A model generated the notes under the pieces. That model searched no databases. It worked only from the letters and a program-made list of their open reading frames with translations, and was not told the origin of the DNA. A DNA stretch of 64,000 nucleotides. Source: Escherichia coli. Its GTDB lineage: Bacteria > Pseudomonadota > Gammaproteobacteria > Enterobacterales > Enterobacteriaceae. The position numbers were made by a program, and so were the translations under genes. Positions within the stretch are counted from its first letter, which is position 1. The number at the start of each line of letters is the position of its first letter. Positions 1 through 64,000 of the stretch are shown here, one piece after another. Location of the stretch: the NCBI RefSeq assembly GCF_013122565.1, contig NZ_CP053258.1; one strand, written 5' to 3'.

Positions 1-521
1 ATTTCGCTGTCGCCGACAAACAGGCCGACGGTCACCTTGCCATGCAGTTGTGGATCGCTGGCGATGGTTTTGGCGAAACGGCTGGCCTGATCGGTTGCCA
101 GGGCGTTCATCGGGTAGATGATAATCGCTTTAACCCCGGCTTGTGACGCGCCCGCGCAGTGGTTGAGCAGCGGGAACATAAAGCATTCTGTTTTACCGGA
201 GCCGGTACCGGTAGCGACCAGCGTCGGCTGTGGCGCGTCGCTTCCCAGACGCTGAAATGCCCGGGCCTGATGCGCGTGCGGCGGGAACGGCAGCGTCAGA
301 TTAGGGAAGAAATTCAGCGGTAAGTCACTTTTACGAAACGGCAACTGGGCGGAAAGGTATGGTCCTTTCAGCAGCGTTTCGGGCTGGGCCAGAAATTGCT
401 CCAGCATTGAGACATTATCGTTATTCTCACCGTTAAACAGCGGGCTGTTTAGCGGGAACGCCGCCCGTAAAAAGGCGGCAACGCTGTCGGCGACCTGCCG
501 ACTGACAACGGACGGCAACAT
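1..521 (-). CDS. DEAD/DEAH-box SF2 helicase, 5' portion only (gene continues beyond window start); DISARM DrmA-like
   Basis: Manual translation of minus strand from ATG at 521-519 gives MLPSVVSRQVADS...PTLVATGTGSGKTECF (Walker A) with no stops to position 1; start overlaps upstream stop (ATGA); RBS-like GGAGAG upstream. Confidence 0.6.
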   Translation of the reverse strand, partial: MLPSVVSRQVADSVAAFLRAAFPLNSPLFNGENNDNVSMLEQFLAQPETLLKGPYLSAQLPFRKSDLPLNFFPNLTLPFPPHAHQARAFQRLGSDAPQPTLVATGTGSGKTECFMFPLLNHCAGASQAGVKAIIIYPMNALATDQASRFAKTIASDPQLHGKVTVGLFVGDSE

Positions 522-3500
522 CAGGCGCTCTCCTTATCTTGTGCAAAGAACGCCCAGGCCACTTTGTAGTCGTCTTCGCGATCCGGCTTGATAAACGGTG
601 CCTGCCAGGTGACGGTACGGCGCTCGCCTTCGTCGCTGCGGGTATAGTCATCAAAGGTGACGCTGACGGTACCAGTTTTAAGATGTTTGACATCATCCCA
701 GCCGATGGCTTGATCGGTGCAGTCACCGCCGGTCCACTCCGGGCTGTCGACGTTAAAGACAAAGCCGTTTTTCAGGTCAGCTTTACGCGCGGTACGCGGC
801 AGACCGACGCCCACCAGCCCTTTGCTTGGGGTAAAGATGATGCGGCCGTTTTGGTCGTACCAGGTGTCCGCTTCGTACTGACGCATCACCGGGAACTGAA
901 CGCGATAAATGGTAAGCAGTTCTTCGAGGGTTAACCCCAGCGCCTGCGCCACCAGTACGTCGATTTCCACCAGCGCCTGACGACGACTGTAGTCAGAGCG
1001 TAAGGCGCAGTTACGCTGCCACTCTGGGGTCAGATTGGTGAAGAAATCCTGGGGGAGCTGCGGGAGATCGCGGCTCCAACGCTGGGTGTTGAAATCTGGG
1101 GTGTAGCAGGATTGCCAGAGATCGGCATAACTTCTCACTAGCGATACAAGGCATAGAGCCCGACTATGTAGTGCTGTACGATAAGCATCATTTGTAAGTA
1201 CTGGCAGTTGGTTAATAAGAGAGGTATTGGCATGCCCCATACCCGTACTTTTCACACGATAATCCAACGGTACAGAAAGAGTCATCGAAAAATAGTCAAG
1301 CAATAATTGAGTATCTTTAAACGCCGTTCCAAGACAAGTATTTATATGGCTCACACCTGGTGGCACAATTGTTGTAATTAATGTTCTTTCAGATGATGGA
1401 CCTATCATTTCACGATTAACAAAACGATAATAGTCCGTCACCTTCCTCGGCTCGTCTTCATCCTGCTCTTTCCACGAAACCCGTGGGGTGCGCTTTGCAT
1501 ACTCCTGTGCATCACAGGCTGGAATATAGTTAGTGCGCGGCAAATAGTCGTCGGGCAGAGTTAGCAAGTCCAGGCAGTCATAATGTCCTTTCTCTGTGCA
1601 AATTTCTCTCGGCGTTTTATAAAGCGGTGTTCCAACATAGAAGTGCGGACCAGACAAAATCCATTGGGATGCGTCTTCCGGGAATTGGGTATGCCGTTCG
1701 ATTGTGCCATCACTTTGTTGATTTGTTTCATGCCACATTTCAAGAGACAAATATTGCCCCTGCAAATCCCCCAGCCGTTTAGGTTGCTTAGCGAATTTTT
1801 CAAGTACAGAAACAAGCGGTTCAGCATGAAGCGCTGGGAGTCGAGCTTCAAGATCCGGCGTTCCCTCTTCATCATAAAGAGTGGCAAATAGTGCAAGCCG
1901 TTCCATTCCAACGGTCAAAATACGGCTTTGATGCCCCGCTTCATTCCAGGAACCTGTTTCGTCATCTTTAATGCCGCCAACTTCACCGGAACCATCATGC
2001 GCAAGACAAAGCTCGATCGTTTTGGCTGAGAAAAGGTTTGCAATATTGATAAAGCCGACAGATTGATTCGGTGAAGCCGTATAAATATTAATGCTGAATT
2101 TAACCCTGTGACCAATAGGGAAAAGCATATGCTGATTCTGAAACTGAAAATGTGCCCTCAGTCTCGGATACACTGCCGCACGAAGCTGCCCGCCTTTCGG
2201 GTCATCATAAATCCCTTCCGGGTGCAGGAAACCTGACACGCCTTTCTGCGCCCCTAAGCGCCAGGCCTGAGGCAGGAAGCATTTATACAAGTTGGTCTGC
2301 ACCCCGCGCAGTACCGGGTAGTTCTGCTGCGCATTGAGGAAGTTTTGCATCCCTTCACAGCCTTCATACTCGCTGCGCCAGGCCGCTTCCAGCGCCGGGA
2401 TCTGGTTGAAGGTATCAATACGCAACGTTGCCAGCTTCGATGCACTCAGCTTACGTAGCACAAATTCCGGCTCGTAATCACCCAGCACGCCCGCTTCCTG
2501 CCATTCCACTTTCAGCCACGGCGGGTTTCCGAGCATCAGGTCAAAACCGCCGCGCTCGGCAAACAGGTCGCAGAACTCCAGATCCCAGTGGAAGAAACGG
2601 TGCTGCTTTCTCAGGGCATCGACAATCGCCAGACGCGGTAAATGACGGAACAACACCTCAGTTTTCAGACGACCTGCGCCGGAAAACAGTGAAGACTCTT
2701 CTCGCAGCAGGCCTTCTTCGGCAAACAGATCACCAGTGGTGTGCTCCGCAACTTCAGTGACTTTTTCCGTAATTACAATCCCGTCGAGCAGGGTTTCAAT
2801 CTCAAACAACCAGGTGCCGCGATCCGGTAACTCATCGGCTTTGTCGATCGGCCAGAACCACAGCGCGCACCAGTAGTCCATTACCCAACGCAGCTTCTGG
2901 TAGGCGCTGTTATCTTCAAGACGACCACTGAAGGTTTCATCTTTACTGCTCAGCGAAGAACGCGTCTGCTCGCTGTTTTCTGCCGGCCACACCGGGTAGC
3001 TGTCGGCGGTTTTCAGACGTTCTGCTTTAAGTTGCTGGCGATAGGTGTTCCACAGTGCTTCCACCTTTTCGCTGATACGCTGCACATCAGCAATCTCATG
3101 CCCGGCAAAGCTTTTAATAAACTCTTTGCGCCAGCTGTCCAGCGCTTTGAAGTCATCCGGATAACGCTGCTTAACGGTTTTATCGCTGTAGTTAGCCATA
3201 CCGCCGTCGGGCAGCAGGAAGTGGAAAATCTGCGTCTCTTCACGCGGCGTGTTCATCGCCAGCTCGACCGGTTCGCTGTTAAGCCAGCTCGGATCTTTGG
3301 CTTTTTTGTAGGTCAGTTCGCTCTTGTTGAACACCTGACGGCGCGCGCCCACCAGCGAGTTACCGCAGTGCAACTGGTAACCAAACCACGGTACAAACGC
3401 ATCGCCACTAATGGCGTTCAGCCACAGTGACACTTCCGCCAGTTCCACCGCCACCGGGTTTAAGTCCACGCCGAAAACGTTGTTGTCGGCAATGTACATT

Positions 3501-5437
3501 TTCACCCGCTGTAACTCCTGGGTGTAACGATCCTGCGGAATACGGCGACCTTCCGCCTGCTGCTTATGGAACAGATACGCTTCCGCCAGCTGGTTGATGG
3601 CTTCGTTAAGGAACGCCGCGCTGCCCATCGCCGGTTCGCACACGGTGAGGTTTAAGATGGCGTCGGCTTTGGCGTGCGGATCGCTAATGGGATCAATCTG
3701 CTCCTTAAACAGTTCTTTCAGAGCATATTTAACCAGTGAGCGGGTCAGCACTTCCGGGGTGTAATAAGATGCAGATTTCTCACGGTCGCGCCCGGCCATA
3801 CGGTAGATAAAACTGCCTTTGCGGTGAATGCGCAGACTGCCGTCTTTCTCGTAGACCTTCTCGTCTTCGTGGTATTTGCCAATCTCATCCTTACTGACGA
3901 AGTAACCCGTCTCCAGCTCGTTAAACTCTTCCCCGGCTTTCTTCACCTCGTAGAGATCTTCGCTGGCGAAGAATCCGCGATAGGAGAGCAGCGCCTCATA
4001 CACCGCACCCAACTGGTTGATACCCAACTGGCGATAAGATATACGTCCACGGCGGTTAAAGCGCCCTTTGCCCGGGCGGCTTAACGACATCGCCTGGATA
4101 ATCTGTTGCAGGGTTTCGTTACGGAATACCACGCGGTTAAGAATGCGGGTGTTGTTGGCATCGAAAAGATGACTTTCCAGACGCGGGACGCTGAACTGAT
4201 GACTATGGATGGTGATCCGGTCGCCGCTCTCCAGGTCACTCTGCATTTTCACGCCGCCGTTGTAGCCTTCGCGCACCAGTTTAAACAGCATATTCAGGCT
4301 GTCGTGGAAGTAGCGCCCGTTGCGATCTTCTTCGCTGGTCAGCGGGATCATCTCCAGATCGCGCAACGTTTCCAGGCTGTAGCCCTGTAGATAGGTTTTG
4401 GCGGTCATTGGCGCATAACCCAGCTCCGGGCGCGCTTCAATGTAGAACAGGAACAGCAGGCGGTACATGTAACGCAGACATTCGCGGCTCAGTTCATCCG
4501 GGTCCACCGCACGGTTACCGGTATAGTTTGCCAGGCCACGGTCGATCAGATAATGCATCGCTTCGTTGCCCAGCAACTCAATGCTTTCGCGCAGGGCATA
4601 TTTCAGATCTTCCGAAACACCAAACGCATGTTTGTGCGAATTGTCATCCAGCGAGTCAAGATAAGGTGCCCCACTGCCCGGCAGCAGAGAATCTTTATGT
4701 AGCAACACCGCCGTCGCTTTCAGCGTATCCGTTTCACGACGACTTAAAATCTCTTCAAAATCAAAACGTAGCAGACGGTTTTGCGCCCACTTAGTACGGT
4801 CCAACAACAATAGCTGACGGTTACCGAGCAGCAGCACAAAACGCGGCGGTTCATTTTGGGTGAAGACCGCCGTAGAGAGCAGATCCTGCCAGCTGCGATA
4901 TTCACCGTTGGCTTTTTTGCGCAGGCTGTCGCGCTTATGTTTGTCGGTATCCGCCGGGAATTGCGCGGTCAGTAAGGAGAGCGCCAGCGGATCCAGCGTT
5001 CCTTCTTCCTGATCGTGTGCTTCAACAATCCACAGCCACGGGCTACCGTCAGTGCTGTTGTAACGCGCCAGTACCGGCAGTGGTGTATCGTCATCCAGCA
5101 TTTGGATCTGCGGCGTAATTTCGTAGCCCAGCGCCTTTAACAATGGCTGCCAGCGATTACGTTGATCGGCCAGACGCTGCGGGATCTGACGCTGTTTTTC
5201 GTGCTCGGCAAGTTTGCGGAAAAACTCAGTCGCCAGACTGTTAAACTGGTTCCACGGAGCGCGGTATCCCGGCTCCACGTCTTTGCCCTGTTCACGAGCG
5301 GCACGTTCCGCTTCACGCGCTGCATTTTCCTGGGCTATCCAGGGTTCCAGCACATCGCGGATATCACTGGTGAAAACCTCACCCAAATAATGGTTAGAGT
5401 AAAATTCGTTTTCGTTATTAATACCGACCAGCGCCAT
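521..5437 (-). CDS. Large N6-adenine DNA methyltransferase (1638 aa), DISARM DrmMI-like
   Basis: ORF track; AdoMet-binding-like motif EPAMGSAAFL and catalytic NPPW motif; sits between SNF2 helicase and DEAD-box helicase genes. Confidence 0.7.
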   Translation of the reverse strand: MALVGINNENEFYSNHYLGEVFTSDIRDVLEPWIAQENAAREAERAAREQGKDVEPGYRAPWNQFNSLATEFFRKLAEHEKQRQIPQRLADQRNRWQPLLKALGYEITPQIQMLDDDTPLPVLARYNSTDGSPWLWIVEAHDQEEGTLDPLALSLLTAQFPADTDKHKRDSLRKKANGEYRSWQDLLSTAVFTQNEPPRFVLLLGNRQLLLLDRTKWAQNRLLRFDFEEILSRRETDTLKATAVLLHKDSLLPGSGAPYLDSLDDNSHKHAFGVSEDLKYALRESIELLGNEAMHYLIDRGLANYTGNRAVDPDELSRECLRYMYRLLFLFYIEARPELGYAPMTAKTYLQGYSLETLRDLEMIPLTSEEDRNGRYFHDSLNMLFKLVREGYNGGVKMQSDLESGDRITIHSHQFSVPRLESHLFDANNTRILNRVVFRNETLQQIIQAMSLSRPGKGRFNRRGRISYRQLGINQLGAVYEALLSYRGFFASEDLYEVKKAGEEFNELETGYFVSKDEIGKYHEDEKVYEKDGSLRIHRKGSFIYRMAGRDREKSASYYTPEVLTRSLVKYALKELFKEQIDPISDPHAKADAILNLTVCEPAMGSAAFLNEAINQLAEAYLFHKQQAEGRRIPQDRYTQELQRVKMYIADNNVFGVDLNPVAVELAEVSLWLNAISGDAFVPWFGYQLHCGNSLVGARRQVFNKSELTYKKAKDPSWLNSEPVELAMNTPREETQIFHFLLPDGGMANYSDKTVKQRYPDDFKALDSWRKEFIKSFAGHEIADVQRISEKVEALWNTYRQQLKAERLKTADSYPVWPAENSEQTRSSLSSKDETFSGRLEDNSAYQKLRWVMDYWCALWFWPIDKADELPDRGTWLFEIETLLDGIVITEKVTEVAEHTTGDLFAEEGLLREESSLFSGAGRLKTEVLFRHLPRLAIVDALRKQHRFFHWDLEFCDLFAERGGFDLMLGNPPWLKVEWQEAGVLGDYEPEFVLRKLSASKLATLRIDTFNQIPALEAAWRSEYEGCEGMQNFLNAQQNYPVLRGVQTNLYKCFLPQAWRLGAQKGVSGFLHPEGIYDDPKGGQLRAAVYPRLRAHFQFQNQHMLFPIGHRVKFSINIYTASPNQSVGFINIANLFSAKTIELCLAHDGSGEVGGIKDDETGSWNEAGHQSRILTVGMERLALFATLYDEEGTPDLEARLPALHAEPLVSVLEKFAKQPKRLGDLQGQYLSLEMWHETNQQSDGTIERHTQFPEDASQWILSGPHFYVGTPLYKTPREICTEKGHYDCLDLLTLPDDYLPRTNYIPACDAQEYAKRTPRVSWKEQDEDEPRKVTDYYRFVNREMIGPSSERTLITTIVPPGVSHINTCLGTAFKDTQLLLDYFSMTLSVPLDYRVKSTGMGHANTSLINQLPVLTNDAYRTALHSRALCLVSLVRSYADLWQSCYTPDFNTQRWSRDLPQLPQDFFTNLTPEWQRNCALRSDYSRRQALVEIDVLVAQALGLTLEELLTIYRVQFPVMRQYEADTWYDQNGRIIFTPSKGLVGVGLPRTARKADLKNGFVFNVDSPEWTGGDCTDQAIGWDDVKHLKTGTVSVTFDDYTRSDEGERRTVTWQAPFIKPDREDDYKVAWAFFAQDKESA

Positions 5438-5439
5438 GA

Positions 5440-8298
5440 TTAACCCTCCGCTCCGGTGATAACAGCAATTACCTGAATGTAGGGTTCTTTTTCAGTCGTC
5501 ATGGTGTCCTCAATCCATTCGATATAGCTGTCAAAATTGTGTTCGATTTCGCGTTGTCTCTGCTCTTTACGGCTCTGCTTGACTGACAATTGCTGTTTGT
5601 TATCGGCAAAATCCAGCTCAAGTTGGCTCAACTGCCGCCCACGCAAAACGTCCAGCTTTTGCAGATGCTCGTTCAGTTGCTGGTTAATGTGCGTTTCAAA
5701 CGCATTCCGATCATGGATAAATACCTCCCGGGCATGCGCAATAGCCGCTTCCAGTAAATCCTGCTGGCGCTGGTGATTACGATCTTTACCGCCGCTGTTA
5801 GTCAGATTGTTACTCAACTGCGGATGACGTTGTAAAAACTCAGCGAATGGCTGACTGCCGATTAGCGATTCACGGTCAAAGCTCACCACTATCCACGGGT
5901 TCACCATCGGATGTGATTTACGGTTCGGGAATAACCCGGAAAGAATGAAGTGATCTTCATCGGGTTCAAGCAGGTATGGCAGACGGATAACCGGTGCCTG
6001 ATGACGACCAAAAGCCGAAGAGATTTTATCGTCCAGCCACTGCACTACCGGGTTGATTTGCCAGAGATACTGCACATCGGGCCAGGCATGTTGCTCACCG
6101 CGAGCGCGCGCAATCGCGTCGGTGATGACGGTTTTATCCTGACTTAAATAGAGCTGCCAGTTCTCCGGGGCAATTTCAGGCGGTAGCTGGTTGAAGCGGC
6201 GGCGTAACTCCTCCGGTGCCACCAGCGACAAGGTATTATCAGGCAAGGTTTCATACTGGATAGTTTGACCACTGGCTTTCAGGTAACCCAATGCTCTTTC
6301 ACAGTACGCCTGTTCGCTGGCAAACAAGCTGGTGTCTGTTTCGGTAACCATTGAGGCATCGCTGGAAACCGCACTGCATATTTCGCCAAACAGATCATGT
6401 TCGGCGCTTTCCGAGACGTTGCTGTTCAGCAGTTGATCAAACAGGCTGGCACCATCATCCTGCATCATGAACTCTGCAACCTGCTCTTCTTCCTCTTCCT
6501 GGGTAAATTTGCCGGTAAACTCCGAACTGTCCCCAATGTTCTTCTGCGCCTGTTCGTCTTTGTTGATCAACACTTCCAGTACGCGCATATCGCCATTGAT
6601 CTGTGGTTCGCTGGCCTCGGTAAGCAGATAGCGGATTTGAGGCTGATGTTTTTGCCCATAGCGGTCAATACGCCCGTTACGTTGCTGGAATACCATCAAC
6701 GACCACGGAATATCAAAGTGAATCATTTTGTGGCTAAGGTGATGCAAGTTGATCCCTTCAGATGCCACATCCGAACAAACCAGAAGACGCAACGGAGACT
6801 GCGTTTTACCAAAGGCTTCTACGGTTTCCATCAATACCGTATCGCCCTGATCGCCGCGCAGCGTGGCGATCTGGTCATCTTTCAATTTCAGATCCGCTCG
6901 CAGTTGCTGTTCGAGGAACTCCAGCGTTTTAATACTTTCGGTGAAGATCACCAGGCGATCTTCCGTGTTATTGGCTTTCCAGGCGAGGTCTTTTCGGATG
7001 GTGTCGAGCAGCAACTGGTATTTGCTAAACTGGCTGGCATCAATGTTATTCAGCGCCAACAGCAATGACTCCAGTTCGTTGATCTGGCTCTGGCTATTAT
7101 GATCTTTACGGCTCTCAAGACGCTTCAGACGATTCGCCACTACGCTGGCACACGCCATCGGGCTGGAAAATAGCGCTTTTTCGAGGGTTATCTTGAACAG
7201 ACGACCTTTGTTAGACTGGGCCTGTTCATCGTCATCATCACGGAACTGGCTCTCAACCAGGCGACGGTATGCTTCTTCTTCGGCACCAGATGCCAGGCGA
7301 GTCAGTTTGACAATATTGCGCTCGGGGAACTCGCCGGACATCTGATCTTTCACGTCTTTTTTGAAGCGACGGACAACCAGATTTTTATCGGCAAAATCGG
7401 CGTATTCATACTCTTTCGGGTTGGCGATCGCCGTCGGGTCAAGCATGTTCATCAGGCTGGCAAAACTTTCAGCCTTACCATCATGCGGTGTTGCTGAAAG
7501 CATAATCAGCGTATCGCTGCGCCCGGCGAGCAGTTTTGCCAGTTTACTGCGTAACGAACTGGTTCCACGTTCTGCGACGTTATGGGCCTCATCAATGACA
7601 ATAATATCCCACCAGGCATTTTCCAGATGGTGACGATATTCAATGTCTTGTTTCAGCGTATCGATGGAGATAATGGTCTTGTCAAAATAGTGGAACGGGT
7701 TGTGGTTGGTTGGGATGCGGTTACGCACCTTTTGTAAACCAGCAGAATCCAGGCGGGTCAATGGGATCGCAAAACGGCTCCAGAACTCCTTCTGGAATTG
7801 TGTCAGCATCGATTTAACCGCCAGAACCAGAATACGTTTTCCGCGCCCACGACGGATCAGTTCCGAAACCAGAATACCGGCTTCCAGCGTTTTACCCAGA
7901 CCGACAGCGTCGGCAATGAGTATCCGCTGGCGCGGTTGTGCCAGCGCCATCCGCGTAGGATCGAGCTGAAACGGCATGGAATCCATCGCCGCCAGATGAC
8001 CAAAATGGACTTTACTGTCTGTCGGTACGCGTTGGCGTAACTGACTTTCAATATACAACTGTGCCGCTTGATAATTGGCGGATTCATCTTCCACCAAATG
8101 CGTTTTTGCGGGATCAAGGATCTCTACTTTTTGTTCCAGTTTGGTCAGAAATAACCCTTCTTTACCGCGCACCAGCTCTGAAATACCATCGCAGGTCAGC
8201 AAATACCCACCATCACCACTGTCATCCGCCCGGCGAATACGCCATTCGGCATCACGAATAACCACCCGCATACCAGGTGCATAATTTTGCTTATTCAT
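5440..8298 (-). CDS. SNF2-family helicase (952 aa), DISARM DrmD-like
   Basis: Walker A GLGKT, DEAH box (VIDEAHNV), C-terminal helicase region; 2 nt upstream of methyltransferase start. Confidence 0.7.
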   Translation of the reverse strand: MNKQNYAPGMRVVIRDAEWRIRRADDSGDGGYLLTCDGISELVRGKEGLFLTKLEQKVEILDPAKTHLVEDESANYQAAQLYIESQLRQRVPTDSKVHFGHLAAMDSMPFQLDPTRMALAQPRQRILIADAVGLGKTLEAGILVSELIRRGRGKRILVLAVKSMLTQFQKEFWSRFAIPLTRLDSAGLQKVRNRIPTNHNPFHYFDKTIISIDTLKQDIEYRHHLENAWWDIIVIDEAHNVAERGTSSLRSKLAKLLAGRSDTLIMLSATPHDGKAESFASLMNMLDPTAIANPKEYEYADFADKNLVVRRFKKDVKDQMSGEFPERNIVKLTRLASGAEEEAYRRLVESQFRDDDDEQAQSNKGRLFKITLEKALFSSPMACASVVANRLKRLESRKDHNSQSQINELESLLLALNNIDASQFSKYQLLLDTIRKDLAWKANNTEDRLVIFTESIKTLEFLEQQLRADLKLKDDQIATLRGDQGDTVLMETVEAFGKTQSPLRLLVCSDVASEGINLHHLSHKMIHFDIPWSLMVFQQRNGRIDRYGQKHQPQIRYLLTEASEPQINGDMRVLEVLINKDEQAQKNIGDSSEFTGKFTQEEEEEQVAEFMMQDDGASLFDQLLNSNVSESAEHDLFGEICSAVSSDASMVTETDTSLFASEQAYCERALGYLKASGQTIQYETLPDNTLSLVAPEELRRRFNQLPPEIAPENWQLYLSQDKTVITDAIARARGEQHAWPDVQYLWQINPVVQWLDDKISSAFGRHQAPVIRLPYLLEPDEDHFILSGLFPNRKSHPMVNPWIVVSFDRESLIGSQPFAEFLQRHPQLSNNLTNSGGKDRNHQRQQDLLEAAIAHAREVFIHDRNAFETHINQQLNEHLQKLDVLRGRQLSQLELDFADNKQQLSVKQSRKEQRQREIEHNFDSYIEWIEDTMTTEKEPYIQVIAVITGAEG

Positions 8299-8365
8299 CG
8301 GTTTTTCTGTCTATTTGGGGCAGTGGCGGTAACGTCATCCTGAAAAATGTGGCGCGGCACACTGC

Positions 8366-8403
8366 GATAAAAAAGAGGGCCTTAAAGATATCATGAAGGC
8401 CCC
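8366..8403 (-). terminator. Rho-independent terminator-like hairpin after druE-like gene
   Basis: Stem GGGCCTT/AAGGCCC followed by T-run on minus strand (A-run 8368-8375 on plus). Confidence 0.45.
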
Positions 8404-8521
8404 CGGCAAAGTGACAAAATGGGAGGGAATGCGCATAAATTGCGCATGATTTTCAAACAAAAATTATTAAAAAGTGAGCTGGGTCAACTCCCCTGGAAGA
8501 TATCCCCAGGGGAGCAATTAT

Positions 8522-11500
8522 TTATCCAGCGATAACATAACTCCTAAGGTCATTACCCGGGGCAACAGCTCGCGATCGCGTGTTTGCCAGCCGTTCAACT
8601 TGCTGCGGTACTCGCAGAGCAAAATCAAATAAGGTGTCTTCAATACAGCGCCAGTAGCTAAGCCCCATGTCGAGCAGGACATAATGCTGACTGCCATCGC
8701 TGAAGGTGACTGTCAGTTCTCGTCCATGCTCCGTACTCTGGTTATCCCCCGTTAACCAGCTAATTGCTCCCGGCCACGCAGGCCCCAGATATCCTTCTTC
8801 AAGTAAAGTGGTCACAACCTGCTGACGATCTTCCTCATTAAGCCACGCGTTATAGAGAGCGTCGTGTTGGCGAGAGTTGTAATCCAATTTTTTGACGCAA
8901 ACAGTGAGGCTGGCGCGTTCCGCCATTCCCTGTTCAACCAGCTCGGTTAAGATTTCACCTAACAAACGCGCCGTGAATGGGCTATTAAGATAACGATCGC
9001 TGTACTCAACATGCGTTATCTCTTTGTGGCGGGTAAATGCCTGCTTCCAGCCAGCGTGCTGTTGCGTGACTAACGACCAGAAACGCGAACCAAAACCTTC
9101 CAGCGGCCCGTCCAGTTGTTCACAGAGATTGATGCGCACCGCCCCGGTGGGTAAGGCGGGCAGTAAATCTTCTGCACTTAAGGTCTGACCCGAGAAGGTT
9201 TTTCCGGACGTTCCTTTAAGTGTCACTACTGGTGAAGACGCACTTTGTCCCCATAATTCACCAGGGGCAACGGTAGCGCTGTCGTCTGCGGCCCACTGTT
9301 GGCTTTGCCCTTCGCGAGTCACCTGCGCAAGCCAGCGCCCCTTTCCTTGCATGAGTTGCGCAGTGGCAATGGATTTCACTTGTAAGCGTCCTCCCGGCAT
9401 CGCCGCCAACGCGGAAAGCTGATGTCTGGAGCTATCAGTTAAGTTTTCCAGCGGCGTGGCCACCAGCAACTCAACATTCCCACCGGAGGAAGCAAACTGG
9501 AGCAACTCTTTAAATAATGGCCATTGGGCAAAGTCCCACTGTTCCTGCGGCCCCGCAAGAACCAGCGAGCAGGAGTCATAAATCTCGCTGTTCAGGCATT
9601 GCGCAATACGTAAACTCAGAGGGTTAGTTTCAACCCGGCTACCATCGCCGAAGTACTGATATTCTGGCGCGAGGTTAAGTCGCTGCAACCGTACATTGGT
9701 AAGCAGGGTTAATGCATGGTGACGATCTAATCTGTTGACATAATGCTGACTGTCGTAGCTGAGCAAGCAGTGGTGACAGAATTTATCGCAACTGCAATCG
9801 AGCAATTTTCTGGCGTAATTAAAGACATCAGCCCAATGGTCGATCAATTGCACTGCATAACCTGCACCACCCGCATTATTGTCGTAAATGAAGATGGAAT
9901 ATCCGGTATAGCCATTGATATCGCGCGCTTGCTGCGTCGTCACGCCCAGCTCAGTATTTTCGATACCCAATTTATGCGCTAACCCTTCACGCAAAGCGAC
10001 CGCAAGGGAACGCGCGGCAACCTCATCACGGATCAACAGGCCATTATCATCATTGAGTTGCAGCTCAACCATATCTGTACGACTGCTATACCCCAACCAC
10101 AGATCTTTATGCACATGACCGTGGCACAATTTATTGCTCCCCTGACGATCGTTACTGCCCCCTCGCAACAGGTAATGCGTATTTTCCCGCTCTGGGTTCT
10201 TTAGATTTTCAGGGGTACGCTGGGGTTGAGTTTGAGATTCTGCCCGACCACATGAGAGGCAAATTGCGTAGCCGTGCCCAAATTCCCCTTCACTGAAGTG
10301 GAACAATTCCCCACTATGGCTAAAACGGTAACGTCCTAGCCCAGCATCGGGTAAAGAAACCCACACCGAAGACGGTACAAGAACACGTGGATCTTTCCAG
10401 GGAAGTTGTGCAGGCATGGATACATCATTATGTGCCTGATAACGAATATCTGTCGCAAAACCAACAGGCTGTAAATAACGCTTCACATCAAGTTGCTGTA
10501 TATCCGCTTTGCAGTGACTACATTCGACAGGACGGGTAGTACTGGTTGCCCCCGCACCACATTTACGGCAATGCCAGAACCACGGAATATGATGATCGCC
10601 TGACAGCTCCTGCCCGCTGGCAAGTACCTTGCCAAGCATAATGCCCGAGGAACGATATACTTTTCCGCCCAATACCACATCTGCACCAGGCGCATACTCG
10701 CGTAATGCTGTAGGTAGATCACGGCTGGGCAATTTTTCAATACGACGAGAAAAGCTTTCTCCCCCTTCATTAGGGTCAGCCTGAGTGGCTTTTATTGCGC
10801 GACGTTTTTCCAGCTCATCTGCCGTCAGATAATTGAAATTGACTACGCCAACCGGGAAACCATGCCCCGGCAGGAACGCTTCACTAATGAGTTTAGAAAA
10901 CAGATATGCACCGCGATAATCACGAAGCTGATAAGCGATGGCTTTACCTGCTGGCGTTTCTTCCCACGCGCTGTTATCCGCCTTCAACGCTTCGATATTT
11001 TCCAACAGTATCGCAAGTTGGCTTCTCCAGCGGATATCAACCTGCTGCATCATTGCTTGTGTGCGGGTCAAGAGCTGGGTTGCCGTCAATGACATCAGGA
11101 CGGTTCCCTGAGTAAGGCGTTTAAGTTTATCCGCCAGCTGATCGGCCTGGTGATTTAACCAATGGAGAAAACGAAGACACTGGCTCTCATCACCTTCAAA
11201 GAACCATTTGCAACTCAGTTTTGTCGCATCAGGAACTTCAGCTCGTAAAAACAGACCTAAAACCAGGGCATTAACATGTCGTTGAACAATGCTACTGCTC
11301 CCAAAACGAACCCGTGGCGCACTGGCAGTAGTGTTGAACGCCCAGAGGGGGTCTTTGAATACCTCCATTCCATGCGCCGTGTTTTTACATAACGTAATGG
11401 CAGCAGATGCACTCTCTCCACGACGCCCCGCGCGACCTGCACGTTGCAAATAATTTGCCGGCGCTGGAGGAACGTTGTTCATTGCCACCAAACTCATACC

Positions 11501-14500
11501 ACCAATATCCACCCCCATCTCCATGGTCGTGGAACAGTTCAGCACATTAACTTTGCCTGACTTAAATTGTTTTTCATTAAACTGGTTCTGCTCAGGCGTT
11601 CTCTGCGCAGAGTGTTCCTCCAGACGATACCAGCTATCTTTCAGGGCCAGTCGGTCGCTGCGAGTAGACCATAATCCTTCCTCGCGGGCATGTTGAATCA
11701 GCGCATTACTTTCCAGCCACTCCAGACGTTCTTCTCGGGCGATTTCTCCACCACCAGACAAACGCCAGTGACGTACAGGAAGCTCAGGCATTTCAATCAA
11801 CACTGCTTTTTCAGGTGCAATTTCTTTGCTACCCGGCAAATACGGAGAGTATCCCAGCAACGTGACGTCTAACGCACGTCGAGTATAGGGGCAACGCCAC
11901 ACTTGCTTTGGACTGTAAAATTCAGCTTGTTGTTTAATATCCAGCTGATAACCCGACTCAAACTGACGTAAGCAGGGTCGAATTGCATCCCAGACCTCAA
12001 TCATTAAGTGGTTAACTAACGATTTCCAGTGAGCCTGCTCAGGTTGTATTGCCGGAAAGACTGCGATTAATAGCTTAATGACCCGGTTATAATGGCGATC
12101 GCGTATTTGTGGCCAAAGTTGATCACGTTTCTGCCCTTTGTTTTTTTTATCTGGCCCCTGGAGCATTTTTACCGGGAAACGTGCCCCCATCCAGCGAGGG
12201 TATTGCTCGTTTTCGTAAAAAACGGCACTGTTTTCACGGATAAAGAAATCAAGAGTAATCTTCAATAAATTACGCCATTCCGCTAATTGCTTATCGGGAT
12301 CGGGTAATAATGTCTTCCAGTCCTGCGGGCAGGTTGTAACTTTATCAATAAATGGATAGTGAATGGCTACCAGACCCAGACTTTCGAGGGTCCAGGCATT
12401 TTTAGGGCGGCGACCAAACTCGCTGTATAAACAAAAATCTGCAAACTGTTGTTTAGTAAGATCAAGCCCAGACAATTCTTTAAAACTGCCTCTCATTCTA
12501 TCGGCAAGGTCCACACTGCCAACCAGCTGTTCAGACAGCGTTTGCCATGACATGGTTTTCTTCTGCTGATTGCCAGAGTTAGCCTGAAGTATTTGCATCG
12601 CTTCAGCATGATCCGGGCTTAAGGAACTCACCATCGGCTCAATAATTTTAAGTGCCTGAATGTCCGCCGGGCTAAGCTCCTCATTCGCAGCCATCGCTTT
12701 TTTCAGCGCGTCGATGGAATTTTTTAAAGGGAGGACAGAAAACTGGCTAATAACTTTCTCTAACAGTGCACAGTGTGCCGGGCTGAGTTTTGCTGAAGGC
12801 TCTGTAATATTTGCCAGCTCCTGGTAACAAAGAGCTCGCAACGTCGCTTTATCGGCATCCTGCTGTAAGCGAGCTGAAATGCGAGCGGTACCCTGACGCG
12901 AATCCGTAAAGGTGAGCAAGCGTCGACCATTAAACGGTCCTAACTGCTCTTCTCTTGTTTGCGGTAATGGAGAAAACTCCAGCAGAGTAGGAATAATTTC
13001 ATTTAAAAAAAAGGGCGCGCCGAGCCGAAGCGGACGGAATAAAGGATTATTTTTCCGTTGAGTGTCACCACAGCACACACAAGCAAAGGAGTTATTGCGT
13101 CCCTCACCTCGAGATTCCGGTCTTAACAGGTTTATTTCATAGTGCTTTTGCGCTTCACTATCAATTTTCCCCGCCGTCGTTTCTTCCAGTGAAATGATAT
13201 ATTTTTCACCATCGCTCGCAATCAGACGATCAAATTGAGAGTTATTGTCTAATTCGTCGTTGTCTTCATCTTCAGAATAAACATCTACATCAAGAGCAAA
13301 CTCATCCACTTCGGCAGCGGCGGGTTGCGCTACCAACCAGTTCGTTCCATCACCGCGCATCTCCTCTTTGGCAGACAAATAAGCTGAACCACACCCGGAG
13401 CAACGTAAAACTTCAAATACCGGCGCACCACAGTCACAATATTGGCGCTGCTCAAACCATACCTGACCAAATGGCCAGTCACTCTGATTTAATTCATGTG
13501 CTTTATGTGAGCATTGTTTGTTTGAACATGCCCATAGACCCGCCAGTGTTCTGATAAACCCATGCATACGTAATGGCGTAAAAGCCAGTTCACCTTCTCG
13601 CGATCTTGCCATTAGATCGAGGAGTTGCAGTAGCTCACGGTGATTAATATCTGGCCAGGTTCTTCTGGCAACATTGAGCAACTCACTCAAACGTACTGCC
13701 TGCCGTCCGGGATGAGTTAACGCCTGACGCAATTGCTGGGCCACACGGTAATGACAAAGCTGTTGGTAAAGATCCTGAGGGCTCAGGGATTTAAGAGAAG
13801 TTAAAGATGTGGGGTATTCATGACGAATCAGCGACTCCGATACCCGCGGTATTTGTCGATAACCGCGAACCACTTTGACATCACGTTCTGTAACGCCCGC
13901 GAGATCAGCGACAAATTTAGCAAGCTCCTTATTACCTTCAGGAGAGTCTTCACCAATAGTGGCAGAGGTCGCGATAATCTGCACAGGTTTATCTGTGCCG
14001 GGTCCAACATTGAAAGCCTGCATAACACGACGTAAAAGCAGCGCTAACTCAGCAGCCTGAGAACCAATATAACTATGGGCTTCATCCAGGACGATATACT
14101 TTAACATCCCCTGAGACTTTTCGATGATTGGGGCATCTTTACGACGAATCAGCATATATTCCAGCATGGTGGTATTCGTCACCATGATGGAAGGTGGTGC
14201 TTCATAAATGGCTTCCCGACTCAAAGCTTGTTCAGGTACTTTCAACTGATCTTCCTGAATTTCGTATTTGGTATGCCGGGTTTCGCCATTATATAGCGCG
14301 AAGCGTATTTTCCCCTTAAATCCGCGCGTCCATTCGCGAAGCCGCTCCTGTTGGCTGTTAATTAATGCATTTAACGGATACAAGAAAATAGCTTGTGTCC
14401 CTGTTAGTGACTGGCGGGTCGATTTTTGCTGACGAATAAGATCTTCCAGAACAGGTACCATAAAGCATTCTGTTTTCCCGGATCCCGTACCGCTGCTCAC

Positions 14501-14845
14501 TAACAAGGATTTTTTGTCTTCCAGAATCGTTCGCCACGCAGTGAGTTGATGACGAAATGGCACTGGCGCTTTGCTCAATGCATCAACCAGCGGGCTGGAG
14601 ATCAGCTTGTCCCGCAAATCCTCCATTGTTTCATCCGCAGGCATCCAGCCGAATGTACTTTCGAATACCGGGTCTGCAAGCAGTGACCCCTCCTGACCGG
14701 GAGGCTGAAAATATTGTGATTCCAGATAATGAGTCAACGACTTGCTCCGCAATGCCAACTGACTTACCACCGACCTCACCGCACGCTGATGAAGCTGATT
14801 TAGAAGTGGCGCATAATGCAGTTGCTGAACGTCCATCAATGACAT
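8522..14845 (-). CDS. Very large helicase (2107 aa) with C-terminal cysteine-rich DUF1998-like zinc ribbon; Druantia DruE-like
   Basis: Motifs GTGSGKTECFM (Walker A), VLDEAHSY (DEAH), C-terminal CxxC clusters (CSCDKFCHHC); size and architecture match DruE. Confidence 0.7.
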   Translation of the reverse strand: MSLMDVQQLHYAPLLNQLHQRAVRSVVSQLALRSKSLTHYLESQYFQPPGQEGSLLADPVFESTFGWMPADETMEDLRDKLISSPLVDALSKAPVPFRHQLTAWRTILEDKKSLLVSSGTGSGKTECFMVPVLEDLIRQQKSTRQSLTGTQAIFLYPLNALINSQQERLREWTRGFKGKIRFALYNGETRHTKYEIQEDQLKVPEQALSREAIYEAPPSIMVTNTTMLEYMLIRRKDAPIIEKSQGMLKYIVLDEAHSYIGSQAAELALLLRRVMQAFNVGPGTDKPVQIIATSATIGEDSPEGNKELAKFVADLAGVTERDVKVVRGYRQIPRVSESLIRHEYPTSLTSLKSLSPQDLYQQLCHYRVAQQLRQALTHPGRQAVRLSELLNVARRTWPDINHRELLQLLDLMARSREGELAFTPLRMHGFIRTLAGLWACSNKQCSHKAHELNQSDWPFGQVWFEQRQYCDCGAPVFEVLRCSGCGSAYLSAKEEMRGDGTNWLVAQPAAAEVDEFALDVDVYSEDEDNDELDNNSQFDRLIASDGEKYIISLEETTAGKIDSEAQKHYEINLLRPESRGEGRNNSFACVCCGDTQRKNNPLFRPLRLGAPFFLNEIIPTLLEFSPLPQTREEQLGPFNGRRLLTFTDSRQGTARISARLQQDADKATLRALCYQELANITEPSAKLSPAHCALLEKVISQFSVLPLKNSIDALKKAMAANEELSPADIQALKIIEPMVSSLSPDHAEAMQILQANSGNQQKKTMSWQTLSEQLVGSVDLADRMRGSFKELSGLDLTKQQFADFCLYSEFGRRPKNAWTLESLGLVAIHYPFIDKVTTCPQDWKTLLPDPDKQLAEWRNLLKITLDFFIRENSAVFYENEQYPRWMGARFPVKMLQGPDKKNKGQKRDQLWPQIRDRHYNRVIKLLIAVFPAIQPEQAHWKSLVNHLMIEVWDAIRPCLRQFESGYQLDIKQQAEFYSPKQVWRCPYTRRALDVTLLGYSPYLPGSKEIAPEKAVLIEMPELPVRHWRLSGGGEIAREERLEWLESNALIQHAREEGLWSTRSDRLALKDSWYRLEEHSAQRTPEQNQFNEKQFKSGKVNVLNCSTTMEMGVDIGGMSLVAMNNVPPAPANYLQRAGRAGRRGESASAAITLCKNTAHGMEVFKDPLWAFNTTASAPRVRFGSSSIVQRHVNALVLGLFLRAEVPDATKLSCKWFFEGDESQCLRFLHWLNHQADQLADKLKRLTQGTVLMSLTATQLLTRTQAMMQQVDIRWRSQLAILLENIEALKADNSAWEETPAGKAIAYQLRDYRGAYLFSKLISEAFLPGHGFPVGVVNFNYLTADELEKRRAIKATQADPNEGGESFSRRIEKLPSRDLPTALREYAPGADVVLGGKVYRSSGIMLGKVLASGQELSGDHHIPWFWHCRKCGAGATSTTRPVECSHCKADIQQLDVKRYLQPVGFATDIRYQAHNDVSMPAQLPWKDPRVLVPSSVWVSLPDAGLGRYRFSHSGELFHFSEGEFGHGYAICLSCGRAESQTQPQRTPENLKNPERENTHYLLRGGSNDRQGSNKLCHGHVHKDLWLGYSSRTDMVELQLNDDNGLLIRDEVAARSLAVALREGLAHKLGIENTELGVTTQQARDINGYTGYSIFIYDNNAGGAGYAVQLIDHWADVFNYARKLLDCSCDKFCHHCLLSYDSQHYVNRLDRHHALTLLTNVRLQRLNLAPEYQYFGDGSRVETNPLSLRIAQCLNSEIYDSCSLVLAGPQEQWDFAQWPLFKELLQFASSGGNVELLVATPLENLTDSSRHQLSALAAMPGGRLQVKSIATAQLMQGKGRWLAQVTREGQSQQWAADDSATVAPGELWGQSASSPVVTLKGTSGKTFSGQTLSAEDLLPALPTGAVRINLCEQLDGPLEGFGSRFWSLVTQQHAGWKQAFTRHKEITHVEYSDRYLNSPFTARLLGEILTELVEQGMAERASLTVCVKKLDYNSRQHDALYNAWLNEEDRQQVVTTLLEEGYLGPAWPGAISWLTGDNQSTEHGRELTVTFSDGSQHYVLLDMGLSYWRCIEDTLFDFALRVPQQVERLANTRSRAVAPGNDLRSYVIAG

Positions 14846-17800
14846 ACTCCTGCTTGTTCAAAATAATATTGATAGATTACCCCTAATTGCTGTGGGGCTT
14901 GCTGATAGTGAAATTCAAAAAGCGCAGACAGTTGATGTATCAGGTTATTATCTTTTTGGGTTAACAGCGCTGCGACTAACATCAAATTAAAACGTTTTTC
15001 AAGCCGTGAGTGATATTTATCTTCAATCCAAAGCTTATTAAAAACAGATTTTAACTCTGGAGTAATAGCACTGGACCAAAGTTCTTTAGGGAAGATACTG
15101 ATACGCCCAAAGCTGTCGGGGTTCCTTAATAGCATCTGTTTAGCTTCATTAAACTGCTCACGACTAACAGTTGGCAATACATCACAACCGGTTGGTAGGC
15201 TCTCACTATATGTAAGTAACATATTCGCAATGGGAGCCAGCCGACGATCGATATGTGCACGATGGTTCATAAAAGCAATAAAGGGTCGCAATATATGTAA
15301 TGCTAATGTTTTATCGTTAATCTGTTTTTCCAGATAAGTCCAACATTTTTGGAAAACATCTTTCCAGATTGAAACGGGAATCCATCCCCATGAAAAGGGT
15401 AATTCTTCCTGTATATCATAAATCGTATCGCTATCACCAGAAAGACATGATGATATTAACAATTGAACAACCACGCGGTAATTACTCGAAATACATCTGA
15501 ACAAGTCCAGATCCAGCAAGGATAAGCCATTATTCATTTTGTATTTCTTAATATACTCTGTTAATAAACAGCAATAATTTTGCAATGGGTTGTTATCTAT
15601 TTCAAAAATTAGCTCATTAAAATTTTTTTTGCGCTGTTCTGGGTCTGCTTCGCATAGAGCATTTAGTAATAAATCATTTGTCTGTAATACAGGTAGCATC
15701 CATTTAATTACTGGTGCAATGCGAGCTGTACCATCCAGTTTTCCCACAATTAACCATGGACTATCCTGAACATTCAGAGCTGAAAGATCATAAGCAAACT
15801 CATCTTTTTTTAACAATGATATGTGTAAGCCAGGATTCTTAAGAGAAATAGCATCAACAACCAGTTCGTCTATTCTATTTGCAGGAAAAACAACAGAATT
15901 TTTTATATCAACCAGTAACCCTTGATCGTGTTCAATAAAACTACCATCGTAGCGTTTAATATTGAGTGTTGCTTTATCCTTTCCAAATCTGTCAGAGTAA
16001 AAATCAACACATAATGTACTATTGCTGTTCCATGCACATGCCAGCATAGCATTTAGCAAATTATAGTTCTCATAAAGTGAAATTTGTTGTAATTTGTCAT
16101 TGCGTCCTGATAAAAGAGGAAGGTCGGCATGTAAATAACGGAATTTTTCAGCTACTGGATTTTCATCGAATAACTCGATATTAAGATATCCTCTTCCAGC
16201 ACATGATATGGTTAATAACTCAGCATCTATTCCATGCAAATGTGCTATAGATGCCACACCATCAAAATGAACAGAACCATCATTAGTTACAAATCGGCCA
16301 CCGCTAACCGGCTTAGGTAATAATAGTTTAAGATTAGAACCATCTTTCCAGGAGACCCGTAAATCAACGGTATTTTCCAGCATCTGCGATGAATTATAAT
16401 AAATAGCACACTCGTTTTGTGAATAATCGGACTTAAGTGTTACTTTTTCATTGTTTGAATATTTATCAATTCTAGTATCCGTTATACCAGAAAGTATAAT
16501 AATGCCTTGCTGAGCACTCTCAGGTATAATATTAATATCGAAGTCTGCTGGTAAAACTACAACTTTACCGCTAAATAAAACCTCATCATTAACTATTCGC
16601 CGGACTTCTATCTGTCCTTTTGGCATTTCTGATGCGACAGAATACCAGGCATTGTTACCTGAACGAATGGAACGCCAAAAAAGTTCTTTCTCCGGTACAA
16701 TGCCATATTGTAGATCCTTTTTCCAACCGATCTTCGGCCAGGCTCGATGGACAGGATAATCCGATTTAACCAGTTCAACTTCTGTCGATTTAATATAATA
16801 TTCAATTGCAGAATCATAAAGTTGCTGGGTGCGAATTGTACAAACAGCACCATCATGTAAAACAACGCTAAATACTCCACTTATTTTAGTTAAGCTGCGT
16901 TCACTGTTTTTCAGCAACCTTGGGATATCAAACTCACCTTCTCCACTAATATCTAAATGGCTATTTTTCGGTAGCGAAATAAACAGAGCATTTAGCCTGG
17001 AACTCACAGACCCCATACCAACAAGTTTTAGCTGCGATTCACTCTCATTCATCGCTTCAAAAACCCAGGGAAGTTCTTCAGTAAGTTCATAACCGCCTTT
17101 TGGAATTGTGTGACCTAACAGAATTGGACCTTCATGAAGCGACAATGAGATTTCGGCCATTGCATCTGCACCAGAGAGTTTTTGCATCGCAATAGGTAAT
17201 AACTCGACCCGCCAATCTTGCTGCTCATAACGGCTTAGCATTGCCAACCTTGCCCCGCCATTTTTCCATTTTCCTGAAATGATGAGTCGGGTCTGCTCCG
17301 GCTGAATATGGCATTCAAACAAAGAGGTTAACTGTTCTGTACGCATTGTGGCCGGGAATCGGAACCGGGCATCGCAATACCAACTGTCATCAACATCGAC
17401 CCAGATTCTTTCAACCTGAAGACTACTTGCACTGCGTATTTCAGAAGATTGAGAAAGTAATCGCCTTACAATCTCTGCAGCATTCGCTTCGGGGAGAACG
17501 AGTGGAAGTTGAAGATGCCAGTCTGGAGAGAGCTTACGTAATGCAGAAACGGGATCACTGCTTTGAGGAGGATGCTCACTAAGTAATCGGCAGAGAGTCT
17601 CGCAGAATTCACCGGCTATTTCATAGACCAGTTCGTTTTGCATTGTGACAGGAATCGTATCGCCTAATTCTTGTGCAATTTTAGCGGCAGGATATTGAGA
17701 TGATTGCCCACGAAGCGCCTGATATATCCTTCTGAAATAGGTAATCAAATAACCGCTCTCATTTTCAATCATGCGGATAGGTAAACCACCTTCACAAGCC

Positions 17801-18195
17801 AGTGTATGCAGATAACCCGAAGCTTGCCCCAGGTTTCTTATCTTTCTTTTCCAGTAGCGAATGCCATCATTAACCAGCTTCTGTCGATGAACATACGGAA
17901 CTTTCCAGTTAATAGAATCTAAAATTGTGTCCCATTTAGGGTGTCCGACCGTATGAGTTCGGCGGATAAACTCTGCGGCATATATGCTAAATAGAACATC
18001 GCTATAGGAAATGAATATCGTTCTTGGATAACTACGGGGGGCATATGTACGCAGTAGTTCTGCCAAACTTTCGTACTCTGTATCAGTACAACGGTAAGCA
18101 TATAACGCCCGTCCATCAGCTCCGGATAATGAACGGCGACTAAAAAACATGTTAAGCCATTGCAAAAGTGGGTTAACTGGAGTTTTCACAAGCAA
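14836..18195 (-). CDS. Large protein of unknown function (1119 aa); Druantia type III DruH-like by position
   Basis: Long ORF immediately upstream of and overlapping the DruE-like gene by 10 nt; no recognisable catalytic motif. Confidence 0.5.
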   Translation of the reverse strand: MLVKTPVNPLLQWLNMFFSRRSLSGADGRALYAYRCTDTEYESLAELLRTYAPRSYPRTIFISYSDVLFSIYAAEFIRRTHTVGHPKWDTILDSINWKVPYVHRQKLVNDGIRYWKRKIRNLGQASGYLHTLACEGGLPIRMIENESGYLITYFRRIYQALRGQSSQYPAAKIAQELGDTIPVTMQNELVYEIAGEFCETLCRLLSEHPPQSSDPVSALRKLSPDWHLQLPLVLPEANAAEIVRRLLSQSSEIRSASSLQVERIWVDVDDSWYCDARFRFPATMRTEQLTSLFECHIQPEQTRLIISGKWKNGGARLAMLSRYEQQDWRVELLPIAMQKLSGADAMAEISLSLHEGPILLGHTIPKGGYELTEELPWVFEAMNESESQLKLVGMGSVSSRLNALFISLPKNSHLDISGEGEFDIPRLLKNSERSLTKISGVFSVVLHDGAVCTIRTQQLYDSAIEYYIKSTEVELVKSDYPVHRAWPKIGWKKDLQYGIVPEKELFWRSIRSGNNAWYSVASEMPKGQIEVRRIVNDEVLFSGKVVVLPADFDINIIPESAQQGIIILSGITDTRIDKYSNNEKVTLKSDYSQNECAIYYNSSQMLENTVDLRVSWKDGSNLKLLLPKPVSGGRFVTNDGSVHFDGVASIAHLHGIDAELLTISCAGRGYLNIELFDENPVAEKFRYLHADLPLLSGRNDKLQQISLYENYNLLNAMLACAWNSNSTLCVDFYSDRFGKDKATLNIKRYDGSFIEHDQGLLVDIKNSVVFPANRIDELVVDAISLKNPGLHISLLKKDEFAYDLSALNVQDSPWLIVGKLDGTARIAPVIKWMLPVLQTNDLLLNALCEADPEQRKKNFNELIFEIDNNPLQNYCCLLTEYIKKYKMNNGLSLLDLDLFRCISSNYRVVVQLLISSCLSGDSDTIYDIQEELPFSWGWIPVSIWKDVFQKCWTYLEKQINDKTLALHILRPFIAFMNHRAHIDRRLAPIANMLLTYSESLPTGCDVLPTVSREQFNEAKQMLLRNPDSFGRISIFPKELWSSAITPELKSVFNKLWIEDKYHSRLEKRFNLMLVAALLTQKDNNLIHQLSALFEFHYQQAPQQLGVIYQYYFEQAGVCH

Positions 18196-18403
18196 CCTGC
18201 CTTCCTTTGATACAATTCGTAACAGGTTACTATCATCATAAAAAAGCTCAACCCGATGAACTCGCTAAAAATGAGACAAATCATTTATATCTCGAAAAAA
18301 CTTGTTACAATCATGAGCGCTACACCGAACTTAACCATATAAATTATGTGTGTTTTGTTTATTTTTTAAACGATTACAACTATCCATTATTTACACAGGT
18401 ATC

Positions 18404-20059
18404 AAAATGTTAGCGCAGCTTTTTGAGCAGTTGTTTCAATCGATAGACTCTACACTGATCACCAATATTTTCATCTGGGCTGTTATATTCGTATTTTTAT
18501 CAGCGTGGTGGTGTGACAAAAAAAATATACATAGTAAGTTTAGAGAATATGCTCCAACCTTAATGGGGGCATTAGGTATTCTGGGTACTTTCATTGGTAT
18601 TATTATTGGTTTACTCAATTTTAATACCGAAAGTATTGATACCAGCATCCCCGTATTATTAGGTGGCCTAAAAACAGCATTCATTACAAGCATTGTAGGT
18701 ATGTTTTTTGCCATTTTATTTAATGGAATGGATGCTTTCTTTTTTGCCAATAAACGAAGTGCGTTAGCAGAAAATAACCCTGAATCTGTTACACCTGAAC
18801 ATATCTATCATGAATTAAAAGAGCAGAACCAGACTCTGACTAAATTAGTCTCGGGTGTTAACGGTGATAGTGAAGGTTCTCTTATTGCTCAAATAAAATT
18901 ACTACGTACTGAGATTAGCGATTCTTCGCAGGCACAATTAGCTAATCACACTCATTTCAGTAATAAGCTTTGGGAACAACTTGAACAATTTGCAGATCTA
19001 ATGGCAAAAGGTGCTACAGAACAAATTATTGATGCTTTGCGACAAGTTATTATTGATTTTAATGAAAATTTAACTGAACAGTTTGGTGAAAACTTTAAAG
19101 CACTTGATGCCTCTGTAAAAAAACTTGTTGAGTGGCAGGGAAATTATAAAACGCAAGTTGAGCAGATGTCAGAACAGTATCAACAAAGTGTCGAGTCCCT
19201 GGTTGAAACAAAAACTGCGGTTGCAGGGATTTGGGAAGAATGTAAAGAAATTCCTCTGGCTATGTCTGAACTGCGTGAAGTGCTTCAGGTGAACCAACAT
19301 CAAATCAGCGAACTCTCCCGCCATTTAGAAACCTTTGTCGCCATCCGCGATAAAGCAACAACCGTATTACCTGAAATACAGAACAAAATGGCTGAAGTGG
19401 GTGAACTGCTGAAATCCGGAGCTGCAAATGTTAGTGCATCTCTTGAGCAAACCAGCCAGCAAATACTTCTTAATGCAGATTCAATGCGCGTGGCCCTGGA
19501 TGAAGGTACCGAAGGATTCAGACAATCGGTTACCCAAACACAACAAGCATTTGCCTCGATGGCACATGATGTCAGCAATTCCTCCGAAACCCTAACCAGC
19601 ACGTTAGGTGAAACAATTACTGAAATGAAACAAAGTGGTGAAGAATTCCTGAAATCACTAGAGTCGCACTCGAAAGAATTGCATAGAAATATGGAACAAA
19701 ATACTACGAATGTGATTGATATGTTCAGTAAGACTGGTGAAAAGATTAACCATCAACTATCCAGTAATGCCGATAATATGTTTGATTCAATCCAGACATC
19801 ATTTGATAAGGCAAGTGCAGGGTTGACTTCTCAAGTCAGAGAATCAATTGAAAAATTTGCTCTATCCATCAACGAGCAGTTACATGCTTTTGAGCAAGCA
19901 ACTGAACGTGAAATGAACCGTGAAATGCAATCATTAGGTAATGCTCTGCTTTCAATCAGCAAAGGTTTTGTCGGTAACTATGAAAAACTTATTAAAGATT
20001 ACCAAATAGTTATGGGGCAGTTACAAGCATTAATTTCTGCTAATAAACATCGCGGGTAA
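18404..20059 (+). CDS. MotA/ExbB-like membrane protein with long coiled-coil tail; Zorya ZorA-like
   Basis: N-terminal hydrophobic helices followed by long helical Q/E/L-rich tail; ORF track starts at GTG 18350, first ATG at 18404. Confidence 0.65.
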   Translation, partial: KMLAQLFEQLFQSIDSTLITNIFIWAVIFVFLSAWWCDKKNIHSKFREYAPTLMGALGILGTFIGIIIGLLNFNTESIDTSIPVLLGGLKTAFITSIVGMFFAILFNGMDAFFFANKRSALAENNPESVTPEHIYHELKEQNQTLTKLVSGVNGDSEGSLIAQIKLLRTEISDSSQAQLANHTHFSNKLWEQLEQFADLMAKGATEQIIDALRQVIIDFNENLTEQFGENFKALDASVKKLVEWQGNYKTQVEQMSEQYQQSVESLVETKTAVAGIWEECKEIPLAMSELREVLQVNQHQISELSRHLETFVAIRDKATTVLPEIQNKMAEVGELLKSGAANVSASLEQTSQQILLNADSMRVALDEGTEGFRQSVTQTQQAFASMAHDVSNSSETLTSTLGETITEMKQSGEEFLKSLESHSKELHRNMEQNTTNVIDMFSKTGEKINHQLSSNADNMFDSIQTSFDKASAGLTSQVRESIEKFALSINEQLHAFEQATEREMNREMQSLGNALLSISKGFVGNYEKLIKDYQIVMGQLQALISANKHRG

Positions 20060-20065
20060 TCGATC

Positions 20066-20773
20066 ATGGATAAGATTATAGGGAAACAATTACCTAAAAA
20101 AGATCAAGATAATGAACATTGGGTATCCATGTCAGACCTAATGGCAGGGCTGATGATGGTTTTTATGTTCATATCTATTGCTTATATGCACTACGTACGT
20201 ATTGAAAAAGAAAAAATTAAAGAAGTTGCCGTAGCCTACGAGAATGCTCAGTTACAGCTTTATAATGCTCTGGATATTGAGTTTGCAAAGGATTTACAAG
20301 ACTGGGATGCAGAGATCGATAAACAGACTCTGGAGGTTCGATTTAAATCACCGGATGTTTTATTTGGCTTAGGAAGCACAGAGCTAAAACCAAAGTTTAA
20401 ACTCATTCTTGACGACTTTTTTCCTCGCTACCTAAAAGTTCTAGATAATTATCAGGAACATATTACTGAAGTCCGCATTGAAGGTCACACAAGTACTGAC
20501 TGGACAGGAACAACGAATCCTGATATTGCTTATTTTAATAATATGGCACTATCACAAGGTCGTACACGTGCAGTATTACAATACGTTTATGACATAAAAA
20601 ATATCGCGACACACCAACAATGGGTTAAAAGTAAATTTGCCGCAGTAGGTTATTCATCTGCACATCCCATTCTTGATAAAACCGGCAAGGAGGATCCTAA
20701 TCGCTCTCGTCGTGTCACCTTCAAAGTTGTAACAAATGCCGAGTTGCAGATTAGAAAGATTATTCAGGAGTAA
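20066..20773 (+). CDS. MotB/OmpA-like protein with peptidoglycan-binding domain; Zorya ZorB-like
   Basis: N-terminal TM helix; OmpA-like C-terminus (NxxLSQGRTRAV...NRSRRVTF); 6 nt after zorA-like stop. Confidence 0.65.
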   Translation: MDKIIGKQLPKKDQDNEHWVSMSDLMAGLMMVFMFISIAYMHYVRIEKEKIKEVAVAYENAQLQLYNALDIEFAKDLQDWDAEIDKQTLEVRFKSPDVLFGLGSTELKPKFKLILDDFFPRYLKVLDNYQEHITEVRIEGHTSTDWTGTTNPDIAYFNNMALSQGRTRAVLQYVYDIKNIATHQQWVKSKFAAVGYSSAHPILDKTGKEDPNRSRRVTFKVVTNAELQIRKIIQE

Positions 20774-20776
20774 GAG

Positions 20777-21880
20777 ATGAAATTATCTATCGACATTTCA
20801 GAACTTATTCAATTAGGGAAGAAAATGTTACCAGAAGGAGTCGATTTTTTTCTGGATGAATCCCCTATTGACTTTGATCCTATAGATATTGAGTTATCAA
20901 CGGGTAAAGAAGTTAGTATCGAAGATCTTGACCCTGGTAGCGGGCTTATCTCTTATCATGGCCGCCAGGTTCTTTTATATATTCGGGACCATTCAGGGCG
21001 TTATGATGCGGCTATCGTAGATGGCGAAAAAGGAAAACGTTTTCATATTGCCTGGTGCAGAACTCTTGATGAAATGCGCCATAAAAATCGATTTGAAAGG
21101 TATCATGCAACTAACCGCATAGATGGTTTATTCGAAATTGATGATGGTTCAGGTCGGAGCCAGGATGTTGATTTACGGGTATGTATGAATTGCCTCGAAC
21201 GGCTTAATTATAAAGGAAGTATTGATAAACAAAGAAAAAGAGAGATTTTTAAATCATTCTCATTAAATGAGTTTTTTTCAGATTATAGTACCTGTTTTCG
21301 TCATATGCCTAAGGGTATCTATGACAAAACAAATAGTGGGTATGTCGAAAACTGGAAGGAAATATCTAAAGAAATACGAGAAAAGGCAAATTATGTTTGT
21401 AATGATTGTGGCGTGAATTTATCAACCGCCAAAAACTTGTGCCATGTCCATCATAAAAATGGCATCAAATATGATAATCACCATGAAAACCTTCTTGTTC
21501 TGTGCAAGGATTGCCATCGAAAACAGCCCCTCCACGAAGGTATATTCGTTACCCAAGCAGAGATGGCTATCATTCAACGTTTACGTTCCCAACAAGGGTT
21601 ATTAAAAGCAGAATCCTGGAATGAAATATATGACCTGACTGATCCATCAGTGCATGGTGATATTAATATGATGCAACATAAAGGCTTTCAACCTCCTGTT
21701 CCTGGGTTAGATCTTCAAAACTCAGAACATGAAATTATTGCAACCGTAGAAGCTGCATGGCCAGGCCTTAAAATTGCAGTTAACCTTACTCCCGCCGAAG
21801 TCGAAGGATGGAGAATATATACCGTGGGTGAGCTGGTTAAAGAAATACAAACCGGAGCCTTTACGCCAGCAAAATTGTAA
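20777..21880 (+). CDS. HNH endonuclease-domain protein; Zorya type II ZorE-like
   Basis: HNH motif CNDCG...CHVHHKNG...NLLVLCKDCH; third gene of MotA-like/MotB-like cassette. Confidence 0.6.
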   Translation: MKLSIDISELIQLGKKMLPEGVDFFLDESPIDFDPIDIELSTGKEVSIEDLDPGSGLISYHGRQVLLYIRDHSGRYDAAIVDGEKGKRFHIAWCRTLDEMRHKNRFERYHATNRIDGLFEIDDGSGRSQDVDLRVCMNCLERLNYKGSIDKQRKREIFKSFSLNEFFSDYSTCFRHMPKGIYDKTNSGYVENWKEISKEIREKANYVCNDCGVNLSTAKNLCHVHHKNGIKYDNHHENLLVLCKDCHRKQPLHEGIFVTQAEMAIIQRLRSQQGLLKAESWNEIYDLTDPSVHGDINMMQHKGFQPPVPGLDLQNSEHEIIATVEAAWPGLKIAVNLTPAEVEGWRIYTVGELVKEIQTGAFTPAKL

Positions 21881-21891
21881 ATTCTAAAACT

Positions 21892-21915
21892 CCGTGAAAG
21901 TTAAGACTTTCACGG
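21892..21915 (+). terminator. Hairpin (10 bp perfect inverted repeat) after zorE-like gene, probable terminator
   Basis: CCGTGAAAGT-TAAG-ACTTTCACGG followed by A/T-rich tract. Confidence 0.4.
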
Positions 21916-22090
21916 AAGATAAATAAAATTATTCTGATTTGTGACTCAAATTACAAAAGTAGTTAATGGCATAACTTGTCTTGTTTTTATGGTATAACAG
22001 GTATAAAGGTATATGCTATGGTTCGCCTCATACTTAAAACTTCCCTCATACGGGTGAAGGTTAAAGCTTGGTAGACAGGAGACAGTCACA

Positions 22091-23197
22091 ATGAATAAAG
22101 CAATAACGGCGCTTGCTATCATGATGGCTTCATTTGCCGCAAACGCGTCTGTATTACCGGAAACTCCTGTGCCATTTAAAAGTGGTACCGGAGCAATTGA
22201 TAACGATACTGTCTACATTGGTTTAGGTAGCGCAGGTACGGCATGGTACAAGCTGGATACACAGGCCAAAGATAAAAAATGGACAGCGTTAGCTGCATTC
22301 CCTGGTGGACCAAGAGATCAAGCAACCTCGGCATTTATTGATGGCAATCTTTATGTGTTTGGCGGCATTGGCAAAAACAGCGAGGGCTTGACTCAGGTAT
22401 TTAATGACGTACACAAATACAACCCCAAAACCAATAGCTGGGTTAAATTGATGTCGCACGCACCGATGGGCATGGCGGGTCATGTGACTTTTGTACACAA
22501 CGGCAAGGCTTATGTTACTGGCGGTGTTAACCAGAATATCTTCAATGGCTATTTTGAAGATCTCAACGAGGCTGGAAAAGATTCAACCGCTATAGATAAA
22601 ATCAACGCCCACTATTTTGACAAAAAAGCAGAAGATTATTTCTTCAATAAGTTTCTGTTGTCTTTTGATCCCTCAACACAGCAATGGAGTTACGCTGGCG
22701 AATCTCCCTGGTACGGAACGGCTGGTGCGGCGGTTGTGAATAAAGGTGATAAAACCTGGCTTATTAATGGCGAAGCCAAACCAGGATTGCGAACGGATGC
22801 CGTATTTGAACTTGATTTCACCGGTAATAATTTAAAATGGAATAAGCTTGATCCCGTCTCATCACCAGATGGCGTCGCTGGCGGTTTTGCGGGGATAAGC
22901 AATGATTCTCTTATATTTTCCGGAGGGGCCGGATTCAAAGGTTCACGAGAAAATTACCAGCACGGAAAGAACTATGCGCATGAAGGCCTGAAAAAATCAT
23001 ATAGCACTGATATTCATCTTTGGCATAACGGGAAATGGGATAAATCGGGTGAATTATCGCAAGGTCGGGCCTACGGAGTATCATTGCCCTGGAATAATAG
23101 TTTATTAATTATTGGCGGTGAAACTGCAGGCGGCAAAGCAGTGACTGATTCAATTTTGATCTCTGTGAAGGATAATAAAGTCACAGTACAAAACTAA
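22091..23197 (+). CDS. nanM: N-acetylneuraminate epimerase (sialic acid mutarotase), Kelch-repeat periplasmic protein
   Basis: Signal peptide plus Kelch repeats; near-identical to remembered E. coli NanM (YjhT); RBS AGGAGA upstream. Confidence 0.9.
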   Translation: MNKAITALAIMMASFAANASVLPETPVPFKSGTGAIDNDTVYIGLGSAGTAWYKLDTQAKDKKWTALAAFPGGPRDQATSAFIDGNLYVFGGIGKNSEGLTQVFNDVHKYNPKTNSWVKLMSHAPMGMAGHVTFVHNGKAYVTGGVNQNIFNGYFEDLNEAGKDSTAIDKINAHYFDKKAEDYFFNKFLLSFDPSTQQWSYAGESPWYGTAGAAVVNKGDKTWLINGEAKPGLRTDAVFELDFTGNNLKWNKLDPVSSPDGVAGGFAGISNDSLIFSGGAGFKGSRENYQHGKNYAHEGLKKSYSTDIHLWHNGKWDKSGELSQGRAYGVSLPWNNSLLIIGGETAGGKAVTDSILISVKDNKVTVQN

Positions 23198-23261
23198 CGC
23201 TTCAGGGCCCCAGTAAAGGGGCCCTGCTATCAATTTGTCATTTGAATTACGCGAAAATTAT

Positions 23262-24242
23262 ATGAACGCAATAATATCGCCCGATTATTACTATGTTCTT
23301 ACCGTTGCTGGTCAGTCTAATGCCATGGCGTATGGCGAAGGACTGCCATTACCGGACAGGGAAGATGCGCCTCATCCCAGAATTAAACAATTAGCGAGAT
23401 TTGCGCATACGCATCCCGGAGGCCCGTCATGTCACTTTAACGACATTATTCCACTGACTCACTGCCCACACGATGTTCAGGATATGCAGGGTTATCACCA
23501 TCCACTGGCAACGAATCATCAAACACAGTACGGCACCGTTGGGCAGGCACTGCATATTGCACGGAAATTACTGCCCTTCATTCCTGATAATGCAGGGGTT
23601 CTCATCGTTCCATGTTGTCGTGGCGGCTCGGCTTTTACCGCAGGCAGCGAAGGGACATATTCAGAACGGCACGGAGCCAGCCATGATGCTTGTCGTTGGG
23701 GAACGGATACCCCGCTCTACCAGGATTTAGTCAGCAGAACGCGAGCCGCACTGGCAAAAAATCCGCAGAACAAATTCCTCGGCGTATGCTGGATGCAAGG
23801 CGAATTTGACTTAATGACCAGTGACTACGCGTCACACTCTCAACACTTTAATCATATGGTTGAAGCCTTTCGTAGGGATCTAAAACAATACCATTCTCAG
23901 CTTAATAATATTACTTACGCGCCGTGGTTTTGCGGCGATACCACCTGGTACTGGAAAGAAAATTTCCCTCATGCGTATGAAGCTATTTATGGCAATTATC
24001 AAAATAATGTTTTAGCCAATATTATTTTCGTGGACTTCCAGCAACAAGGTGCAAAAGGGCTAACGAACGCGCCTGATGAAGACCCGGACGATTTAAGCAC
24101 GGGATATTACGGTTCAGCGTACCGGTCACCGGAGAACTGGACGACGGCACTGCGAAGCAGTCATTTCAGCTCAGCAGCCCGTCGGGGGATTATTTCTGAC
24201 AGATTTGTAGAAGCAATTTTGCAGTTTTGGCGCGATAGGTGA
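23262..24242 (+). CDS. nanS: N-acetyl-9-O-acetylneuraminate esterase
   Basis: Matches remembered E. coli NanS (YjhS) beginning MNAIISPDYYY; ORF track extends to an upstream TTG at 23235. Confidence 0.8.
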   Translation: MNAIISPDYYYVLTVAGQSNAMAYGEGLPLPDREDAPHPRIKQLARFAHTHPGGPSCHFNDIIPLTHCPHDVQDMQGYHHPLATNHQTQYGTVGQALHIARKLLPFIPDNAGVLIVPCCRGGSAFTAGSEGTYSERHGASHDACRWGTDTPLYQDLVSRTRAALAKNPQNKFLGVCWMQGEFDLMTSDYASHSQHFNHMVEAFRRDLKQYHSQLNNITYAPWFCGDTTWYWKENFPHAYEAIYGNYQNNVLANIIFVDFQQQGAKGLTNAPDEDPDDLSTGYYGSAYRSPENWTTALRSSHFSSAARRGIISDRFVEAILQFWRDR

Positions 24243-24384
24243 GCGTTCATTAATTTGATTTATTTGCATCCATCAGTGCTTTTAACTCCTCCGGCGTAAA
24301 CGGTGGTTTGCGTCGGTGCAACATCGCATTGCAATTAGGGCACACAGGTAGCAAAAAAACAAATGAGATCAAGGTAATATATCT

Positions 24385-24639
24385 TTGCTTGCAGGCTTGA
24401 ACAGCAGAAAATTTGCGAGCATGATCGCAATTATTTCACTGCCAGGGATATCAATGGCTTCCAGTAAATCGCTACAGCAGGCAATTGCCAATATAAAAAT
24501 CTGGCACAAGGGTGAACAGCGCGCGCCGCATAAGCCATTGTTATTGCTATACGTATTAGCGGGATACCTGCATGGACATCCGCGCCTTTTCGATTATTGT
24601 AGTGGAACAGTCTACGAGGATGCAGTTCGAAGTGAGTAA
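24385..24639 (+). CDS. Small ORF (84 aa), possibly a truncated remnant of an ancestral gene next to nanS
   Basis: ORF track only; lies between nanS and island boundary; no motif recognised. Confidence 0.25.
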   Translation: MLAGLNSRKFASMIAIISLPGISMASSKSLQQAIANIKIWHKGEQRAPHKPLLLLYVLAGYLHGHPRLFDYCSGTVYEDAVRSE

Positions 24640-24915
24640 GTAAAGGTTGCTGGAAACGATCAATGCCGCCATACAATAATATTTGAGGATCAACAATGAG
24701 TAATAAAAATTACGAGAGTCACCGCAAAGCAATTGTTAGTAAAGGTATACCCCCCACTCTATTAAATAGGCTCACCAATTCGGATATTCAGGTGATCAAT
24801 ACCTTCTTAACACGAGTGAGCAAACTGGAACTATCTCAACAAGAGAAAGACTGGATCATAAAAATCATCTCTATGGTTTAGAGAATTTCAGCCTTGTAGC
24901 CTTTCAAGGGTTTTG

Positions 24916-25098
24916 TGTGGGTACAAACATTATCGAATCGGGATATAGCCGCAGCTGTAGCTGTACCCACATCAGTAAGTTGATGTAGGTTGACTTAGGT
25001 TGAGCGAAAAATAGCGAAAAGCCTTGTGTGGCGCGGATTTCAGTCACAAAAAAGACGTCCGTTGACGTCTATTGATGTTCCGATGGTGCGAAGGCCGC
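24916..25098. repeat. Degenerate copy of the leuX-proximal region (integrase upstream region, terminator-like hairpin and tRNA 3' end remnant); distal att boundary of the leuX island
   Basis: About 75 percent identity by eye to 47446-47630; TGGTGCGAAGGCCG at 25084-25097 resembles the tRNA 3' end; hairpin GACGTC-CGTT-GACGTC at 25054-25069. Confidence 0.6.
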
Positions 25099-25277
25099 AC
25101 CGCTCTTTCAAATATAATTCATTGAAATTAATGTGATTTATTAACCCAAAAATCACTTTGTATACTCACATGTATACTCAGCGCGATTCTCTGAGAAATC
25201 AACAACCTGAATAATCAGTCGGTACTTTAACGCTTCACAATGTTTATAGGAATTTCAAGTAAAGACAATGCTGCATA

Positions 25278-26225
25278 TCAAGCATTCAGGATGGCTAGCG
25301 CTAAGCTCCTAAACCTGGAGTAAGCCTCATCCCATGTGATCTTTCGCTCTCCATACACCATTGGCGAAACAAACTGCTGATAGCGCATCTCGTAGAGAGG
25401 ATTGTTCGCCAACTCATCCAGTCCCATTTTTAGCTCATCAACTGGAGATGCGCAAAACTGCGGGTACTGGTTGCCGTAACGCTGAATGTCCTGCTCAATA
25501 GTTTGTTGAACAAAATCAACGAGCTGACTCATATCAACATGACTCGTCTCAACAATACAGTTTGTATCGTAGATATGACGTACCAGCGATGCATCATCAA
25601 ATCGCTCAACATCTCGCACAACTGCCGCAGTACGACGTAACATCGCCACCAGCTTTTCTGCCTGTGTGCTAATGATAGTTGCACATGGAAACGCTGAAAC
25701 AATAGCCGCTTTTCCCGTGATCCCTGTTACCAGTGAATGAATATCCCGTAATTCAGAAGGCTCCAGTAACTTCGCTTCCATCAATTCCAGCCGGATAAAA
25801 GGACGCAAACAAGGTGCCTGCACCACTCGCTGTGGATAACGAACAGGTATGTCATTATAACGATATTCATCCCGCGTCACTTTTGGGTAATCATCATCAA
25901 AATTGAACACACCCGATGAAGCTATTGCACTGGAAACTGCCTGAACAATTTCTTTACGGGTATTTTTTCGCTGAGTGCGGGAAAGTGCCTGAAATGCATC
26001 CTTAGGCACCAGTTTGATATCCACATCTTCCGACATGCGATTAAGTGCGACACCTGATTTTGCCAGAGCGGTTCCTCCGGCAAACACCAATTGATGAGTA
26101 TCGAACACCAGAGGTTTAAGCAATTGCAAAAGCTCAACGATATAGTGATCTTTTTCCACAATTGCGACAGACTCAATACCAAGCGCGTCAGCCACTTCAG
26201 AAAAAAGAGTGGTTAAATCATCCAT
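25278..26225 (-). CDS. Nucleotidyltransferase-fold toxin, AbiEii-like (DUF1814-like)
   Basis: N-terminal region with GG..A....D.D motifs typical of minimal nucleotidyltransferases; overlaps upstream small gene by 8 nt. Confidence 0.6.
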   Translation of the reverse strand: MDDLTTLFSEVADALGIESVAIVEKDHYIVELLQLLKPLVFDTHQLVFAGGTALAKSGVALNRMSEDVDIKLVPKDAFQALSRTQRKNTRKEIVQAVSSAIASSGVFNFDDDYPKVTRDEYRYNDIPVRYPQRVVQAPCLRPFIRLELMEAKLLEPSELRDIHSLVTGITGKAAIVSAFPCATIISTQAEKLVAMLRRTAAVVRDVERFDDASLVRHIYDTNCIVETSHVDMSQLVDFVQQTIEQDIQRYGNQYPQFCASPVDELKMGLDELANNPLYEMRYQQFVSPMVYGERKITWDEAYSRFRSLALAILNA

Positions 26226-26613
26226 TTAATCTGCTGTTCCCTACAGATAATACGCGTTTAAAACGCCGGGGGGTTTTTATCTCGGGTGAAGCTGGGATCT
26301 GCGTAGAAGTACCGCTATTGTATGCCTGCGTTGCGCCAGCAAAACGATAGCGTACTTTCAGGCGTTCCAGCGTTTCGACAATCACCGCTGAAGAGCCTCC
26401 GGGAGCCGCTGGCATTACCTTGCCTGTAATACCGTTCCGCCGTGCTTTGGTATACACGCCATAACCAACCTTCAACAGTTGCCCTTCCCTGACAAGATCG
26501 CGCAATACCCGACCAACCTGATCGTAGCCTGCAATATCTTTAAAGTCGTCACGAGTGAATACGTAACGTTTAGAACGTTTCAGTCGTGACTGAATGCGTG
26601 CTTTTATCGTCAT
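26218..26613 (-). CDS. AbiEi-like antitoxin/transcriptional regulator (131 aa from ATG with strong RBS)
   Basis: ORF track start is at 26682, but ATG at 26613 is preceded by AGGAGG; basic N-terminus; stop overlaps toxin start. Confidence 0.5.
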   Translation of the reverse strand: MTIKARIQSRLKRSKRYVFTRDDFKDIAGYDQVGRVLRDLVREGQLLKVGYGVYTKARRNGITGKVMPAAPGGSSAVIVETLERLKVRYRFAGATQAYNSGTSTQIPASPEIKTPRRFKRVLSVGNSRLNG

Positions 26614-26645
26614 ATTCGCCTCCTGAGTCATTGCATAAAGAGTAG

Positions 26646-26689
26646 CAAAAATACGACATTTTAGATAGCAAACATACGACATTCATTTT
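26646..26689. promoter_or_regulatory. Two direct repeats of ATACGACATT in the promoter of the AbiEi-like gene
   Basis: Copies at 26651-26660 and 26674-26683, 23 bp apart; same core as inverted repeats at 35.2-35.3 kb. Confidence 0.4.
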
Positions 26690-27540
26690 GCTGATAACGC
26701 TGACGGAAAGTGCTTCGCCACGATATCATTCATCTTATCCACCAGATCCAGTCGCTTGAATGTGATATGCCCACTGCCCTTCTGAAAGTAGCGAATAGTG
26801 AATAACTCATCTTCGAAAATCTGCTGATGCGGATTATCGCGCACAAAATCCATAAACCGGATGGAGACATCATGCCGGTTATCGGGGATAGGTTTGCCAT
26901 CCAGCAAATAGAGCATACGCTCCAGATCGGCAAGCTGATCTCGCCGCCAGCCCCAGTTCAGGCTGTAGCCCCATCTGTCATGCTTCACCAGATTGTTAAC
27001 GATAATCTTCTTACCGAAATAACAGGGATTATTGGTTTTGTAGTCCCAGCTCAATCCCTTAAATACATTGATAATCCCACGTTCGAAAACATCCTGCTTA
27101 TTGTGGTGAAGTTGTTCAAAGGTACTCAGGATGTTGGCTTCGCTAATCGCCGGGAGATCACCCTCCTCCAGATTCTTTGCCCACTGACTGCGAGCTTCGG
27201 CATCCATCAGAGTCAGCATCCCAGACTTCAGCATGAGATCGCGCCAGATGCTGCGATCGATATTTCGGGTGATCACCGGCATGGCTTTATCCACCGGCTG
27301 CACCAGCCAGCAGTCGAAGGAATGGCCCTGACGCATCGCCCAATGCTCCGCCACATCACCACCGATGCTGGAGGTTAGCCGTGAGATATCATCAAGCTTA
27401 TGGATCAGGATTTCTATCAGACTCAACGCAGCATCACGACCCGTCACGATACGCTCAACATTGGTCGAGCAAATTAGCTCGTTATGATCGGTTAAGACTT
27501 CAGCTTCTGTTTGCATAATCTTTTGTCCGTGTAAAAGCAA
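26683..27540 (-). CDS. Conserved island protein (285 aa), possibly DUF4942-like
   Basis: ORF track; position downstream of a CbtA-like toxin gene as in CP4-type islands; family name recalled, not verified. Confidence 0.4.
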   Translation of the reverse strand: MLLHGQKIMQTEAEVLTDHNELICSTNVERIVTGRDAALSLIEILIHKLDDISRLTSSIGGDVAEHWAMRQGHSFDCWLVQPVDKAMPVITRNIDRSIWRDLMLKSGMLTLMDAEARSQWAKNLEEGDLPAISEANILSTFEQLHHNKQDVFERGIINVFKGLSWDYKTNNPCYFGKKIIVNNLVKHDRWGYSLNWGWRRDQLADLERMLYLLDGKPIPDNRHDVSIRFMDFVRDNPHQQIFEDELFTIRYFQKGSGHITFKRLDLVDKMNDIVAKHFPSALSAK

Positions 27541-27630
27541 ATGCGCCAGCCATGAACAGCAGGCGCATTATGCAGGGAGTTATGAGGGAAGTAATTTTGG
27601 CGATGTAAATCGGGAAGGAGACTTGCAGAT

Positions 27631-27972
27631 TCACCGTGCCGTGGTGTTATAGCAGCGGCGCAGCAGACCTGTAGCCTGCCGCGCCCGCAAAATATCGACC
27701 GCACGAAGATAAGGCGTCTGTTCCTGCCAGCTAAATCCTTTCCTGTCGATACGGATCAATTCGTACTTCTCCACCAGAAAATTGACGGCATCGACCAGAG
27801 TGATCCCGGCGTCTATGTGTTCCTGAATCACCTTTTCATTGTTGAATGGTGTGTCATTAAGATTCAGCCCGTAGTGCTGCTCCAGCAGGCGGGTCAGTAA
27901 TGTTTGCCAGACCACGATGGGCGACAGATATGACGTCGTCGCCCGCAGCGTCGTTGCAGGAATAATTTTCAT
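27631..27972 (-). CDS. CbtA/YeeV-family toxin (type IV TA, cytoskeleton-targeting)
   Basis: Strong similarity to remembered CbtA ([22 protein letters not shown]...[11 protein letters not shown]). Confidence 0.8.
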
Positions 27973-28002
27973 AACGATGTTCCGTATTAAGGAGGTTAAA
28001 AC

Positions 28003-28338
28003 TCAGCGTTGAGTGGGATAAATAGCGATATAGACGTAACCACAGGAACCCAGCGTATCGGCTTCGCAGGTTAGTCCTTTGGCGTATAGCGTGACGGTAC
28101 GTTGTTGGCAGGGGGAGAGTTCACCGTCAGCCAGTTTCAGCTCCAGTTGTTTCATCAGCACCGGAAAAGCCTGGTCGATATGCAGCAGATCCGGGGAGCT
28201 GAATTTCCCGGTGATTGCGGCCCGATCAGCCAGGTAATGCAGGTTATGTCTTTCCTGTACCAGTCGAGCAGTGAAGCGTGGTGTTACGGTACAGGGAAGC
28301 CCCCATTCTTGTTGCATGACCTTGTCCTTTTGCAGCAT
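28003..28338 (-). CDS. CbeA/YeeU-family antitoxin
   Basis: Similarity to remembered CbeA (WGLPCTVTPRFTARLVQE...HYLADRA...TLYAKGLTCEADTLGSCGYVY). Confidence 0.8.
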   Translation of the reverse strand: MLQKDKVMQQEWGLPCTVTPRFTARLVQERHNLHYLADRAAITGKFSSPDLLHIDQAFPVLMKQLELKLADGELSPCQQRTVTLYAKGLTCEADTLGSCGYVYIAIYPTQR

Positions 28339-28811
28339 TACAGCCAGCCCCGTTCGGCAAAAGAGAGGACATCCCCCGCCCCAATAATGAAATGATCCAG
28401 CACCCTCACTTTCACCAAATCCAGTGTCTTAACAATATTCGTTGTAATAAGTCTGTCGGCCCGACTGGGTTCCGTCACGCCGGAGGGATGGTTATGCGCA
28501 AGGATCACTGCTGCGGCATTGTGCCGTAGCGCAGATTTCACAATCTCACGGGGATGTACTTCTGTGCTGTTAATCGTGCCGAGAAATAGCGTTTCGTGTT
28601 CCAGCAGTCGGTTCTGGTTATCGAGGTAGAGCACAACAAACATTTCCCGCTCCTGTCGTGCCAGATGCAGTTGCAGCCAGGTTTTTGTGGAGTCAGAGGA
28701 AAGAAAAGATTCGCCAGGATTTCGTTGATATTTCTCCAGCAGACGCATCGCACGGCGGATAACGCGTTGTTCACTCACCGAAAATACCGGTGTTAGCATC
28801 AGTTCAGACAT
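28338..28811 (-). CDS. RadC-like JAB/MPN domain protein (YeeS/YfjY family)
   Basis: JAMM-like motif HNHPSG...S..D; CP4-type context. Confidence 0.8.
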   Translation of the reverse strand: MSELMLTPVFSVSEQRVIRRAMRLLEKYQRNPGESFLSSDSTKTWLQLHLARQEREMFVVLYLDNQNRLLEHETLFLGTINSTEVHPREIVKSALRHNAAAVILAHNHPSGVTEPSRADRLITTNIVKTLDLVKVRVLDHFIIGAGDVLSFAERGWL

Positions 28812-28840
28812 TGTGTTTCCTTTACTATTAATAGCGTTGT

Positions 28841-29659
28841 TTATGAGGCCAGTTGCAACATGTTTTCAGCCATCACCCACAGGGCGCGGTTGAGCCTGAC
28901 ATCGCCGTCGATGCCTTTAATGGCGCGGGTGTGCGTGCGACCACCTTTTGCCGTCCGCCCGTTTAAACCACCTTTGATCAGGTTCTCCTGAATTCGCTGG
29001 TAGGTCGTCCACAGATCGCCGGATTCATCCTGCCAGCGGCGCGGAGCCAGCAACTGGGATTCCGTCACTGGCTGGTACTCTTCGCCAAAGCGGTACGTCA
29101 GCGCCGCCTTTGCCAGCGCCTGTTGCGCAGGGGGAGGCAGCATCAGCGACTGCATGGCATCGCGTTTCTCTTCAACCTGGTCAAAAACACTGAGGACTTC
29201 ATAAGCGCCTTCAATCACTTTCTCCACCACATTGCCTTTATGCGGTACTCGTACTTCACCAAACGACTCGCCGCAGACCAGTCCGTTACAACAAACAGAA
29301 CGGAACAGCCCTGGCAGCATCTGATAAGAACTGGAACCGTCATGGCTGTTGAGCAGAATAATTTCCGGCACCTGGTTGCGATTGATCTGGTCTTCCCGGC
29401 GCAGACGCAGCATGTGTTTTGTATGCTCACGTTTACCCACATCACGAACACGGGTCTGGCAGGCAAAGAAAGGATGAAATCCTTCACGCTGGAGGTTATC
29501 GAGCAGGGTAATGGTGGGAATATAGGTATAGCGTTCGCTGCGTGATTCGTGCTTATTTTCCCCGAATACGCTGGGGACATACTGCATCAATTCGTCATGC
29601 GTTAATGGGCGATCGCGACGGATTTGATTTACGCGGCCAAAGCGGCTGGCTAAGTTCAT
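28841..29659 (-). CDS. DUF932-like island protein (YfjQ/YafZ-like)
   Basis: Size (272 aa) and position upstream of radC-like gene as in CP4-type islands; assignment from memory. Confidence 0.5.
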   Translation of the reverse strand: MNLASRFGRVNQIRRDRPLTHDELMQYVPSVFGENKHESRSERYTYIPTITLLDNLQREGFHPFFACQTRVRDVGKREHTKHMLRLRREDQINRNQVPEIILLNSHDGSSSYQMLPGLFRSVCCNGLVCGESFGEVRVPHKGNVVEKVIEGAYEVLSVFDQVEEKRDAMQSLMLPPPAQQALAKAALTYRFGEEYQPVTESQLLAPRRWQDESGDLWTTYQRIQENLIKGGLNGRTAKGGRTHTRAIKGIDGDVRLNRALWVMAENMLQLAS

Positions 29660-29845
29660 GGTAAATGCCTTAATAAAGAATATAAAAAACAGGGCCGCAG
29701 CTTCTGAAAAATTGCGGCTAATTTAATGCGTGATTAAAACGGACGGTAGTATAGGTGGGATAAAATAACAGGTACGTGCAGATATTAAATTACATTCCGG
29801 CAGTGCATATATGAAAGTGATATAGTGCTGAAATAATACATATCT

Positions 29846-29876
29846 GAATTCTCCCGGTGATAGTCACCGGGAGAAT
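29846..29876. terminator. Perfect 14 bp inverted repeat hairpin (AATTCTCCCGGTGA-TAG-TCACCGGGAGAATT)
   Basis: Read directly; located 20 nt after stop of the 317 aa gene on minus strand. Confidence 0.4.
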
Positions 29877-29895
29877 TTAAGTTTGAAATGACACC

Positions 29896-30849
29896 TCAAC
29901 CACGGGATAATCTTGTTTCTATTCCCTGAACTCTTTCGTCTATTAACCTTTCAATAACAGATATTTTATCTGACTTGTAAAATTCAACCAGAAAATCCAG
30001 ACGCTCTTTATGCGTATCACTGATAGACTCCCGTTCCCGTTTTTCAGAAAGTTTACGTCTGAAGTTTTTTTGGTAAAACGCTTTATTTAATTTCTTTACC
30101 GCTTTCTGCTGGAGATCATCATTCGCTGACCATAAATCCAGCATGGCATAAACGGCGTGATAGGTTTCTACACTATTCAGTGGTTCCGGGATCTGAACGG
30201 GGTCCAACTGGCTTCCTGTATTACTACCGTGCTCTTTCTGGAATTTATTAATGTAATTATAAGCCCATATCCAGACTTCGTCATTATCCTCATTAAGCCA
30301 GCGTAATTTTATTCTCTGATGTTCATTTGCCCTCCAGAATACAAGCCTCTCATATAGCCACTGTCTCATCAACGGTGCCTGATTAGTCTCAATATTAATA
30401 TAGTCCAGTAATGCAACGATGATTGAGTATCTTTCGCTATGGCTTGCAGGAGAATCTGTTATTCCGGCTTTCTGATACCAGTTAATGTTTAAATTTGTGC
30501 CCAGCTTTTCGTTAATTGACTCCATACAGCGGTAATCAAGACACATCACGCCCCATAGCCAGAACGTCGCTCTTTCATTTTCTTTTAACCAACTAAAATA
30601 TTTCTCCGGCAGAAGCATCGTATTAATCGACAGCTCCAGTGAGCGAATAAAATTACTTCGCTGAATGGGATCGGGATACCCGGCCTCGAGGGCTGTATTA
30701 ATAATTCTCTCCGAAAGAGATGTATCTGGATTGTTCCCGTCAAACGCAAATTGATTTGCTCCCTGAATGTTTTTCCTGATGTACCAGAAAAGAAACCTGC
30801 TGGTTCGGATGTCCTTCACTGCTATTGATGAGCGCACATTAACGGCCAT
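29896..30849 (-). CDS. Hypothetical protein (317 aa), no recognisable domain
   Basis: ORF track; long ORF followed by hairpin. Confidence 0.45.
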   Translation of the reverse strand: MAVNVRSSIAVKDIRTSRFLFWYIRKNIQGANQFAFDGNNPDTSLSERIINTALEAGYPDPIQRSNFIRSLELSINTMLLPEKYFSWLKENERATFWLWGVMCLDYRCMESINEKLGTNLNINWYQKAGITDSPASHSERYSIIVALLDYINIETNQAPLMRQWLYERLVFWRANEHQRIKLRWLNEDNDEVWIWAYNYINKFQKEHGSNTGSQLDPVQIPEPLNSVETYHAVYAMLDLWSANDDLQQKAVKKLNKAFYQKNFRRKLSEKRERESISDTHKERLDFLVEFYKSDKISVIERLIDERVQGIETRLSRG

Positions 30850-31441
30850 TGTTCTACCTCGTCATCCTTGTTAAATCAGCAAAAAGCAATAGCGTAATTA
30901 TGACGTGTTTTCGAAGTAAAACCGTAGCAATAAATCAATAAAAGTGGAAAACAAGTAGTAATATCGTGTTATTCCATAGTAATAGAGTACCATTAACGTA
31001 GTTTTTTATTTATCACCATACTCACAGCTTCCGCCCGTAGAAAACGGCTGGATAGTCTTAAATTTTTCCACGTATAGCCCTGGTGGCTTTACGGGTGAAA
31101 CCTCCCAGGATAACGAGTTGACATCTGGAAGATGTCATTCATGATCGCAACTCATAGATTAGATCAATGTATTAATTATAACTTAAGAGTGAAATTCTTT
31201 ATCTTCAGGAACAGATAATTAACTACGAACACCAGTAAATACCGGGCTTCTACTCTTTTTATCACCCTTTCTTTATGAATCAACATTGCCGGTATTAATA
31301 TTATGTTTATCACTCATTCATTAGATTCAGCATATAGAGGGATGACACCAGAGACAGGGAAAAGTAATCCAGATCGGCATAGCTCAGTGAAAAGTTACTA
31401 CAGCACTTATGGATATGTAACCAACCACAAGGAACTGAAGC

Positions 31442-32056
31442 ATGAAACTGAATGAACGATATGGCAAGCCTAATGCACACTATATGAAACGTCTGGAAGA
31501 GATTACTCGCTATGCGATGGAGGATTACGCCAGAATACTGGCTTTCAGAGTGGATTTATTACTGCCAGTGGGTAATAGCCATAAAGGGTATGATTCAGCG
31601 GTTATTACCCGTTTTATAGCCTCACTGAAAGCACAGATAGCCGCATATTTACAACGGCGCAGGAGAGACGGTAAACGTGTTTACCCCTGTAAGCTGCGAT
31701 ATGCATGGGTAAGAGAATTTGGCGAACTGAATGGCAACAAGCATTATCACATGCTGTTGTTGGTTAATCGGGAAGTATTCAGGAACACCATGCTGAATAC
31801 GGAGAATTCAGCGCAACCTCGCGGATTGCTGGTGGGAATGGTGGCGCGTGCATGGGCTGTGGCGCTTAGACGTACCGGAGATATGGCAAATAAAGCCCCC
31901 TTTCATTTACCGGGCGTCTCTTATGAACTGGACCGCAGAAATGGCACAAATACGGACTTTTTCCGCAGCTACATATACCACATCAGTTATCTGGCGAAGG
32001 AGTACACCAAAAACCACGATGACGGTGAACGTAACTTTGGTTGTAGTCAGGGATAA
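31442..32056 (+). CDS. YagK/YfjJ-family (inovirus Gp2-like) island protein
   Basis: 204 aa; HYHMLLLV motif and basic character as remembered for YfjJ/YagK proteins; low certainty. Confidence 0.45.
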   Translation: MKLNERYGKPNAHYMKRLEEITRYAMEDYARILAFRVDLLLPVGNSHKGYDSAVITRFIASLKAQIAAYLQRRRRDGKRVYPCKLRYAWVREFGELNGNKHYHMLLLVNREVFRNTMLNTENSAQPRGLLVGMVARAWAVALRRTGDMANKAPFHLPGVSYELDRRNGTNTDFFRSYIYHISYLAKEYTKNHDDGERNFGCSQG

Positions 32057-32173
32057 GTAATTTATTACCGGAGAAGTGATTGTAATGGCGGAGTATGCAA
32101 CATCATCTTAAATCAACGGGTTAGTGTTGCTGCTCCTGTCTTTTATCAACGTAAAGACAGAAGGACAATCGTC

Positions 32174-32392
32174 ATGAACAATCAACCGAATACCGATACT
32201 GACCTGATGAATGACAAACTGGTGACGATGGCATTTATTACCACGTTTACTGGCCTGACCGACAAATGGTTTTATAAACTGATTAGTGAAGGCAAGTTTC
32301 CAAAGCCTATCAAACTGGGGCGTAGTTCCCGCTGGCGGGAAAGTGAAGTTAAACGCTGGCTGACGGAACGTATTGCAGAATCCCGCTATTAA
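32174..32392 (+). CDS. alpA: AlpA-family transcriptional regulator / excisionase-like protein
   Basis: 72 aa; typical AlpA sequence (LTDKWFYKLISEGKFPKPIKLGRSSRWRESEVKRWL). Confidence 0.8.
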   Translation: MNNQPNTDTDLMNDKLVTMAFITTFTGLTDKWFYKLISEGKFPKPIKLGRSSRWRESEVKRWLTERIAESRY

Positions 32393-32594
32393 TCCCCCTG
32401 ACACTATCTCTACACGCTTTACCCATAACGCTATATCAGTGAGCGCCTGACAGGGCCGTTGCTGTGCATCTATCGACGTGTAACTTCATTATGCCCGGAT
32501 GAAATACGTTTCGTTTAACGTTGTCGAAAAATAATTAACCGGGGAATAGCCTGCTTATTTAGCAGAAATTCCCCGGATGCAGCCACAGATAAAA

Positions 32595-33380
32595 TTAGGA
32601 ATTAAATGTCCAGCTACCCGTATCGGTCACAATGTCAGCTTCAATGATACGGTCACACTTCATATATTTGAACGTAGCCACATCACCGAATTTATATTTT
32701 GCTGGCAGGGTTCTGTTACCGACGCTCTCCATTTTACAGTTCCCTCTGTTTACCCGAATGGATTTCAGCACCACGTTGTCATCAGTGATAGTGAGCTGAA
32801 TAACACCATATCTGGTATTCCAGCCTTCATTGCTGACGGAGCTGCCGAACTGAACTTTAAATGGTGGTGTCGTAGATTGCTGTACCTGCTGTTGTTGAGA
32901 GGGAGCAGGTTTATTAGCCTGCTGGCTACCAACGCTATTAATGCCATTCTGAAGGAGGCTCCTGGAAACCTTAATGGTACCCGGCTTGCATGATACTGTG
33001 CTGGTTTCCTGCCCCATTGCATTCATGACAGTGTAATAAGCATCACCTGTACCATCATATTCTGAGTAATTGACTGCAACCGCGCCTTCGATATCTTCAT
33101 TTTCTCCACGTAATGTGAAAGAAGCAGTTCCTGCTCCCGGATTAGCCGCCAGAGTCTGTTTCGCTTCGCCGGAAGGAATATCCAGTTTGATAACGGAACC
33201 ACCTTCTTCGGAGTCACCACCTGGCGTTTCAAAACTGATATAAACGGTATTACTGACGTGGCTGAGTGTCATTTGCTCACCGTTATCAAGCAGACATTGC
33301 AGGTCATAGGCCCCGACAGCATAAGCAGGGTGGAATGCAAATAAAGATACAAACAATACAGGTATAATGATTGGTTTCAT
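32595..33380 (-). CDS. Secreted protein of unknown function (261 aa): signal peptide, two Cys-pair domains, Q-rich linker
   Basis: N-terminal MKPIIIPVLFVSLFAFHPAYA signal peptide; 12 nt downstream of GTPase gene stop. Confidence 0.5.
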   Translation of the reverse strand: MKPIIIPVLFVSLFAFHPAYAVGAYDLQCLLDNGEQMTLSHVSNTVYISFETPGGDSEEGGSVIKLDIPSGEAKQTLAANPGAGTASFTLRGENEDIEGAVAVNYSEYDGTGDAYYTVMNAMGQETSTVSCKPGTIKVSRSLLQNGINSVGSQQANKPAPSQQQQVQQSTTPPFKVQFGSSVSNEGWNTRYGVIQLTITDDNVVLKSIRVNRGNCKMESVGNRTLPAKYKFGDVATFKYMKCDRIIEADIVTDTGSWTFNS

Positions 33381-33392
33381 TAAGCACTTTCC

Positions 33393-34406
33393 CTATCCAA
33401 AAAAATGGTCCCAGGCATTACCAGCCCACTCGATAAGTTTGTCTTTCCCCTTACGGGTAAGCTCTTTGACAGGCTTTGGTAACGGAAAAGAATCAATAAC
33501 GTCGTCGAGTATCCCGGAGATTACGCTGCCAAAGCCGTTTTTTGCTTCCGTCTTTACTTCGTCGGTTTTGAACTCATCCTTAACCTGCGAAGCCGTGCTA
33601 CTTTTAGCCCGATCAGGCAAAGCCCGAATAATAGTCTCTACCAGACGAAGAATGTTGTAGCCCTCATCGGCGGAGACAGGTGTCACCGGATAGTGCGTAA
33701 AACCAAATCGTTCAGTAATGTAGGCTTCTTTCTTTTCGATGTTGATGCGCTGTGCAGGAGATGGCTGATGCAGATGAGTATCCCACTCGCGGAATGGCTC
33801 AATTTTATCAACCTGGTTAAGGACGAATAAAACGCGCTCACCCCCACCAGCAGGGAGCAGAACATTGTTGTAGAAATGCTCATCCGCAGAAAAGGCCCGA
33901 TCGTCTCCTTTTATTACCCACAGGATAAGATCCAGGGAGGGAAGCAAATTGCGGTATAAATCTTCATACTCCTTATCCCGCCGGGCATTCTCACCGACAC
34001 CAGGTATATCAATGATCTTTAGCGAATGTTTGCCGAAGCGTATACGCAATTCCTGAACTTCGCGAGTACATGCCTCAACGTCGCTAACTGCACAAACCTC
34101 CCCTTTAAACAGCGCATTACATACGCTGCTTTTCCCCGCGCCTGTTTTTCCCATGACACCAATCACGGGTTCATAGTCGATGGCTTCACTGATTTTGTTC
34201 AACAGCTTTTCCCGCAGTGGCTGAGGGAAAATATCAAGAATATCCCTGATGTCGGGTATGTGCGGTTTGCTATCACCTTTTTGCTCGTTGCTACCATTAC
34301 GTTCTGGAAATATATTGCCCCACATTCCAAAAATCCCGCCTTCCCTTCTGGTGACGCCACTGGCATCAGTAATCATCCGGCCTTCGCCCTTTACCGGGTC
34401 ATCCAT
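33393..34406 (-). CDS. YfjP/YeeP-family GTPase
   Basis: P-loop GKTGAGKSS, DIPG, NQVD motifs (G1/G3/G4). Confidence 0.75.
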   Translation of the reverse strand: MDDPVKGEGRMITDASGVTRREGGIFGMWGNIFPERNGSNEQKGDSKPHIPDIRDILDIFPQPLREKLLNKISEAIDYEPVIGVMGKTGAGKSSVCNALFKGEVCAVSDVEACTREVQELRIRFGKHSLKIIDIPGVGENARRDKEYEDLYRNLLPSLDLILWVIKGDDRAFSADEHFYNNVLLPAGGGERVLFVLNQVDKIEPFREWDTHLHQPSPAQRINIEKKEAYITERFGFTHYPVTPVSADEGYNILRLVETIIRALPDRAKSSTASQVKDEFKTDEVKTEAKNGFGSVISGILDDVIDSFPLPKPVKELTRKGKDKLIEWAGNAWDHFFG

Positions 34407-34445
34407 ACGAGGTCTCCTTTTTTAATTTGAAATAAACGTTGTCTG

Positions 34446-35216
34446 TTACTCTCTGAAGGTCTGAATTACGTCACTTATGAAACGAAAGTGAGGGAGGGCT
34501 GAAATGAACTCTTCACTGGCAGTCAGAGCGTCAAGTTCAGGCTTTCTGCGAAAAGAAGTATCCAGAACAGTTACAGCGTTAACGTCTTCCATCCGAAACA
34601 CCTGTAAATTTCTGGTGCGGGTAGCAACAAGAAACCAGTTTTTGGACTGAAATATCAGACGGCGGGGAGCTACTGCTTCGTAGCTTTTACCGTTAACTAA
34701 TAATGTAACGGCGCGGTAGTCGCGGATAGCTTCCGCCAGTTCCAGAAAACAGGCAGTCTGCGTGACGGGAGAAGATAATGCCCCATGCCCAATAAGACAC
34801 GGCGATACGCCGGAATTGCTGGCAATCAACCGGATCAACTTGCGGTTCTGAGCCGGAATGATTCCTGAAATTCCTGAATTACGTATAAACGCAAATGTAT
34901 TGGGTGAGTGCTCCCGGCCTGTTTGGCGGATAAGTCGGTAACTTCCGCTGCGATGCTCAAGATCCAGATGGATCAGGCGTTGCTGAAAATCCCGCTGTAG
35001 GGTGCGTTCTGAGACACCAAATTCATCAGCTAATGCTTTAAGCTCCAGAGATTCGCCAGCCAGTAAGCGGCTGATAATGACCGATAGCCTGACAGACAGG
35101 CGGTCATAATGATCATGCTGTGTTTTCATAGTGGGGACAGTCCTGTTCTCCCAAAATATCATGGTATTGATACAGGAGATTATGCCGTACAGGTACGACA
35201 CGTTATGTCGTACCAA
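34446..35216 (-). CDS. HTH plus WYL-like domain transcriptional regulator (YfjR-like); true start probably internal ATG at 35162 or 35129
   Basis: HTH-like segment (LADEFGVSERTLQRDF); C-terminal WFLVA-type WYL-like segment; ORF track start is TTG at 35216 and overlaps an operator-like palindrome. Confidence 0.55.
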   Translation of the reverse strand: MVRHNVSYLYGIISCINTMIFWENRTVPTMKTQHDHYDRLSVRLSVIISRLLAGESLELKALADEFGVSERTLQRDFQQRLIHLDLEHRSGSYRLIRQTGREHSPNTFAFIRNSGISGIIPAQNRKLIRLIASNSGVSPCLIGHGALSSPVTQTACFLELAEAIRDYRAVTLLVNGKSYEAVAPRRLIFQSKNWFLVATRTRNLQVFRMEDVNAVTVLDTSFRRKPELDALTASEEFISALPHFRFISDVIQTFRE

Positions 35217-35339
35217 ATGGGGAGTGGTTTGAAAAAATGGCGAAGATGCGAAGAGTTGATTAATTCATTGAAATAAAATGAATTAATAATGATTTTGGGT
35301 AAAAGCGGCATCAAAATACGACACTACCTGTCGTATTTT
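35194..35339. promoter_or_regulatory. Operator-like inverted repeats containing the TACGACA core upstream of the WYL regulator gene
   Basis: GTACGACACGTTATGTCGTAC at 35194-35214; AAAATACGACA-CTACC-TGTCGTATTTT at 35313-35339. Confidence 0.45.
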
Positions 35340-35706
35340 GTGTTAGCCGGGAAAGGATATCTGTTACTTACTAAAATGATTTAGTGCTGAAAATATTTAT
35401 AAGCTAATAAATAGACAGGTATTACGGAGTAACGCCCAGGCTATGTTAACGAGCCCGCTGTTTTATTGGCTCAAAAAACATATCCCATAGATGTTCAGCC
35501 ATACCCTCGTTAGTGAGCAAGGTATCCCTTGAGTAGCCAGGGCTGAAGACGCCCATTGATGGGCGAAAACCAAGGATCTGGCCGTTAGAACAGTTATGTC
35601 GTTAAACACATCACCACCATATGCCATCCGGCTCACTTCGTCGGCCAAATTAGTGTGATATTCTTTCCAGAAATGCTGTTGTATCCACGACATAAGGCGA
35701 TGATTG

Positions 35707-38700
35707 ATGGAGCAGTCTCTCAATTTTGAAATGTTGCGCAGCCAGTGGCCGGAACTGGCTGAACTCGCGTGCATGGCGGAACACTATGTTCACTCCGATC
35801 CGGAAAGCTGTCTGGTCAAGCTGCGCAACTACACCGAATTGATGGTGCGCTGGTTGTATCGTCAGGAGCGGTTGCCGGAAGGTATTAAGGCTAATCTTTA
35901 CGATTTAATGAATGCTGATGTCTTTACCAGCATGATGCCGGAAGCCATCATCATGAAAATGGATGCGCTGCGTATCCATGGCAACCGTGCCGCGCACGGC
36001 GGACGTATCAAAGCTAAAGATACTTACTGGCTGCTCAAAGAAGCGTATTTGTTGGGAATTTGGCTGTATGTTCGCTACGCCCACGGTAATGTTGATGACT
36101 GCCCCAAATTTACACTCCCTCCATTAACACCATCTTCAGGTCGTGCAGATGAAAAACGTCTGGAAGATGCAATCAAGGCTCAGGATGAAAGCCGTGAGCG
36201 CGAACTGGCGCTACAACGCGCACTACAGCAAGAACAGGAAAAGGCCGAACACCTCACTCAACGCCTGAATGAAGCCAGAGCGCGTAACCAGCATGTTGCC
36301 GATATTCTCTCTATTGATGAAGCGGAAACCCGCCGTCGCCTGATTGACTCTCGCCTGCTTGCTGCTGACTGGAATGTAGGCGAAGAACTTAATAATACCG
36401 ATCAGGTCACGCAGGAACACCCCGTTAAAGAACAACCTACTGCAACCGGTGACGGTTATGCAGACTATGTCTTGTGGGATGAGGCACACAAACCGCTGGC
36501 GGTGGTGGAAGCCAAAAAAACTAGTGTCAATGCCGAGCAAGGACGAATTCAGGCCCGGCTGTATGCAGACTGGCTGGAAAAAGAATACGGTCAGCGTCCG
36601 GTCATCTTCTACACCAACGGCTATGATATCTGGCTGTGGGATGACCATAAAACTCATGGTTATCCCCCGCGTCGGGTGTTTGGCTTCTACAGCAAGGAAA
36701 GCCTGCAATATCTTATTCAGCAGCGTGAAACCCGTCTGCCGCTGAACAGAGTGCCACACGTAAAAGATAACGAAGGTAAGGCCGTTGCCGGACGTTTGTA
36801 CCAGCTCGAAACCATTGCCCGCGTCAGTGAACGGTTTACCAACAAGTACCGACAATCGTTAATTGTTCAGGCTACGGGTACAGGCAAAACCCGCGTGGCA
36901 ATTGCACTAAGCAAACTGATGATTGATGCCCGCTGGGTAAAACGCGTCCTGTTTCTTTGCGACCGTAAAGAGCTGCGTAAACAGGCGGCAAATGCCTTTA
37001 ATCAATTCACCAATGAGCCGCTGTATGTGGTCGGGAAATCGAAGAAAGCAGACAGGCAGAACGCCAGGATCTACATCGCTACCTATCCCGGTATGATGAA
37101 AATCATGGACCATTTCGATGTCGGATATTTCGATCTGATTATCGCCGATGAATCCCATCGCTCTATCTACAACGTTTACGGCGATCTGTTTAAGTATTTT
37201 GATGCCCTCCAGATTGGCCTGACGGCCACGCCGATCGACATGGTGAGTAAAACGACTTTCGGCCTGTTTGGTTGTGAAGGACGTATCCCTACCGCCAACT
37301 ACAGTCTGGAAGATGCCATCGCCGATAACAATCTGGTTCCCTATGAGGTTGTCACGCACACCACAGAATTCCTGCGCGAAGGCATCAAACGGGAGAAATT
37401 AAGCGACACACAAATCCGCGAGCTGGAAGAACAAGGCATAGATCCCAATACGCTGGAGTTTGATGGCAAGGCGCTGGATGAGGCGATCTACAACAAAGAC
37501 ACCAACCGCTATATCCTGCGTAACCTGATGGAAAATGGCCTGAAAGATCGGGACGGCCAGTTGCCAGGTAAAACCATCATTTTCGCCCGTAACCACAAAC
37601 ACGCGCTGCTGTTGAATGAATTGTTCGACGATATGTACCCGCAGTTTGCCGGGCGCTTCTGCCAGGTCATCGACAATTACGATCCCCGCGCCGAGCAACT
37701 GATTGATGATTTTAAAGGGCTGGATGAAAGCACTAACAAAGAGCTAACCATCGCTATCTCCGTTGACATGCTCGATACCGGTATTGATGTCCCGGAGATT
37801 GTGAATCTGGTCTTTGCCAAACCGGTCAAATCAAAAGTGAAATTCTGGCAGATGATTGGCCGTGGTACGCGCCTCTGTCCGGGGTTGTACGGTTACGACG
37901 ATAACGGCAAACCTCTGGATAAACAGAAATTCCGCATTTTCGATCACTGGGGCAATTTTGAGTATCACGAACTGCATACCGAAGAGGCCGAAGTCACAGC
38001 GACAAAATCGCTTGCACAAAAACGCTTCGAAGCGTGGGTTATGCTGGGGGCCGCTGCGCAACGTAAATTCGACAAACAGGCGGTGGATTTAGTTGCTCAC
38101 CAGCTTCGCGAGCAAATCAACGCACTGGATGAAAAGTCGATTGCCGTACAGGAAAAGTGGCAGCAAAAAGCGCAGTACAGTGATGAAAAGGTGCTGCGCC
38201 AGCTTTCTCCGAAAACACAGCAGGATCTGCTATCTGTTCTGGCCCCGCTGATGCAGTGGCTGGACGTGCGCGGGCAAAGCGATGCCATACGCTTTGATAT
38301 GGATATTCTGGCGGCGCAAACTGCCCGTTATACCAACCCGGAAGAGCTGGATGTGCTCTGGCCGGCCATCGTCGAAAAAGTGGAGCGCCTGCCGCCGCAT
38401 TTGGCGCAGGTGCAGCAACAGGGACAGCGGATCAATCAGCTTCGTGATTTAAGCTGGTGGAAGCAGGCCAGCCTGGAAGAGCTGGAGGATATTCGCATTC
38501 ATTTGCGCGGTATCATGCACCTGATGGAAAAAGACGCGACGCCTAAATTTGGTTCGATACAGGTGGATATTACCGAAGATGCGAACCTGATCCAGACGGA
38601 GACCCGCAAAACTAATATCCGCTCGATTGATTTCAAACTCTATCGCCAGCAGGTTCAGGGGGCGCTGGAGCCGCTGTTCCAGCAAAACCCGGTTCTGAAG

Positions 38701-39120
38701 AAAATCCGCAACGGCGAGCCAGTCACGCAAAACGAGCTTGATGAACTGGCGAAGCTGGTGCTGATCCAGAACCCCAACGTTGATATCCGGGCACTGAAAG
38801 AGTTCTATCCGCAGGCAACCGCCAGCCTGGATAAACTTTTGCGTACCATCATCGGGATGGACAGCGACGCGGTGGAAGTGCGCTTTGCTCAGTTCGCCGC
38901 TGATAACAGTCTAACCAGCCAACAACTGCGCTTCCTGTCATTGCTGAAAAACCACATTCGCGATTACGGCACCATTGAAATGCGGCAGCTCTTTGAACAG
39001 CCTTTTACGCATATCCACAACGAAGGCGTTACCGGTGTGTTCCCTGATATAGAGCAGATCGCCCGCCTGCAAAAGATAGTCGAAGAGCTGGGTGTTGTGA
39101 CCGACGCAGCGACGGTATAA
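35707..39120 (+). CDS. hsdR: Type I restriction enzyme R subunit
   Basis: DEAD-like helicase motifs (GTGKT, DESHR), size about 1137 aa; immediately upstream of hsdM/hsdS; ATG 35707 preceded by AAGG. Confidence 0.85.
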   Translation: MEQSLNFEMLRSQWPELAELACMAEHYVHSDPESCLVKLRNYTELMVRWLYRQERLPEGIKANLYDLMNADVFTSMMPEAIIMKMDALRIHGNRAAHGGRIKAKDTYWLLKEAYLLGIWLYVRYAHGNVDDCPKFTLPPLTPSSGRADEKRLEDAIKAQDESRERELALQRALQQEQEKAEHLTQRLNEARARNQHVADILSIDEAETRRRLIDSRLLAADWNVGEELNNTDQVTQEHPVKEQPTATGDGYADYVLWDEAHKPLAVVEAKKTSVNAEQGRIQARLYADWLEKEYGQRPVIFYTNGYDIWLWDDHKTHGYPPRRVFGFYSKESLQYLIQQRETRLPLNRVPHVKDNEGKAVAGRLYQLETIARVSERFTNKYRQSLIVQATGTGKTRVAIALSKLMIDARWVKRVLFLCDRKELRKQAANAFNQFTNEPLYVVGKSKKADRQNARIYIATYPGMMKIMDHFDVGYFDLIIADESHRSIYNVYGDLFKYFDALQIGLTATPIDMVSKTTFGLFGCEGRIPTANYSLEDAIADNNLVPYEVVTHTTEFLREGIKREKLSDTQIRELEEQGIDPNTLEFDGKALDEAIYNKDTNRYILRNLMENGLKDRDGQLPGKTIIFARNHKHALLLNELFDDMYPQFAGRFCQVIDNYDPRAEQLIDDFKGLDESTNKELTIAISVDMLDTGIDVPEIVNLVFAKPVKSKVKFWQMIGRGTRLCPGLYGYDDNGKPLDKQKFRIFDHWGNFEYHELHTEEAEVTATKSLAQKRFEAWVMLGAAAQRKFDKQAVDLVAHQLREQINALDEKSIAVQEKWQQKAQYSDEKVLRQLSPKTQQDLLSVLAPLMQWLDVRGQSDAIRFDMDILAAQTARYTNPEELDVLWPAIVEKVERLPPHLAQVQQQGQRINQLRDLSWWKQASLEELEDIRIHLRGIMHLMEKDATPKFGSIQVDITEDANLIQTETRKTNIRSIDFKLYRQQVQGALEPLFQQNPVLKKIRNGEPVTQNELDELAKLVLIQNPNVDIRALKEFYPQATASLDKLLRTIIGMDSDAVEVRFAQFAADNSLTSQQLRFLSLLKNHIRDYGTIEMRQLFEQPFTHIHNEGVTGVFPDIEQIARLQKIVEELGVVTDAATV

Positions 39121-39183
39121 TACACGCATGACAAGCCCCGGCAGCGGGGCTTTTGTATTTAAAACAGGATATAAACGCTAACA

Positions 39184-40818
39184 ATGATCACTGGTGACTT
39201 AAAAAGTAAAATCGACGGACTATGGGAAGATTTCTGGGTGGGTGGTATCACCAACCCGCTGACTGTAATCGAACAGATCACCTATCTAATGTATTCCCGG
39301 ATGCTGGATACCCAGGAACAACGTGACGAGAAGCGTAAACAAATCGCGGGTATTGATTTTAAACCGCGTTTTACGCCAGAACAGCAGGAGTTCCGTTTCA
39401 GTCACTATAGCAATCTTGGCTCGGATGAGATGATGGAAGTGGTGCGCGATGGCGTATTCCAGCATTTTCGTCAGCTCGGCCTGGCTGATGCATCAAAGGT
39501 GACACTGCTGGGCAACTTTATGAAAGATGCTCGTCTAGAGATTGTTAAGCCGTCATTGCTGACCAAAGCGGTTGAGGTGATCAAAAACCTGCCGCTCGAT
39601 CGCGGCGATACCAAAGGCGATCTCTACGAGTACCTGTTGAGCAAGCTAACTACCGCCGGGATCAACGGTCAGTTCCGCACGCCACGCCACATTATCCGCA
39701 CGATGGTTGAAATGATGGAGCCGAATCCCGCCCGCGGCGAGACGATTTGCGATCCAGCCTGTGGCACCGGTGGTTTTCTGGCAACCAGCTATGAATATCT
39801 GCTGGAGAAGTACAGCTCGCTGGAATCCATCCATACTGAGATTGGCACCAACGAACGTGGCGAGCTGGAAGAGCAAAAAATCTTTACCGGCGATCTGCTG
39901 ACGCCATGGCGTAACCATGTGGATAACAATATGTTCCACGGTTACGACTTTGATACCACCATGCTGCGTATCGCCGCCATGAACCTGATTATGCACGGCG
40001 TGGAAGCGCCTGATATCCACTATCAGGACACCATGAGCCAGAGCTTCAGCACAAACTTCCCGCAGGCCAGTAAAAACGCTTTCAACCTGATTCTGGCAAA
40101 CCCGCCGTTTACCGGTTCACTGGACGAGGAAGATATCGACTCCACGCTGTCGGCAATGGTGAAAACAAAAAAAACCGAACTGCTGTTCCTGGCGCGAATT
40201 CTGCAAATGCTGAAAGTGGGCGGGCGAAGTGCCACTATCGTGCCGCAGGGCGTGCTGTTTGGCTCCAGTAAGGCGCACCAGTCACTTCGCAAAACGTTGG
40301 TGGAAGATAACCAATTGGAAGCGGTGATCAACCTGCCTTCCGGCGTATTTAAACCTTACGCTGGCGTGGCGACGGCGATCCTGATCTTTACCAAAGGCGG
40401 TCAAACGGATGAGGTCTGGTTCTACGATCTACAAAATGACGGCTACAGCCTGGATGATAAGCGCAACCCGATAAAAGACAACGATCTGCCGCATCTGCTG
40501 GCAAGCTGGAAGCATTACCGTACTTTACGCGGGCTACCGGTTGATAACTTTATGGGTGAGAAGTTAGCCTCATTGCTGAAACAGCAGTACCCGGAAGGGA
40601 TTGATGCTGGCGTTGATTTTAAAGATCGCACGCAGGCGGCATTTGTGGTGCCGAAAGAAGATATTGCTGCGCAGAAATACGATCTCTCTATCAATCGTTA
40701 TAAAGAGGTGGTGTATCAGGCGGAGGAATATGAAGATCCGAAGGTGATACTGAAACGATTAAAAGATCTGGAAAAAGAGATTCTGGCGGATCTGGATGAG
40801 CTGGAGGGGATGCTGTGA
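39184..40818 (+). CDS. hsdM: Type I R-M N6-adenine DNA methyltransferase M subunit
   Basis: N-terminal HsdM-like region, AdoMet motif ([10 protein letters not shown]) and NPPF catalytic motif. Confidence 0.9.
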
Positions 40819-41990
40819 GCAGGAAAGAATATTCCTTTATTGAAGTATGTGATATCCAAGGAGGAACTCAGCCTCCAAAGGACGAGTTTGTTTATGAAAA
40901 AAAAGATGGATATATAAGGCTTTTACAAATCCAAGATTTTAAAAGAGAGGATAAAACTGTTTATATTAAGGATAGGCATACTCTGAAAAAATGTAATGAC
41001 GATGATATTCTAATAGGTAGATATGGAGCATCTATTGGAAAAATTCTCTCTGGGTTATCAGGAGCATATAACGTTGCTTTGGTTAAAGCCATCCCTGATT
41101 TAAAAAAAATAAACAAGAGATTTTTATGGCATTTTTTAAACAGTGTAGTATTTCAAGAATTTATAAAAAATGTTTCTACTCGAGCCGCTCAAGCTGGGTT
41201 TAATAAGGATGACTTAGCAAAGCTAAAAATATATTTACCATCTTTAAATGAGCAAGTGAAAATTGCTTCTGTTCTTGATTTATCTGATGCCATACGCAAA
41301 AAACGAGAACAAACTATCAAACTGGCTGATGATTTTTTGCGTGCTACGTTTTTGGAGATGTTTGGTGATCCTGTTGAAAACCCTAAAGGATGGAAAAAGG
41401 ATAAAATAAAAAAAGGTGTGTTAGGCATTGCTTCAGGATGGAGTGCCACTGGAGAAAATATACCCTGTAAATCTGATGAATTTGGCGTGTTGAAAATCAG
41501 CTCGGTGACTTCTGGAGTATTCAAACCAGAAGAAAATAAAGTGGTAGCCTGTGAATCCATTCCCGCTTCAAAAAAACTTATTCACCCTAAAAAGGGAGAT
41601 TTGCTATTTAGTCGCGCAAATACCAGAGAGTTAGTTGCTGCGATATGCATGGTTCATCAGGATTATGACAACCTTTTCCTTCCTGATAAACTATGGTCTA
41701 TTAAGTTAAATCATAAGCTATTGCTACCAGAGTTCTTTCTCATCTTAATACAAAATGAAAAAGTCCGTGAGTTACTAACAAAACAAGCGACCGGAACAAG
41801 TGGGTCGATGCTAAATATATCTAAAAATAAATTTGAAGAAACTGAAATTATCTTCCCAGAGATCAATGTTCAAAAAGATTTTTGCAATACTTTCAGAAAA
41901 ACAATAAATTTGAAAACAAAGTTAATAAAAAGTAATGAATTAGCTAATGAGTCATTTAATTCATTATCTCAAAAGGTATTTCAGCAATGA
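40815..41990 (+). CDS. hsdS: Type I R-M specificity subunit
   Basis: 391 aa with two target-recognition-domain halves; GTG start overlapping hsdM stop (GTGA) with GGAGGGGA RBS; AT-rich. Confidence 0.8.
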   Translation: MSRKEYSFIEVCDIQGGTQPPKDEFVYEKKDGYIRLLQIQDFKREDKTVYIKDRHTLKKCNDDDILIGRYGASIGKILSGLSGAYNVALVKAIPDLKKINKRFLWHFLNSVVFQEFIKNVSTRAAQAGFNKDDLAKLKIYLPSLNEQVKIASVLDLSDAIRKKREQTIKLADDFLRATFLEMFGDPVENPKGWKKDKIKKGVLGIASGWSATGENIPCKSDEFGVLKISSVTSGVFKPEENKVVACESIPASKKLIHPKKGDLLFSRANTRELVAAICMVHQDYDNLFLPDKLWSIKLNHKLLLPEFFLILIQNEKVRELLTKQATGTSGSMLNISKNKFEETEIIFPEINVQKDFCNTFRKTINLKTKLIKSNELANESFNSLSQKVFQQ

Positions 41991-43678
41991 AAATTGTTTA
42001 TACACCTGATCGATCCTGGAGAGAAATCCCACCAGCAAAACCAGAACTTGGTGATGTTTTATCTCTGAGCAGTAATAATTGGGATGACTATGGATATAAA
42101 ACTACTCTAAACGCAAAAATATACATTAAGAATCAATCTATTTCATTTGATTTTTCAATTAAATTATTAATTGAAAATATCGATAACACGGCAATAAAGC
42201 TAGATGAATTATGTAAAGATGGATGGGATGGAATATTCCCCATCCCTAATACTAACTATATAGCTCTTCCATCTGATATTGATTTTTATCAAATACTCAT
42301 ATCTAAAATAGGTGAGGAATCAACAGTCAATCTTCTGAATGATCTGAACGATGCAGGTTTCAATAAAAATGTTTACCATAATGAAATATCTAACAGACTC
42401 ATAGAACAAGATGCCTTTAAAACGTCATTACTCCGAGAAAGTGGAGCAAATAAAGCCTATCTAGACGGTTATCTGATATTCCAAAATATTCACGCAGAAA
42501 TAAGAAACTTTCAGTTAAATATTTTAACGAAAAAAGGAGGTGTAAATAAGATACCATTTAAATTTGAATCTAATTTATTGCCTTATGATATTAATGTTAT
42601 TATTGGCCCGAATGGGATTGGTAAATCTCATTGCCTGAAATCACTTGTTGAATATTGGTTGCAAATAGGAATGGGGGAACAACGATTACTTGAAAAGAAT
42701 AAGCATACTCCATTTGATGAACGACCTAACATAAGTAAGCTTGTTCTTGTTTCTTATAGCCCTTTTGAAGAGTTCAGCCTAGATCTAGAAAAAGACAATT
42801 TACAAGATAAAAAGGCATATCAATATTTTGGTTTCAGGCAAATGAGAGATAATGGGACAATTGGTATCAGTCGAAACTTACCAGCTTTAAATTCAAGTGA
42901 GTCATTACTTGAAATGATATCTGATGATAAGAAATACCAATTCATTGAAAATCGAATAAATAAGCTCAACTCTGTCGATTCTGCACTCAAATCTGCTATT
43001 AGCTATGATTATTGTGTTCTAAGATTATCTCCAGAAGATAACTCATCTTATCTCGGGAAAGATATTGTCATAATTGATGGCGAAAAATATCTCCCTGCAG
43101 TAAATATTGTAAAATGGGCTGATCATTTAGATTTAATAAGGGATTCTATACTACTCAATGATGGTGTAATCTTTGTTAAAGATGGGGAAATTGTAAATCT
43201 TAGTTCTGGCCAACGATTATTTGTATATATAGCTATTAATGTTGTCGGTGCAATGAAAGAAAATAGCTTAATTGTGATTGATGAACCTGAATTATTTTTA
43301 CATCCTAACCTTGAAATAGAATTCATTGGGCTACTAAAAAAATTACTTAAATCATTTCGCTCTAAAGCTATTCTAGCTACTCATTCCCTATCTATCACAC
43401 GTGAAGTACCGTCAAAATGTGTACATATATTCCGCTACAAGGATGACGAATTTGAAATAGTCCCCCCGCCATTTGAAACATTTGGCGGTAATGTTCAGAG
43501 AATTTCTTCTTATGTTTTCGGCGATAAATCGATCTCTAAGCCTTTTGATGAATGGCTTGAGATGCAGCTTCAAGCTATTAAAGATCCTGAAAAATTAATT
43601 GAAATGCTAAATGAAGAAATTAATGAAGAAATAATCATGAAAATCATGAGTTTAGGGAAAAAGTATCATGGTCACTAA
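41987..43678 (+). CDS. ABC/AAA-type ATPase (563 aa) with an about 200 aa N-terminal domain of unknown function; Septu PtuA-like
   Basis: Walker A GPNGIGKSH near residue 208; Walker B-like VIDEPELFLHP; ATGA overlap with hsdS stop. Confidence 0.55.
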   Translation: MKIVYTPDRSWREIPPAKPELGDVLSLSSNNWDDYGYKTTLNAKIYIKNQSISFDFSIKLLIENIDNTAIKLDELCKDGWDGIFPIPNTNYIALPSDIDFYQILISKIGEESTVNLLNDLNDAGFNKNVYHNEISNRLIEQDAFKTSLLRESGANKAYLDGYLIFQNIHAEIRNFQLNILTKKGGVNKIPFKFESNLLPYDINVIIGPNGIGKSHCLKSLVEYWLQIGMGEQRLLEKNKHTPFDERPNISKLVLVSYSPFEEFSLDLEKDNLQDKKAYQYFGFRQMRDNGTIGISRNLPALNSSESLLEMISDDKKYQFIENRINKLNSVDSALKSAISYDYCVLRLSPEDNSSYLGKDIVIIDGEKYLPAVNIVKWADHLDLIRDSILLNDGVIFVKDGEIVNLSSGQRLFVYIAINVVGAMKENSLIVIDEPELFLHPNLEIEFIGLLKKLLKSFRSKAILATHSLSITREVPSKCVHIFRYKDDEFEIVPPPFETFGGNVQRISSYVFGDKSISKPFDEWLEMQLQAIKDPEKLIEMLNEEINEEIIMKIMSLGKKYHGH

Positions 43679-44594
43679 GTTACAACTTCCCGAATATGAC
43701 TCTATTAAGGTACTCCGAACCATCATTTCAGAAAGAGAGAGATATAAAGATTTCTATGATAGCTTATCGAATGATTGGATAGCACATGTAGAAAGCTATT
43801 TGGAACATCATGGTGATCCACGCTTTATTACACCTCTCGACCTCTCTCTGTATATTTCAGAAGAATTAGTACAAAATGAAGAAGAGAAAACAACTGATGC
43901 CAATAGGCATATATCGGCGCAAGAAAGACTGACGCAAAAAAGGAAACAAACTCTAATTAATTTATACTCTCCTGCTGAGGGGAAAACTCCCTACGATATT
44001 CTTGATACTTTAAGACGAGGACATGGCCTGTTATTTTGCCCATGTTGTGGGGAACCAGGAAAGCCGACAACGTTAGACCATTATTTGCCTAAAACTATCT
44101 ATCCTGAATTAGCTATAATTATTGCTAACTTAACGCCGATGTGTAATGAATGTCAGCAGAATAAAAGTTCTGATTATTTTGATGAGGATGGTAACAAAAT
44201 TTACATACATCCTTATTTTGATCCTATTGAACAAGTTAATTTAATCATTGATATAGAAGAACCCTATGCTACTCCAACATTCAGGCTAAACATTACTGAG
44301 GATGGTGATGATAATGAGATTTATGAATTGCTAAGGCGACATATAAATGGTGTTAAATTTTTAGAGCGATTCGATGAGTTTTGTCGAAATGAATATATGG
44401 CATTATTGCGCACAATGTCATTAGAACGTCAAGATGCTCAACCGGATAGAGCGTCAAGAATAATTTGTCGATTCAAACGCCAATATGAGGGTCAGTCTCC
44501 AAATAGATGGGAGGCTATTTTCTATAGAGGGATATTGAATAATGCCGACCTACTTAATTATCTAGATCATGGAAACTTGCCTGATTTTACATAA
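43668..44594 (+). CDS. HNH nuclease-domain protein (308 aa); Septu PtuB-like
   Basis: HNH motif CPCCG...LDHYLPK...NLTPMCNECQQNK; start overlaps ATPase gene by 11 nt with AGGGAAAAAG RBS. Confidence 0.55.
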   Translation: MVTKLQLPEYDSIKVLRTIISERERYKDFYDSLSNDWIAHVESYLEHHGDPRFITPLDLSLYISEELVQNEEEKTTDANRHISAQERLTQKRKQTLINLYSPAEGKTPYDILDTLRRGHGLLFCPCCGEPGKPTTLDHYLPKTIYPELAIIIANLTPMCNECQQNKSSDYFDEDGNKIYIHPYFDPIEQVNLIIDIEEPYATPTFRLNITEDGDDNEIYELLRRHINGVKFLERFDEFCRNEYMALLRTMSLERQDAQPDRASRIICRFKRQYEGQSPNRWEAIFYRGILNNADLLNYLDHGNLPDFT

Positions 44595-44842
44595 GAGTTA
44601 AATATATTACATCAATCAAAAATTGATAACGATTTCATAATGATAAAATTAAAACAAAGGCATTTACTGTTATTTTAATTATATATATAAGACAGATACA
44701 ATGCCTTTTAATTTCTATAAGACTGTTTTTCTCATAAAAATCACTTTATATAGATTAAAAACACCATCCAATAAAGCATCATTCTACTTTCATAGATACT
44801 ATAATAACAAAATTAACATTATTTCATGTTTTTTAAGCAAGC

Positions 44843-45847
44843 TTAATAATAATTATAGTATAACCGTTTAATTGCCTTGTTTAATATAGTTTCATACTCA
44901 TTTTCTGACATATTCAACCAAGCAGTTATACTTTTTAATCCACTAGACTGATAATCTATAAACTCGCGCATTTTATTATAATCAATACTTACCTGCGTGT
45001 TTGTATCAGCTATAACTTTAGGTTCCCCATTACACCACCCTAAAATAAGAAAACTACTCATTGTGCTTGACATGTCACAAAAGAAAAAAAGATCGGGTAT
45101 TATTTTACCTAATTGCTTTGCATAACTGACTACCTCAGGTATTTCAAGCAACTCTCTGGGGTCATCATCATACCCCCCAAATAATATTTCAACCTTACCC
45201 TGTTGACTATAAGCAAATTCCTTTGTCACTTTTAGTCTTTTAAAAATGCTAATGACAAAACCAAAATCAAATCTTAAAACATCTTCTTTAGGAATAATTA
45301 GGCGAGTGATATCTATATTCTCATTAAATATTTTGTTTACACACCAAAACATTTCAAACTCAGAGTAATAATCAACTTCTTCAGGAAGAAGTGCCAATAT
45401 CTCATCTCTACTATCAATCAATTGACGTTTTGGAATATTAATCTTCCATGATTTTTTTGTTCTTTCAATTTTGATAGGATCAAAATATTCCCAAAACACT
45501 TCTTTTTTTTCAGGATTGCAAAGCAAAATCAAAACAGGTATTGGGCAGTTGGATAAATAATTAAAGTGCTTATTTTCACCTCTGTAAACATATCCCCACC
45601 GATTTTCTTCCGAAAAAAATGAAGCTCCACATTTGATTTGTACAGCAAGCATTTTCCCCGTTACGGCTCCATCTTCTCGTACTATTTCGATATAACCATC
45701 GATACCGAAATCCATTTCTTGATGGTTTATCTTAAAAATCCATCCAAGATTTTCATTAATTACTGATTTTACTATATTTACTCCAAGCTCACCTAATTGA
45801 GCTTCTTTTTGGTATTTTGGGAATTTATCTATCATAAAAAACCTCAA
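44843..45847 (-). CDS. Uncharacterised protein (334 aa) with possible restriction-endonuclease-like (PD-(D/E)xK, DUF4365-like) N-terminal domain
   Basis: Putative D...E.K-like motif (DFGIDGYIEIV...AVQIKCG); AT-rich gene flanked by AT-rich spacers next to integrase. Confidence 0.4.
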   Translation of the reverse strand: MRFFMIDKFPKYQKEAQLGELGVNIVKSVINENLGWIFKINHQEMDFGIDGYIEIVREDGAVTGKMLAVQIKCGASFFSEENRWGYVYRGENKHFNYLSNCPIPVLILLCNPEKKEVFWEYFDPIKIERTKKSWKINIPKRQLIDSRDEILALLPEEVDYYSEFEMFWCVNKIFNENIDITRLIIPKEDVLRFDFGFVISIFKRLKVTKEFAYSQQGKVEILFGGYDDDPRELLEIPEVVSYAKQLGKIIPDLFFFCDMSSTMSSFLILGWCNGEPKVIADTNTQVSIDYNKMREFIDYQSSGLKSITAWLNMSENEYETILNKAIKRLYYNYY

Positions 45848-46150
45848 ATTTCAAAAAATATATTAACCGTAACTATCCATTTTAACTAGTTGGCATTTTT
45901 AGCGCCTGAATTTATCTCATGTATATATCTCGCAATGAACATTACAGTGATTAAGCATTAAAAATTATTAAACGAGAATGTTCATAATGATATTTATGTT
46001 TTAGACATTATTGTAAACATCCTTATATTCTACTCCATCCGTACTAGTAGAAGGTATTATAATAACAATAGTACTCAACGACCAACTAGCCCTCTTGGGC
46101 TAGTTGGTCATCATGATATTACAATCAACCAAAAAATAAAGGCATTCAAG

Positions 46151-47419
46151 TCACTCGCCATTACCCCGATTGATCTTCGCATAGTCAAACGGCGTAATCG
46201 CTCTCTCCCGATTGGCATCCAGAAAATCAGCCCACCACTGCAACATCAGCTTGCGTTCATCCAGGTGTTCCGCTTTATGGATATACGCCGCCCTCACTGA
46301 ATTGCGTTCCATATGGCTCATCTGCCTTTCCACCGCATCCTTCGACCATAGTCCTGACTCAATTAGCGAACTACAGGCCATTGTGCGGAAACCGTGACCA
46401 CAAACTTCAACCTTAGTGTCATAGCCCATCACCCGTAGCGCACTGTTTACGGTGTTCTCGCTCATGGGCTTACGCGGATCGTGATCGCCAATAAAAATCA
46501 GCTCATGCTCACCACAGAACTGCTTTATCTGCTTCAGGATCGCCAACGCCTGCTTTGAAAGTGGCACCAGATGCGGTGTACGCATCTTTGATCCTCGCTG
46601 AGAATGTTTAACATCAGGAATGGGTTCACGTTCCGGTGGAATCGTCCACATCGACGTGTCGAAATCTATCTCCGACCAGCGGGCAAAACGTAGCTCGCTG
46701 GATCGAATAAAGATAAGCAGGGTAAGTTCGGTTGCCCAACGGGTTAATCGCCTTCCAGTATAGCTGTCTATTTTCTGAAGCAGTTCTGGAATACGCTTTA
46801 ACTCCAGAGCCGGGCGATGCTGTCGCTTGCCAGAAGCAACGGCTCCCGCCATCTCTTGAGCCGGGTTATAATCAATCAGTCCACTTTGCACAGCATAACG
46901 CATGATAGCCGTGGTACGTTGTTGGAGACGGGAAGCCACCTCAAGACGTCCAGATATCTCTACGGCTTTAATGGGAAGTAACAAATCACGGGTACTCAAT
47001 TCAGCAATATTACGTGTCCCAATCGCCGGAAAGACATTATCCTCCAGACTCTTTTTTACACGATTAGCATGATCTTCCGACCATTTTTGGTTGGTCACGA
47101 GCCACTCTCTGGCAACCTTCTCGAAAGTAATAATCTCTTTCGCCTGCTCTTCTTTCACAACACGCTTATGTTCGCGTGGATCGATACCAGCAGCTACCAG
47201 CTTTCTGGCCTCCTCCCTTTTCTTCCTGGCATCTGCCAGTGAAATTTCGGGGTAAACACCAAACGCCATCACATGCTGCTTGCCACCAAAACGAAAACGA
47301 AATCGCCAATATTTGGAGCCATTAGCATGTACCAGTAAAAACAGGCCATCACCATCAGATAGCGGGTTTGCATTATCTTCAGATTTTGCCGAACGGACTT
47401 TAGTATCAGTCAGAGCCAT
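46151..47419 (-). CDS. intB: P4-type tyrosine integrase
   Basis: 422 aa; typical P4 integrase N-terminus (MALTDTKVRSAK) and C-terminal catalytic region (HGFRT, Y); directly downstream of leuX 3' end. Confidence 0.9.
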   Translation of the reverse strand: MALTDTKVRSAKSEDNANPLSDGDGLFLLVHANGSKYWRFRFRFGGKQHVMAFGVYPEISLADARKKREEARKLVAAGIDPREHKRVVKEEQAKEIITFEKVAREWLVTNQKWSEDHANRVKKSLEDNVFPAIGTRNIAELSTRDLLLPIKAVEISGRLEVASRLQQRTTAIMRYAVQSGLIDYNPAQEMAGAVASGKRQHRPALELKRIPELLQKIDSYTGRRLTRWATELTLLIFIRSSELRFARWSEIDFDTSMWTIPPEREPIPDVKHSQRGSKMRTPHLVPLSKQALAILKQIKQFCGEHELIFIGDHDPRKPMSENTVNSALRVMGYDTKVEVCGHGFRTMACSSLIESGLWSKDAVERQMSHMERNSVRAAYIHKAEHLDERKLMLQWWADFLDANRERAITPFDYAKINRGNGE

Positions 47420-47582
47420 GATACTTCTCCTTCCATGTACCGCCGTGAGTATACAAACATTATCGAATCAGCATATATACTCAGTTATATACTCACAAGC
47501 GACTTGATGTGGGTTGACCCAGGTTGACTTCAGTTGAGGGGAAAATCGAGGAAAGCCTTGTGTAGCGCGGGTTTCAGGCATA

Positions 47583-47608
47583 AAAAAAGACCTCAGTTGA
47601 GGTCTATT
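47583..47608 (-). terminator. Rho-independent terminator of leuX
   Basis: Hairpin GACCTCA-ACT-GAGGTC followed by T-run on minus strand. Confidence 0.6.
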
Positions 47609-47618
47609 TACATACTTT

Positions 47619-47703
47619 TGGTGCCGAAGGCCGGACTCGAACCGGCACGTATTTCTACGGTTGATTTTGAATCAACTGCGTCTACCGATTTCGCCACTTC
47701 GGC
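47619..47703 (-). tRNA. leuX: tRNA-Leu (CAA)
   Basis: Reverse complement reads GCCGAAGTGGCGAAATCGGTAGACGCAGTTGATTCAAAATCAACCGTAGAAATACGTGCCGGTTCGAGTCCGGCCTTCGGCACCA (85 nt, CAA anticodon, CCA end). Confidence 0.95.
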
Positions 47704-47898
47704 ACTGAAGAGGTATGCGGAAAACGTTGTGGATTATACCTGTCGCACGCCACCATGCAAGCGCCAGCTTGCTCGCACCTCGCTAAGTGCTGAAATTTTC
47801 AGCATTGCATACAGCGATGTGTAACCTTTGTCACACTCCAGGCACCCCGCCCTGCCATGCTCTACACTTCCCAGACAACACCAGAGAAGGACCAAAAA

Positions 47899-48918
47899 AT
47901 GTCGATGATAAAAAGCTATGCCGCAAAAGAAGCGGGCGGCGAACTGGAAGTTTATGAGTACGATCCCGGTGAACTGAAGCCACAAGATGTTGAAGTGCAG
48001 GTGGATTACTGCGGGATCTGCCATTCCGATCTGTCGATGATCGATAACGAATGGGGATTGTCACAATATCCGCTGGTTGCCGGGCATGAGGTGATTGGGC
48101 GCGTGGTGGCACTCGGGAGCGCCGCGCAGGATAAAGGTTTGCAGGTCGGTCAGCGTGTCGGGATTGGCTGGACGGCACGCAGCTGCGGGCATTGCGATGC
48201 CTGTATTAGCGGTAATCAGATCAACTGCGAGCAAGGTTCGGTGCCAACAATTATGAATCGCGGCGGTTTTGCCGAGAAGTTGCGTGCGGACTGGCAATGG
48301 GTGATTCCACTGCCAGAAAATATCGACATTGAATCTGCTGGGCCGCTGTTGTGCGGCGGTATCACGGTCTTTAAACCACTGTTGATGCACCATATCACTG
48401 CCACCAGCCGCGTTGGGGTAATTGGTATTGGCGGGCTGGGGCATATTGCCATAAAGCTTCTGCACGCGATGGGATGCGAGGTGACAGCCTTTAGTTCTAA
48501 TCCAGCGAAAGAGCAGGAAGTGCTGGCGATGGGTGCCGATAAAGTGGTGAATAGCCGCGATCCGCAGGCACTGAAAGCTCTGGCGGGCCAGTTTGATCTC
48601 ATTATCAACACCGTCAACGTCAGCCTCGACTGGCAGCCTTATTTTGAAGCGCTGACCTATGGCGGTAATTTCCATACGGTCGGAGCGGTTCTCACGCCGC
48701 TGTCTGTTCCGGCCTTTACGTTAATTGCGGGCGACCGCAGCGTCTCTGGTTCTGCTACCGGCACGCCTTATGAGCTGCGTAAGCTGATGCGTTTTGCCGC
48801 CCGCAGCAAGGTTGCGCCGACCACCGAACTGTTCCCGATGTCGAAAATAAACGACGCCATCCAGCATGTGCGCAACGGTAAGGCGCGTTACCGCGTGGTT
48901 CTGAAAGCCGACTTCTGA
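47899..48918 (+). CDS. ahr: NADPH-dependent aldehyde reductase (zinc-type alcohol dehydrogenase)
   Basis: Matches remembered Ahr/YjgB starting [14 protein letters not shown]; Zn-ADH motifs CGICHSD, GHEVIG. Confidence 0.9.
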
Positions 48919-49047
48919 TCCCTTTGCCGGGTGCCTGTCGCCCGGCACTTAAATCTCTTTGGAAGGCGTCTCGCAATCTGCTGAATTTAGCGGTGAAGAG
49001 TGCGCAGCCGTTGCCTATACTCCAGGCAGGAAACTGGAGGAAATCTC

Positions 49048-50550
49048 ATGAGCGAACCCCTGTTAATTGCCCGCACGCCGGACACAGAACTGCTTTTATT
49101 GCCGGGAATGGCGAATCGTCACGGGCTGATTACTGGCGCAACGGGTACGGGTAAAACCGTTACGCTGCAAAAACTGGCGGAGTCTCTATCGGAAATCGGT
49201 GTTCCGGTGTTTATGGCCGATGTGAAAGGCGATCTGACCGGCGTCGCGCAGGCAGGAACGGCGTCGGAAAAACTGCTCGCAAGGCTTAAAAATATCGGTG
49301 TCAACGACTGGCAACCGCATGCCAATCCGGTGGTGGTGTGGGATATCTTTGGCGAGAAAGGCCATCCGGTGCGGGCGACGGTTTCAGACCTGGGGCCGCT
49401 GTTGCTGGCGCGGCTGTTGAATCTCAACGATGTGCAGTCTGGCGTGCTAAATATCATCTTCCGTATTGCTGACGATCAGGGGCTGTTACTGCTCGACTTT
49501 AAAGATCTGCGGGCGATTACCCAGTACATCGGCGATAACGCCAAATCCTTCCAGAATCAGTACGGAAATATCAGTAGCGCATCGGTTGGTGCCATCCAGC
49601 GCGGATTACTGTCGCTGGAGCAACAAGGTGCGGCGCATTTCTTTGGCGAGCCGATGCTGGATATCAAAGACTGGATGCGCACCGATGCTAACGGTAAAGG
49701 CGTTATCAATATCCTCAGCGCCGAAAAGCTTTATCAGATGCCTAAACTGTACGCCGCCAGCCTGCTGTGGATGCTCTCGGAGTTGTATGAACAATTGCCG
49801 GAAGCGGGCGATCTGGAGAAACCAAAACTGGTGTTTTTCTTCGACGAGGCACATCTGCTGTTTAACGATACCCCGCAGGTACTGCTGGATAAGATTGAGC
49901 AGGTGATAAGGCTTATCCGCTCAAAAGGCGTGGGCGTCTGGTTCGTTTCGCAAAACCCGTCTGATATTCCGGATAACGTGCTCGGGCAGCTCGGTAATCG
50001 CGTTCAACACGCTTTGCGTGCTTTTACGCCTAAAGATCAGAAAGCAGTGAAGGCAGCAGCGCAAACCATGCGGGCCAATCCGGCGTTTGATACCGAAAAG
50101 GCGATTCAGGAACTGGGCACCGGCGAGGCGTTAATCTCGTTTCTTGATGTGAAAGGAAGTCCTTCAGTGGTGGAGCGGGCGATGGTGATTGCGCCTTGTT
50201 CGCGAATGGGGCCGGTGAAGGAAGATGAGCGCAATGGCTTGATTAATCACTCTCCGGTGTATGGCAAGTACGAGGATGAGGTGGACCGGGAATCCGCCTA
50301 TGAGATGTTGCAAAAAGGCTTTCAGGCCAGTACCGAGCAGCAAAATAATCCCCCCGCGAAAGGGAAAGAGGTGGCGGTGGATGACGGTATTCTTGGTGGA
50401 TTGAAGGATATTTTGTTTGGCACTATCGGACCACGCGGCGGGAAGAAAGATGGTGTGGTGCAAACAATGGCGAAAAGCGCCGCCCGCCAGGTGACGAATC
50501 AGATTGTGCGTGGAATGTTGGGGAGTTTGCTGGGGGGGAGAAAAAGGTAA
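49048..50550 (+). CDS. yjgR: P-loop NTPase of DUF853 family
   Basis: Matches remembered YjgR starting [12 protein letters not shown]; Walker A GATGTGKT. Confidence 0.8.
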
Positions 50551-50568
50551 GCCAGGTGCGATTTGTCT

Positions 50569-50606
50569 TTGCCTGATGCGACGCTGGCGCGTCTTATCAT
50601 GCCTAC
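50569..50606. repeat. REP (repetitive extragenic palindrome) element
   Basis: GCCTGATGCGACGCTGGCGCGTCTTATCATGCCTAC consensus-like sequence. Confidence 0.5.
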
Positions 50607-50701
50607 ACCACTGCAATATATTGGATTTTCATGATTTTTCAGGCATGAACGAAGCACACTTTGCTAATAATAATAAAGGGAGCTTTCGCTCCCTTGCTTG
50701 G

Positions 50702-51784
50702 TTACGATTTTCTCATTAACAGCCACAGGCTGATTAAGAAGAAGCTGGCGCTTGGCAACAGTGCGCCAATGATCGGCGGGATGCCATAAACCAACGTCAG
50801 CGGGCCGAAGATCTGGTCCAGTACATAGAAGACAAAACCGAAGCTGATACCGGTGACCACACGCACGCCCATCGGTACGCTACGCAGTGGGCCAAAGATG
50901 AACGACAGCGCCATCAGCATCATCACCGCCACGGATAGCGGCTGGAAGATTTTGCTCCACATGTTGAGCTGATAACGTCCGGCATCCTGACCGCTCGACT
51001 TCAGATACTTCACATAGTTGTGCAAACCACTGATGGAGAGTGCATCCGGGTCCAGCGCCACCACGCCCAGTTTGTCCGGCGTGAGGTTGGTTTTCCAGGT
51101 GCCGCTCACCGTCTGCGAACCGGTAATCTGTTTCGGATTGGTCAGATCAGATTCATCAACCTGCGACAGACGCCAGACTTTATGTTCCGGGTCAAACTTC
51201 GCAGTAGCAGCATAGCGTACGGATTGCAGACGACGATTCTCGTTAAAGGCATAAATGCTGATGCCACCTAACTCTTCGTCTCCTTTAACCCGCTCAATGT
51301 AGACGAAGTTGTTGCCATCTTTCGCCCATAAGCCTTGCTGGGTAGAGAGCAACGAGCCGCCGTACATCGCCTGCGCACGGTAGTTACGCGCCATCTGCTC
51401 GCCCTGCGGCGCGACCCATTCGCCAATCGCCATCGTCAGTAAGACCAGCGGAATGGCGGTTTTCATCACCGACAGCGCAACCTGCATACGGGTGAAACCA
51501 GAAGCCTGCATCACCACCAGTTCGCTGCGCTGCGCCAGCATCCCAAGACCAAGCAACGCCCCAAGCAGAGCCGCCATCGGGAAGAATATTTGCACATCTT
51601 TCGGCACGCTCAGCAAGGTATACATTCCTGCGCCTAACGCGTCGTAACTCCCCTGCCCGGCTTTTTTCAGCTGATCGACAAACTTGATAATGCCCGACAG
51701 CGACACCAGCATGAACAGCGTCATCATGATGGTGGTGAAAATAGTTTTACCGATATAGCGGTCAAGTACGCCAAAAGGTTGCAT
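50702..51784 (-). CDS. lptG: LPS export ABC transporter permease LptG
   Basis: Matches remembered LptG (MQPFGVLDRYIGKTIF...); polytopic membrane protein. Confidence 0.9.
   Translation of the reverse strand: MQPFGVLDRYIGKTIFTTIMMTLFMLVSLSGIIKFVDQLKKAGQGSYDALGAGMYTLLSVPKDVQIFFPMAALLGALLGLGMLAQRSELVVMQASGFTRMQVALSVMKTAIPLVLLTMAIGEWVAPQGEQMARNYRAQAMYGGSLLSTQQGLWAKDGNNFVYIERVKGDEELGGISIYAFNENRRLQSVRYAATAKFDPEHKVWRLSQVDESDLTNPKQITGSQTVSGTWKTNLTPDKLGVVALDPDALSISGLHNYVKYLKSSGQDAGRYQLNMWSKIFQPLSVAVMMLMALSFIFGPLRSVPMGVRVVTGISFGFVFYVLDQIFGPLTLVYGIPPIIGALLPSASFFLISLWLLMRKS

Positions 51785-64000: not shown

What the first reader, a model, noticed from the sequence alone, without database searches (positions are those of the whole stretch)
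1..21880. Three large defence modules packed head-to-tail next to nanM where K-12 has nanC
About 22 kb left of nanM holds a MotA/MotB/HNH cassette (Zorya II-like), a 1119 aa + 2107 aa pair (Druantia III-like) and an SNF2 helicase / 1638 aa methyltransferase / DEAD helicase operon (DISARM class 1-like). This is a very dense defence island. nanC, which precedes nanM in K-12, is missing.
Basis: partly seen in the sequence, partly recalled or inferred. Interest (0 to 1): 0.6.

Follow-up and report, generated by a model that had tools for sequence, protein, structure and literature searches.

The report
Known Zorya–Druantia–ARMADA phage-defence island
The first 22 kb of the window is an intact copy of an already published, experimentally tested three-system anti-phage island of Escherichia coli (Zorya II, Druantia III, ARMADA II), so it is real but not new.

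Summary
Window 1-21880 holds nine large, intact defence genes: armC (5' end only), armB, armA, druE and druH on the minus strand, and zorA, zorB and zorE on the plus strand, directly upstream of nanM.

The third module is not DISARM class 1. It is ARMADA type II (armABCD), a DISARM-related system defined and tested in 2025. The window cuts it inside armC. A contig 100% identical to window 1-15437 supplies the rest of armC, then armD.

The same array, O-island 172 of O157:H7, lies in 497 of 5426 complete E. coli genomes at about 98-99% identity. Published deletions and plasmid tests show that it defends against phages and that the systems synergise.

nanC is absent from the window. On the identical contig, the island runs from the nanC stop codon to the gntP start codon of the K-12 map. 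It therefore replaces nanC, the whole fim operon and gntP. Only 9 complete genomes have this arrangement.

One side observation may be unpublished. The C-terminal domain of ZorE is homologous to the last domain of ArmC and has a Vsr-like nuclease fold.

Verdict: already known, low interest.

The parts
1..521 (-). armC, 5' end only (first 173 aa of a 2113-aa YprA-family DEAD/DEAH helicase-nuclease of ARMADA II). The gene runs off the left edge of the window.
   Evidence: The N-terminus matches DruE models best (83 bits), DrmA only 19 bits. Walker A GSGKT has K110 at the position mutated in PMC12458937. The full gene is seen in L006, which is 100% identical to window 1-15437.
521..5437 (-). armB, 1638-aa PglX/type IIG-like N6-adenine DNA methyltransferase of ARMADA II. 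It has two hypervariable stretches, aa ~1100-1150 and ~1300-1450 (about nt 1090-2140).
   Evidence: PADLOC REase_MTase_IIG 936 bits, DrmMI 193 bits. NPPW at N971 and G605, as in the tested ArmB. Variable blocks found by comparison with EC1515 and S43. GC dips to 47% at 1001-2000.
5440..8298 (-). armA, 952-aa SNF2/RapA (BrxHII-like) helicase of ARMADA II.
   Evidence: PADLOC DrmD 333 bits, BrxHII 201 bits. NCBIfam DISARM_DrmD 349 bits, below the cut-off of 610. K136 and D236 (DEAH) are present.
8522..14845 (-). druE, 2107-aa YprA-family helicase-nuclease of Druantia type III.
   Evidence: PADLOC DruE3 2182 bits, end to end. PDB 9tu7, 4888 bits over residues 3-2107.
14836..18195 (-). druH, 1119-aa STY4851/ECs_5259 (YjiT) family protein of Druantia type III.
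   Evidence: PADLOC DruH3 2550 bits. NF038336 983 bits, cut-off 150. PDB 9tud 'DruH' 2568 bits.
18196..18406 (.). Divergent intergenic region between druH and zorA. It is presumed to hold both promoters.
   Evidence: Gene geometry. Promoter-like hexamers at 18207-18236 and 18284-18311 on the plus strand are consensus matches only.
18407..20059 (+). zorA, the MotA-like subunit of Zorya type II. The mechanical ORF starts at GTG 18350; the 550-aa form starts at ATG 18407.
   Evidence: NF041792 ZorA2 1140 bits, cut-off 700, matching residues 20-569 of the ORF. PADLOC ZorA2 1002 bits.
20066..20773 (+). zorB, the MotB-like subunit of Zorya type II.
   Evidence: NF041787 444 bits, cut-off 400. PADLOC ZorB2 346 bits.
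20777..21880 (+). zorE, the HNH nuclease effector of Zorya type II. It carries a C-terminal Vsr-like domain (aa ~279-360).
   Evidence: NF041791 696 bits, cut-off 600. The C-terminal domain is homologous to the ArmC C-terminus.
21881..22070 (.). Island-side spacer between zorE and the point where K-12 homology resumes (22071, the nanC stop codon).
   Evidence: blastn against K-12, EC1515 and S43. The zorE-nanM junction is shared by 96 complete genomes.
22091..24242 (+). nanM (22091-23197) and nanS (ORF 23235-24242). Both are intact but are separated from nanC and the nanC promoter. They are flanking genes, not part of the defence array.
   Evidence: NF010730 601 bits, cut-off 416. 97.7% nucleotide identity to K-12 nanM-nanS.

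Best explanation
[quoted passage not shown] It is the defence part of O-island 172 of E. coli O157:H7, located in the hypervariable region next to tRNA-Leu (leuX).

How the parts work is taken from the literature, not shown here.
- Zorya II: ZorA and ZorB form a MotAB-like inner-membrane complex that controls the HNH nuclease ZorE.
- Druantia III: DruH senses infection and binds ssDNA. It works with DruE, a helicase-nuclease that loads on 3'-tailed DNA.
- ARMADA II: it needs all four genes, namely ArmA (SNF2 helicase), ArmB (adenine methyltransferase), ArmC (YprA helicase-nuclease) and ArmD (UvrD/GajB-like helicase). It blocks phage directly without killing the cell.
- Synergy: Druantia III synergises with ARMADA II, and through RecBCD-dependent DNA intermediates with Zorya II.

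Shown here: identity and intactness of the genes, presence of the published catalytic residues, the gene order, the distribution, and the junctions.

Inferred: that this particular copy is active. Also inferred: that the variable blocks of ArmB set its methylation target.

In this genome the array occupies the place of nanC-fimBEAICDFGH-gntP of the K-12 map.
For: Family assignments come from PADLOC and NCBIfam.

DruE and DruH are near-identical to solved structures 9tu7 and 9tud.

ARMADA II gene order armA-armB-armC-armD, with overlapping or abutting stop and start codons, is seen on L006. L006 is 100% identical to window 1-15437.

The residues whose mutation abolished or reduced defence in PMC12458937 sit at the same positions here: ArmA K136 and D236, ArmB G605 and N971, ArmC K110.

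In O157:H7 strain PA20 the array is 98.7% identical to the window. Its ArmC is WP_000937974.1, the ARMADA II representative of that paper.

497 of 5426 complete E. coli genomes hold at least 80% of the 21.9 kb in one place.

Function and synergy are shown experimentally in EDL933, NCTC 12900, ATCC 8739 and ECOR19-derived systems.

The context matches Figure 5B of PMC12458937: tRNA-Leu, Ahr, ValS, and composite mobile elements.
Against: No function was tested for this copy.

armD and 92% of armC are outside the window and are known only from an identical contig.

The ArmB of this copy has variable blocks that differ from every complete E. coli genome. The best full-length match of window 1-8400 is 96.3% identical, and no genome matches across the blocks. 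Its target is therefore unknown.

The mechanisms of ARMADA II and of the synergy remain unresolved in the literature.
Confidence: 0.95

Rival explanations
1. [quoted passage not shown]
For: ArmA's best PADLOC and NCBIfam models are DrmD (333 and 349 bits). ArmB has partial DrmMI matches of 193 bits. The papers themselves call ARMADA 'DISARM-related'.
Against: DrmD scores below the curated cut-off (349 against 610). ArmB matches type IIG models five times better than DrmMI. ArmC scores 347 bits on DruE models but 50 bits or less on DrmA. The DUF1998/MZB domain is fused into ArmC, not carried by a separate DrmB. There is no PLD DrmC. An extra UvrD/GajB-like ArmD is present.
Confidence: 0.03
2. 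The armB gene with its flanking helicases is an ordinary type IIG or type ISP restriction-modification enzyme, unrelated in function to the neighbours.
For: The best PADLOC model for ArmB is REase_MTase_IIG, 936 bits over nearly its full length. The variable blocks look like target-recognition domains.
Against: ArmB sits in a tight four-gene operon with overlapping stop and start codons. All four genes and their ATPase motifs are needed for defence. The only Pfam hit on record for ArmB is a faint Eco57I match.
Confidence: 0.02
3. The array is a decayed, non-functional relic, like the yjiT/yjiV remnants of K-12 (this comparison rests on my own knowledge, not on a test here).
For: The paper says the ARMADA-carrying element at tRNA-Leu is often immobilised. 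No integrase adjoins the array in the window. nanM and nanS are left without their nanC promoter.
Against: All eight complete ORFs are full length relative to profiles and structures. Catalytic residues are intact. The array is 98-99% identical to experimentally active copies.
Confidence: 0.05

Closest known systems
Zorya II - Druantia III - ARMADA II array of O-island 172, E. coli O157:H7 EDL933 (z5894-z5902). The same array is in NCTC 12900, ATCC 8739, SMS-3-5 and ECOR19.
   Same: Same nine genes, same order and orientation, 98.7% nucleotide identity over 97% of the 21.9 kb. Same tRNA-Leu neighbourhood with Ahr and ValS.
   Different: The ArmB variable blocks differ. In O157, armD is followed by a transposase remnant and then nanS-nanM-nanC-fim-gntP-uxuA. 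Here armD is followed directly by uxuA, and a complete nanM-nanS sits on the zorE side. Only 9 complete genomes have the armD-uxuA junction.
DISARM class 1 (DrmD, DrmMI, DrmA, DrmB, DrmC; Serratia sp. SCBI type)
   Same: An SNF2 helicase followed by a large N6-adenine methyltransferase and a DUF1998-associated SF2 helicase.
   Different: The helicase belongs to the Druantia-like YprA branch. DUF1998 and the nuclease are fused into it. There is no DrmB and no DrmC. An additional UvrD/GajB-like ArmD is present. Curated DrmD cut-off not reached.
Druantia type III structures, PDB 9tu7-9tuc (DruE) and 9tud (DruH)
   Same: Near-identical over the full length.
   Different: None of note.
Vsr-like nuclease domains of AbaSI and PvuRts1I, and Vsr itself (closest folds to the ZorE/ArmC C-terminal domain)

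Membership tests
Zorya type II | ZorA (MotA-like with a long C-terminal tail) is present. | tested here: met
   NF041792 equivalog 1140 bits, cut-off 700. PADLOC ZorA2 1002 bits, full length.
Zorya type II | ZorB (MotB-like, OmpA-type peptidoglycan-binding) lies directly downstream of zorA. | tested here: met
   NF041787 444 bits, cut-off 400. The gene starts 7 nt after the zorA stop.
Zorya type II | ZorE HNH nuclease is the third gene, with no ZorC or ZorD. | tested here: met
   NF041791 696 bits, cut-off 600. HNH-type residues HH225-226, N234/H235 and H247 are present. No ZorC or ZorD match appears among the ORFs.
Zorya type II | Confers phage resistance. | not testable with these tools
   Shown for 98-99% identical copies in EDL933 and ECOR19-derived constructs.
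Druantia type III | DruE: a helicase of about 2100 aa with DUF1998/MZB and C-terminal PLD-like domains. | tested here: met
   PADLOC DruE3 2182 bits over residues 9-2105. PDB 9tu7 4888 bits. Pfam DEAD, Helicase_C, YjiV_N and MZB on the identical protein. The PLD motifs were not inspected separately.
Druantia type III | DruH lies immediately upstream, co-directional with druE. | tested here: met
   PADLOC DruH3 2550 bits. NF038336 983 bits, cut-off 150. PDB 9tud. The druH ORF end overlaps the druE ORF start by 10 nt.
ARMADA type II | ArmA: a BrxHII/RapA-like SNF2 helicase as the first gene. | tested here: met
   SNF2-rel_dom, DEAD and Helicase_C. DrmD, BrxHII and RapA models match. K136 and D236 present.
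ARMADA type II | ArmB: a PglX-like adenine methyltransferase as the second gene. | tested here: met
   PglX and type IIG matches. NPPW at 971 and G605.
ARMADA type II | ArmC: a YprA-family helicase of the Druantia-like branch with fused MZB and a C-terminal Vsr-type nuclease, as the third gene. | tested here: met
   Only 173 aa lie in the window. On the identical contig L006 the protein is 2113 aa with DEAD, Helicase_C and MZB. DruE models match better than DrmA models. The last domain shares a Vsr-like fold by homology to the modelled ZorE domain. The O157 orthologue is the paper's representative, WP_000937974.1.
ARMADA type II | [quoted passage not shown] | tested here: inconclusive
   The gene is outside the window. 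On L006 it is a 704-aa UvrD-family protein directly after armC. GajB models match residues 240-610. The N-terminal RelE-like domain was not examined.
DISARM class 1 | DrmD SNF2 helicase reaches the curated family threshold. | tested here: not met
   NF038317 349 bits, cut-off 610. NF038318 121 bits, cut-off 950.
DISARM class 1 | DrmA helicase plus a separate DrmB (DUF1998) gene. | tested here: not met
   DrmA models score 50 bits or less, DruE models 347 bits. MZB/DUF1998 is fused inside ArmC, and there is no separate gene.
DISARM class 1 | DrmC PLD nuclease (frequent, not universal). | tested here: not met
   No PLD-type gene lies in or next to the operon. The fourth gene is a UvrD helicase.

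The most novel reading that the evidence does not exclude
The roughly 85-aa Vsr-like C-terminal domain is shared by ZorE (Zorya II) and ArmC (ARMADA II). Elsewhere it sits at the C-terminus of many MZB/DUF1998 proteins, that is, YprA-family helicases. It could be a common module that recognises the same DNA intermediate or the same partner. If so, it would link the Zorya effector physically or functionally to the YprA helicase systems. That would explain two published observations: Druantia-associated ZorE proteins carry an unassigned C-terminal extension, and ZorE can be recruited without ZorAB. It would also explain why the three systems travel together. The searched texts of the two relevant papers do not mention this ZorE-ArmC homology.
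Probability: 0.15. Interest if true: 0.5.

Novelty: already known. Interest (0 to 1): 0.22.

Why it matters
The array is a major determinant of phage resistance in O157:H7 and many commensal E. coli. That matters for phage therapy and for understanding how defence systems cooperate. All of this has been published since 2022-2026.

What this copy adds is small:
- An ArmB specificity variant not seen in complete genomes.
- A rare arrangement in which the island stands in place of nanC, the type 1 fimbrial operon and gntP. It implies a strain without type 1 fimbriae or the NanC porin.
- A possible domain link between ZorE and ArmC.

Tried and rejected
- DISARM class 1 membership was tested and rejected.

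- I first read the ~95-96% identity of the core flank as a sign of a non-E. coli host. Segment-wise comparison showed a mosaic instead: lptFG-pepA 98.4%, valS 97.4%, and int-leuX-ahr-yjgR 87.9% against S43. No complete genome exceeds 96.5% for ahr-yjgR. The host species is therefore left open.

- I searched for a copy of the leuX 3' end with up to 3 mismatches to find the island boundary. Only leuX itself matched. Repeat search and alignment then found a degenerate copy with an indel.

- No integrase fragment was found left of 24.9 kb by tblastn.

- Sequence search of ZorE and of the ArmC C-terminus against the PDB found nothing.

- The word-indexed protein search with the ZorE C-terminal domain returned only 8 fragments and was uninformative.

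- Pfam on ZorE gave no significant domain.

- Rfam and the promoter/terminator scans showed nothing of note inside the island.

- A paper search for 'ZorE' plus 'Vsr' found nothing relevant.
Full report
**1. Observation**

- Minus strand: an ORF running off the left edge (1-521), then ORFs of 1638 aa (521-5437), 952 aa (5440-8298), 2107 aa (8522-14845) and 1119 aa (14836-18195).
- Plus strand, divergent from these: ORFs of 569 aa (18350-20059; 550 aa from ATG 18407), 235 aa (20066-20773) and 367 aa (20777-21880).
- Flank: nanM (22091-23197) and nanS (23235-24242).

GC content is mosaic. Zorya and the 5' part of druH are at 36-40%. druE is at 46-52%. The ARMADA genes are at 51-58%, with a dip to 47% at 1001-2000. 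This fits three modules of separate origin.

**2. Family assignment**

Zorya II is met. ZorA2, ZorB2 and ZorE each exceed the curated NCBIfam equivalog cut-offs: 1140 against 700, 444 against 400, and 696 against 600. They match the PADLOC type II models end to end.

Druantia III is met.
- DruH scores 2550 bits (PADLOC) and 983 bits on NF038336 (cut-off 150).
- DruE scores 2182 bits over its whole length.
- Both are near-identical to solved structures 9tud and 9tu7.

The third module needed more work.
- The 952-aa SNF2 helicase matches DrmD best, but below the curated threshold (349 against 610 bits).
- The 1638-aa methyltransferase matches type IIG models (936 bits) far better than DrmMI (193 bits).
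- The truncated helicase at the window edge resembles DruE, not DrmA.

**3. Completing the third module**

Megablast of window 1-8400 against complete E. coli genomes found 527 genomes. In strain EC1515 the operon has four genes: an SNF2 helicase, a methyltransferase, a 2113-aa DEAD/DEAH helicase and a 704-aa UvrD-family helicase. The big helicase scores 347 bits on DruE models and 50 bits or less on DrmA. The UvrD protein matches GajB.

An exact-sequence look-up of the window's own ArmB found a contig, L006 (Logan SRR11451224). It is 100% identical to window 1-15437 and extends to the left. It shows armC (2113 aa; DEAD, Helicase_C, MZB), armD (704 aa, UvrD) and then uxuA.

**4. Literature**

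A full-text search shows that this array is published.

- Type II has the strict order ArmA (BrxHII/RapA-like), ArmB (PglX-like methyltransferase), ArmC (YprA helicase with a C-terminal Vsr-type nuclease), ArmD (RelE-GajB-like UvrD helicase).
- It shows broad, direct, non-abortive defence, and loss of defence on mutating ArmA K136 or D236, ArmB N971 or G605, ArmC K110, or ArmD.
- It reports synergy with Druantia III in ATCC 8739.
- It describes the 'Zorya-Druantia-ARMADA' array on composite mobile elements at tRNA-Phe or tRNA-Leu, with Ahr, ValS and the fim operon as landmarks.

bioRxiv 10.1101/2025.09.22.677730 calls it the defence island of O-island 172 of EDL933. [quoted passage not shown]

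Two 2026 preprints give the Druantia III mechanism and the Zorya-Druantia synergy.
- DruH is a sensor and ssDNA binder.
- DruE is a helicase-nuclease acting on 3'-tailed DNA.
- The synergy between Zorya II and Druantia III depends on RecBCD.

My own checks agree with the papers.
- The published catalytic residues are at the same positions in the window proteins.
- ArmC of O157:H7 strain PA20 is WP_000937974.1, the paper's ARMADA II representative.
- That O157 array is 98.7% identical to the window over 97% of its length.
- 497 of 5426 complete genomes hold at least 80% of the 21.9 kb in one place.

The finding is therefore real, and two of its three family calls are right. The third is a near miss (ARMADA II, not DISARM I). 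The array is already known.

**5. The nanC claim and the junctions**

nanC is absent from the whole window. Homology to K-12 resumes at window 22071, the last base of the nanC stop codon. On the other side (L006), K-12 homology resumes at the start codon of gntP, about 0.9 kb beyond armD. So the island stands in place of about 12.5 kb of the K-12 map, comprising nanC, fimB, fimE, fimA, fimI, fimC, fimD, fimF, fimG, fimH and gntP.

Strains S43 and TW14425 have the same layout, but it is rare. Only 9 complete genomes have the armD-uxuA junction.

The zorE-nanM junction is in 96 genomes. Most of these have only a truncated nanM-like pseudogene next to zorE, plus a second, native nanM.

In O157 and EC1515, armD is followed by a transposase remnant. 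In O157, intact nanS, nanM, nanC and fim follow it. In EC1515, nanS is partial and nanM is split by an IS3 element, then nanC and fim follow.

The shared zorE-nanM breakpoint suggests one ancestral joining event with later rearrangements. That is inference.

In the window, nanM and nanS have lost nanC and its promoter. How they are expressed is unknown.

**6. Wider context (outside the finding)**

leuX lies at 47619-47703, with a P4-type integrase gene at 46151-47419. A 140-nt stretch upstream of that integrase gene is repeated at about 80% identity at 24915-25053. That repeat is followed by a degenerate copy of the leuX 3' end at about 25085-25102.

This marks a second, later-integrated element of about 22.5 kb. 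It carries AbiEi/AbiEii, a type I restriction-modification system, the candidate pair PDC-M01A/B and a restriction-endonuclease-like gene. This matches the composite structure described for tRNA-Leu islands. The window therefore holds at least six defence systems in 47 kb.

**7. Side observation: a domain shared by ZorE and ArmC**

The PADLOC and NCBIfam ZorE models hit the extreme C-terminus of ArmC (residues 2021-2096). BLASTP gives 40% identity over 57 aa, E = 8e-8.

A profile of this domain was searched against 1.84 billion representative proteins. It found 440 clusters at E <= 0.001. Among the 150 best hits, the domain lies near the C-terminal end in nearly all. The hosts are:
- ZorE-like proteins of about 360-390 aa;
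- many short proteins;
- large proteins of 800-2150 aa.

Of 26 members scanned with Pfam, 9 carry MZB/DUF1998, the YprA family marker. A few carry HNH and one carries UvrD_C. The domain itself has no Pfam model.

Conserved positions (ZorE numbering) are an acidic residue at 312, an acidic residue at 325, a basic residue at 332, and W281, W328 and W345.

PMC13192584 reports that Druantia-associated ZorE proteins carry an unassigned nuclease-like C-terminal region. PMC12458937 reports Vsr-type domains at the end of ArmC. Text searches found no mention of ZorE in the latter or of ArmC in the former. The link may be new, but it is small and untested.

**8. Verdict**

The novelty class is 'already known'. 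Interest is low, because specialists would recognise the array at once. The residual value lies in the rare fim-less arrangement, the new ArmB variant and the ZorE-ArmC domain link.

Noticed in passing
window 21611-21860 (ZorE aa ~279-360), and ArmC aa 2015-2113 on L006 20950-21255: The C-terminal domain of ZorE is homologous to the last domain of ArmC (40% identity over 57 aa, E = 8e-8). It belongs to a family of about 440 protein clusters. Among the best hits it lies near the C-terminal end in nearly all, often after MZB/DUF1998. It has no Pfam model. The predicted fold is Vsr-like. Text searches of the two relevant papers found no mention of the link.
   Followed up: yes
window ~1090-2140 (ArmB aa ~1100-1150 and ~1300-1450): Two hypervariable blocks in ArmB fall to 12-40% and 74% identity against other E. 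coli ArmB proteins that are otherwise about 100% identical. They coincide with a local GC dip to 47%. They are probably target-recognition domains. No complete E. coli genome has this variant.
   Followed up: partly
L006 23370-24560 (left of the window) and window 21881-22090: On the contig identical to the window, the island replaces nanC-fimBEAICDFGH-gntP exactly from the nanC stop codon to the gntP start codon. Only 9 of 5426 complete genomes share the armD-uxuA junction. The strain probably lacks type 1 fimbriae.
   Followed up: yes
window 22091-24242: nanM and nanS are intact but cut off from nanC and the nanC promoter. In most other genomes with the array, the nanM next to zorE is a truncated second copy annotated as a 'Kelch repeat' pseudogene.
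   Followed up: partly
window 24915-25102 and 47445-47643: A 140-nt stretch upstream of the integrase gene is repeated at about 80% identity, followed by a degenerate copy of the leuX 3' end. This marks the far boundary of a second, roughly 22.5-kb element integrated at leuX. No integrase remnant lies beside the older junction.
   Followed up: partly
window 25278-26682 and 35704-45847: The second element carries further defence genes: AbiEii and AbiEi, a type I R-M system (R 35704-39120, M 39184-40818, S 40815-41990), the candidate pair PDC-M01A/B (41987-44594) and an Aga-type restriction-endonuclease-like gene (44843-45847).
   Followed up: partly
window 46176-50560 (int, leuX, ahr, yjgR): This core flank is unusually divergent: 87.9% identical to strain S43 across int-leuX-ahr-yjgR. 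For ahr-yjgR alone (47750-50560), no complete E. coli genome exceeds 96.5%. The neighbouring lptFG-pepA region is 98.4% identical and the defence array 98-99%. The host lineage is not identified.
   Followed up: partly
window 172-210 and 14454-14492: A 39-nt direct repeat at 87% identity. The left copy lies in the Walker A coding region of armC (K110). The right copy lies at a comparable distance from the start of druE. Its Walker A (GSGKT, aa 121-125) lies about 30 nt away, just outside the repeat. It probably reflects paralogy of the two YprA helicases rather than a functional repeat.
   Followed up: no
window 53709-53903 and 54737-54812: Rfam matches to Ysr276 (antisense, within pepA) and naRNA4 (between pepA and holC). 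They are ordinary features of this core region.
   Followed up: no

What the first reader, a model, noticed from the sequence alone, without database searches (positions are those of the whole stretch)
1..8298. DISARM-like operon with an unusually large methyltransferase and overlapping gene junctions
The gene order SNF2 helicase, adenine methyltransferase (NPPW), DEAD-box helicase is read directly from the sequence. The methyltransferase stop and the helicase start overlap (ATGA at 519-523). At 1638 aa the methyltransferase may carry extra domains; the DUF1998 and PLD partners would lie beyond the window start.
Basis: partly seen in the sequence, partly recalled or inferred. Interest (0 to 1): 0.5.

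Follow-up and report, generated by a model that had tools for sequence, protein, structure and literature searches.

The report
ARMADA II phage defence operon
This stretch is the first two and a half genes of ARMADA type II, an E. coli anti-phage system related to DISARM that was described and tested experimentally in 2025, so the finding is real but already known.

Summary
On the minus strand lie a 952-aa SNF2 helicase (5440-8298), a 1638-aa NPPW adenine methyltransferase (521-5437) and the first 173 aa of a DEAD/DEAH helicase (1-521).

The "DISARM-like" reading is only partly right. This is armA-armB-armC of ARMADA type II, on E. coli O-island 172, beside Druantia III and Zorya II. Bell et al. 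(PMC12458937) and Li et al. (10.1101/2025.09.22.677730) described and tested it in 2025. All five residues they mutated in ArmA, ArmB and ArmC sit at the same positions here. ArmA is 950/952 identical to their reference accession.

The predicted separate DUF1998 and PLD genes do not exist in E. coli relatives. DUF1998 is fused inside the 2113-aa ArmC, which is closer to DruE than to DrmA. No PLD domain turned up. The fourth gene is a UvrD/GajB-like helicase.

Two things appear to go beyond those papers:
- ArmB has a restriction-endonuclease-like fold at its N-terminus.
- ArmB has two hypervariable blocks (about aa 1095-1185 and 1340-1450) in a region whose fold matches target-recognition domains. 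The blocks reassort independently among otherwise ≥92%-identical alleles, which suggests swappable DNA specificity.

The system is already known and overall interest is low. The specificity-swapping lead is modestly interesting.

The parts
1..521 (-). armC, 5' part (codons 1-173 of about 2113). YprA/DruE-like DEAD/DEAH helicase. Walker A lysine K110 is at nt 192-194.
   Evidence: The translation is 173/173 identical to the N-terminus of the 2113-aa helicase in E. coli EC1515. PADLOC best hit is DruE3 at 3e-24, against DrmA at 9e-5. K110 is the residue mutated by Bell et al..
521..5437 (-). armB, a 1638-aa PglX/DrmMI-like N6-adenine DNA methyltransferase
   Evidence: Intact ORF. Exact match to WP_171459892.1 from E. 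coli. G605 and N971 are at the positions mutated in PMC12458937. PADLOC: REase_MTase_IIG 1e-281, DrmMI 2e-57.
4733..5140 (-). ArmB aa about 100-235: alpha/beta domain with a restriction-endonuclease-like fold. No canonical PD-(D/E)xK motif is evident.
3818..4732 (-). ArmB aa about 236-540: helical domain of the kind that precedes the methyltransferase core in PglX, DrdV and HsdM
2516..3637 (-). ArmB methyltransferase core from motif I (EPAMGSAAF, aa 601-609) to motif IV (NPPW, aa 971-974). The two motifs are 366 aa apart, which implies a large insert that is conserved among alleles.
   Evidence: Motif positions. The Pfam Eco57I match is split: aa 652-738 and 938-978. Column entropy is low, about 0-0.3 bits, across 127 alleles.
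1883..2155 (-). ArmB hypervariable block HV1 (aa about 1095-1185, with a less variable tail to about 1300)
   Evidence: 127 homologues that are at least 89% identical overall have a median identity of 47% here, against 97% in the scaffold. The DNA mosaic has sharp breakpoints.
1088..1420 (-). ArmB hypervariable block HV2 (aa about 1340-1450), replaced as a whole block
   Evidence: Median identity 39%, minimum 28%. Nearly every residue varies. Only 37 E. coli genomes match at least 80% of this 300-nt allele, against 527 that hold the locus. The region's fold matches TRD-bearing enzymes.
5440..8298 (-). armA, a 952-aa SNF2 (BrxHII/RapA/DrmD-like) helicase. K136 is at nt 7891-7893 and D236 at nt 7591-7593.
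   Evidence: PADLOC: DrmD 1e-99, BrxHII 9e-60. NCBIfam: DrmD 349 bits (cutoff 610), RapA 1e-38. 950/952 identical to WP_001041505.1, the ArmA reference in Bell et al. Table S2.
8299..8521 (-). druE-armA intergenic region. It holds a 12-bp-stem hairpin (8487-8515) directly after the druE stop, and a sigma-70-like site TTGTCA-16-CATGAT (8417-8390). This is the likely terminator and own promoter of armABCD.
   Evidence: RNA fold -28.5 kcal/mol, z -3.2. Promoter scan. Both are consensus-level evidence only.

Best explanation
The region is the promoter-proximal part of an ARMADA type II anti-phage operon, armABCD, in an E. coli leuX/O-island-172 defence island. It lies directly downstream of Druantia III (druH, druE), with Zorya II divergent beyond that. 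The window holds armA (SNF2 translocase), armB (methyltransferase) and the first 173 codons of armC.

Shown by others' experiments:
- The four-gene unit protects against many phages by a direct, non-abortive route.
- All four genes are needed, as are the ATPase motifs of ArmA and ArmC, the Walker A motif of ArmD, and the NPPW motif of ArmB.
- A single armB deletion is viable and abolishes defence.

Inferred here (probability about 0.5):
- ArmB is both the sequence reader and the sequence writer. Its C-terminal domain, which resembles a target-recognition domain, binds a specific DNA motif and N6-methylates host copies as a self mark.
- Unmethylated motifs on incoming DNA are engaged by ArmB together with the ArmA translocase, as with PglX in BREX or the motor-methylase of Type ISP enzymes.
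- This licenses ArmC (a DruE-like helicase with fused DUF1998 and a C-terminal nuclease domain) and ArmD (a UvrD-like helicase) to unwind and destroy the phage DNA.
- The two hypervariable blocks of ArmB would set which motif is read, and recombination exchanges them between strains and genera.
For: Identity:
- Gene order and sizes.
- ArmA K136 and D236, ArmB G605 and N971, and ArmC K110 are at exactly the published positions.
- ArmA is 950/952 identical to the paper's reference accession.
- ArmB is an exact match to an E. coli protein.
- DNA matching armA-armB is found in 527 of 5426 complete E. coli genomes, and DNA matching armC-armD in 533.
- Both papers describe this very island.
- ArmC relatives carry MZB/DUF1998 and ArmD relatives carry UvrD domains.

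Own transcription unit:
- A 223-nt gap with a hairpin and a promoter-like site.
- A plasmid carries armABCD intact beside a truncated druE.

Reader/writer model:
- HV1 and HV2 vary at 28-47% identity in a scaffold that is at least 92% identical. There are at least 10 HV1 types and at least 17 HV2 types in 33 combinations, including all four combinations for 7 pairs of HV1 types. Several types are shared across genera.
- The armB deletion phenotype and the loss of defence with N971A resemble PglX in BREX.
Against: - The window stops at ArmC residue 173, so armC and armD in this particular strain are inferred from relatives.
- No methylation motif for ArmB was found in the searchable literature. 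Neither ARMADA paper uses the word 'methylation' in its main text.
- The only methylome of an island-carrying lineage I found (O145:H28) shows only Dam and PstI-type motifs. It is uninformative, because armB is frameshifted in the O145 genomes I checked.
- G605A (SAM binding) only partly reduced defence. That fits poorly with methyl transfer being the essential step.
- Hypervariability could instead reflect escape from phage inhibitors.
Confidence: 0.85

Rival explanations
1. [quoted passage not shown]
For: ArmA's best PADLOC and NCBIfam hit is DrmD (1e-99; 349 bits). ArmB hits DrmMI at 2e-57. The gene order SNF2, methylase, helicase is the same.
Against: In relatives the next genes are a single 2113-aa helicase with DUF1998 fused inside it, then a UvrD-like helicase. 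There is no separate DrmB, and no PLD domain was found in the parts scanned. That helicase matches DruE at 5e-104 and DrmA only at 4e-14. ArmA is below the curated DrmD cutoff.
Confidence: 0.03
2. druH-druE-armA-armB-armC-armD form one six-gene system (an extended Druantia), not two systems.
For: All six genes are co-directional and adjacent. They co-occur in hundreds of E. coli genomes, and both papers report synergy. Both systems encode DruE-family helicases.
Against: A strong hairpin and a promoter-like site sit in the 223-nt gap. ARMADA alone, cloned with its native promoters, protects. Single-system deletions leave the other system active. Li et al. found 17 strains with ARMADA II alone. 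A plasmid carries armABCD beside a truncated druE.
Confidence: 0.1
3. ArmB is a self-contained Type IIG/IIL restriction-modification enzyme (nuclease, methylase and TRD in one chain), and the helicases are accessory or unrelated.
For: ArmB's best PADLOC hit is REase_MTase_IIG at 1e-281, covering aa 99-1556. It has an N-terminal restriction-endonuclease-like fold. The overall domain order resembles MmeI and BpuSI.
Against: Deleting any of armA, armC or armD abolishes or reduces defence. No canonical PD-(D/E)xK motif is present; the conserved residues are E139, D/E213-R-x-K216. The PADLOC model is probably built from this same family, so it does not show that cleavage has been demonstrated.
Confidence: 0.04
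4. The hypervariable blocks of ArmB are not specificity determinants. They are surfaces diversifying to escape phage-encoded inhibitors such as DNA mimics of the Ocr type.
For: Defence proteins often carry hypervariable surfaces. No methylation motif data exist for any allele.
Against: The blocks are replaced whole by sequences only 28-47% identical, with sharp DNA breakpoints and discrete types that reassort independently. This is the pattern of TRD exchange seen in HsdS and PglX, not of point-mutation arms races. The region's fold matches TRD-bearing enzymes.
Confidence: 0.2

Closest known systems
ARMADA type II (armABCD) of E. coli NCTC 12900, ATCC 8739 and EDL933 (z5899-z5902); Bell et al. 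2025, PMC12458937; Li et al. 2025, 10.1101/2025.09.22.677730
   Same: [quoted passage not shown] ArmA is 99.8% identical to the reference accession.
   Different: Only the allele differs. This ArmB (WP_171459892.1) carries one particular HV1/HV2 combination. Its HV2 allele is matched over at least 80% of its length in only 37 E. coli genomes, against 527 with the locus.
Class 1 DISARM (DrmD, DrmMI, DrmA, DrmB, DrmC), e.g. Serratia sp. SCBI
   Same: An SNF2 helicase and a large N6-adenine methyltransferase are followed by a YprA-family helicase and a DUF1998 module.
   Different: DUF1998 is fused into the helicase rather than being a separate DrmB. There is no PLD DrmC. The helicase belongs to the DruE-like branch. 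There is an extra UvrD/GajB-like fourth gene.
Druantia type III (DruH, DruE), the neighbouring genes at 8522-18195
   Same: ArmC and DruE are both helicases of about 2100 aa with the same family profile (PADLOC DruE3).
   Different: Druantia III has no methyltransferase and no SNF2 helicase. A 2026 preprint (10.64898/2026.05.12.722862) reports no host methylation by Druantia III.
BREX PglX and the Type IIG/IIL/ISP enzymes (MmeI, BpuSI, DrdV, LlaBIII)
   Same: A gamma-class adenine methyltransferase with an N-terminal helical domain and a C-terminal TRD. Loss of the methylase abolishes defence without killing the cell, as with PglX. The variable specificity region resembles PglX and HsdS.
   Different: No PglZ or BrxC is annotated in the relatives' islands. 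NCBIfam PglX scores are 25-28 bits against cutoffs of 500-900. HMMER searches of PDB sequences found nothing. The nuclease-like N-terminal domain lacks the canonical motif.

Membership tests
ARMADA type II | Strict gene order: BrxHII/RapA-like SNF2 helicase, PglX-like methyltransferase, YprA-like helicase, GajB-like UvrD helicase | tested here: met
   armA, armB and the start of armC are in the window. armC and armD follow in E. coli loci that are 95-100% identical. armC-armD DNA is in 533 genomes and armA-armB DNA in 527. The window itself ends at ArmC residue 173.
ARMADA type II | The YprA-family helicase has fused OB-CON-DUF1998 and is closer to Druantia DruE than to DISARM DrmA | tested here: met
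   Tested on the EC1515 orthologue, which is 173/173 identical over the window's part. MZB/DUF1998 PF09369 at 7e-13. DruE3 5e-104 against DrmA 4e-14. No tree was built.
ARMADA type II | Correspondence to the experimentally validated system (catalytic residues, reference sequences) | tested here: met
   K136, D236, G605, N971 and K110 are at the published positions. ArmA is 950/952 identical to WP_001041505.1.
ARMADA type II | Anti-phage activity of this particular allele | not testable with these tools
   Activity has been shown only for the NCTC 12900, ATCC 8739 and EDL933 loci.
DISARM class 1 | DrmD SNF2 helicase | tested here: inconclusive
   Best hit, but 349 bits against a curated cutoff of 610. 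PADLOC DrmD 1e-99.
DISARM class 1 | Separate DrmB (DUF1998) gene next to the DrmA helicase | tested here: not met
   DUF1998 lies inside the 2113-aa helicase, and no separate gene exists in relatives.
DISARM class 1 | DrmC phospholipase-D nuclease | tested here: not met
   No PLD hit for the ArmC C-terminal half or for ArmD. The annotated neighbours in three E. coli records contain none.
BREX | PglX equivalog together with PglZ and BrxC | tested here: not met
   NCBIfam PglX models give 25-28 bits against cutoffs of 500-900. No PglZ or BrxC appears in the annotated islands.
Type IIG restriction-modification enzyme | One chain with an active nuclease, a methyltransferase and a TRD, sufficient on its own | tested here: inconclusive
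   PADLOC REase_MTase_IIG 1e-281. The nuclease-like fold and TRD-like fold are present. The canonical nuclease motif is not evident, and the published genetics require the other three genes.

The most novel reading that the evidence does not exclude
ArmB may be a modular specificity factor. Two non-homologous hypervariable blocks in its TRD-like C-terminal region (aa about 1095-1185 and 1340-1450) are exchanged independently by recombination across Escherichia, Klebsiella, Salmonella, Enterobacter, Providencia, Proteus and Pantoea. That would give ARMADA dozens of different DNA-motif specificities on an almost invariant scaffold. ArmB may also descend from a Type IIG/ISP-like enzyme, keeping a nuclease-like N-terminal domain that may be inactive. 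Neither ARMADA paper proposes this. Li et al. note only that armB is the variable gene of the island.
Probability: 0.5. Interest if true: 0.45.

Novelty: already known. Interest (0 to 1): 0.25.

Why it matters
The system itself is already named, mapped to this exact E. coli island, and shown to be the dominant phage barrier in EHEC O157:H7 and in ATCC 8739. Re-finding it adds nothing new.

The practical lesson is for annotation. This locus is easily mislabelled as DISARM, as a Type IIG R-M enzyme, or, for the neighbouring druE, as a "motility-regulating RNA helicase".

The part worth following is how ARMADA tells self from phage, which neither paper addresses. The block-wise hypervariability of ArmB gives a direct, cheap test: compare methylomes and phage ranges of natural or engineered HV1/HV2 alleles. 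If it holds, it would also explain why closely related strains carrying "the same" island could differ in phage susceptibility. That matters for phage therapy against EHEC.

Tried and rejected
- **PDB sequence searches.** ArmB alone, and a 51-sequence family profile, gave no hit even at E ≤ 1. Only fold comparison worked.
- **Pfam on ArmB.** Both halves gave only weak, split Eco57I/MmeI_Mtase hits. My first Pfam call failed because the protein exceeds 1200 aa.
- **HV1 and HV2 as duplicated TRDs, as in HsdS.** hhalign probability 0.1, so rejected.
- **A local shufflon or silent cassettes feeding the HV blocks.** There are no inverted repeats and only two short, chance-level direct repeats in 1-8600. 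Rejected; the variation is allelic.
- **Published methylomes.** The O145:H28 SMRT methylome shows no extra motif. However, the O145 genome I aligned (RM9873-C1) has a 2-nt gap and premature stops in armB. At least 17 other O145 assemblies carry the same DNA and the same split annotation, and RM13514 shows a comparable disruption. The methylome therefore says nothing about ArmB. Two further literature searches found no ArmB motif.
- **DISARM, BREX and standalone Type IIG membership.** See the membership rows.
- **HV conservation at family depth.** Among homologues at about 30-60% identity, the HV blocks are not markedly more variable or gap-rich than their surroundings. The fold is conserved, and the hypervariability is a feature of the closely related alleles.
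Full report
**1. What is in the sequence**

All genes of the finding are on the minus strand.
- A 952-aa ORF at 5440-8298.
- A 1638-aa ORF at 521-5437.
- An ORF that starts at 521 and runs off the window's left end (173 codons).

The 1638-aa protein has one NPPW (aa 971-974) and a SAM-binding EPAMGSAAF motif around G605. The truncated ORF has a GSGKT Walker A motif.

The methylase stop and the helicase start share one base (TGATG, 523-519). The SNF2 stop and the methylase start are separated by 2 nt (TAA-TC-ATG).

**2. What it is**

PADLOC profiles give the following:
- 952-aa protein: DrmD 1e-99, BrxHII 9e-60.
- 1638-aa protein: REase_MTase_IIG 1e-281, DrmMI 2e-57.
- N-terminal helicase fragment: DruE3 3e-24, against DrmA 9e-5.
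- The two genes upstream on the same strand are Druantia III: DruH 14836-18195 and DruE 8522-14845, both with E = 0.

DNA matching 1-8298 occurs in 527 of 5426 complete E. coli genomes, at 95% identity or more in all but one.

In those genomes the window's left edge continues into a 2113-aa DEAD/DEAH helicase and then a 704-aa UvrD-domain helicase. Transposase remnants and the nan/fim region follow.
- The 2113-aa protein is DruE-like (5e-104, against DrmA 4e-14). It carries the MrfA zinc-binding domain, formerly DUF1998, internally (PF09369, 7e-13). No PLD domain was found in the C-terminal 1100 aa scanned.
- The 704-aa protein is GajB/UvrD-like.

A full-text search then showed that this four-gene unit has a name: ARMADA type II, armABCD.
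- Bell et al. defined it (PMC12458937).
- Li et al. studied it in EHEC EDL933 as z5899-z5902 on O-island 172 (10.1101/2025.09.22.677730).

The correspondence is exact.
- The residues Bell et al. mutated (ArmA K136 and D236, ArmB G605 and N971, ArmC K110) are the same residues at the same numbers in the window's proteins.
- The window's ArmA is 950/952 identical to WP_001041505.1, the ArmA accession in their Table S2.
- The window's ArmB is an exact match to E. coli WP_171459892.1.

**3. Is it a separate unit from Druantia?**

The 223-nt gap between druE and armA holds two features. A 12-bp-stem hairpin follows the druE stop directly (-28.5 kcal/mol, z -3.2). A sigma-70-like site lies at 8417-8390.

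A plasmid (pPSJ-12_1) carries armABCD intact next to a truncated druE with an IS91 transposase nearby. The published genetics show each system works when the other is deleted, with synergy when both are present.

I therefore treat armABCD as its own operon that is functionally coupled to Druantia III.

**4.

"DISARM-like" is a fair description of the kinship; ARMADA stands for "disARM-related Antiviral Defense Array". The concrete prediction of DrmB and PLD DrmC genes upstream is not borne out in any relative examined. NCBIfam places ArmA below the DrmD cutoff (349 against 610 bits) and ArmB far below the PglX cutoffs.

The guess that the big methyltransferase carries extra domains is right, as the next section shows.

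**5. Anatomy of ArmB (new work here)**

The ArmB family is large: 1221 representatives of 50%-identity clusters at E ≤ 1e-30. I built two alignments with diverse homologues and predicted two structures.

In the nuclease-like segment the conserved polar residues are E139 (30 of 47), D/E213 (39 of 47) and K216 (42 of 47), arranged as D-R-x-K. This is not a canonical PD-(D/E)xK motif, so activity is undecided.

This region is therefore the end of a gamma-class methyltransferase domain followed by a target-recognition domain (TRD).

Motif I and motif IV are 366 aa apart, which implies a large insert in the catalytic domain.

**6. Hypervariable blocks**

Comparing the window's ArmB with the EC1515 allele gave 100% identity nearly everywhere, but 36-40% at aa 1351-1450 and 74% at aa 1101-1150.

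In 127 near-full-length homologues that are at least 89% identical overall:

| Region (aa) | Median pairwise identity | Minimum |
|---|---|---|
| 1-1090 (scaffold) | 97% | 92% |
| 1095-1180 (HV1) | 47% | 31% |
| 1341-1460 (HV2) | 39% | 28% |
| 1466-1638 (scaffold) | 97% | 89% |

- Single-linkage clustering at 90% gives at least 10 HV1 types and at least 17 HV2 types, in 33 combinations. For 7 pairs of HV1 types all four combinations exist, so the blocks reassort independently.
- At DNA level, identity drops from 97-100% to 34-53% across sharp breakpoints.
- HV types are shared between genera. Single linkage may over-merge types.
- The window's 300-nt HV2 allele is matched over at least 80% of its length in only 37 E. 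coli genomes, against 527 that hold the locus.
- HV1 and HV2 are not homologous to each other.
- No local repeats or silent cassettes exist.
- armC-armD DNA is at least 95% identical in all 533 genomes that have it.

[quoted passage not shown] Neither paper's main text contains the word "methylation".

**7. Most likely mechanism**

*Shown by others.* Defence is direct and non-abortive. It needs all four genes, the ATPase motifs of ArmA and ArmC, the Walker A motif of ArmD, and ArmB N971. G605A is only partly defective. An armB single deletion is viable and loses defence. Hypermodified Tevenvirinae are not restricted.

*Inferred.* ArmB behaves like PglX in BREX, as a specificity factor required for both modification and restriction. 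Its TRD reads a motif, host copies are N6-methylated, and unmethylated copies on entering DNA are engaged together with the ArmA motor. ArmC and ArmD then unwind and degrade the DNA. The HV blocks would set the motif. I put about 0.5 on this chain.

The main gaps are these:
- No methylation motif is known for any allele.
- The partial phenotype of G605A is hard to fit.
- I could not map HV residues onto a DNA-facing surface.

The O145:H28 methylome shows no extra motif. It cannot be used against the model, because armB is disrupted in that lineage. In the O145 genome I aligned there is a 2-nt gap and premature stops. RefSeq annotates the gene as two pseudogene pieces in that genome and in many other O145 assemblies.

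**8. Verdict**

This is a correct observation of an already described and experimentally validated system, ARMADA type II. Novelty: already known. The block-wise, independently reassorting variability of ArmB and its nuclease-like N-terminal fold are modest additions that make the self/non-self question directly testable.

Noticed in passing
window 8522-18195 (-): Druantia type III: druH 14836-18195 (1119 aa) and druE 8522-14845 (2107 aa), both with PADLOC E = 0. RefSeq names druE a 'motility-regulating DEAH-box RNA helicase' in one genome, probably a legacy of a 2013 O-island 172 paper (PMC3681947). That name conflicts with its defence role.
   Followed up: partly
window 18350-21880 (+): Zorya type II (zorA2, zorB2, zorE), divergent from druH. 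This completes the published three-system array.
   Followed up: partly
L001 14183-14500 (ArmC aa about 2022-2077) and window 21611-21781 (ZorE aa 279-335): The extreme C-terminus of ArmC shares a 57-aa module with the C-terminus of ZorE from the same island: 40% identity, pairwise E 2e-8, PADLOC ZorE2 6e-9. It may be the Vsr-type domain that Bell et al. describe.
   Followed up: partly
L005 4034-8942 (E. coli O145 RM9873-C1) and hits H69-H85, H107-H109: In O145:H28 genomes armB is annotated as two pseudogene pieces. In RM9873-C1 my alignment shows a 2-nt gap and premature stops, and armC is also annotated as frameshifted. Intact alleles that are 98.9-99.8% identical span 1203 nt where O145 spans 1201 nt. 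ARMADA is probably inactive in this lineage, although the lineage is counted among carriers of the island.
   Followed up: partly
window 24300-47703: A second integrated element next to tRNA-Leu(CAA) (47619-47703), with its integrase at 46151-47419. By synteny it carries a CbtA/YeeU/RadC/DUF932 'moron' block, plus a GTPase (33393-34406) and a WYL protein (34446-35216). This matches the satellite-like elements described by Bell et al.
   Followed up: partly
window 35704-44594 (+): A Type I R-M operon (hsdR 35704-39120, hsdM 39184-40818, hsdS 40815-41990) is followed in the same direction by PDC-M01A (PtuA-like AAA ATPase, 41987-43678, 5e-239) and PDC-M01B (43668-44594, 1e-107). GC drops to 31-33% at the 3' end.
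   Followed up: no
window 25278-26682 (-): AbiEii toxin (25278-26225, PADLOC 5e-128), with a small overlapping upstream ORF (26218-26682) that may be the AbiEi antitoxin.
   Followed up: no
window 44843-45847 (-): A DUF4365-type protein that matches the nuclease part of an Argonaute-associated REase profile (PADLOC Aga_REase, 5e-23). It stands alone next to the integrase.
   Followed up: no
window 22091-23197 (+); L002 2250-3356 and 36578-37075: A full-length nanM-like N-acetylneuraminate epimerase gene follows zorE. In other E. coli genomes nanM copies or fragments flank the whole ARMADA-Druantia-Zorya block, which hints at how the block was inserted or duplicated.
   Followed up: no
L004 (plasmid pPSJ-12_1) 4069-22588: armABCD is intact on an 84-kb plasmid, beside a druE truncated at its 5' end, with an IS91 transposase nearby. 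In total, 16 plasmid records match armA-armB.
   Followed up: partly
window 2516-3637 (-): Motifs I and IV of ArmB are 366 aa apart, which implies a large insert in the methyltransferase core. A 2026 paper (PMC12839542) reads a similar insert in BREX type 3 methylases as a nested TRD. In ArmB the insert is conserved between alleles, while the C-terminal blocks vary.
   Followed up: partly

Follow-up and report, generated by a model that had tools for sequence, protein, structure and literature searches.

The palindrome ATGCGCA-TAAAT-TGCGCAT at positions 8429 to 8447 lies in the spacer between the defense genes druE and armA of Escherichia coli and, on the minus strand, has the sequence of the RNA stem-loop AUGCGCA-AUUUA-UGCGCAU. 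It is an ordinary feature that occurs in the E. coli lineage only, and nothing shows it to be a conserved regulatory site. Our preferred reading, which we hold tentatively, treats it as an RNA stem-loop, specific to this lineage, within the druE 3' region and armA leader, where it may act in cis on RNA structure or stability beside a neighboring terminator. Its sequence, its fold, and its lineage distribution were established directly, as were the association of the spacer with armA and the transcription of the spacer in the sense direction; an effect on RNA stability or termination is inferred.

Palindrome and its position between two defense operons

Within the window, which is the whole 64-kb stretch of E. 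coli DNA that was analyzed, the minus strand is the coding strand of every gene at the locus. The upstream gene, druE (8522 to 14845), encodes the helicase-nuclease of Druantia III (PADLOC DruE3, 2182 bits), ends in a stop codon at 8522 to 8524, and is accompanied by DruH3 (14836 to 18195). The downstream gene, armA (5440 to 8298), is the first gene of ARMADA II and encodes a DrmD-like SNF2 helicase (PADLOC DrmD, 1.4e-99), the NCBIfam DrmD score of which is below the curated cut-off; ArmA is the name of this protein in the literature. A gene for a large type IIG/DrmMI-like methyltransferase is located at 521 to 5437. In the first-pass annotation, the two operons were called Druantia-like and DISARM-like; the former label is refined here to Druantia type III (druHE), and the latter needs updating to ARMADA type II (armABCD). 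Recent papers describe an array on O-island 172 that consists of Zorya II, Druantia III (druHE), and ARMADA II (armABCD), and they show that the systems act in synergy. These papers contain no promoter or terminator mapping for the druE-armA spacer. The 321 bases around the palindrome match many complete genomes at 100% identity and are present in 527 of 5,426, including that of O157:H7 strain Sakai, in which this region is located in the phage-like element SpLE6. No regulator gene is annotated in SpLE6.

In some genomes, RefSeq names the druE product "motility-regulating DEAH-box RNA helicase," apparently after a 2013 study of Z5898, and this name is probably misleading. Because the deletion of druE/Z5898 was reported to affect motility, the EHEC motility sRNA Esr41 was suspected at this locus, and it was ruled out, being located in SpLE1/OI-43.

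The spacer between the two genes has a length of 223 nt (8299 to 8521), and the palindrome is located about 130 nt upstream of armA. The earlier description of the palindrome is borne out in both sequence and placement, as its 7-bp arms match perfectly around a 5-nt spacer and it lies between the druE stop codon and a hairpin that resembles a terminator and carries U6 (8367 to 8404). The arms end at 7 bp because the flanking bases, A at 8428 and G at 8448, are not complementary. TGCGCA is its own reverse complement, and the palindrome therefore doubles as a direct repeat of TGCGCAT with a spacing of 11 bp. The RNA hairpin alone has a folding energy of -8.6 kcal/mol and appears as an independent hairpin in all folds of the spacer. 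In addition, over positions 8524 to 8360, the minus-strand RNA folds with a minimum free energy (MFE) of -49.2 kcal/mol (z = -3.9 against shuffles), which indicates that the spacer is more structured than expected by chance.

The exact palindrome pattern occurs a single time in the window, with 0.05 occurrences expected. Perfect 7-bp inverted repeats with loops of 3 to 8 nt number 59 in the window, compared with 28 ± 5 in shuffles, and at least one such repeat is found in 7.9% of the dinucleotide shuffles of the 223-nt spacer. Such repeats are common as a class, and the palindrome is therefore correct as observed, yet it is statistically unremarkable when taken alone. The window contains 6 matches to it at up to 3 mismatches, compared with 5.2 expected in 64 kb, so related copies are not enriched there. 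REP/BIME and other dispersed palindromic repeats are present in many copies per genome, which is not the case here: across the 534 genomes with the 106-nt module, the median is one place per genome and the maximum is two. In over 500 E. coli genomes, the palindrome is a fixed feature, although these carry near-clonal copies of one island.

The proposal that the palindrome might belong to the termination structure finds no support. It folds as a separate hairpin, the terminator stem begins 24 nt further downstream, and the sequence after it is UCCCUCCC and not a U tract. An intrinsic terminator has a GC-rich stem with a run of U within 0 to 2 nt of it; the stem of the palindrome continues into UCCCUCCCAUUUUG, and the terminator scan does not list it.

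Distribution of the spacer and variation of the stem

Spacer sequences were obtained from E. coli genomes and plasmids, from species-representative genomes with the DruE C terminus as the query (5 loci), and from metagenomes by a DNA-pattern scan with a conserved 22-nt block as the query (45 loci), and 39 distinct versions were compared. The conserved block had no match in viral contigs. Throughout the 39 versions, the spacer travels with armA and not with druE. It precedes an intact armA where the upstream position is occupied by an unrelated two-gene cassette (L023, L027, L028, and L041), an IS (L046), a divergently oriented gene (L020), or another gene with its own terminator (L049), and in the last of these, the homology starts only about 16 nt before the palindrome.

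The two-gene cassette, which encodes proteins of 1569 and 743 aa, occupies exactly the place of druHE at L003:1974-8911 and is also present in L017, L023, L027, L028, and L041. Its proteins have no match in Pfam, PADLOC, or NCBIfam. Homology to the druE-armA spacer starts right at the cassette stop codon, and an intact armA follows in several metagenome contigs; the cassette is a candidate for an uncharacterized defense pair partnered with ARMADA II.

The stem of the palindrome varies among the lineages. In the sense orientation (5' arm/loop/3' arm), the E. coli type reads ATGCGCA/ATTTA/TGCGCAT and is the only lineage with perfect pairing besides the loop variants L011 and L016, in which the loop is AATTA and the stem is unchanged. 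One mismatch is present in L045 (ATGGGCA), two G·U pairs are present in L019 (ATGCGTA/TGCGTAT) and in the Siccibacter type (ATGCGTG/TGCGCAT), and three G·U pairs are present in L014 (ATGTGTG). A large metagenome group (ATGCGTT/TGCGTAT) has two G·U pairs and one mismatch, and the L023/L028 type (ATACGTG) has one A·C. The Yersinia/Serratia/Enterobacter type reads AAACTAA/TGCGAGA at this position and forms no hairpin, which indicates that the hairpin is needed by neither defense system. The hairpin and the neighboring terminator are confined to one sublineage over an older spacer and are therefore derived features.

The 20 distinct variants of the E. coli and Siccibacter types allow sense-strand pairing in 90.7% of the stem cells. 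G·U pairs account for 32 of the 140 stem cells, and these would be A·C mismatches on the other strand or breaks in the DNA dyad, so that about 68% of the cells are Watson-Crick. The retention of pairing on one strand via G·U and the occurrence of loop-only variants (ATTTA to AATTA) that keep the stem support the stem-loop reading. Counting against it, the covariation of the helix is not above that of column shuffles: the stem shows one G-C to A-U change, no measure exceeds the shuffles, and the variants are closely related. The stem columns are as variable as their flanks, L045 breaks a pair, and L023/L028 carry the A·C mismatch.

Transcription, neighboring elements, and the armA leader

The elements of the spacer are arranged on the sense (minus) strand in the order of a post-stop hairpin, an AU-rich stretch, the palindrome hairpin, a C-rich linker, the terminator-like hairpin, and, after 67 nt, the armA AUG. 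The linker UUCCCUCCCAUUUUGUCACUUUGCC (8405 to 8428, approximate limits) is rich in C and poor in G and is unpaired in the folds. Its CCCUCCC motif is not conserved, being CCCUCCC in E. coli, ACCUUCC in L019, and ACAUUCC in the Siccibacter type, which has UACAUUCC in the linker. The terminator-like element (8367 to 8404, minus strand) is composed of the arms GGGGGCCUU and AAGGCCCUC around a 12-nt loop, followed by UUUUUUAU, with a folding energy of -14.9 kcal/mol. The stem-loop at 8375 to 8404 together with the U6 tract at 8369 to 8374 has the form of an intrinsic (Rho-independent) terminator, and the terminator scan missed it because its 12-nt loop exceeds the 8-nt loop limit of the scan. Only the E. 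coli type and its sister, the L019 type, have an intact stem; plasmid variants (GGGAGCC) have a weakened one and the remaining lineages have none, with 66% of the cells pairing overall.

The GC-rich post-stop hairpin (8488 to 8514, minus strand) is located directly 3' of the druE stop codon and has no U tract. It has three stems in three lineages (CCCCTGG/CCAGGGG, CCCCCAC/GTGGGGG, and CCCCTGCC/GGCAGGGG), which represent compensatory changes through which it is conserved in all lineages, and it is followed by a conserved GTTGAC and is also kept behind the alternative cassette. An integron attC-like reading of this hairpin and GTTGAC was rejected by eye, as the core site does not fit. The sequence AAGATATC, with an EcoRV site (GATATC), is present in the loops of both the terminator hairpin (8385 to 8392) and the post-stop hairpin (8497 to 8504); it is not conserved elsewhere, and its sharing by the two loops is probably a coincidence.

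A position weight matrix (PWM) scan predicts a sigma-70-like promoter, TTGACC-N15-TAATTT (8461 to 8487, minus strand), with a start near 8454, 6 to 7 nt before the palindrome. The prediction is weak, with a short spacer of 15 nt and conservation nowhere beyond the E. coli and Siccibacter types. No sigma-70 promoter common to the lineages was found at a shared position by the PWM scan and the alignment, and matches to sigma-32, sigma-28, and sigma-54 promoters in the spacer are poor by eye. In every lineage, the spacer contains more C than G on its sense strand, with C/G ratios of up to 1.7, 2.45, and 2.75 compared with 0.5 to 0.9 in the flanking genes; the excess regions extend over about 8300 to 8490 (minus strand) and, in L005 and L006, about 5397 to 5530. 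By base composition, this excess resembles a rut site, a binding region of the termination factor Rho, in a putatively untranslated leader.

Hücker et al. (2017; PMC5597208) included XECs454 among 465 intergenic ORFs with a ribosome-profiling signal in Sakai. This candidate small ORF of 49 codons (8291 to 8440, minus strand; Sakai BA000007.2, 5373639 to 5373785) starts at an ATT in the palindrome loop, and its stop codon overlaps armA codons 2 and 3. The coordinates of the older record BA000007.2 are 127 nt lower than those of NC_002695.2, an offset that can lead searches of older supplements astray. XECs454 has strand-specific RNA-seq RPKM values of 129/92/42 for the sense-strand interval 8440 to 8294 in O157:H7 Sakai and RIBOseq RPKM values of 66/11/2, with 66 and a ribosome coverage value (RCV) of 0.52 in LB (PMC5597208). 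The published RPKM values over the fixed XECs454 interval show sense-strand transcription on both sides of the terminator. Published tables for the same strain contain no orphan Hfq-CRAC site with a coordinate beginning with 5373 and no RNase E-CLASH hybrid at 53735 to 53738; both are look-ups in supplement text, in which absence is weak evidence. By eye, the other ORFs over the palindrome, which are one 18-codon ORF on the plus strand, two on the minus strand, and a fusion ORF in L049, are not conserved. In that fusion (L049:620-830), which is seen in one metagenome contig only, a rearrangement has fused the spacer to an ATG with a strong Shine-Dalgarno sequence, giving an ORF of about 50 codons that passes through the palindrome and the terminator.

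The armA leader is deeply conserved. An invariant 34-nt block, TCTTTAAnnnCCTCTTTTTTATCGCAGTrTGCmG (8355 to 8388, minus strand), is present in all lineages (the types of E. coli, Siccibacter, Yersinia, and Serratia), even though identity in the DruE C terminus is only 65% between types. In E. coli, the terminator shares its 3' arm and U tract with this block, whereas no stem is possible in the other lineages. RNAalifold predicts a conserved structure of the leader (8294 to 8371, minus strand) in which GCAGUG (8360 to 8365) pairs with CACUGC (8320 to 8325) and UUUAUCG (8365 to 8371) pairs with CGAUGAA (8294 to 8300). In these pairs, 94.4% of the cells are paired and the covariation is 0.182, compared with 0.122 in shuffles, a value reached by 0 of 500 shuffles and to which only two deep clades contribute; the GCAGUR-YRCUGC helix shows a G-C to A-U switch between clades. 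CGAUGAA contains the armA AUG, the complementary UUUAUCG is invariant, and the armA start region ACAGACAGAAAAACCGAUGAA is conserved in all lineages and has no Shine-Dalgarno sequence. The predicted pairing suggests that the armA start codon may be sequestered by the leader. These results support the view that the spacer is a structured armA leader acting as RNA, and the RNA-level reading of the palindrome is therefore the natural one; likewise, the covariation-backed structure in the rest of the leader makes RNA-level selection in the spacer credible.

The position of the palindrome may have an older history. In L020, armA follows a divergently oriented gene and therefore needs its own promoter, and the sole sigma-70-like site there (L020:6948-6975) is TTTACA-16-TAAATT, with its -10 element at the place that corresponds to the E. 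coli palindrome in the alignment. The Yersinia-type spacer has the same promoter-like TTTACA-16-TAAATT at the palindrome position, whereas the E. coli type lacks this site and has the weaker candidate TTGACC-N15-TAATTT further upstream. On the basis of these alignments, an ancestral armA promoter may have been located at the palindrome position and may have been replaced in the E. coli type.

Possible roles of the stem-loop and comparison with known systems

A role of the palindrome at the RNA level near the terminator is plausible. In the proposed mechanism, a sense transcript would run from druE to armA, and the palindrome would be the DNA image of the 7-bp stem and 5-nt loop of this transcript. 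The stem-loop is a recent addition, made in the E. coli lineage, to an otherwise conserved, untranslated, C-rich armA leader, and the neighboring terminator (8367 to 8404) arose in the same lineage; between them, the two hairpins would enclose about 90 nt, roughly from 8454 to 8367. The stem-loop would act in cis and at the RNA level, as a nuclease-resistant 5'-proximal or internal fold on either the terminated RNA or the read-through armA leader. In this way, it may modestly tune the survival of upstream transcription, whether druHE read-through or transcription from the TTGACC-N15-TAATTT promoter, for the expression of armABCD. In addition to the stem variation described above, the occurrence of a chance palindrome in about 8% of such spacers and the weakness of the predicted promoter count against this reading. 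A more elaborate and rather improbable version is that the E. coli spacer has evolved into a unit of promoter-like site, 5' hairpin, unpaired CCCUCCC, and terminator, which would serve as a riboregulator of about 90 nt or a conditional attenuator gating ARMADA II, couple it to the transcription of Druantia III, and contribute to the synergy of the systems.

It is nearly as likely that the palindrome is neutral and arose by chance through drift in a fast-evolving spacer, in which case the RNA hairpin would form and nothing would depend on it. The probability of at least one such repeat in spacer shuffles (P = 0.08), the 59 members of this class in the window, the stem covariation not exceeding that of shuffles, the perfect form in only one sublineage with absence from another, and the natural stem-mismatch variants (L045 and L023/L028) all fit this explanation, as does the lack of an Hfq peak or RNase E hybrid listed at the palindrome in the published tables. 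However, in a rough parsimony count from the alignment, stem substitutions lean toward those that preserve sense-strand pairing, with about 6 to 7 wobble or compensated changes and about 5 disruptive ones, compared with about 25 to 30% expected if the stem were neutral, and fixation extends over more than 500 E. coli genomes, although in near-clonal copies of the island. If the palindrome instead acted as DNA, it would be an operator of armA, repressed or activated by a dimeric regulator bound to the dyad or by a tandem binder on the two TGCGCAT repeats, which are one helical turn apart. The perfect dyad with its 11-bp direct repeat, the parallel change of both copies in L019 (TGCGCAT to TGCGTAT), and the promoter-like site at the same position in the Yersinia type agree with such binding, and the location, centered at about +17 relative to the predicted start and closely following a promoter-like site, would suit a repressor. 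The conservation pattern makes an operator unlikely, as the dyad symmetry is poorly kept (about 68% Watson-Crick cells in the 20 variants; ATGCGTG/TGCGCAT in the Siccibacter type), the 5' arm is absent from the Yersinia type, copies in the window are at the chance level, and no regulator is annotated in the island. We know of no E. coli transcription factor with a consensus matching the palindrome, and the earlier suggestion of a regulatory site, if meant as a protein-binding site, finds no support.

Two further readings concern a product of the spacer. A trans-acting sRNA of about 90 nt, transcribed from its own promoter or released by termination in the leader, would consist of the 5' hairpin, a single-stranded CCCUCCC seed that pairs with Shine-Dalgarno-like targets, and the terminator. 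The folds contain this architecture, with a terminator hairpin and U tail after an unpaired seed; a promoter-like site lies 6 to 7 nt upstream, and the fold of the 94-nt segment has a z of -2.4. An Rfam search of the spacer returned sub-threshold matches only, among them mmgR (RF00519; 25.1 bits; E = 0.002 in the 231-nt search; 8362 to 8452, minus strand), but this match falls far short of the gathering threshold of 41, and its E would be near 0.5 for the whole window. Moreover, the seed is not conserved among orthologous loci, its complementarity to sites in the window is at the chance level, the plasmid variants (GGGAGCC) have a weaker terminator, and neither an orphan Hfq site at Sakai 5373xxx nor an RNase E-CLASH hybrid is listed, which together leave an sRNA improbable to a still greater degree than an operator. 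The palindrome is least likely of all to be part of a small protein gene starting at the ATT in its loop. Ribosome footprints are reported for XECs454 (RIBOseq RPKM 66 in LB; RCV 0.52), but its 3' end overlaps the armA start, and armA footprints would therefore count toward it; it has a rare ATT start, no predicted Shine-Dalgarno sequence, no homologue found, and a classifier call of "pseudo" (PMC5597208). Relatives carry 1-nt indels and stops that interrupt its frame, variants with the AATTA loop lack the ATT, and the conservation of the conserved stretch is of nucleotides and extends to third codon positions.

Taken alone, the palindrome matters little, being a common kind of short hairpin in one lineage, and it is the context that gives it value. 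The spacer belongs to armA, its deeply conserved leader can pair with the armA start codon, and the E. coli lineage has added the hairpin and the terminator. More noteworthy than the palindrome are the conserved armA leader, which may sequester the start codon, the terminator gained recently between two synergistic systems, and the uncharacterized two-gene cassette that replaces druHE. The spacer elements are concrete mutation targets for distinguishing an ARMADA operon that is insulated from Druantia from one that is coupled to it.

The 5' hairpin of E. coli ompA and the intercistronic hairpins at operon junctions protect mRNA from decay. The palindrome resembles these stabilizers in being a short, stable, untranslated hairpin on the transcribed strand, between co-directional operons and near a predicted 5' end; it differs from them in lying 6 to 7 nt from that end, compared with within a few nucleotides in the classic cases, in being lineage specific, and in being known here from folds. 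The palindromic operators bound by restriction-modification controller (C) proteins or by other dimeric repressors are likewise dyad sites upstream of a methyltransferase-containing defense operon, but the palindrome has no regulator gene nearby, is present in a single copy, and has half-sites that are not conserved. The layout of the alphaproteobacterial sRNA family RF00519 (suhB/mmgR) is similar, with a small hairpin at the 5' end, then a CCUCCC-type motif that is unpaired, and finally a U-tailed terminator. This generic resemblance, at 25.1 bits against a gathering score of 41, is to a family from a different phylum, and the motif of the spacer is not conserved in its relatives. A parallel from the same organism is StxS, a short RNA produced by early termination in the leader of the Shiga toxin PR' transcript of EHEC (PMC7547250), in which a promoter-like site and an intrinsic terminator also delimit about 90 nt before a long operon on a mobile island; it differs from the druE-armA spacer in that the terminator of the latter is missing in sister lineages and its unit is predicted from sequence.

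What the first reader, a model, noticed from the sequence alone, without database searches (positions are those of the whole stretch)
14836..18195. DruH-like 1119 aa protein with no recognisable domain
The protein partnering the DUF1998 helicase has no motif I can assign by eye, and the two genes overlap by 10 nt. If this is Druantia type III, DruH is the mechanistically unknown component; if not, the pair could be a new helicase-associated system.
Basis: inference. Interest (0 to 1): 0.5.

Follow-up and report, generated by a model that had tools for sequence, protein, structure and literature searches.

The report
Known DruH gene of Druantia III
This 1119-residue gene is druH, the partner of the DruE helicase in the anti-phage system Druantia type III; it is nearly identical to an Escherichia coli protein whose structure and activities were published in 2025-2026, so this is a known system and not a new one.

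Summary
The ORF at 14836-18195 (-) is real. It is druH (YjiT family) of a type III-A Druantia system.

- **Family matches:** PADLOC DruH3 scores 2549 bits over the full length. NCBIfam YjiT_fam scores 983 bits against a cutoff of 150.
- **Solved structure:** PDB 9TUD, named "DruH", is near-identical.
- **Partner gene:** the downstream 2107-aa ORF is DruE, with intact helicase and zinc motifs.
- **Setting:** the pair lies between Zorya II and ARMADA II on a tRNA-Leu (leuX) island. This is the OI-172 arrangement of E. coli O157:H7, and 546 of 5426 complete E. coli genomes carry the locus.

Pfam and fold searches assign no catalytic domain. A new helicase-associated system is excluded.

Five 2026 studies disagree on what DruH does: an ATP-gated ssDNA binder, a 3'-5' exonuclease, a dimer-dependent nickase and phage-protein sensor, a scaffold, or a sensor activated by a phage tail protein. 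Every published functional residue is present here.

My alignment of 128 diverse homologues adds one point. Family-wide conservation concentrates in the all-alpha N-terminal domain. The published ATP/ssDNA pocket is conserved only in the closest relatives.

Verdict: already known, low interest.

The parts
14836..18195 (-). druH coding sequence (YjiT family), 1119 aa from TTG 18195. The alternative GTG start at 18189 gives 1117 aa. The stop codon is at 14836-14838.
   Evidence: ORF. PADLOC DruH3 PDLC00041, 2549 bits, residues 3-1119. NCBIfam NF038336, 983 bits against a cutoff of 150. PDB 9tud_A 'DruH', 2568 bits. 6 aa differences from E. coli WP_000960581.
17428..18195 (-). DruH N-terminal all-alpha domain (residues 1-256). 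It is the most conserved part of the family. It carries R21, D27, R29, R35, E40, E75, R78, R79, R117 and the E135-G-G-L-P139 motif.
15676..17427 (-). DruH beta-rich middle region (residues about 257-840), a series of Ig-like/Fn3-like domains.
   Evidence: The AF2 model is all-beta over 260-831. Foldseek hits are only tandem Ig arrays. The cryo-EM descriptions give six Ig-like domains.
14839..15675 (-). DruH C-terminal alpha-helical domain (residues about 841-1119). Together with Ig5 it forms the published ssDNA/ATP pocket: Y670, N672, H689, Y733, D735, R1031, H1062, R1064, K1067. In the P. aeruginosa complex this domain contacts the DruE stalk.
   Evidence: All pocket residues are present. The pocket is described, and the DruE contact. 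The pocket residues are conserved only in the 49%-identical relative P0001.
8522..14845 (-). druE coding sequence: a YprA/MrfA-type SF2 helicase with an MZB (DUF1998) zinc module and C-terminal PLD-like domains. It is 2107 aa from the first ATG and 2104 aa from the second ATG at 14836.
   Evidence: PADLOC DruE3, 2182 bits. PDB 9tu7, 4888 bits. GSGKT, DEAH, RAGRAGR and the Cys cluster are intact.
14836..14845 (-). druH-druE junction. The sequence GTATGTCATTGATGG holds the druH stop codon TGA, which overlaps both candidate druE start codons (10-nt or 1-nt overlap). AGGAG lies just upstream.
   Evidence: Sequence. RefSeq coordinates share one base.
18196..18406 (.). 211-bp divergent intergenic region between druH and zorA2, with sigma-70-like hexamer pairs on the + strand inside it (consensus matches only).
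   Evidence: + strand sites at 18207-18236 and 18284-18311; the - strand sites facing druH (18413-18386, 18370-18343) start at or beyond its zorA edge. The region has the same length as in E. coli PapRG-06-5.
8476..8490 (-). Terminator-like hairpin followed by a T-run, in the 223-bp gap between druE and armA. It suggests that druHE is a two-gene operon.
   Evidence: pattern match only.
18407..21880 (+). Context: zorA2-zorB2-zorE (Zorya type II), transcribed divergently from druHE. It is the published synergy partner of Druantia III.
   Evidence: NCBIfam equivalogs above cutoff. PADLOC. Literature.
1..8298 (-). Context: ARMADA II genes. armA is the SNF2 helicase at 5440-8298, armB the methyltransferase at 521-5437, and the first 173 codons of armC lie at 3-521, cut by the window edge.

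Best explanation
**What it is.** The ORF is druH, the type-specific partner gene of a type III-A Druantia anti-phage system. It belongs to the Escherichia/Klebsiella 'cluster 11' lineage. It is co-transcribed and translationally coupled with druE, on a leuX-integrated defence island that also carries Zorya II and ARMADA II.

**Shown by published experiments on proteins about 99% identical**
- Both genes are required for defence.
- Defence clears phage without killing the cell.
- DruE is a 3'-to-5' helicase of the YprA/MrfA type that loads on exposed ssDNA or 3' tails.
- DruH is a ring of an all-alpha N-terminal domain, six Ig-like domains and an alpha-helical C-terminal domain.
- DruH binds ssDNA in a pocket between Ig5 and the C-terminal domain, and ATP competes for that pocket.

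**Inferred: the mechanism I think most likely**
1. DruH acts upstream as the licensing factor.
2. It engages exposed ssDNA or 3' ends on phage replication or recombination intermediates. It may also read a phage structural protein through its variable Ig-like domains.
3. On such DNA it docks through its C-terminal domain onto the DruE stalk. DruE then switches from an auto-inhibited dimer to an active helicase-nuclease that unwinds and destroys phage DNA.
4. The family-invariant N-terminal domain is the essential core. It may be a 3'-5' exonuclease site of a new fold, or an activation switch.
5. ATP gating is a feature added in this lineage.
For: **Identity**
- Full-length DruH3 and DruE3 matches and YjiT_fam at 983 bits.
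- PDB 9TUD and 9TU7 are near-identical.
- The locus is 99.5% identical to E. coli loci annotated the same way, and 546 of 5426 genomes carry it.
- The gene order matches OI-172.

**Intactness**
- All 26 distinct published functional DruH residues are present.
- The DruE motifs are intact.

**Mechanism, from the literature**
- ssDNA binding and ATP competition.
- 3'-5' exonuclease activity, and a DruE-DruH complex that forms only on forked DNA, in the P. aeruginosa system.
- An N-terminal patch with both loss- and gain-of-function mutants.
- Both genes are needed, and phage is cleared without cell death.

**My own tests**
- The pairing is family-wide: homologues at 25% identity are each followed by an overlapping helicase of about 2100 aa with an MZB module.
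- Conservation across 128 homologues is 3.3-fold enriched in residues 1-256 (p = 3e-7). It includes D27, E40, E75 and E135 plus six Arg/Lys positions.
- The ATP/ssDNA pocket residues are kept only in the 49%-identical relative.
Against: - The biochemical reports conflict. One group saw no DruH nuclease activity under any condition, and no DruE-DruH contact even with DNA.
- Another group saw no direct contact and no effect of DruH on DruE unwinding.
- The exonuclease and the complex were shown for a distant P. aeruginosa orthologue, not for this lineage.
- My mapping of PaDruH R22/K28/E64 onto R29/R35/E75 rests only on consistent offsets, not on the PaDruH sequence.
- The alignment of the C-terminal domain is gappy: occupancy at R1031 and H1062 is 0.05. 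Non-conservation of the pocket could therefore be partly an alignment artefact.
- Nothing was tested experimentally on this exact sequence.
Confidence: 0.9

Rival explanations
1. DruH is a non-catalytic sensor or scaffold. Its Ig-like domains recognise a late phage structural protein (baseplate or minor tail). That recognition, not DNA processing, switches on DruE, which carries all the enzymatic activity.
For: - Ig-like domains dominate the fold.
- Published work reports positive selection in the Ig region and weak co-immunoprecipitation with a T4 gp7-like baseplate protein.
- In M. smegmatis, the minor tail protein Gp25 alone activates the system.
- DruH dissociates from the DruE interactome on infection.
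Against: - The residues conserved across the family lie in the N-terminal helical domain, not in the Ig-like region. A variable-target sensor fits the Ig variability but does not explain the invariant charged cluster.
- ssDNA binding is seen directly by cryo-EM.
- Two groups report nuclease activity.
- My Foldseek search of viral structures gave only generic tandem-Ig matches with TM <= 0.12, and no specific baseplate-J match.
Confidence: 0.3
2. DruH is purely an ATP-gated ssDNA clamp. When phage infection or DruE activity lowers local ATP, DruH binds the strands unwound by DruE. This stops them re-annealing and immobilises the phage genome for other nucleases such as ZorE.
For: - Cryo-EM structures with ssDNA and with ATP occupy the same pocket, and no nuclease or ATPase activity was detected.
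- All pocket residues (Y670, N672, H689, Y733, R1031, H1062, R1064, K1067) are present in the window protein.
- Zorya II is adjacent.
Against: - Pocket residues are not conserved beyond the nearest relative, so this cannot be the general DruH mechanism.
- R1031A, H1062A and R1064A reduce defence only about 10-fold, and N672A and Y733A hardly at all. N-terminal mutants abolish defence.
- K1067A leaves stand-alone defence intact.
- Druantia III defends without Zorya in heterologous hosts.
Confidence: 0.2
3. The pair is not Druantia. It is a new helicase-associated system, or the ORF is a decayed remnant like yjiT/yjiV of E. coli K-12.
For: Only that Pfam-A as served here gives no domain. PADLOC also holds a 596-position DruH profile that corresponds to truncated copies.
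Against: - End-to-end matches to the DruH3 and DruE3 profiles.
- Full-length uninterrupted ORFs, with 6 and 8 aa differences from E. coli proteins.
- Solved structures of the same proteins.
- All functional residues are intact.
Confidence: 0.01

Closest known systems
[not shown]
   Same: Same length and the same domain order, with about 99.5% identity: 6 substitutions against WP_000960581 (Q211H, I567M, Q604L, F676L, C901G, R970Q). It has the same DruE partner, the same divergent Zorya II and the same downstream ARMADA II.
   Different: Only the handful of substitutions, none at a published functional residue. The flanking core genes are only about 96% identical to E. coli, so the host is probably a more divergent Escherichia lineage. 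The cargo on the tRNA-Leu side of the island also differs.
PaDruH-PaDruE of Pseudomonas aeruginosa (Loeff, Chanez and Jinek 2026, bioRxiv 10.64898/2026.05.13.724313)
   Same: Same two-gene architecture and the same N-terminal domain / six Ig-like domains / C-terminal domain layout. Conserved N-terminal charged residues are needed for defence.
   Different: It is a distant orthologue. Its 3'-5' exonuclease activity and its 1:1 complex with DruE on forked DNA have not been reproduced for the E. coli lineage. It targets T-even phages.
DruH-DruE of Mycolicibacterium smegmatis (Li and He 2026, PMC13316683)
   Same: A two-component type III Druantia in which both genes are needed.
   Different: Its DruE is shorter (1667 aa, without the tandem PLD region). 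A direct DruH-DruE interaction is reported. The outcome resembles abortive infection, and the trigger is a minor tail protein.
yjiT / yjiV of E. coli K-12 (immigration control region)
   Same: Same protein families, YjiT and YjiV_N.
   Different: From my own knowledge, the K-12 copies are truncated or pseudogenised remnants. The window copies are full length and intact. The window locus lies at leuX rather than next to hsd/mcr.
MrfA-MrfB (YprA helicase plus 3'-5' exonuclease, Bacillus subtilis), and DISARM DrmAB
   Same: A YprA/MrfA-type helicase with an MZB/DUF1998 module works with a separate partner on ssDNA-containing substrates. This is the functional analogy behind the exonuclease model for DruH.
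   Different: DruH has no sequence or fold similarity to MrfB or to any known nuclease. DISARM uses methylation for self-protection, whereas Druantia III-A does not depend on host methylation.

Membership tests
Druantia type III (PADLOC / DefenseFinder definition) | A DruE-type helicase: DEAD/DEAH SF2 core plus an MZB/DUF1998 zinc module. | tested here: met
   DruE3 PDLC00037, 2182 bits, residues 9-2105. GSGKT, DEAH, RAGRAGR and the Cys cluster are present. PDB 9tu7, 4888 bits.
Druantia type III (PADLOC / DefenseFinder definition) | A DruH-family gene immediately upstream of druE on the same strand. | tested here: met
   DruH3 PDLC00041, 2549 bits, full length. The genes overlap by 1 or 10 nt.
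Druantia type III (PADLOC / DefenseFinder definition) | No type I, II or IV accessory genes (DruA-D, DruM/F/G) in the operon. | tested here: met
   The neighbours match Zorya II and ARMADA/DISARM-like profiles only. A terminator-like site follows druE.
Druantia subtype III-A (as against III-B) | A long DruE (about 2100 aa) with C-terminal tandem PLD-like domains. | tested here: met
   2104 or 2107 aa, and near-identical to the EDL933 III-A DruE solved as 9TU7-9TUC. The PLD domains were not analysed separately here.
Druantia type III | Anti-phage defence that requires both genes. | not testable with these tools
   Shown for about 99%-identical genes in EDL933, ATCC 8739 and MG1655, but not for this sequence.
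YjiT / STY4851-ECs_5259 protein family (NCBIfam NF038336) | A whole-protein score above the curated cutoff. | tested here: met
   983.4 bits against a cutoff of 150, residues 13-1107 on profile positions 1-1089 of 1090.
Known nuclease folds (PD-(D/E)xK, HNH, DEDD, PLD and others) | Sequence or structural similarity of any DruH domain to a characterised nuclease. | tested here: not met
   [not shown]
Phage baseplate wedge J-like proteins (similarity claimed in PMC13192584) | A specific structural match of DruH residues 1-676 to a baseplate J/gp6-type protein. | tested here: inconclusive
   Foldseek against BFVD gives E-values of 1e-4 to 1e-3 to virion structural, 'tip attachment protein J' and Ig-fold proteins, but with TM <= 0.12. 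That is generic tandem-Ig similarity. PHROGs finds no sequence match.

The most novel reading that the evidence does not exclude
Probability: 0.3. Interest if true: 0.5.

Novelty: already known. Interest (0 to 1): 0.12.

Why it matters
As a discovery it does not matter much. It is one more copy of a defence island carried by about a tenth of complete E. coli genomes, and its proteins already have cryo-EM structures.

Its remaining value is comparative. The published mechanisms for DruH contradict each other. Conservation across the family gives a simple way to separate the core from lineage-specific features: the N-terminal domain is invariant, while the ATP/ssDNA pocket is confined to this lineage. 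That tells experimenters which residues to mutate to settle whether DruH is an enzyme.

Tried and rejected
- **Pfam-A scan of DruH:** no domain. The served library appears to predate PF27201 and PF27205, which are recorded on homologues.
- **PHROGs:** nothing.
- **Profile of the N-terminal domain against PDB sequences:** only 9TUD.
- **Foldseek of the full model against viral and PDB structures:** only tandem Ig-like arrays at TM <= 0.12. The DruH coordinates themselves are not yet in the fold library, which stops at 2026-04-08.
- **'New helicase-associated system' and 'decayed remnant':** rejected.
- **Mapping the PaDruH catalytic residues exactly:** not possible, because I could not obtain the PaDruH sequence. 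One paper look-up failed on a short search term.
- **Model coordinates:** not available to scripts, so I could not measure whether the conserved residues cluster in space.
- **Host organism:** not identified beyond 'Escherichia-like, about 96% identical to E. coli in core genes'.
Full report
**1. The observation**

The minus strand carries an uninterrupted ORF from TTG at 18195 to a stop at 14836-14838, 1119 codons. AGGAAGG and GCAGG lie upstream. An in-frame GTG two codons downstream (18189) is the alternative start. The 1117-position PADLOC profile and the PDB construct both align from residue 3, while RefSeq annotates the 1119-aa form.

Three things point to its second ATG as the start, which gives 2104 aa and a 1-nt TGATG overlap:
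- RefSeq uses it.
- The residue numbering of published DruE mutants fits it.
- The AGGAG spacing suits it better.

In either case the two genes are translationally coupled. A terminator-like hairpin follows druE at 8490-8476, and promoter-like hexamers sit in the 211-bp divergent region upstream of druH. Both are pattern matches only.

**2. What it is**

The protein matches three independent references:
- PADLOC DruH3 end to end (PDLC00041, 2549 bits).
- NCBIfam NF038336 'YjiT_fam / STY4851-ECs_5259 family', 983 bits against a cutoff of 150.
- A sequence search of the PDB returns 9TUD chain A, named DruH, 1119 residues, 2568 bits, with only scattered substitutions.

The partner matches DruE3 (2182 bits) and PDB 9TU7-9TUC (4888 bits). 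It keeps GSGKT, DEAH, RAGRAGR and the zinc-binding cysteines.

The 9.9-kb druHE stretch is 99.5% identical to E. coli chromosomes. It occurs in 546 of 5426 complete E. coli genomes. Against E. coli PapRG-06-5, DruH differs at 6 residues and DruE at 8.

The surroundings are:
- zorA2-zorB2-zorE, transcribed divergently (18407-21880).
- armA, armB and the start of armC downstream (1-8298).

This is exactly the O-island 172 arrangement of E. coli O157:H7 EDL933. The system is therefore a type III-A Druantia of the Escherichia/Klebsiella 'cluster 11' lineage.

**3. What is known about DruH**

Six papers or preprints from September 2025 to June 2026 cover this system. All groups agree on two points. 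Both genes are required. DruE is a 3'-to-5' YprA/MrfA-type helicase that loads on ssDNA-containing DNA.

On DruH they disagree:

| Group | Claim about DruH | Calls |
|---|---|---|
[quoted passage not shown] ATP competes for that pocket. No nuclease activity and no DruE contact. | 13, 14, 39 |
| Wu et al. | A phage-protein sensor with a baseplate-J-like scaffold. Dimer-dependent nicking. An N-terminal surface (residues 63-137) whose mutants either abolish or enhance defence. | 15, 16, 66 |
| Wahl/Beisel groups | A monomer of ten domains with no catalytic fold. It reaches DruE only indirectly in cells. | 20 |
| Loeff et al. (P. aeruginosa orthologue) | A Mg-dependent 3'-5' ssDNA exonuclease, with essential N-terminal residues R22, K28 and E64. 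A 1:1 DruE-DruH complex forms only on forked DNA, through the DruH C-terminal domain. | 22, 23, 40 |
| Li and He (M. smegmatis) | A direct DruH-DruE interaction. Activation by a minor tail protein. | 34, 73 |

**4. Tests made here**

*Functional residues.* All 26 distinct published functional residues of the E. coli protein are present in the window protein.

*Family size and pairing.* An exhaustive search found 1338 clusters at 50% identity with E <= 1e-3. Most are full length, at 24-28% identity. Two distant members (25% identity) are each followed by an overlapping helicase of about 2100 aa with DEAD, YjiV_N, Helicase_C and MZB domains. The pairing is therefore family-wide. These homologues also carry Pfam PF27201 (YjiT_N) and PF27205 (YjiT_2nd).

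*Conservation.* In a MAFFT alignment of 128 full-length representatives plus the query:
- 42 of the 91 positions with >= 80% identity fall in residues 1-256. The odds ratio is 3.3 and p = 3e-7.
- 16 of the 30 positions with a conserved charge fall there too.
- The conserved set includes R21, D27, R29, R35, E40, E75, R78, R79, R117, the E135-G-G-L-P139 motif, W88, W115, W226 and P231.
- It coincides with the published loss-of-function patch.
- By consistent offsets (my inference), it also coincides with PaDruH R22, K28 and E64.
- The ATP/ssDNA pocket residues are kept only in the 49%-identical relative and vary elsewhere. One caveat applies: the C-terminal domain aligns poorly.

*Structure.*
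- AlphaFold2 models are confident. The N-terminal domain has pLDDT 86.6, and the full-length model has pLDDT 89.5 and pTM 0.68.
- The models reproduce the published architecture: alpha over 1-250, beta over 260-831 and alpha over 842-1117.
- Foldseek of the whole model against PDB and viral structures gives only tandem Ig-like arrays with TM <= 0.12.
- No nuclease fold is detectable. The claimed baseplate-J resemblance was neither confirmed nor excluded.

**5. Most likely mechanism**

*Shown, for near-identical proteins:* the system is a two-gene, non-abortive defence that clears phage. DruE unwinds 3'-to-5' from exposed ssDNA. DruH binds ssDNA.

*Inferred:*
1. DruH acts upstream. It engages ssDNA or 3' ends on phage replication or recombination intermediates, possibly helped by recognition of a phage structural protein through its variable Ig-like domains.
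2. It then docks on the DruE stalk, and DruE becomes an active helicase-nuclease.
3. The conservation pattern makes the N-terminal domain the indispensable core. It is either a new kind of exonuclease site or an activation switch.
4. The same pattern makes ATP gating a lineage-specific layer.

I put the identity at about 0.98 and this mechanistic synthesis at about 0.5. The main rivals are a pure sensor or scaffold (0.3) and a pure ATP-gated ssDNA clamp (0.2).

**6. Comparison and novelty**

The locus meets every testable defining feature of Druantia III-A and of the YjiT family. It fails the test for any known nuclease family.

It is already known. It adds one more allele (six substitutions) in a host whose core genes are only about 96% identical to E. 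coli.

Interest is low. The only forward-looking point is that family-wide conservation can help settle the current dispute over what DruH does.

Noticed in passing
window 8522-21880: There is a sharp step in synonymous-site composition inside the druHE operon. druH has GC3 0.31, the same as the divergent zorABE (0.30-0.31). druE has GC3 0.46, and armA/armB have 0.55-0.59. Two distant druHE loci show no such step: 0.52/0.51 and 0.72/0.71. This suggests that druH and Zorya II share a compositional history different from that of druE and ARMADA, although published work reports congruent DruE and DruH trees.
   Followed up: partly
window 47857-64000 versus 8522-18400: The core genes beyond the tRNA (valS, pepA, yjgR and others) are only about 95.6-96.1% identical to the best E. 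coli genomes. The druHE locus is 99.5% identical. The host is probably a divergent Escherichia lineage, and the defence genes were probably exchanged horizontally in the recent past.
   Followed up: partly
window 46151-47703: A P4-type integrase gene (46151-47419, minus strand) lies next to tRNA-Leu(CAA) (47619-47703, minus strand). This marks the end of a leuX-integrated island of at least 47 kb that carries all the defence systems.
   Followed up: partly
window 35704-44594: A type I restriction-modification operon (hsdR 35704-39120, hsdM 39184-40818, hsdS 40815-41990) is followed directly by two overlapping genes. These match the PADLOC candidate system PDC-M01A/B: a PtuA-like ATPase at 41987-43678 and its partner at 43668-44594.
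   Followed up: no
window 25278-27540: An AbiEii-type nucleotidyltransferase toxin gene (25278-26225, minus strand; PADLOC 425 bits) has two small upstream ORFs (26218-26682 and 26683-27540) with no family match. This is a likely AbiE-like toxin-antitoxin module.
   Followed up: no
window 22091-23197: An intact N-acetylneuraminate epimerase (YjhT-family mutarotase, 601 bits) sits just after zorE. At the same place E. coli PapRG-06-5 has only a pseudogene fragment of this gene.
   Followed up: no
window 1-8298: The ARMADA II genes armA (SNF2 helicase) and armB (1638-aa methyltransferase that scores as type IIG RM in PADLOC) are complete. armC is cut by the window start after 173 codons. Judged by PADLOC alone, the pair would be mislabelled as a type IIG enzyme plus DrmD.
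   Followed up: partly
E. coli records H2 and H3 (NZ_CM169472.1, NZ_CM172715.1): Some RefSeq records name DruE 'motility-regulating DEAH-box RNA helicase'. A 2026 preprint found that deleting druE had no effect on motility or fliC, so the name is probably misleading.
   Followed up: no
window 44843-45847: A 334-aa ORF on the minus strand matches only the N-terminal roughly 130 residues of a PADLOC 'Aga_REase-PNTD' profile (80 bits). It may be a truncated or novel nuclease-domain protein at the integrase end of the island.
   Followed up: no

Follow-up and report, generated by a model that had tools for sequence, protein, structure and literature searches.

The question raised by this locus is whether three adjacent genes, encoding a MotA-like protein, a MotB-like protein and an HNH nuclease, constitute a Zorya type II defence system or a stator-type pair with an unrelated nuclease gene beside it. 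The genes lie in a window of 64,000 nucleotides of Escherichia coli DNA (contig NZ_CP053258.1), the whole stretch analysed here, the relevant features of which are collected in Table 1. Zorya type II was reportedly first described by Doron et al. in 2018, in E. coli ATCC 8739. Judged from the sequence, positions 18407-21880 of the plus strand almost certainly represent a complete and intact E. coli Zorya type II operon (zorA2-zorB2-zorE), which is essentially the ATCC 8739 system.

The three genes follow one another in that order and in one direction, with 6 and 3 nt between them, and all the reading frames are full length, without frameshifts or stops. The composition proposed in the earlier note was borne out by dedicated family models, since all three proteins scored above the NCBIfam equivalog cut-offs (700 bits for ZorA2, 400 for ZorB2 and 600 for ZorE) and were matched over their full length by PADLOC models (E 1e-104 to 1e-302), while the ZorA1 and ZorA3 models in the PADLOC search reached just 17-49 bits. 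No ZorC/ZorD or ZorF/ZorG genes were found at the cassette, the flanking genes being druH, which lies upstream and is encoded on the other strand, and nanM on the downstream side. No evidence contrary to the Zorya II identification was found in the analysis, and the "-like" of the earlier title appears superfluous, the cassette being identifiable as Zorya type II itself. The genes have, in addition, already been named zorA2, zorB2 and zorE by the NCBI pipeline. Regarding the extent of the cassette, the three-gene unit stands, but not the start previously given at 18404, where the codon is AAA, the ATG being at 18407. A longer zorA reading frame from a GTG at 18350 (569 aa) was rejected, because the ATG is where both the family profile and the gene as annotated in RefSeq start.

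Table 1. Positions in the window of the Zorya II genes and of the features that flank them
Feature	Position	Strand	Description
ArmB-like	521-5437	-	1638-aa IIG/DrmMI/PglX-like methyltransferase
ArmA-like	5440-8298	-	952-aa SNF2/BrxHII/DrmD-like helicase
druE (Druantia type III)	8522-14845	-	2107-aa YprA-like helicase-nuclease; PADLOC DruE3 2182.5 bits, residues 9-2105
druH (Druantia type III)	14836-18195	-	PADLOC DruH3 2549.6 bits, full length
druH (-)/zorA (+) intergenic region	18196-18406		Divergent, AT-rich; presumed promoters of both operons
zorA2	18407-20059	+	550 aa; MotA/ExbB-like membrane subunit, helical cytoplasmic tail
zorB2	20066-20773	+	235 aa; MotB-like subunit, N-terminal TM with Asp24, C-terminal OmpA-type domain
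zorE	20777-21880	+	367 aa; predicted HNH nickase effector: N-terminal domain, central HNH, C-terminal extension (~266-367)
Hairpin	21891-21916	+	Perfect 11-bp stem, 4-nt loop; 11 nt past the zorE stop

The first gene product was matched by the equivalog NF041792 with 1140 bits over residues 1-550 of 550 and by PADLOC ZorA2 with an E value of 2e-302, and it resembles the type II ZorA of PDB entry 8VVI (E 1e-37). Its membrane part contains three hydrophobic, putative transmembrane segments between residues 13 and 114, with a Pfam MotA_ExbB domain (PF01618) at residues 51-110 (E 1.6e-6), followed by a tail of ~430 residues in which Glu, Ser, Leu and Gln abound and prolines number just four, with apolipoprotein-like helical-repeat matches in Pfam. 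Thus the MotA/ExbB-like helices and long tail read previously from the letters were both recovered, and the MotA/ExbB homology, whose absence from an HMM search had been named as grounds for rejection, is present. At 547 of 550 positions the protein is identical to the ZorA2 variant that is commonest in Enterobacteriaceae; the substitutions at the remaining three (I151V, Q220E and I251V) are conservative and all located in the tail. The exact ZorA sequence of the window is rare, occurring on 2 public contigs.

The second protein, described earlier as an OmpA-domain MotB-like protein, indeed combines a Pfam OmpA domain at residues 99-213 (E 3.8e-8) with a single N-terminal transmembrane segment bearing the ion-path Asp24, and it scored 443.8 bits against NF041787, E 2e-104 against PADLOC ZorB2 and E 1.5e-52 against the ZorB of 8VVI. 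Asp24, within the motif SMSDLM, is aligned to the critical Asp21 of the latter, and the D24N change in the ATCC 8739 system abolished defence (PMC11890865). The exact ZorB sequence was found on at least 1000 public contigs.

As for the third gene, which is preceded by AGGAG, general searches were of little help: Pfam gave no significant HNH match on ZorE (best HNH_3, E 0.081), and the PDB sequence search returned nothing but chance matches to a capsid protein (E about 0.5). The gene product is therefore identified by the dedicated ZorE models (NF041791, 696.1 bits over residues 1-358; PADLOC ZorE2, E 8e-177), by the motif C208xxC...H225-H226...N234/N238...C243xxC-H247, of the zinc-ribbon HNH type, and by exact identity to the sequence with the UniRef name ZORE_ECOLC, which belongs to the experimentally tested ATCC 8739 system. 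These data uphold its reading as an HNH endonuclease. Moreover, all twelve residues probed by mutagenesis (PMC13192584) are kept, namely H90, E99, Y109, Y189, H226, K231, N234, H235, N238, L239, H247 and H253.

Homology of the MotA_ExbB and OmpA domains is generic, and there were also weak matches to MotB, MotS and TssL models, so that zorA and zorB might be taken for a spare stator or energiser pair of the MotAB, ExbBD or TolQR type, serving motility or envelope transport, with the HNH gene as an unrelated neighbour. The stator models, however, gave 36-40 bits against cut-offs of 260-300 (MotS, 39.7 against 264; MotB, 36.4 against 300), far below them, while ZorB2 reached 444 against 400; neither MotA nor ExbB has a counterpart of the ~430-residue ZorA tail, successive genes of the cassette are just 3-6 nt from each other, and the surroundings consist of defence genes rather than flagellar or Ton genes. 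This reading, ruled out by the curated family cut-offs, is extremely improbable. Even less credence, practically none, can be given to the third gene encoding an autonomous homing HNH endonuclease, part of a mobile intron or intein inserted next to a MotAB-like pair, a doubt which the earlier note had itself raised. A PADLOC "HEase" model does give a weak match to the HNH core at residues 205-258 (E 4e-6, the best value for a homing endonuclease), but the ZorE equivalog match runs end to end at 696 bits, the PADLOC ZorE2 value of 8e-177 stands far beyond that of HEase, the sequence is that of ZORE_ECOLC, no host gene of an intron or intein is disrupted, and the zorA-zorB-zorE linkage is conserved in more than 500 genomes. 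The full-length match and the conserved linkage rule this reading out.

It is also very unlikely that the cassette is Zorya II by descent and now an inactive relic in the source strain, whether through silencing or through damage done by the rare ZorA substitutions. The scarcity of the exact ZorA variant speaks for it, as does decay elsewhere on the island in relatives, where IS fragments and pseudogenes are numerous (L001); against it stand the three uninterrupted reading frames, the conservative nature (I/V, Q/E, I/V) and tail position of the ZorA changes, and the intact catalytic and ion-path residues. An intact Zorya II operon is thus retained as the preferred reading.

The sequences flanking the operon were also analysed. 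The region between druH and zorA, which are transcribed divergently, head to head, is the presumed site of both operons' promoters; sigma-70-like matches were found in it at 18207-18236 and 18284-18311 on the plus strand and are no more than suggestive, because their density does not exceed that of shuffled sequence. Beyond zorE, the hairpin noticed earlier was confirmed as a structure, the inverted repeat being 100% complementary, with a dG of -16 kcal/mol and a z of -3.8 relative to shuffles, but not in the terminator role then assigned to it: it is followed by AGAUAAAUAAAAUUAUUC, with no U-run, and an intrinsic-terminator scan of positions 18100-22200 flagged nothing after zorE, the matches found being at shuffle level. 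Since the U-tract is missing and the scan did not flag the hairpin, this role is unproven; a terminator is plausible, and a transcript-end or stabilising hairpin is possible. A search of Rfam over the whole 64-kb window placed no RNA family within the cassette or close to it. Between zorE and nanM there is a 21-nt NanR-type operator. When this interval was considered as a remnant of the nanC promoter, just the operator and the 30 nt immediately preceding nanM matched the canonical fimB-nanC-nanM locus, and it is therefore not a simple nanC deletion.

On the other side of the operon, the pair druH and druE, which characterises Druantia type III, is present on the minus strand with an overlap of 10 nt, and DruH also scored 983 bits against the NCBIfam YjiT_fam/STY4851 model (cut-off 150). 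ARMADA type II is recognised by ArmA (BrxHII-like helicase), ArmB (PglX-like methyltransferase), ArmC (YprA-like helicase) and ArmD (RelE-GajB-like helicase) in a fixed order; the ArmA- and ArmB-like genes follow that order in the window, ArmC and ArmD would fall beyond its left edge, and in the relative TW14425 that position is occupied by a 2113-aa DEAD/DEAH helicase. The island, which has an integrase, is located at tRNA-Leu(CAA), and the Zorya II and Druantia III systems on it probably form part of the published Zorya II-Druantia III-ARMADA II array, whose site varies between strains and is either tRNA-Phe or tRNA-Leu (PMC12458937). The island also carries AbiE and a type I restriction-modification system with an embedded PDC-M01 pair. 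There is a slight chance that the rare ZorA combination V151/E220/V251 (2 public contigs), or the pairing with AbiE or the restriction-modification system with its embedded pair, could alter phage range or synergy relative to ATCC 8739 and ECOR19, or that the hairpin and the NanR-type operator could couple read-through of the defence operon to sialic-acid gene expression.

The system is widespread in the species. Among 5426 complete E. coli genomes, 594 matched the cassette DNA, 424 of them with at least 99% identity and annotated in RefSeq as zorA2/zorB2/zorE, and about one in ten carries the operon; 510 of the 5426 have an intact DruH-ZorA junction.

Regarding function, the mechanism proposed in the literature (Mariano et al. 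2025, PMC11890865) would apply to this copy by homology. The cloned Zorya II of ATCC 8739 blocked phages such as T7 and T3, the near-identical systems of ATCC 8739 and ECOR19 have been shown to protect against phage (PMC11890865, PMC13192584, PMC12458937), and from these the window copy is expected to protect its host likewise. The ZorA5:ZorB2 stoichiometry is known from cryo-EM of homologues (8VVI, PMC11890865), and the same stoichiometry and ion-driven rotation may be assumed here. Five ZorA and two ZorB subunits would form an inner-membrane, ion-driven rotary motor similar to MotAB, in which the OmpA-type domain of ZorB would bind peptidoglycan, this binding probably sensing the perturbation of the envelope during phage DNA injection. 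Ion flow past Asp24 of ZorB would drive ZorA, whose long pentameric cytoplasmic tail may relay the signal, so that ZorE, probably a Mg/Mn-dependent HNH nickase, is recruited to the entry site, where the enzyme, at high local concentration, would damage phage and host DNA. Synergistic action with the adjoining Druantia III (DruH/DruE), which has been shown to work together with Zorya II through RecBCD-dependent DNA intermediates (PMC13192584), may be expected as well. Nevertheless, the stimulus sensed by ZorB and the way in which the tail recruits ZorE remain models in the source papers (PMC11890865, PMC13192584 and PMC12458937, cited here for mechanism and array), and the papers differ as to whether Zorya defends directly or works by harming the infected cell.

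The cassette is already known, the system, its structure, the activity of its effector, the Druantia III synergy and the three-system island all having been published. Its value as a discovery is thus low; it serves as a positive control, a defence system recognised from raw sequence, and the window probably shows, in clear form, the Zorya II-Druantia III-ARMADA II array as it occurs on an island at tRNA-Leu.

Compared with Zorya II of ATCC 8739, gene order, sizes (550/235/367 aa), domains, ZorE itself, Asp24 of ZorB, the mutagenised ZorE residues and the Druantia III neighbour are all alike, as ARMADA II beside it would probably be, the three conservative differences among 550 ZorA positions being counted against the commonest E. 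coli variant and not against ATCC 8739 DNA. The type II ZorA5B2 of Sulfuricurvum kujiense (8VVI) shares a homologous membrane core and ZorB, Asp24 corresponding to its Asp21, but is distant in sequence, and its ZorA has 378 aa against 550, so the tail of the window ZorA is ~170 residues longer. Zorya types I (ZorABCD) and III (ZorABFG) have the ZorAB motor principle in common with this cassette, which differs in lacking ZorC/ZorD and ZorF/ZorG and in having a single HNH protein as effector. Finally, the 5:2 motors MotAB, ExbBD and TolQR show the same MotA_ExbB fold and a single-TM partner with a conserved Asp, the OmpA-like peptidoglycan anchor being shared with MotB and not with ExbD or TolR, whereas the long ZorA tail, the nuclease partner and the defence-island setting distinguish the Zorya II system of the window from all three.

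The identity of the three genes was judged with NCBIfam equivalog models, whose curated cut-offs were passed by ZorA, ZorB and ZorE alike with end-to-end matches (scores in the table). In agreement, PADLOC returned ZorA2 (E 2e-302), ZorB2 (E 2e-104) and ZorE2 (E 8e-177). Models for ZorA of types I and III, and for MotB/MotS, scored far under threshold. The closest solved structures were the ZorA (E 1e-37) and ZorB (E 1.5e-52) of the type II complex of Sulfuricurvum kujiense (8VVI). According to the ORF listing, the genes run in one direction on the + strand, with gaps of 6 nt and then 3 nt and with AGGAG immediately 5' of zorE. An earlier note had proposed a three-gene cassette of Zorya type II composition, and both its observation and its interpretation proved correct; its zorA start, 18404, was 3 nt in error, the codon there being AAA, which precedes the ATG at 18407. 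A GTG at 18350 in the ORF listing was also set aside, as the family profiles begin at ATG 18407, and so does the gene in the RefSeq annotation of a genome with 99.3% identity.

Annotated features of the window, with protein sizes and model matches
Feature	Coordinates	Strand	Size and remarks
PglX/DrmMI-like type IIG methyltransferase	521-5437	-	1638 aa
BrxHII/DrmD-like SNF2 helicase	5440-8298	-	952 aa
DruE	8522-14845	-	2107 aa; full-length PADLOC match
DruH	14836-18195	-	1119 aa; full-length PADLOC match
zorA	18407-20059	+	550 aa; ZorA2 NF041792, 1140 bits (cut-off 700 bits)
zorB	20066-20773	+	235 aa; ZorB2 NF041787, 443.8 bits (cut-off 400 bits)
zorE	20777-21880	+	367 aa; ZorE NF041791, 696.1 bits (cut-off 600 bits)
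nanM	22091-23197	+	
nanS	23235-24242	+	after nanM
hsdR	35704-39120	+	type I restriction-modification operon
hsdM	39184-40818	+	type I restriction-modification operon
hsdS	40815-41990	+	type I restriction-modification operon
Integrase	46151-47419	-	422 aa; PRK09692-like domain
tRNA-Leu(CAA)	47619-47703		adjoins integrase

ZorA agreed with its previous description as a MotA/ExbB-like membrane protein with a long tail: a simple hydropathy scan gave three hydrophobic segments within residues 13-114, Pfam detected MotA_ExbB (E 1.6e-6), and the tail (residues 121-550), abundant in Glu, Ser, Leu and Gln with only 4 prolines, drew apolipoprotein-type helical-repeat matches in Pfam. Its exact sequence is rare, being found on only 2 public contigs (WP_171459896.1/QJU25715.1), and departs from the commonest variant by three conservative tail differences (I151V, Q220E, I251V); over the cassette query (18200-22100), the complete RefSeq E. 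coli genomes of the collection reached no more than 99.3% identity. The second gene encodes, as anticipated, an OmpA-domain MotB-like protein (Pfam OmpA, E 3.8e-8) with one hydrophobic segment (residues 20-44), whose Asp24 falls opposite the ion-path Asp21 when aligned to the 8VVI ZorB and whose exact sequence occurs on at least 1000 contigs. The curated cut-offs exclude zorA and zorB as a spare MotAB/ExbBD-type stator, and so do the tail of ZorA and the genomic context. In the third protein the hydropathy scan gave no hydrophobic segment, and generic Pfam HNH models detected it barely (E 0.081); the HNH assignment was upheld by the ZorE cut-off and by a motif that is plain in the sequence (C208xxC...H225-H226...N234...N238...C243xxC-H247). 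Its exact sequence is publicly held under the UniRef name ZORE_ECOLC, where ECOLC is the UniProt code for E. coli ATCC 8739, the source of the experimentally tested Zorya II. A stray homing HNH endonuclease is likewise excluded, given the full-length ZorE match, the identity to ZORE_ECOLC and a cassette linkage kept in more than 500 genomes.

Detailed knowledge of the Zorya II system already exists. Mariano et al. 2025 (PMC11890865) solved ZorA5B2 complexes of both type I and type II and studied the ATCC 8739 Zorya II: each component was required against T7, and defence was abolished separately by ZorB D24N, by deletion of the peptidoglycan-binding domain from ZorB, which binds peptidoglycan, and by deletion of the ZorA tail. 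ZorE was found to act as a Mg/Mn-dependent nickase, to be monomeric and to move to the membrane fraction by recruitment upon infection (PMC11890865). In the model of these authors (PMC11890865), ZorB senses envelope perturbation and opens the ion channel, rotation of ZorA and its tail follows, and ZorE becomes locally concentrated and so nicks DNA. The ZorE residues required for defence according to Wu et al. 2026 (H90, E99, Y189, H226, K231, N234/H235, N238/L239 and H247/H253; PMC13192584), together with Y109, are all found here at identical numbering. A silent relic is a very unlikely reading of the cassette, whose ORFs are intact and whose residues of known importance are all conserved.

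Of the hairpin terminator claimed after the third gene, the hairpin stood (21891-21916; perfect 11-bp stem, 4-nt loop, -16 kcal/mol, z = -3.8), and the label is unproven, since no U-run follows and the terminator scan made no call there. About 80 nt upstream of nanM lie three GGTATA repeats (TGGTATAACAGGTATAAAGGTATA; 21990-22013, +), which make up a NanR-type operator, and an identical copy of the 21-mer there lies about 440 nt upstream of nanC in a Zorya-less E. coli. Because homology to the canonical nanC-nanM locus otherwise begins only at 22061, nanC is absent here and the operator copy is nanM's own. The zorE-nanM junction is common to only 96 genomes (coverage at least 80%).

Further right, an AbiEii (315 aa) and AbiEi (154 aa) toxin-antitoxin/abortive-infection pair (25278-26682, -; PADLOC E 5e-128 and 5e-53) adjoins a 285-aa ORF (26683-27540, -) that matched no PADLOC or NCBIfam family. 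RadC-like and GTPase genes (28338-28811 and 33393-34406) are typical island backbone. Directly after hsdS, two overlapping genes in the 35704-44594 locus (+) match the PADLOC 'phage defence candidate' PDC-M01A (563 aa, PtuA-like ATPase, E 5e-239) and PDC-M01B (308 aa, E 1e-107), and are a candidate defence system embedded in the restriction-modification locus; the GC content of this part is just 31-34%. A 334-aa ORF (44843-45847, -), with no NCBIfam match, occupies the island's lowest-GC stretch (about 31% GC, strong negative GC skew) between this pair and the integrase. The integrase and tRNA-Leu(CAA) mark where the defence island ends on the right, and the low-GC tracts in between agree with an island. 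Beyond it lie presumably the core genes lptF/lptG, pepA, holC and valS, judging from ORF sizes and the E. coli map. Outside the island, Rfam placed above gathering score Ysr276 antisense RNA (53709-53903, -; 182 bits) and naRNA4/CssrE (54737-54812, -; 71.6 bits).

To the left, druE and druH, with a 10-nt overlap, form a complete Druantia type III system (8522-18195, -) head-to-head with zorA, the divergent druH and zorA being separated by an AT-rich spacer of 211 bp. The 3.9-kb cassette stretch had a match in 594 of the 5426 complete E. coli genomes, with query coverage of at least 80% in 529 and identity of at least 99% in 424, and was annotated zorA2/zorB2/zorE among the matches listed. Since 510 of the 5426 genomes have an intact DruH-ZorA junction, nearly all copies of this Zorya II adjoin Druantia III. 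The helicase and methyltransferase genes (521-8298, -) downstream of druE, past its 3' end, fit ArmA and ArmB, respectively, of ARMADA type II, a system described recently; ArmC and ArmD would be expected past the left window edge, and at that position a 2113-aa DEAD/DEAH helicase is present in the relative TW14425. Druantia III together with Zorya II forms a published synergy pair. The ZorE of the window has in common with the Druantia-associated ZorE proteins a C-terminal extension (about residues 266-367), as reported for the latter (PMC13192584), and the arrangement fits the conserved Zorya II-Druantia III-ARMADA II array of E. coli, which integrative elements carry at tRNA-Phe or tRNA-Leu (PMC12458937).

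Follow-up and report, generated by a model that had tools for sequence, protein, structure and literature searches.

Island 2 and its arm-type repeats

The window, that is the whole stretch of 64,000 nucleotides from the Escherichia coli contig NZ_CP053258.1 that was analysed, contains an intact leuX gene, tRNA-Leu(CAA), which together with its current terminator forms the attL end of a genomic island (Table 1). A tyrosine integrase gene is found directly 3′ of leuX, and part of the tRNA 3′ end is repeated at the far boundary. The region between (25084-47618, 22.5 kb), which we call island 2, carries defence cargo. The Pfam domains Arm-DNA-bind_3 (4e-29), Phage_int_M and Phage_integrase are all present in its integrase, a tyrosine recombinase with an arm-binding domain and related to P4 Int. 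Identity amounts to 57.6% with P4 Int (97% of the length aligned) and to 80% with IntB of K-12; compared with the integrases of E. coli W it is 93% identical to the first and 77% identical to the second. The repeats on both arms are laid out as in P4, with two tandem copies on one arm and two tandem copies plus an inverted one on the other. In these features island 2 agrees with P4-type tRNA islands.

The outermost cargo of island 2 is the AbiE module. Further cargo comprises a type I restriction-modification system and a PDC-M01 pair, both detected with PADLOC. Annotation from close relatives, PADLOC and NCBIfam yielded only defence, toxin-antitoxin and CP4-type accessory genes (DUF932, RadC, YeeU/CbtA, DUF4942, AlpA). 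The small AlpA-family protein would be a candidate for the excision (directionality) factor of island 2. The PDC-M01 A/B candidate at 41987-44594 pairs an AAA ATPase of 563 aa with a partner of 308 aa (E 5e-239 and 1e-107) and is located directly downstream of the type I restriction-modification genes; with a GC content of about 32% this segment looks like a separately acquired module within island 2.

Table 1. Features of the leuX locus in the window; island 1 denotes the older leuX island proposed in the text
Feature	Position	Strand	Details
Island-1 remainder	24454-24895	+	Codons 1-54 of a phosphorothioated-DNA restriction endonuclease (24454-24618) followed by 277 bp of unassigned DNA
Putative relic of the island-1 P′ (integrase-proximal) arm	24896-25083	-	72-73% identical to 47446-47630
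Decayed island-1 arm-type sites, predicted	24917-24970	.	GTACCCAC, inverted at 24917-24924 and direct at 24963-24970
Intrinsic terminator in the relic	25047-25070	-	Hairpin AGACGTCAACGGACGTCT at 25070-25053, then TTTTTT (terminator scan)
attR core, pseudo-tRNA 3′ end	25084-25105	-	GAGCGGTGCGGCCTTCG-CACCA; leuX has GAGTCCGGCCTTCGGCACCA
Island-2 distal (P) arm	25106-25181	-	Two tandem 12-bp arm-type sites, predicted
AbiE module	25278-26682	-	AbiEii 25278-26225, AbiEi 26218-26682; PADLOC E 5.5e-128, 5.3e-53
AlpA-family small DNA-binding protein	32174-32392	+	Pfam Phage_AlpA, E 3.9e-10
Island-2 tyrosine integrase, P4/IntB type	46151-47419	-	422 aa; ATG at 47419
Island-2 P′ arm-type sites, predicted	47445-47496	-	Two tandem 12-mers and one inverted copy
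TTGA[TCG] repeats, P′ arm	47504-47538	.	Four copies with exact 10-bp spacing; read from sequence
leuX, tRNA-Leu(CAA)	47619-47703	-	ARAGORN; Rfam tRNA 59.4 bits; with the current terminator (47588-47605) = attL

The sequence TATACTCAS, i.e., TATACTCA followed by C or G, has exactly five matches in the 64 kb (25161+, 25173+, 47445-, 47476+ and 47488+), compared with 0.64 expected, and all five are at the ends of island 2. On the distal (P) arm they belong to the 12-mers CTGAGTATACAT (25181-25170) and GTGAGTATACAA (25169-25158), which are 52 nt away from the core. On the P′ arm the tandem 12-mers are GTGAGTATATAA (47496-47485) and CTGAGTATATAT (47484-47473), 122 nt from the core, and an inverted GTGAGTATACAA is present on the plus strand at 47446-47457, 26 nt upstream of the integrase ATG. 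An earlier sequence-only reading of this DNA had noticed the distal repeats at 25160-25181; they are present, and their units are adjusted here to the 12-mers 25158-25169 and 25170-25181. The same reading took the repeats at both ends for arm-type sites of the integrase, a prediction with which their number, orientation and spacing agree when compared with the P4 attP annotation.

The tandem 12-mers are kept in the strains AR_0089, A30 and Z1323 though the distal arms otherwise diverge in the junction alignments. The variable bases of the motif shift together in every copy of one allele, as is expected if one protein domain reads the sites. Strain SZQ1 has an unrelated leuX island of the KpLE2 type (about 51 kb) with a K-12-type integrase. 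In this island the motif RTACCAWCA occurs twice at the distal end, where the repeat is ATACCAACAC in two copies, and three times, once inverted, beside the integrase; the first 50 kb of the SZQ1 sequence are without the partner arm and leuX, which lie in the next 50 kb. The attL of K-12 has the same three RTACCAWCA sites. With another motif at either end of an unrelated island, the motif is seen to track the island. Listed by allele the motifs are TGAGTATA for island 2, TG[TA]TGGTA, TG[CT]GGGTA and, for P4, TTGGGGGCA. We infer that the TATACTCA-type 12-mers are binding sites of the island-2 integrase. Such allele-specific motifs offer a simple means of pairing island ends with integrases in annotation.

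The P′ arm contains a second set of repeats, TTGA[TCG], three of which are also found in the relic described below (24980-25004, with a 10-bp deletion). These repeats are kept across attL alleles having different arm-type sites. According to PMC7498355, helically phased sites are typical of directionality factors, and the TTGA repeats resemble them; possibly they are sites for such a factor, for example the AlpA-like protein. Between the arm repeats and the core of the distal arm, at about 25117-25129, there is also an IHF-like sequence, TTTCAATGAATTA, which agrees with the IHF consensus WATCAANNNNTTR in 12 of 13 positions and is a putative site by this likeness. In other genera the attR arms have a similar TTTCA[AG]T...TTA at the corresponding position. 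An exact-match search of viral contigs gave no match for the intact-core attP junction and none for the 24-bp tandem arm repeat.

The segment beyond the distal end

Outside the distal end of island 2 lies a segment which resembles the spacer between leuX and the integrase. In a global alignment of 24916-25098 with 47446-47630, 136 of 189 columns (72%) are identical. A blastn search against the whole window aligned 24922-25100 with 47452-47636 (73.3%, E 3.4e-26) and returned no other significant match. The local score of the pair is 82; 500 shuffles gave 10.2 ± 1.7 with a maximum of 21. The sequence-only reading had reported a remnant of about 75% identity at 24916-25098. The similarity is indeed significant in the pairwise comparison (E 3e-26), the figure being slightly too high, and the remnant exists, with its limits now set at 24896-25083 (188 bp); homology to the intact allele of E. 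coli W begins at 24896 and not at 24916. With at least 95% identity this relic is found in about 820 of 5426 complete E. coli genomes. A search of Rfam over 24300-25500 gave no RNA family.

The terminator-like hairpin that had been seen in the remnant was found again by the terminator scan. Its counterpart is the active leuX terminator just 3′ of leuX (47605-47588). The stems of the two hairpins differ by one compensatory change, C:G to G:C, which suggests that selection once maintained the relic hairpin as a terminator. These observations support the view that the hairpin would be a former leuX terminator, provided by an older island.

The claim that the remnant has repeats of another type also holds. 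In the window the sequence GTACCCAC has two matches, both of them inside the relic (24917- and 24963+), and their positions are homologous to the active-arm TATACTCA sites at 47445 and 47488. A third site, at about 24945-24953, is a mutated copy, ATAGCCGCA, and a 6-bp insertion separates the tandem units. Where the relic sites fall, the intact allele of E. coli W has ATACCCGC, GTACCCGC and an inverted GTACCCAC; island-1 alleles in general carry RTACCCRC at the positions homologous to the active-arm sites. Together with the alignment, this supports the interpretation of the relic as part of an older leuX island, which we name island 1; the segment would formerly have served leuX as its trailer and the integrase gene as its leader.

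The start of the island-1 integrase is expected near 24890, and the gene is gone. As had been noted from the sequence, there is no integrase beside the remnant: tblastn with two integrase alleles detected no fragment near the relic and matched 46154-47419 only. Other strains show what is missing. At leuX of E. coli W, two complete islands follow one another in the order leuX, integrase, cargo ending with AbiEi and AbiEii, junction, second integrase, cargo of the second island, HNH fragment and nanS. The second-island cargo consists of a Ser/Thr kinase, a HerA-domain helicase, HsdMS, McrBC and a phosphorothioated-DNA restriction endonuclease. The region 24896-25400 is 89.9% identical to the W junction, and the start codon of the second integrase in W is located about 6 bp beyond the boundary of the relic homology. 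Strain 98206 likewise has an intact second integrase, identical to that of W. In Z1323HEC0475 the island-1 integrase is split by IS100, and in AR_0089 and A30 an integrase stub alone is left; these two strains have in common with the window the allele-specific 6-bp insertion and 10-bp deletion in the arm. The island-1 integrase is therefore found in a series of states, from intact (W, 98206) over split (Z1323HEC0475) and stub (AR_0089, A30) to absent (the window).

In six E. coli junctions the distal arm of a newer island is joined to the integrase-side arm of an older one, as is characteristic of composite islands. An older component with its own integrase and distal att site is not found in the window, which therefore has to be regarded as the relic of a composite island and not as an intact one. 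A different island, of the KpLE2 type, abuts this relic with its distal arm in 619 genomes; being joined to different islands, the relic is a shared and old landmark. In K-12, neither the relic arm nor a recognisable attR was found within 15 kb of nanS. A stretch of 358 bp, 24892-25249, which comprises the relic and attR, is lacking in about 110 complete genomes of E. coli (in locus L001 at 7475). The junction of this deletion shows an 8-bp microhomology, GAATTTCA (24883-24890 and 25250-25257). With this stretch lost, the island would be locked at its site.

Left of the relic arm, the remainder of island 1 begins with a fragment of the endonuclease. By blastx it is 91% identical to residues 1-54 of the 290-aa island-1 enzyme of W, and it corresponds to the N-terminus of the NCBIfam family PT-DNA_restrict. 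The second island of W matches 23200-24597 with its nanS end at 97% identity, and the similarity runs into codons 1-54 of the endonuclease. Compared with W, about 21 kb are absent, from the integrase start to a point within the endonuclease, and are replaced by an AT-rich filler of 277 bp (24619-24895) with an ORF of 61 aa at 24696-24881. The filler is present in 970 E. coli genomes (at least 95% identity), always in the same context; it gave no NCBIfam match and no homologue in the fetched loci, and the only copies are those in E. coli in the identical context. No paired RTACCCRC sites of a distal arm of island 1 were found near nanS in W or in the window. When GTACCCAC was searched in both, the copies of the proximal arm alone were meaningful, and the looser pattern KTAYCCRC was uninformative. 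It is the integrase and the proximal arm that argue for island 1 having once been a mobile P4-type element. Further to the left, immediately beside nanM (22091-23197), a type II Zorya system (ZorA2, ZorB2 and ZorE, above the NCBIfam equivalog cut-offs) occupies 18350-21880. In E. coli W, Z0117EC0040, SZQ1 and K-12 this position is taken by nanC, which appears to have been replaced or lost in the window.

The island boundary and the short core

Read on the tRNA strand, the attR core is GGCCTTCG-CACCA compared with GGCCTTCGGCACCA in leuX and is one base shorter; the core on the leuX side is 47638-47619. The block to the left of the boundary (24860 to 25094/25100) is found with at least 95% identity in about 820 of the 5426 complete genomes, and the match ends there in every sampled case. 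The island-side block is found in 21 genomes and, among the matches listed, starts exactly at 25084. The two blocks overlap in TGGTGCGAAGG(CCGCAC) only, which is the tRNA-like core. Judged by these comparative data, the island boundary is fixed at 25084-25100, and comparison with other E. coli genomes thus places it where the sequence-only reading had put it. Base composition does not mark this boundary, both sides being AT-rich. A search of the window for further leuX-like 3′ ends with up to three mismatches matched leuX alone; the copy at attR was missed because of its indel.

The tRNA 3′ end at attR had been called degenerate. It is present at 25084-25105, but simple decay does not fit, as the short form recurs across genera. 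The base is missing in all six E. coli junctions that were aligned (among the short-core loci are L003 5225-5262 and L032/L033 at about 1500-1520), in KpLE2-type attRs joined to three unrelated downstream flanks and in 16 of 17 attR loci of other Enterobacterales genera, which include Pectobacterium, Cedecea, Citrobacter, Mixta, Kluyvera and Brenneria. The loci from other genera were retrieved with the 19-mer GAGTATACATGTGAGTATA, which gave 18 contig matches (L014-L031), 17 of which were kept. The rejected one, L016 from an archaeal MAG, is a chance match without a core. Contig L026 is labelled Lachnospiraceae, has an enterobacterial-type attR and is probably mis-binned. In 17 of 18 loci, the window counted, the spacing between the repeats and GGCCTTC is 64 nt, and the sequence of this spacer diverges. 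An integrase or integrase fragments lie just downstream of 4 of the 17 attR loci from other genera.

The flanks on both sides vary and the lack of the base does not, which is most simply explained if the distal arm of the island carries the short form. We consider it probable that the one-base-short end was brought in by the island arm rather than made by decay, and from this we infer that strand exchange would take place within GCACCA (25084-25089). The fuller proposal, that the short end is a conserved functional part of the distal arm and that exchange is limited to the six 3′-terminal bases of the tRNA gene (GCACCA), is put forward tentatively, and we would sooner bet against it than for it. 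If it were true, an incoming island would leave leuX untouched, become its trailer and terminator and push the previous arm outward; excision would restore leuX with the relic as its trailer. This would be a concrete site-specific mechanism of turnover for hotspot #37, and it might extend to the pheV islands. The junction of the excised circle is expected to be GGCCTTCGCACCAAAAGTATG, one base short, if the short form is arm-encoded, and GGCCTTCGGCACCAAAAGTATG if the base decayed after integration.

Two further observations concern the core and its surroundings. In SZQ1 (L003 5225-5250) the core 8-mer TGCGAAGG occurs three times in tandem compared with once in the window, LD91-1 and CE0011b; this triplication is a slippage-type expansion within the crossover region. 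In Mixta tenebrionis (L021, about 3740-3800) the core is followed by CACCATCGGAACATCAATAGACGTCAACGGACGTCTTTTT, nearly identical to the relic arm, and then by fragments of the C-terminal part of an integrase. By this similarity, an arm allele of the relic type lies next to the same island family in another genus.

History of the junction and related systems

We regard the segment, with good though not complete confidence, as a composite attachment site resulting from tandem accretion at leuX. Island 1 would once have resided beside leuX, and its arm would have supplied the tRNA gene with a trailer and a terminator and the integrase with its arm-type sites and leader. The P4-type island 2 (25084-47618) would then have integrated into leuX and moved the arm of island 1 away by 22.5 kb, creating a junction in which the island-2 distal arm is followed by the core and the island-1 arm (25181-24896). 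A later deletion of island 1, extending approximately from the start codon of its integrase to codon 54 of the endonuclease near nanS, would have left only the 188-bp arm (24896-25083), which subsequently decayed. In an excised circle of island 2 both ends would be joined to a P4-like attP whose arms hold two and three sites, respectively. This reading is supported by what is observed, namely the homology of the relic, the distribution of the motifs, a geometry like that of P4, the boundary and, from strain to strain, the graded states of the integrase. The succession of islands at leuX with deletion of the earlier integrase, already suggested by the sequence-only reading, gains support from the graded integrase states across strains and from the homology of the relic. 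The order of the events and the present-day mobility of island 2 are deduced and should be taken as such.

The junction might also have been formed by homologous recombination between leuX island alleles, with cargo being swapped between conserved flanks, instead of by site-specific integration in this lineage. At high identity the exact junction of the window, i.e., the AbiE-type distal arm paired with this relic allele, occurs in 0 of the 5426 complete E. coli genomes, though each half does occur, and the 619 genomes pairing the same relic with a KpLE2-type arm also fit such a swap. For hotspot #37, turnover of the content has moreover been reported, in most cases with no mobile element that could be recognised (PMC10121019). 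The lineages, however, switch exactly at the att core, as is predicted for site-specific recombination. Furthermore, the 358-bp deletion in the roughly 110 genomes mentioned above is derived from the junction, so that the junction must have existed in their ancestor. Homologous recombination seems unlikely to us, and it bears on the history of the locus and not on the identity of its elements.

We give much less credit to the explanation that 24896-25083 is the native trailer and terminator of leuX, displaced by island 2, and not a piece of an older island. A first integration at a tRNA 3′ end does leave the native trailer and terminator next to attR, and several other genera show just an attR, CACCA and a terminator hairpin with no integrase. 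In the window, however, the segment runs for about 190 bp up to the position of the integrase start codon of W and 98206 and has, exactly where they are expected, homologues of the three arm-type sites; in AR_0089 and A30 an integrase stub is still joined to this allele, and the left flank consists of fragments of island cargo without core genes. The idea that the leuX-integrase spacer was recently duplicated within the window, or that the resemblance is due to chance, has nothing more in its favour than the two similar copies in one window and can be practically dismissed, chance being excluded by the blastn E value of 3e-26 and a recent duplication being contradicted by the divergence of 27%, the allele-specific indels common to other strains and the presence of the relic in about 820 genomes.

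Phage P4 is one of the closest known counterparts of island 2. The attP of P4 (GenBank X51522) shares with the window the target leuX, a core formed by the leuX 3′ end and an integrase with an arm-binding N-terminal domain. In the P4 annotation a pair of adjacent 12-bp arm repeats is separated by 53 nt from the 20-bp core GAGTCCGGCCTTCGGCACCA; after a further 112 nt, on the int side, come two more adjacent 12-bp repeats and then an inverted repeat at the start of int. The pattern of repeats is the same in the window, with distances of 52 nt instead of 53 nt on the P side and 122 nt instead of 112 nt on the P′ side. The 12-mers of both have the outer bases GTG.....ACAA in common and differ in the centre, which is AGTAT in the window and GGGGC in P4. 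The P4 attP has the full 20-bp core, whereas the attR core of the window is one base short. Unlike P4, island 2 carries defence cargo, and the replication and capsid-hijacking genes of P4 are not among its annotated genes.

Accretion of islands has been described for the asn-tDNA of Klebsiella, where composite islands arise in tandem with a long repeat between the component islands (PMC4891358). There, as in the window, the newer island displaces the older, and the repeat consists of the tRNA end and the integrase-side arm. The integrases of the components are related and distinct in both cases (77% identity for the window and W, 74% for Klebsiella; PMC4891358). In contrast to Klebsiella, the older component in the window is without its integrase and nearly all of its cargo, and the 188-bp arm remains.

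The missing base also has a parallel. In pheV islands with a P4-type integrase, PMC11537424 gives an attR of CCGG-CACCA compared with CCGGGCACCA, with one G missing before CACCA; in the window CCTTCG-CACCA stands against CCTTCGGCACCA. The pheV islands differ in the tRNA gene and in the cargo, and a term search of that paper gave no arm-type sites.

The locus itself is known as hotspot #37, which is described as anchored by leuX and an arm-type integrase and as the most occupied of 41 E. coli hotspots (PMC12707154). In the original survey the mode of movement of its systems was not readily determined (PMC10121019). The same locus, from ahr-leuX to nanS-fim, is occupied in K-12 by KpLE2 (cryptic prophage PR-Y, intB), also with an IntB-type integrase and defence cargo. 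K-12 has a pseudogenised intB and RTACCAWC arm sites, whereas in the window both att ends can be identified. The two att ends with their putative integrase-binding repeats, together with the relic, support stacking followed by deletion as one route of turnover. We conclude that the window is a fresh example of the known process of tandem accretion, clear and ordinary, which leaves the understanding of tRNA-borne islands unchanged; as a well-resolved case it is of use in annotation and will not surprise specialists.
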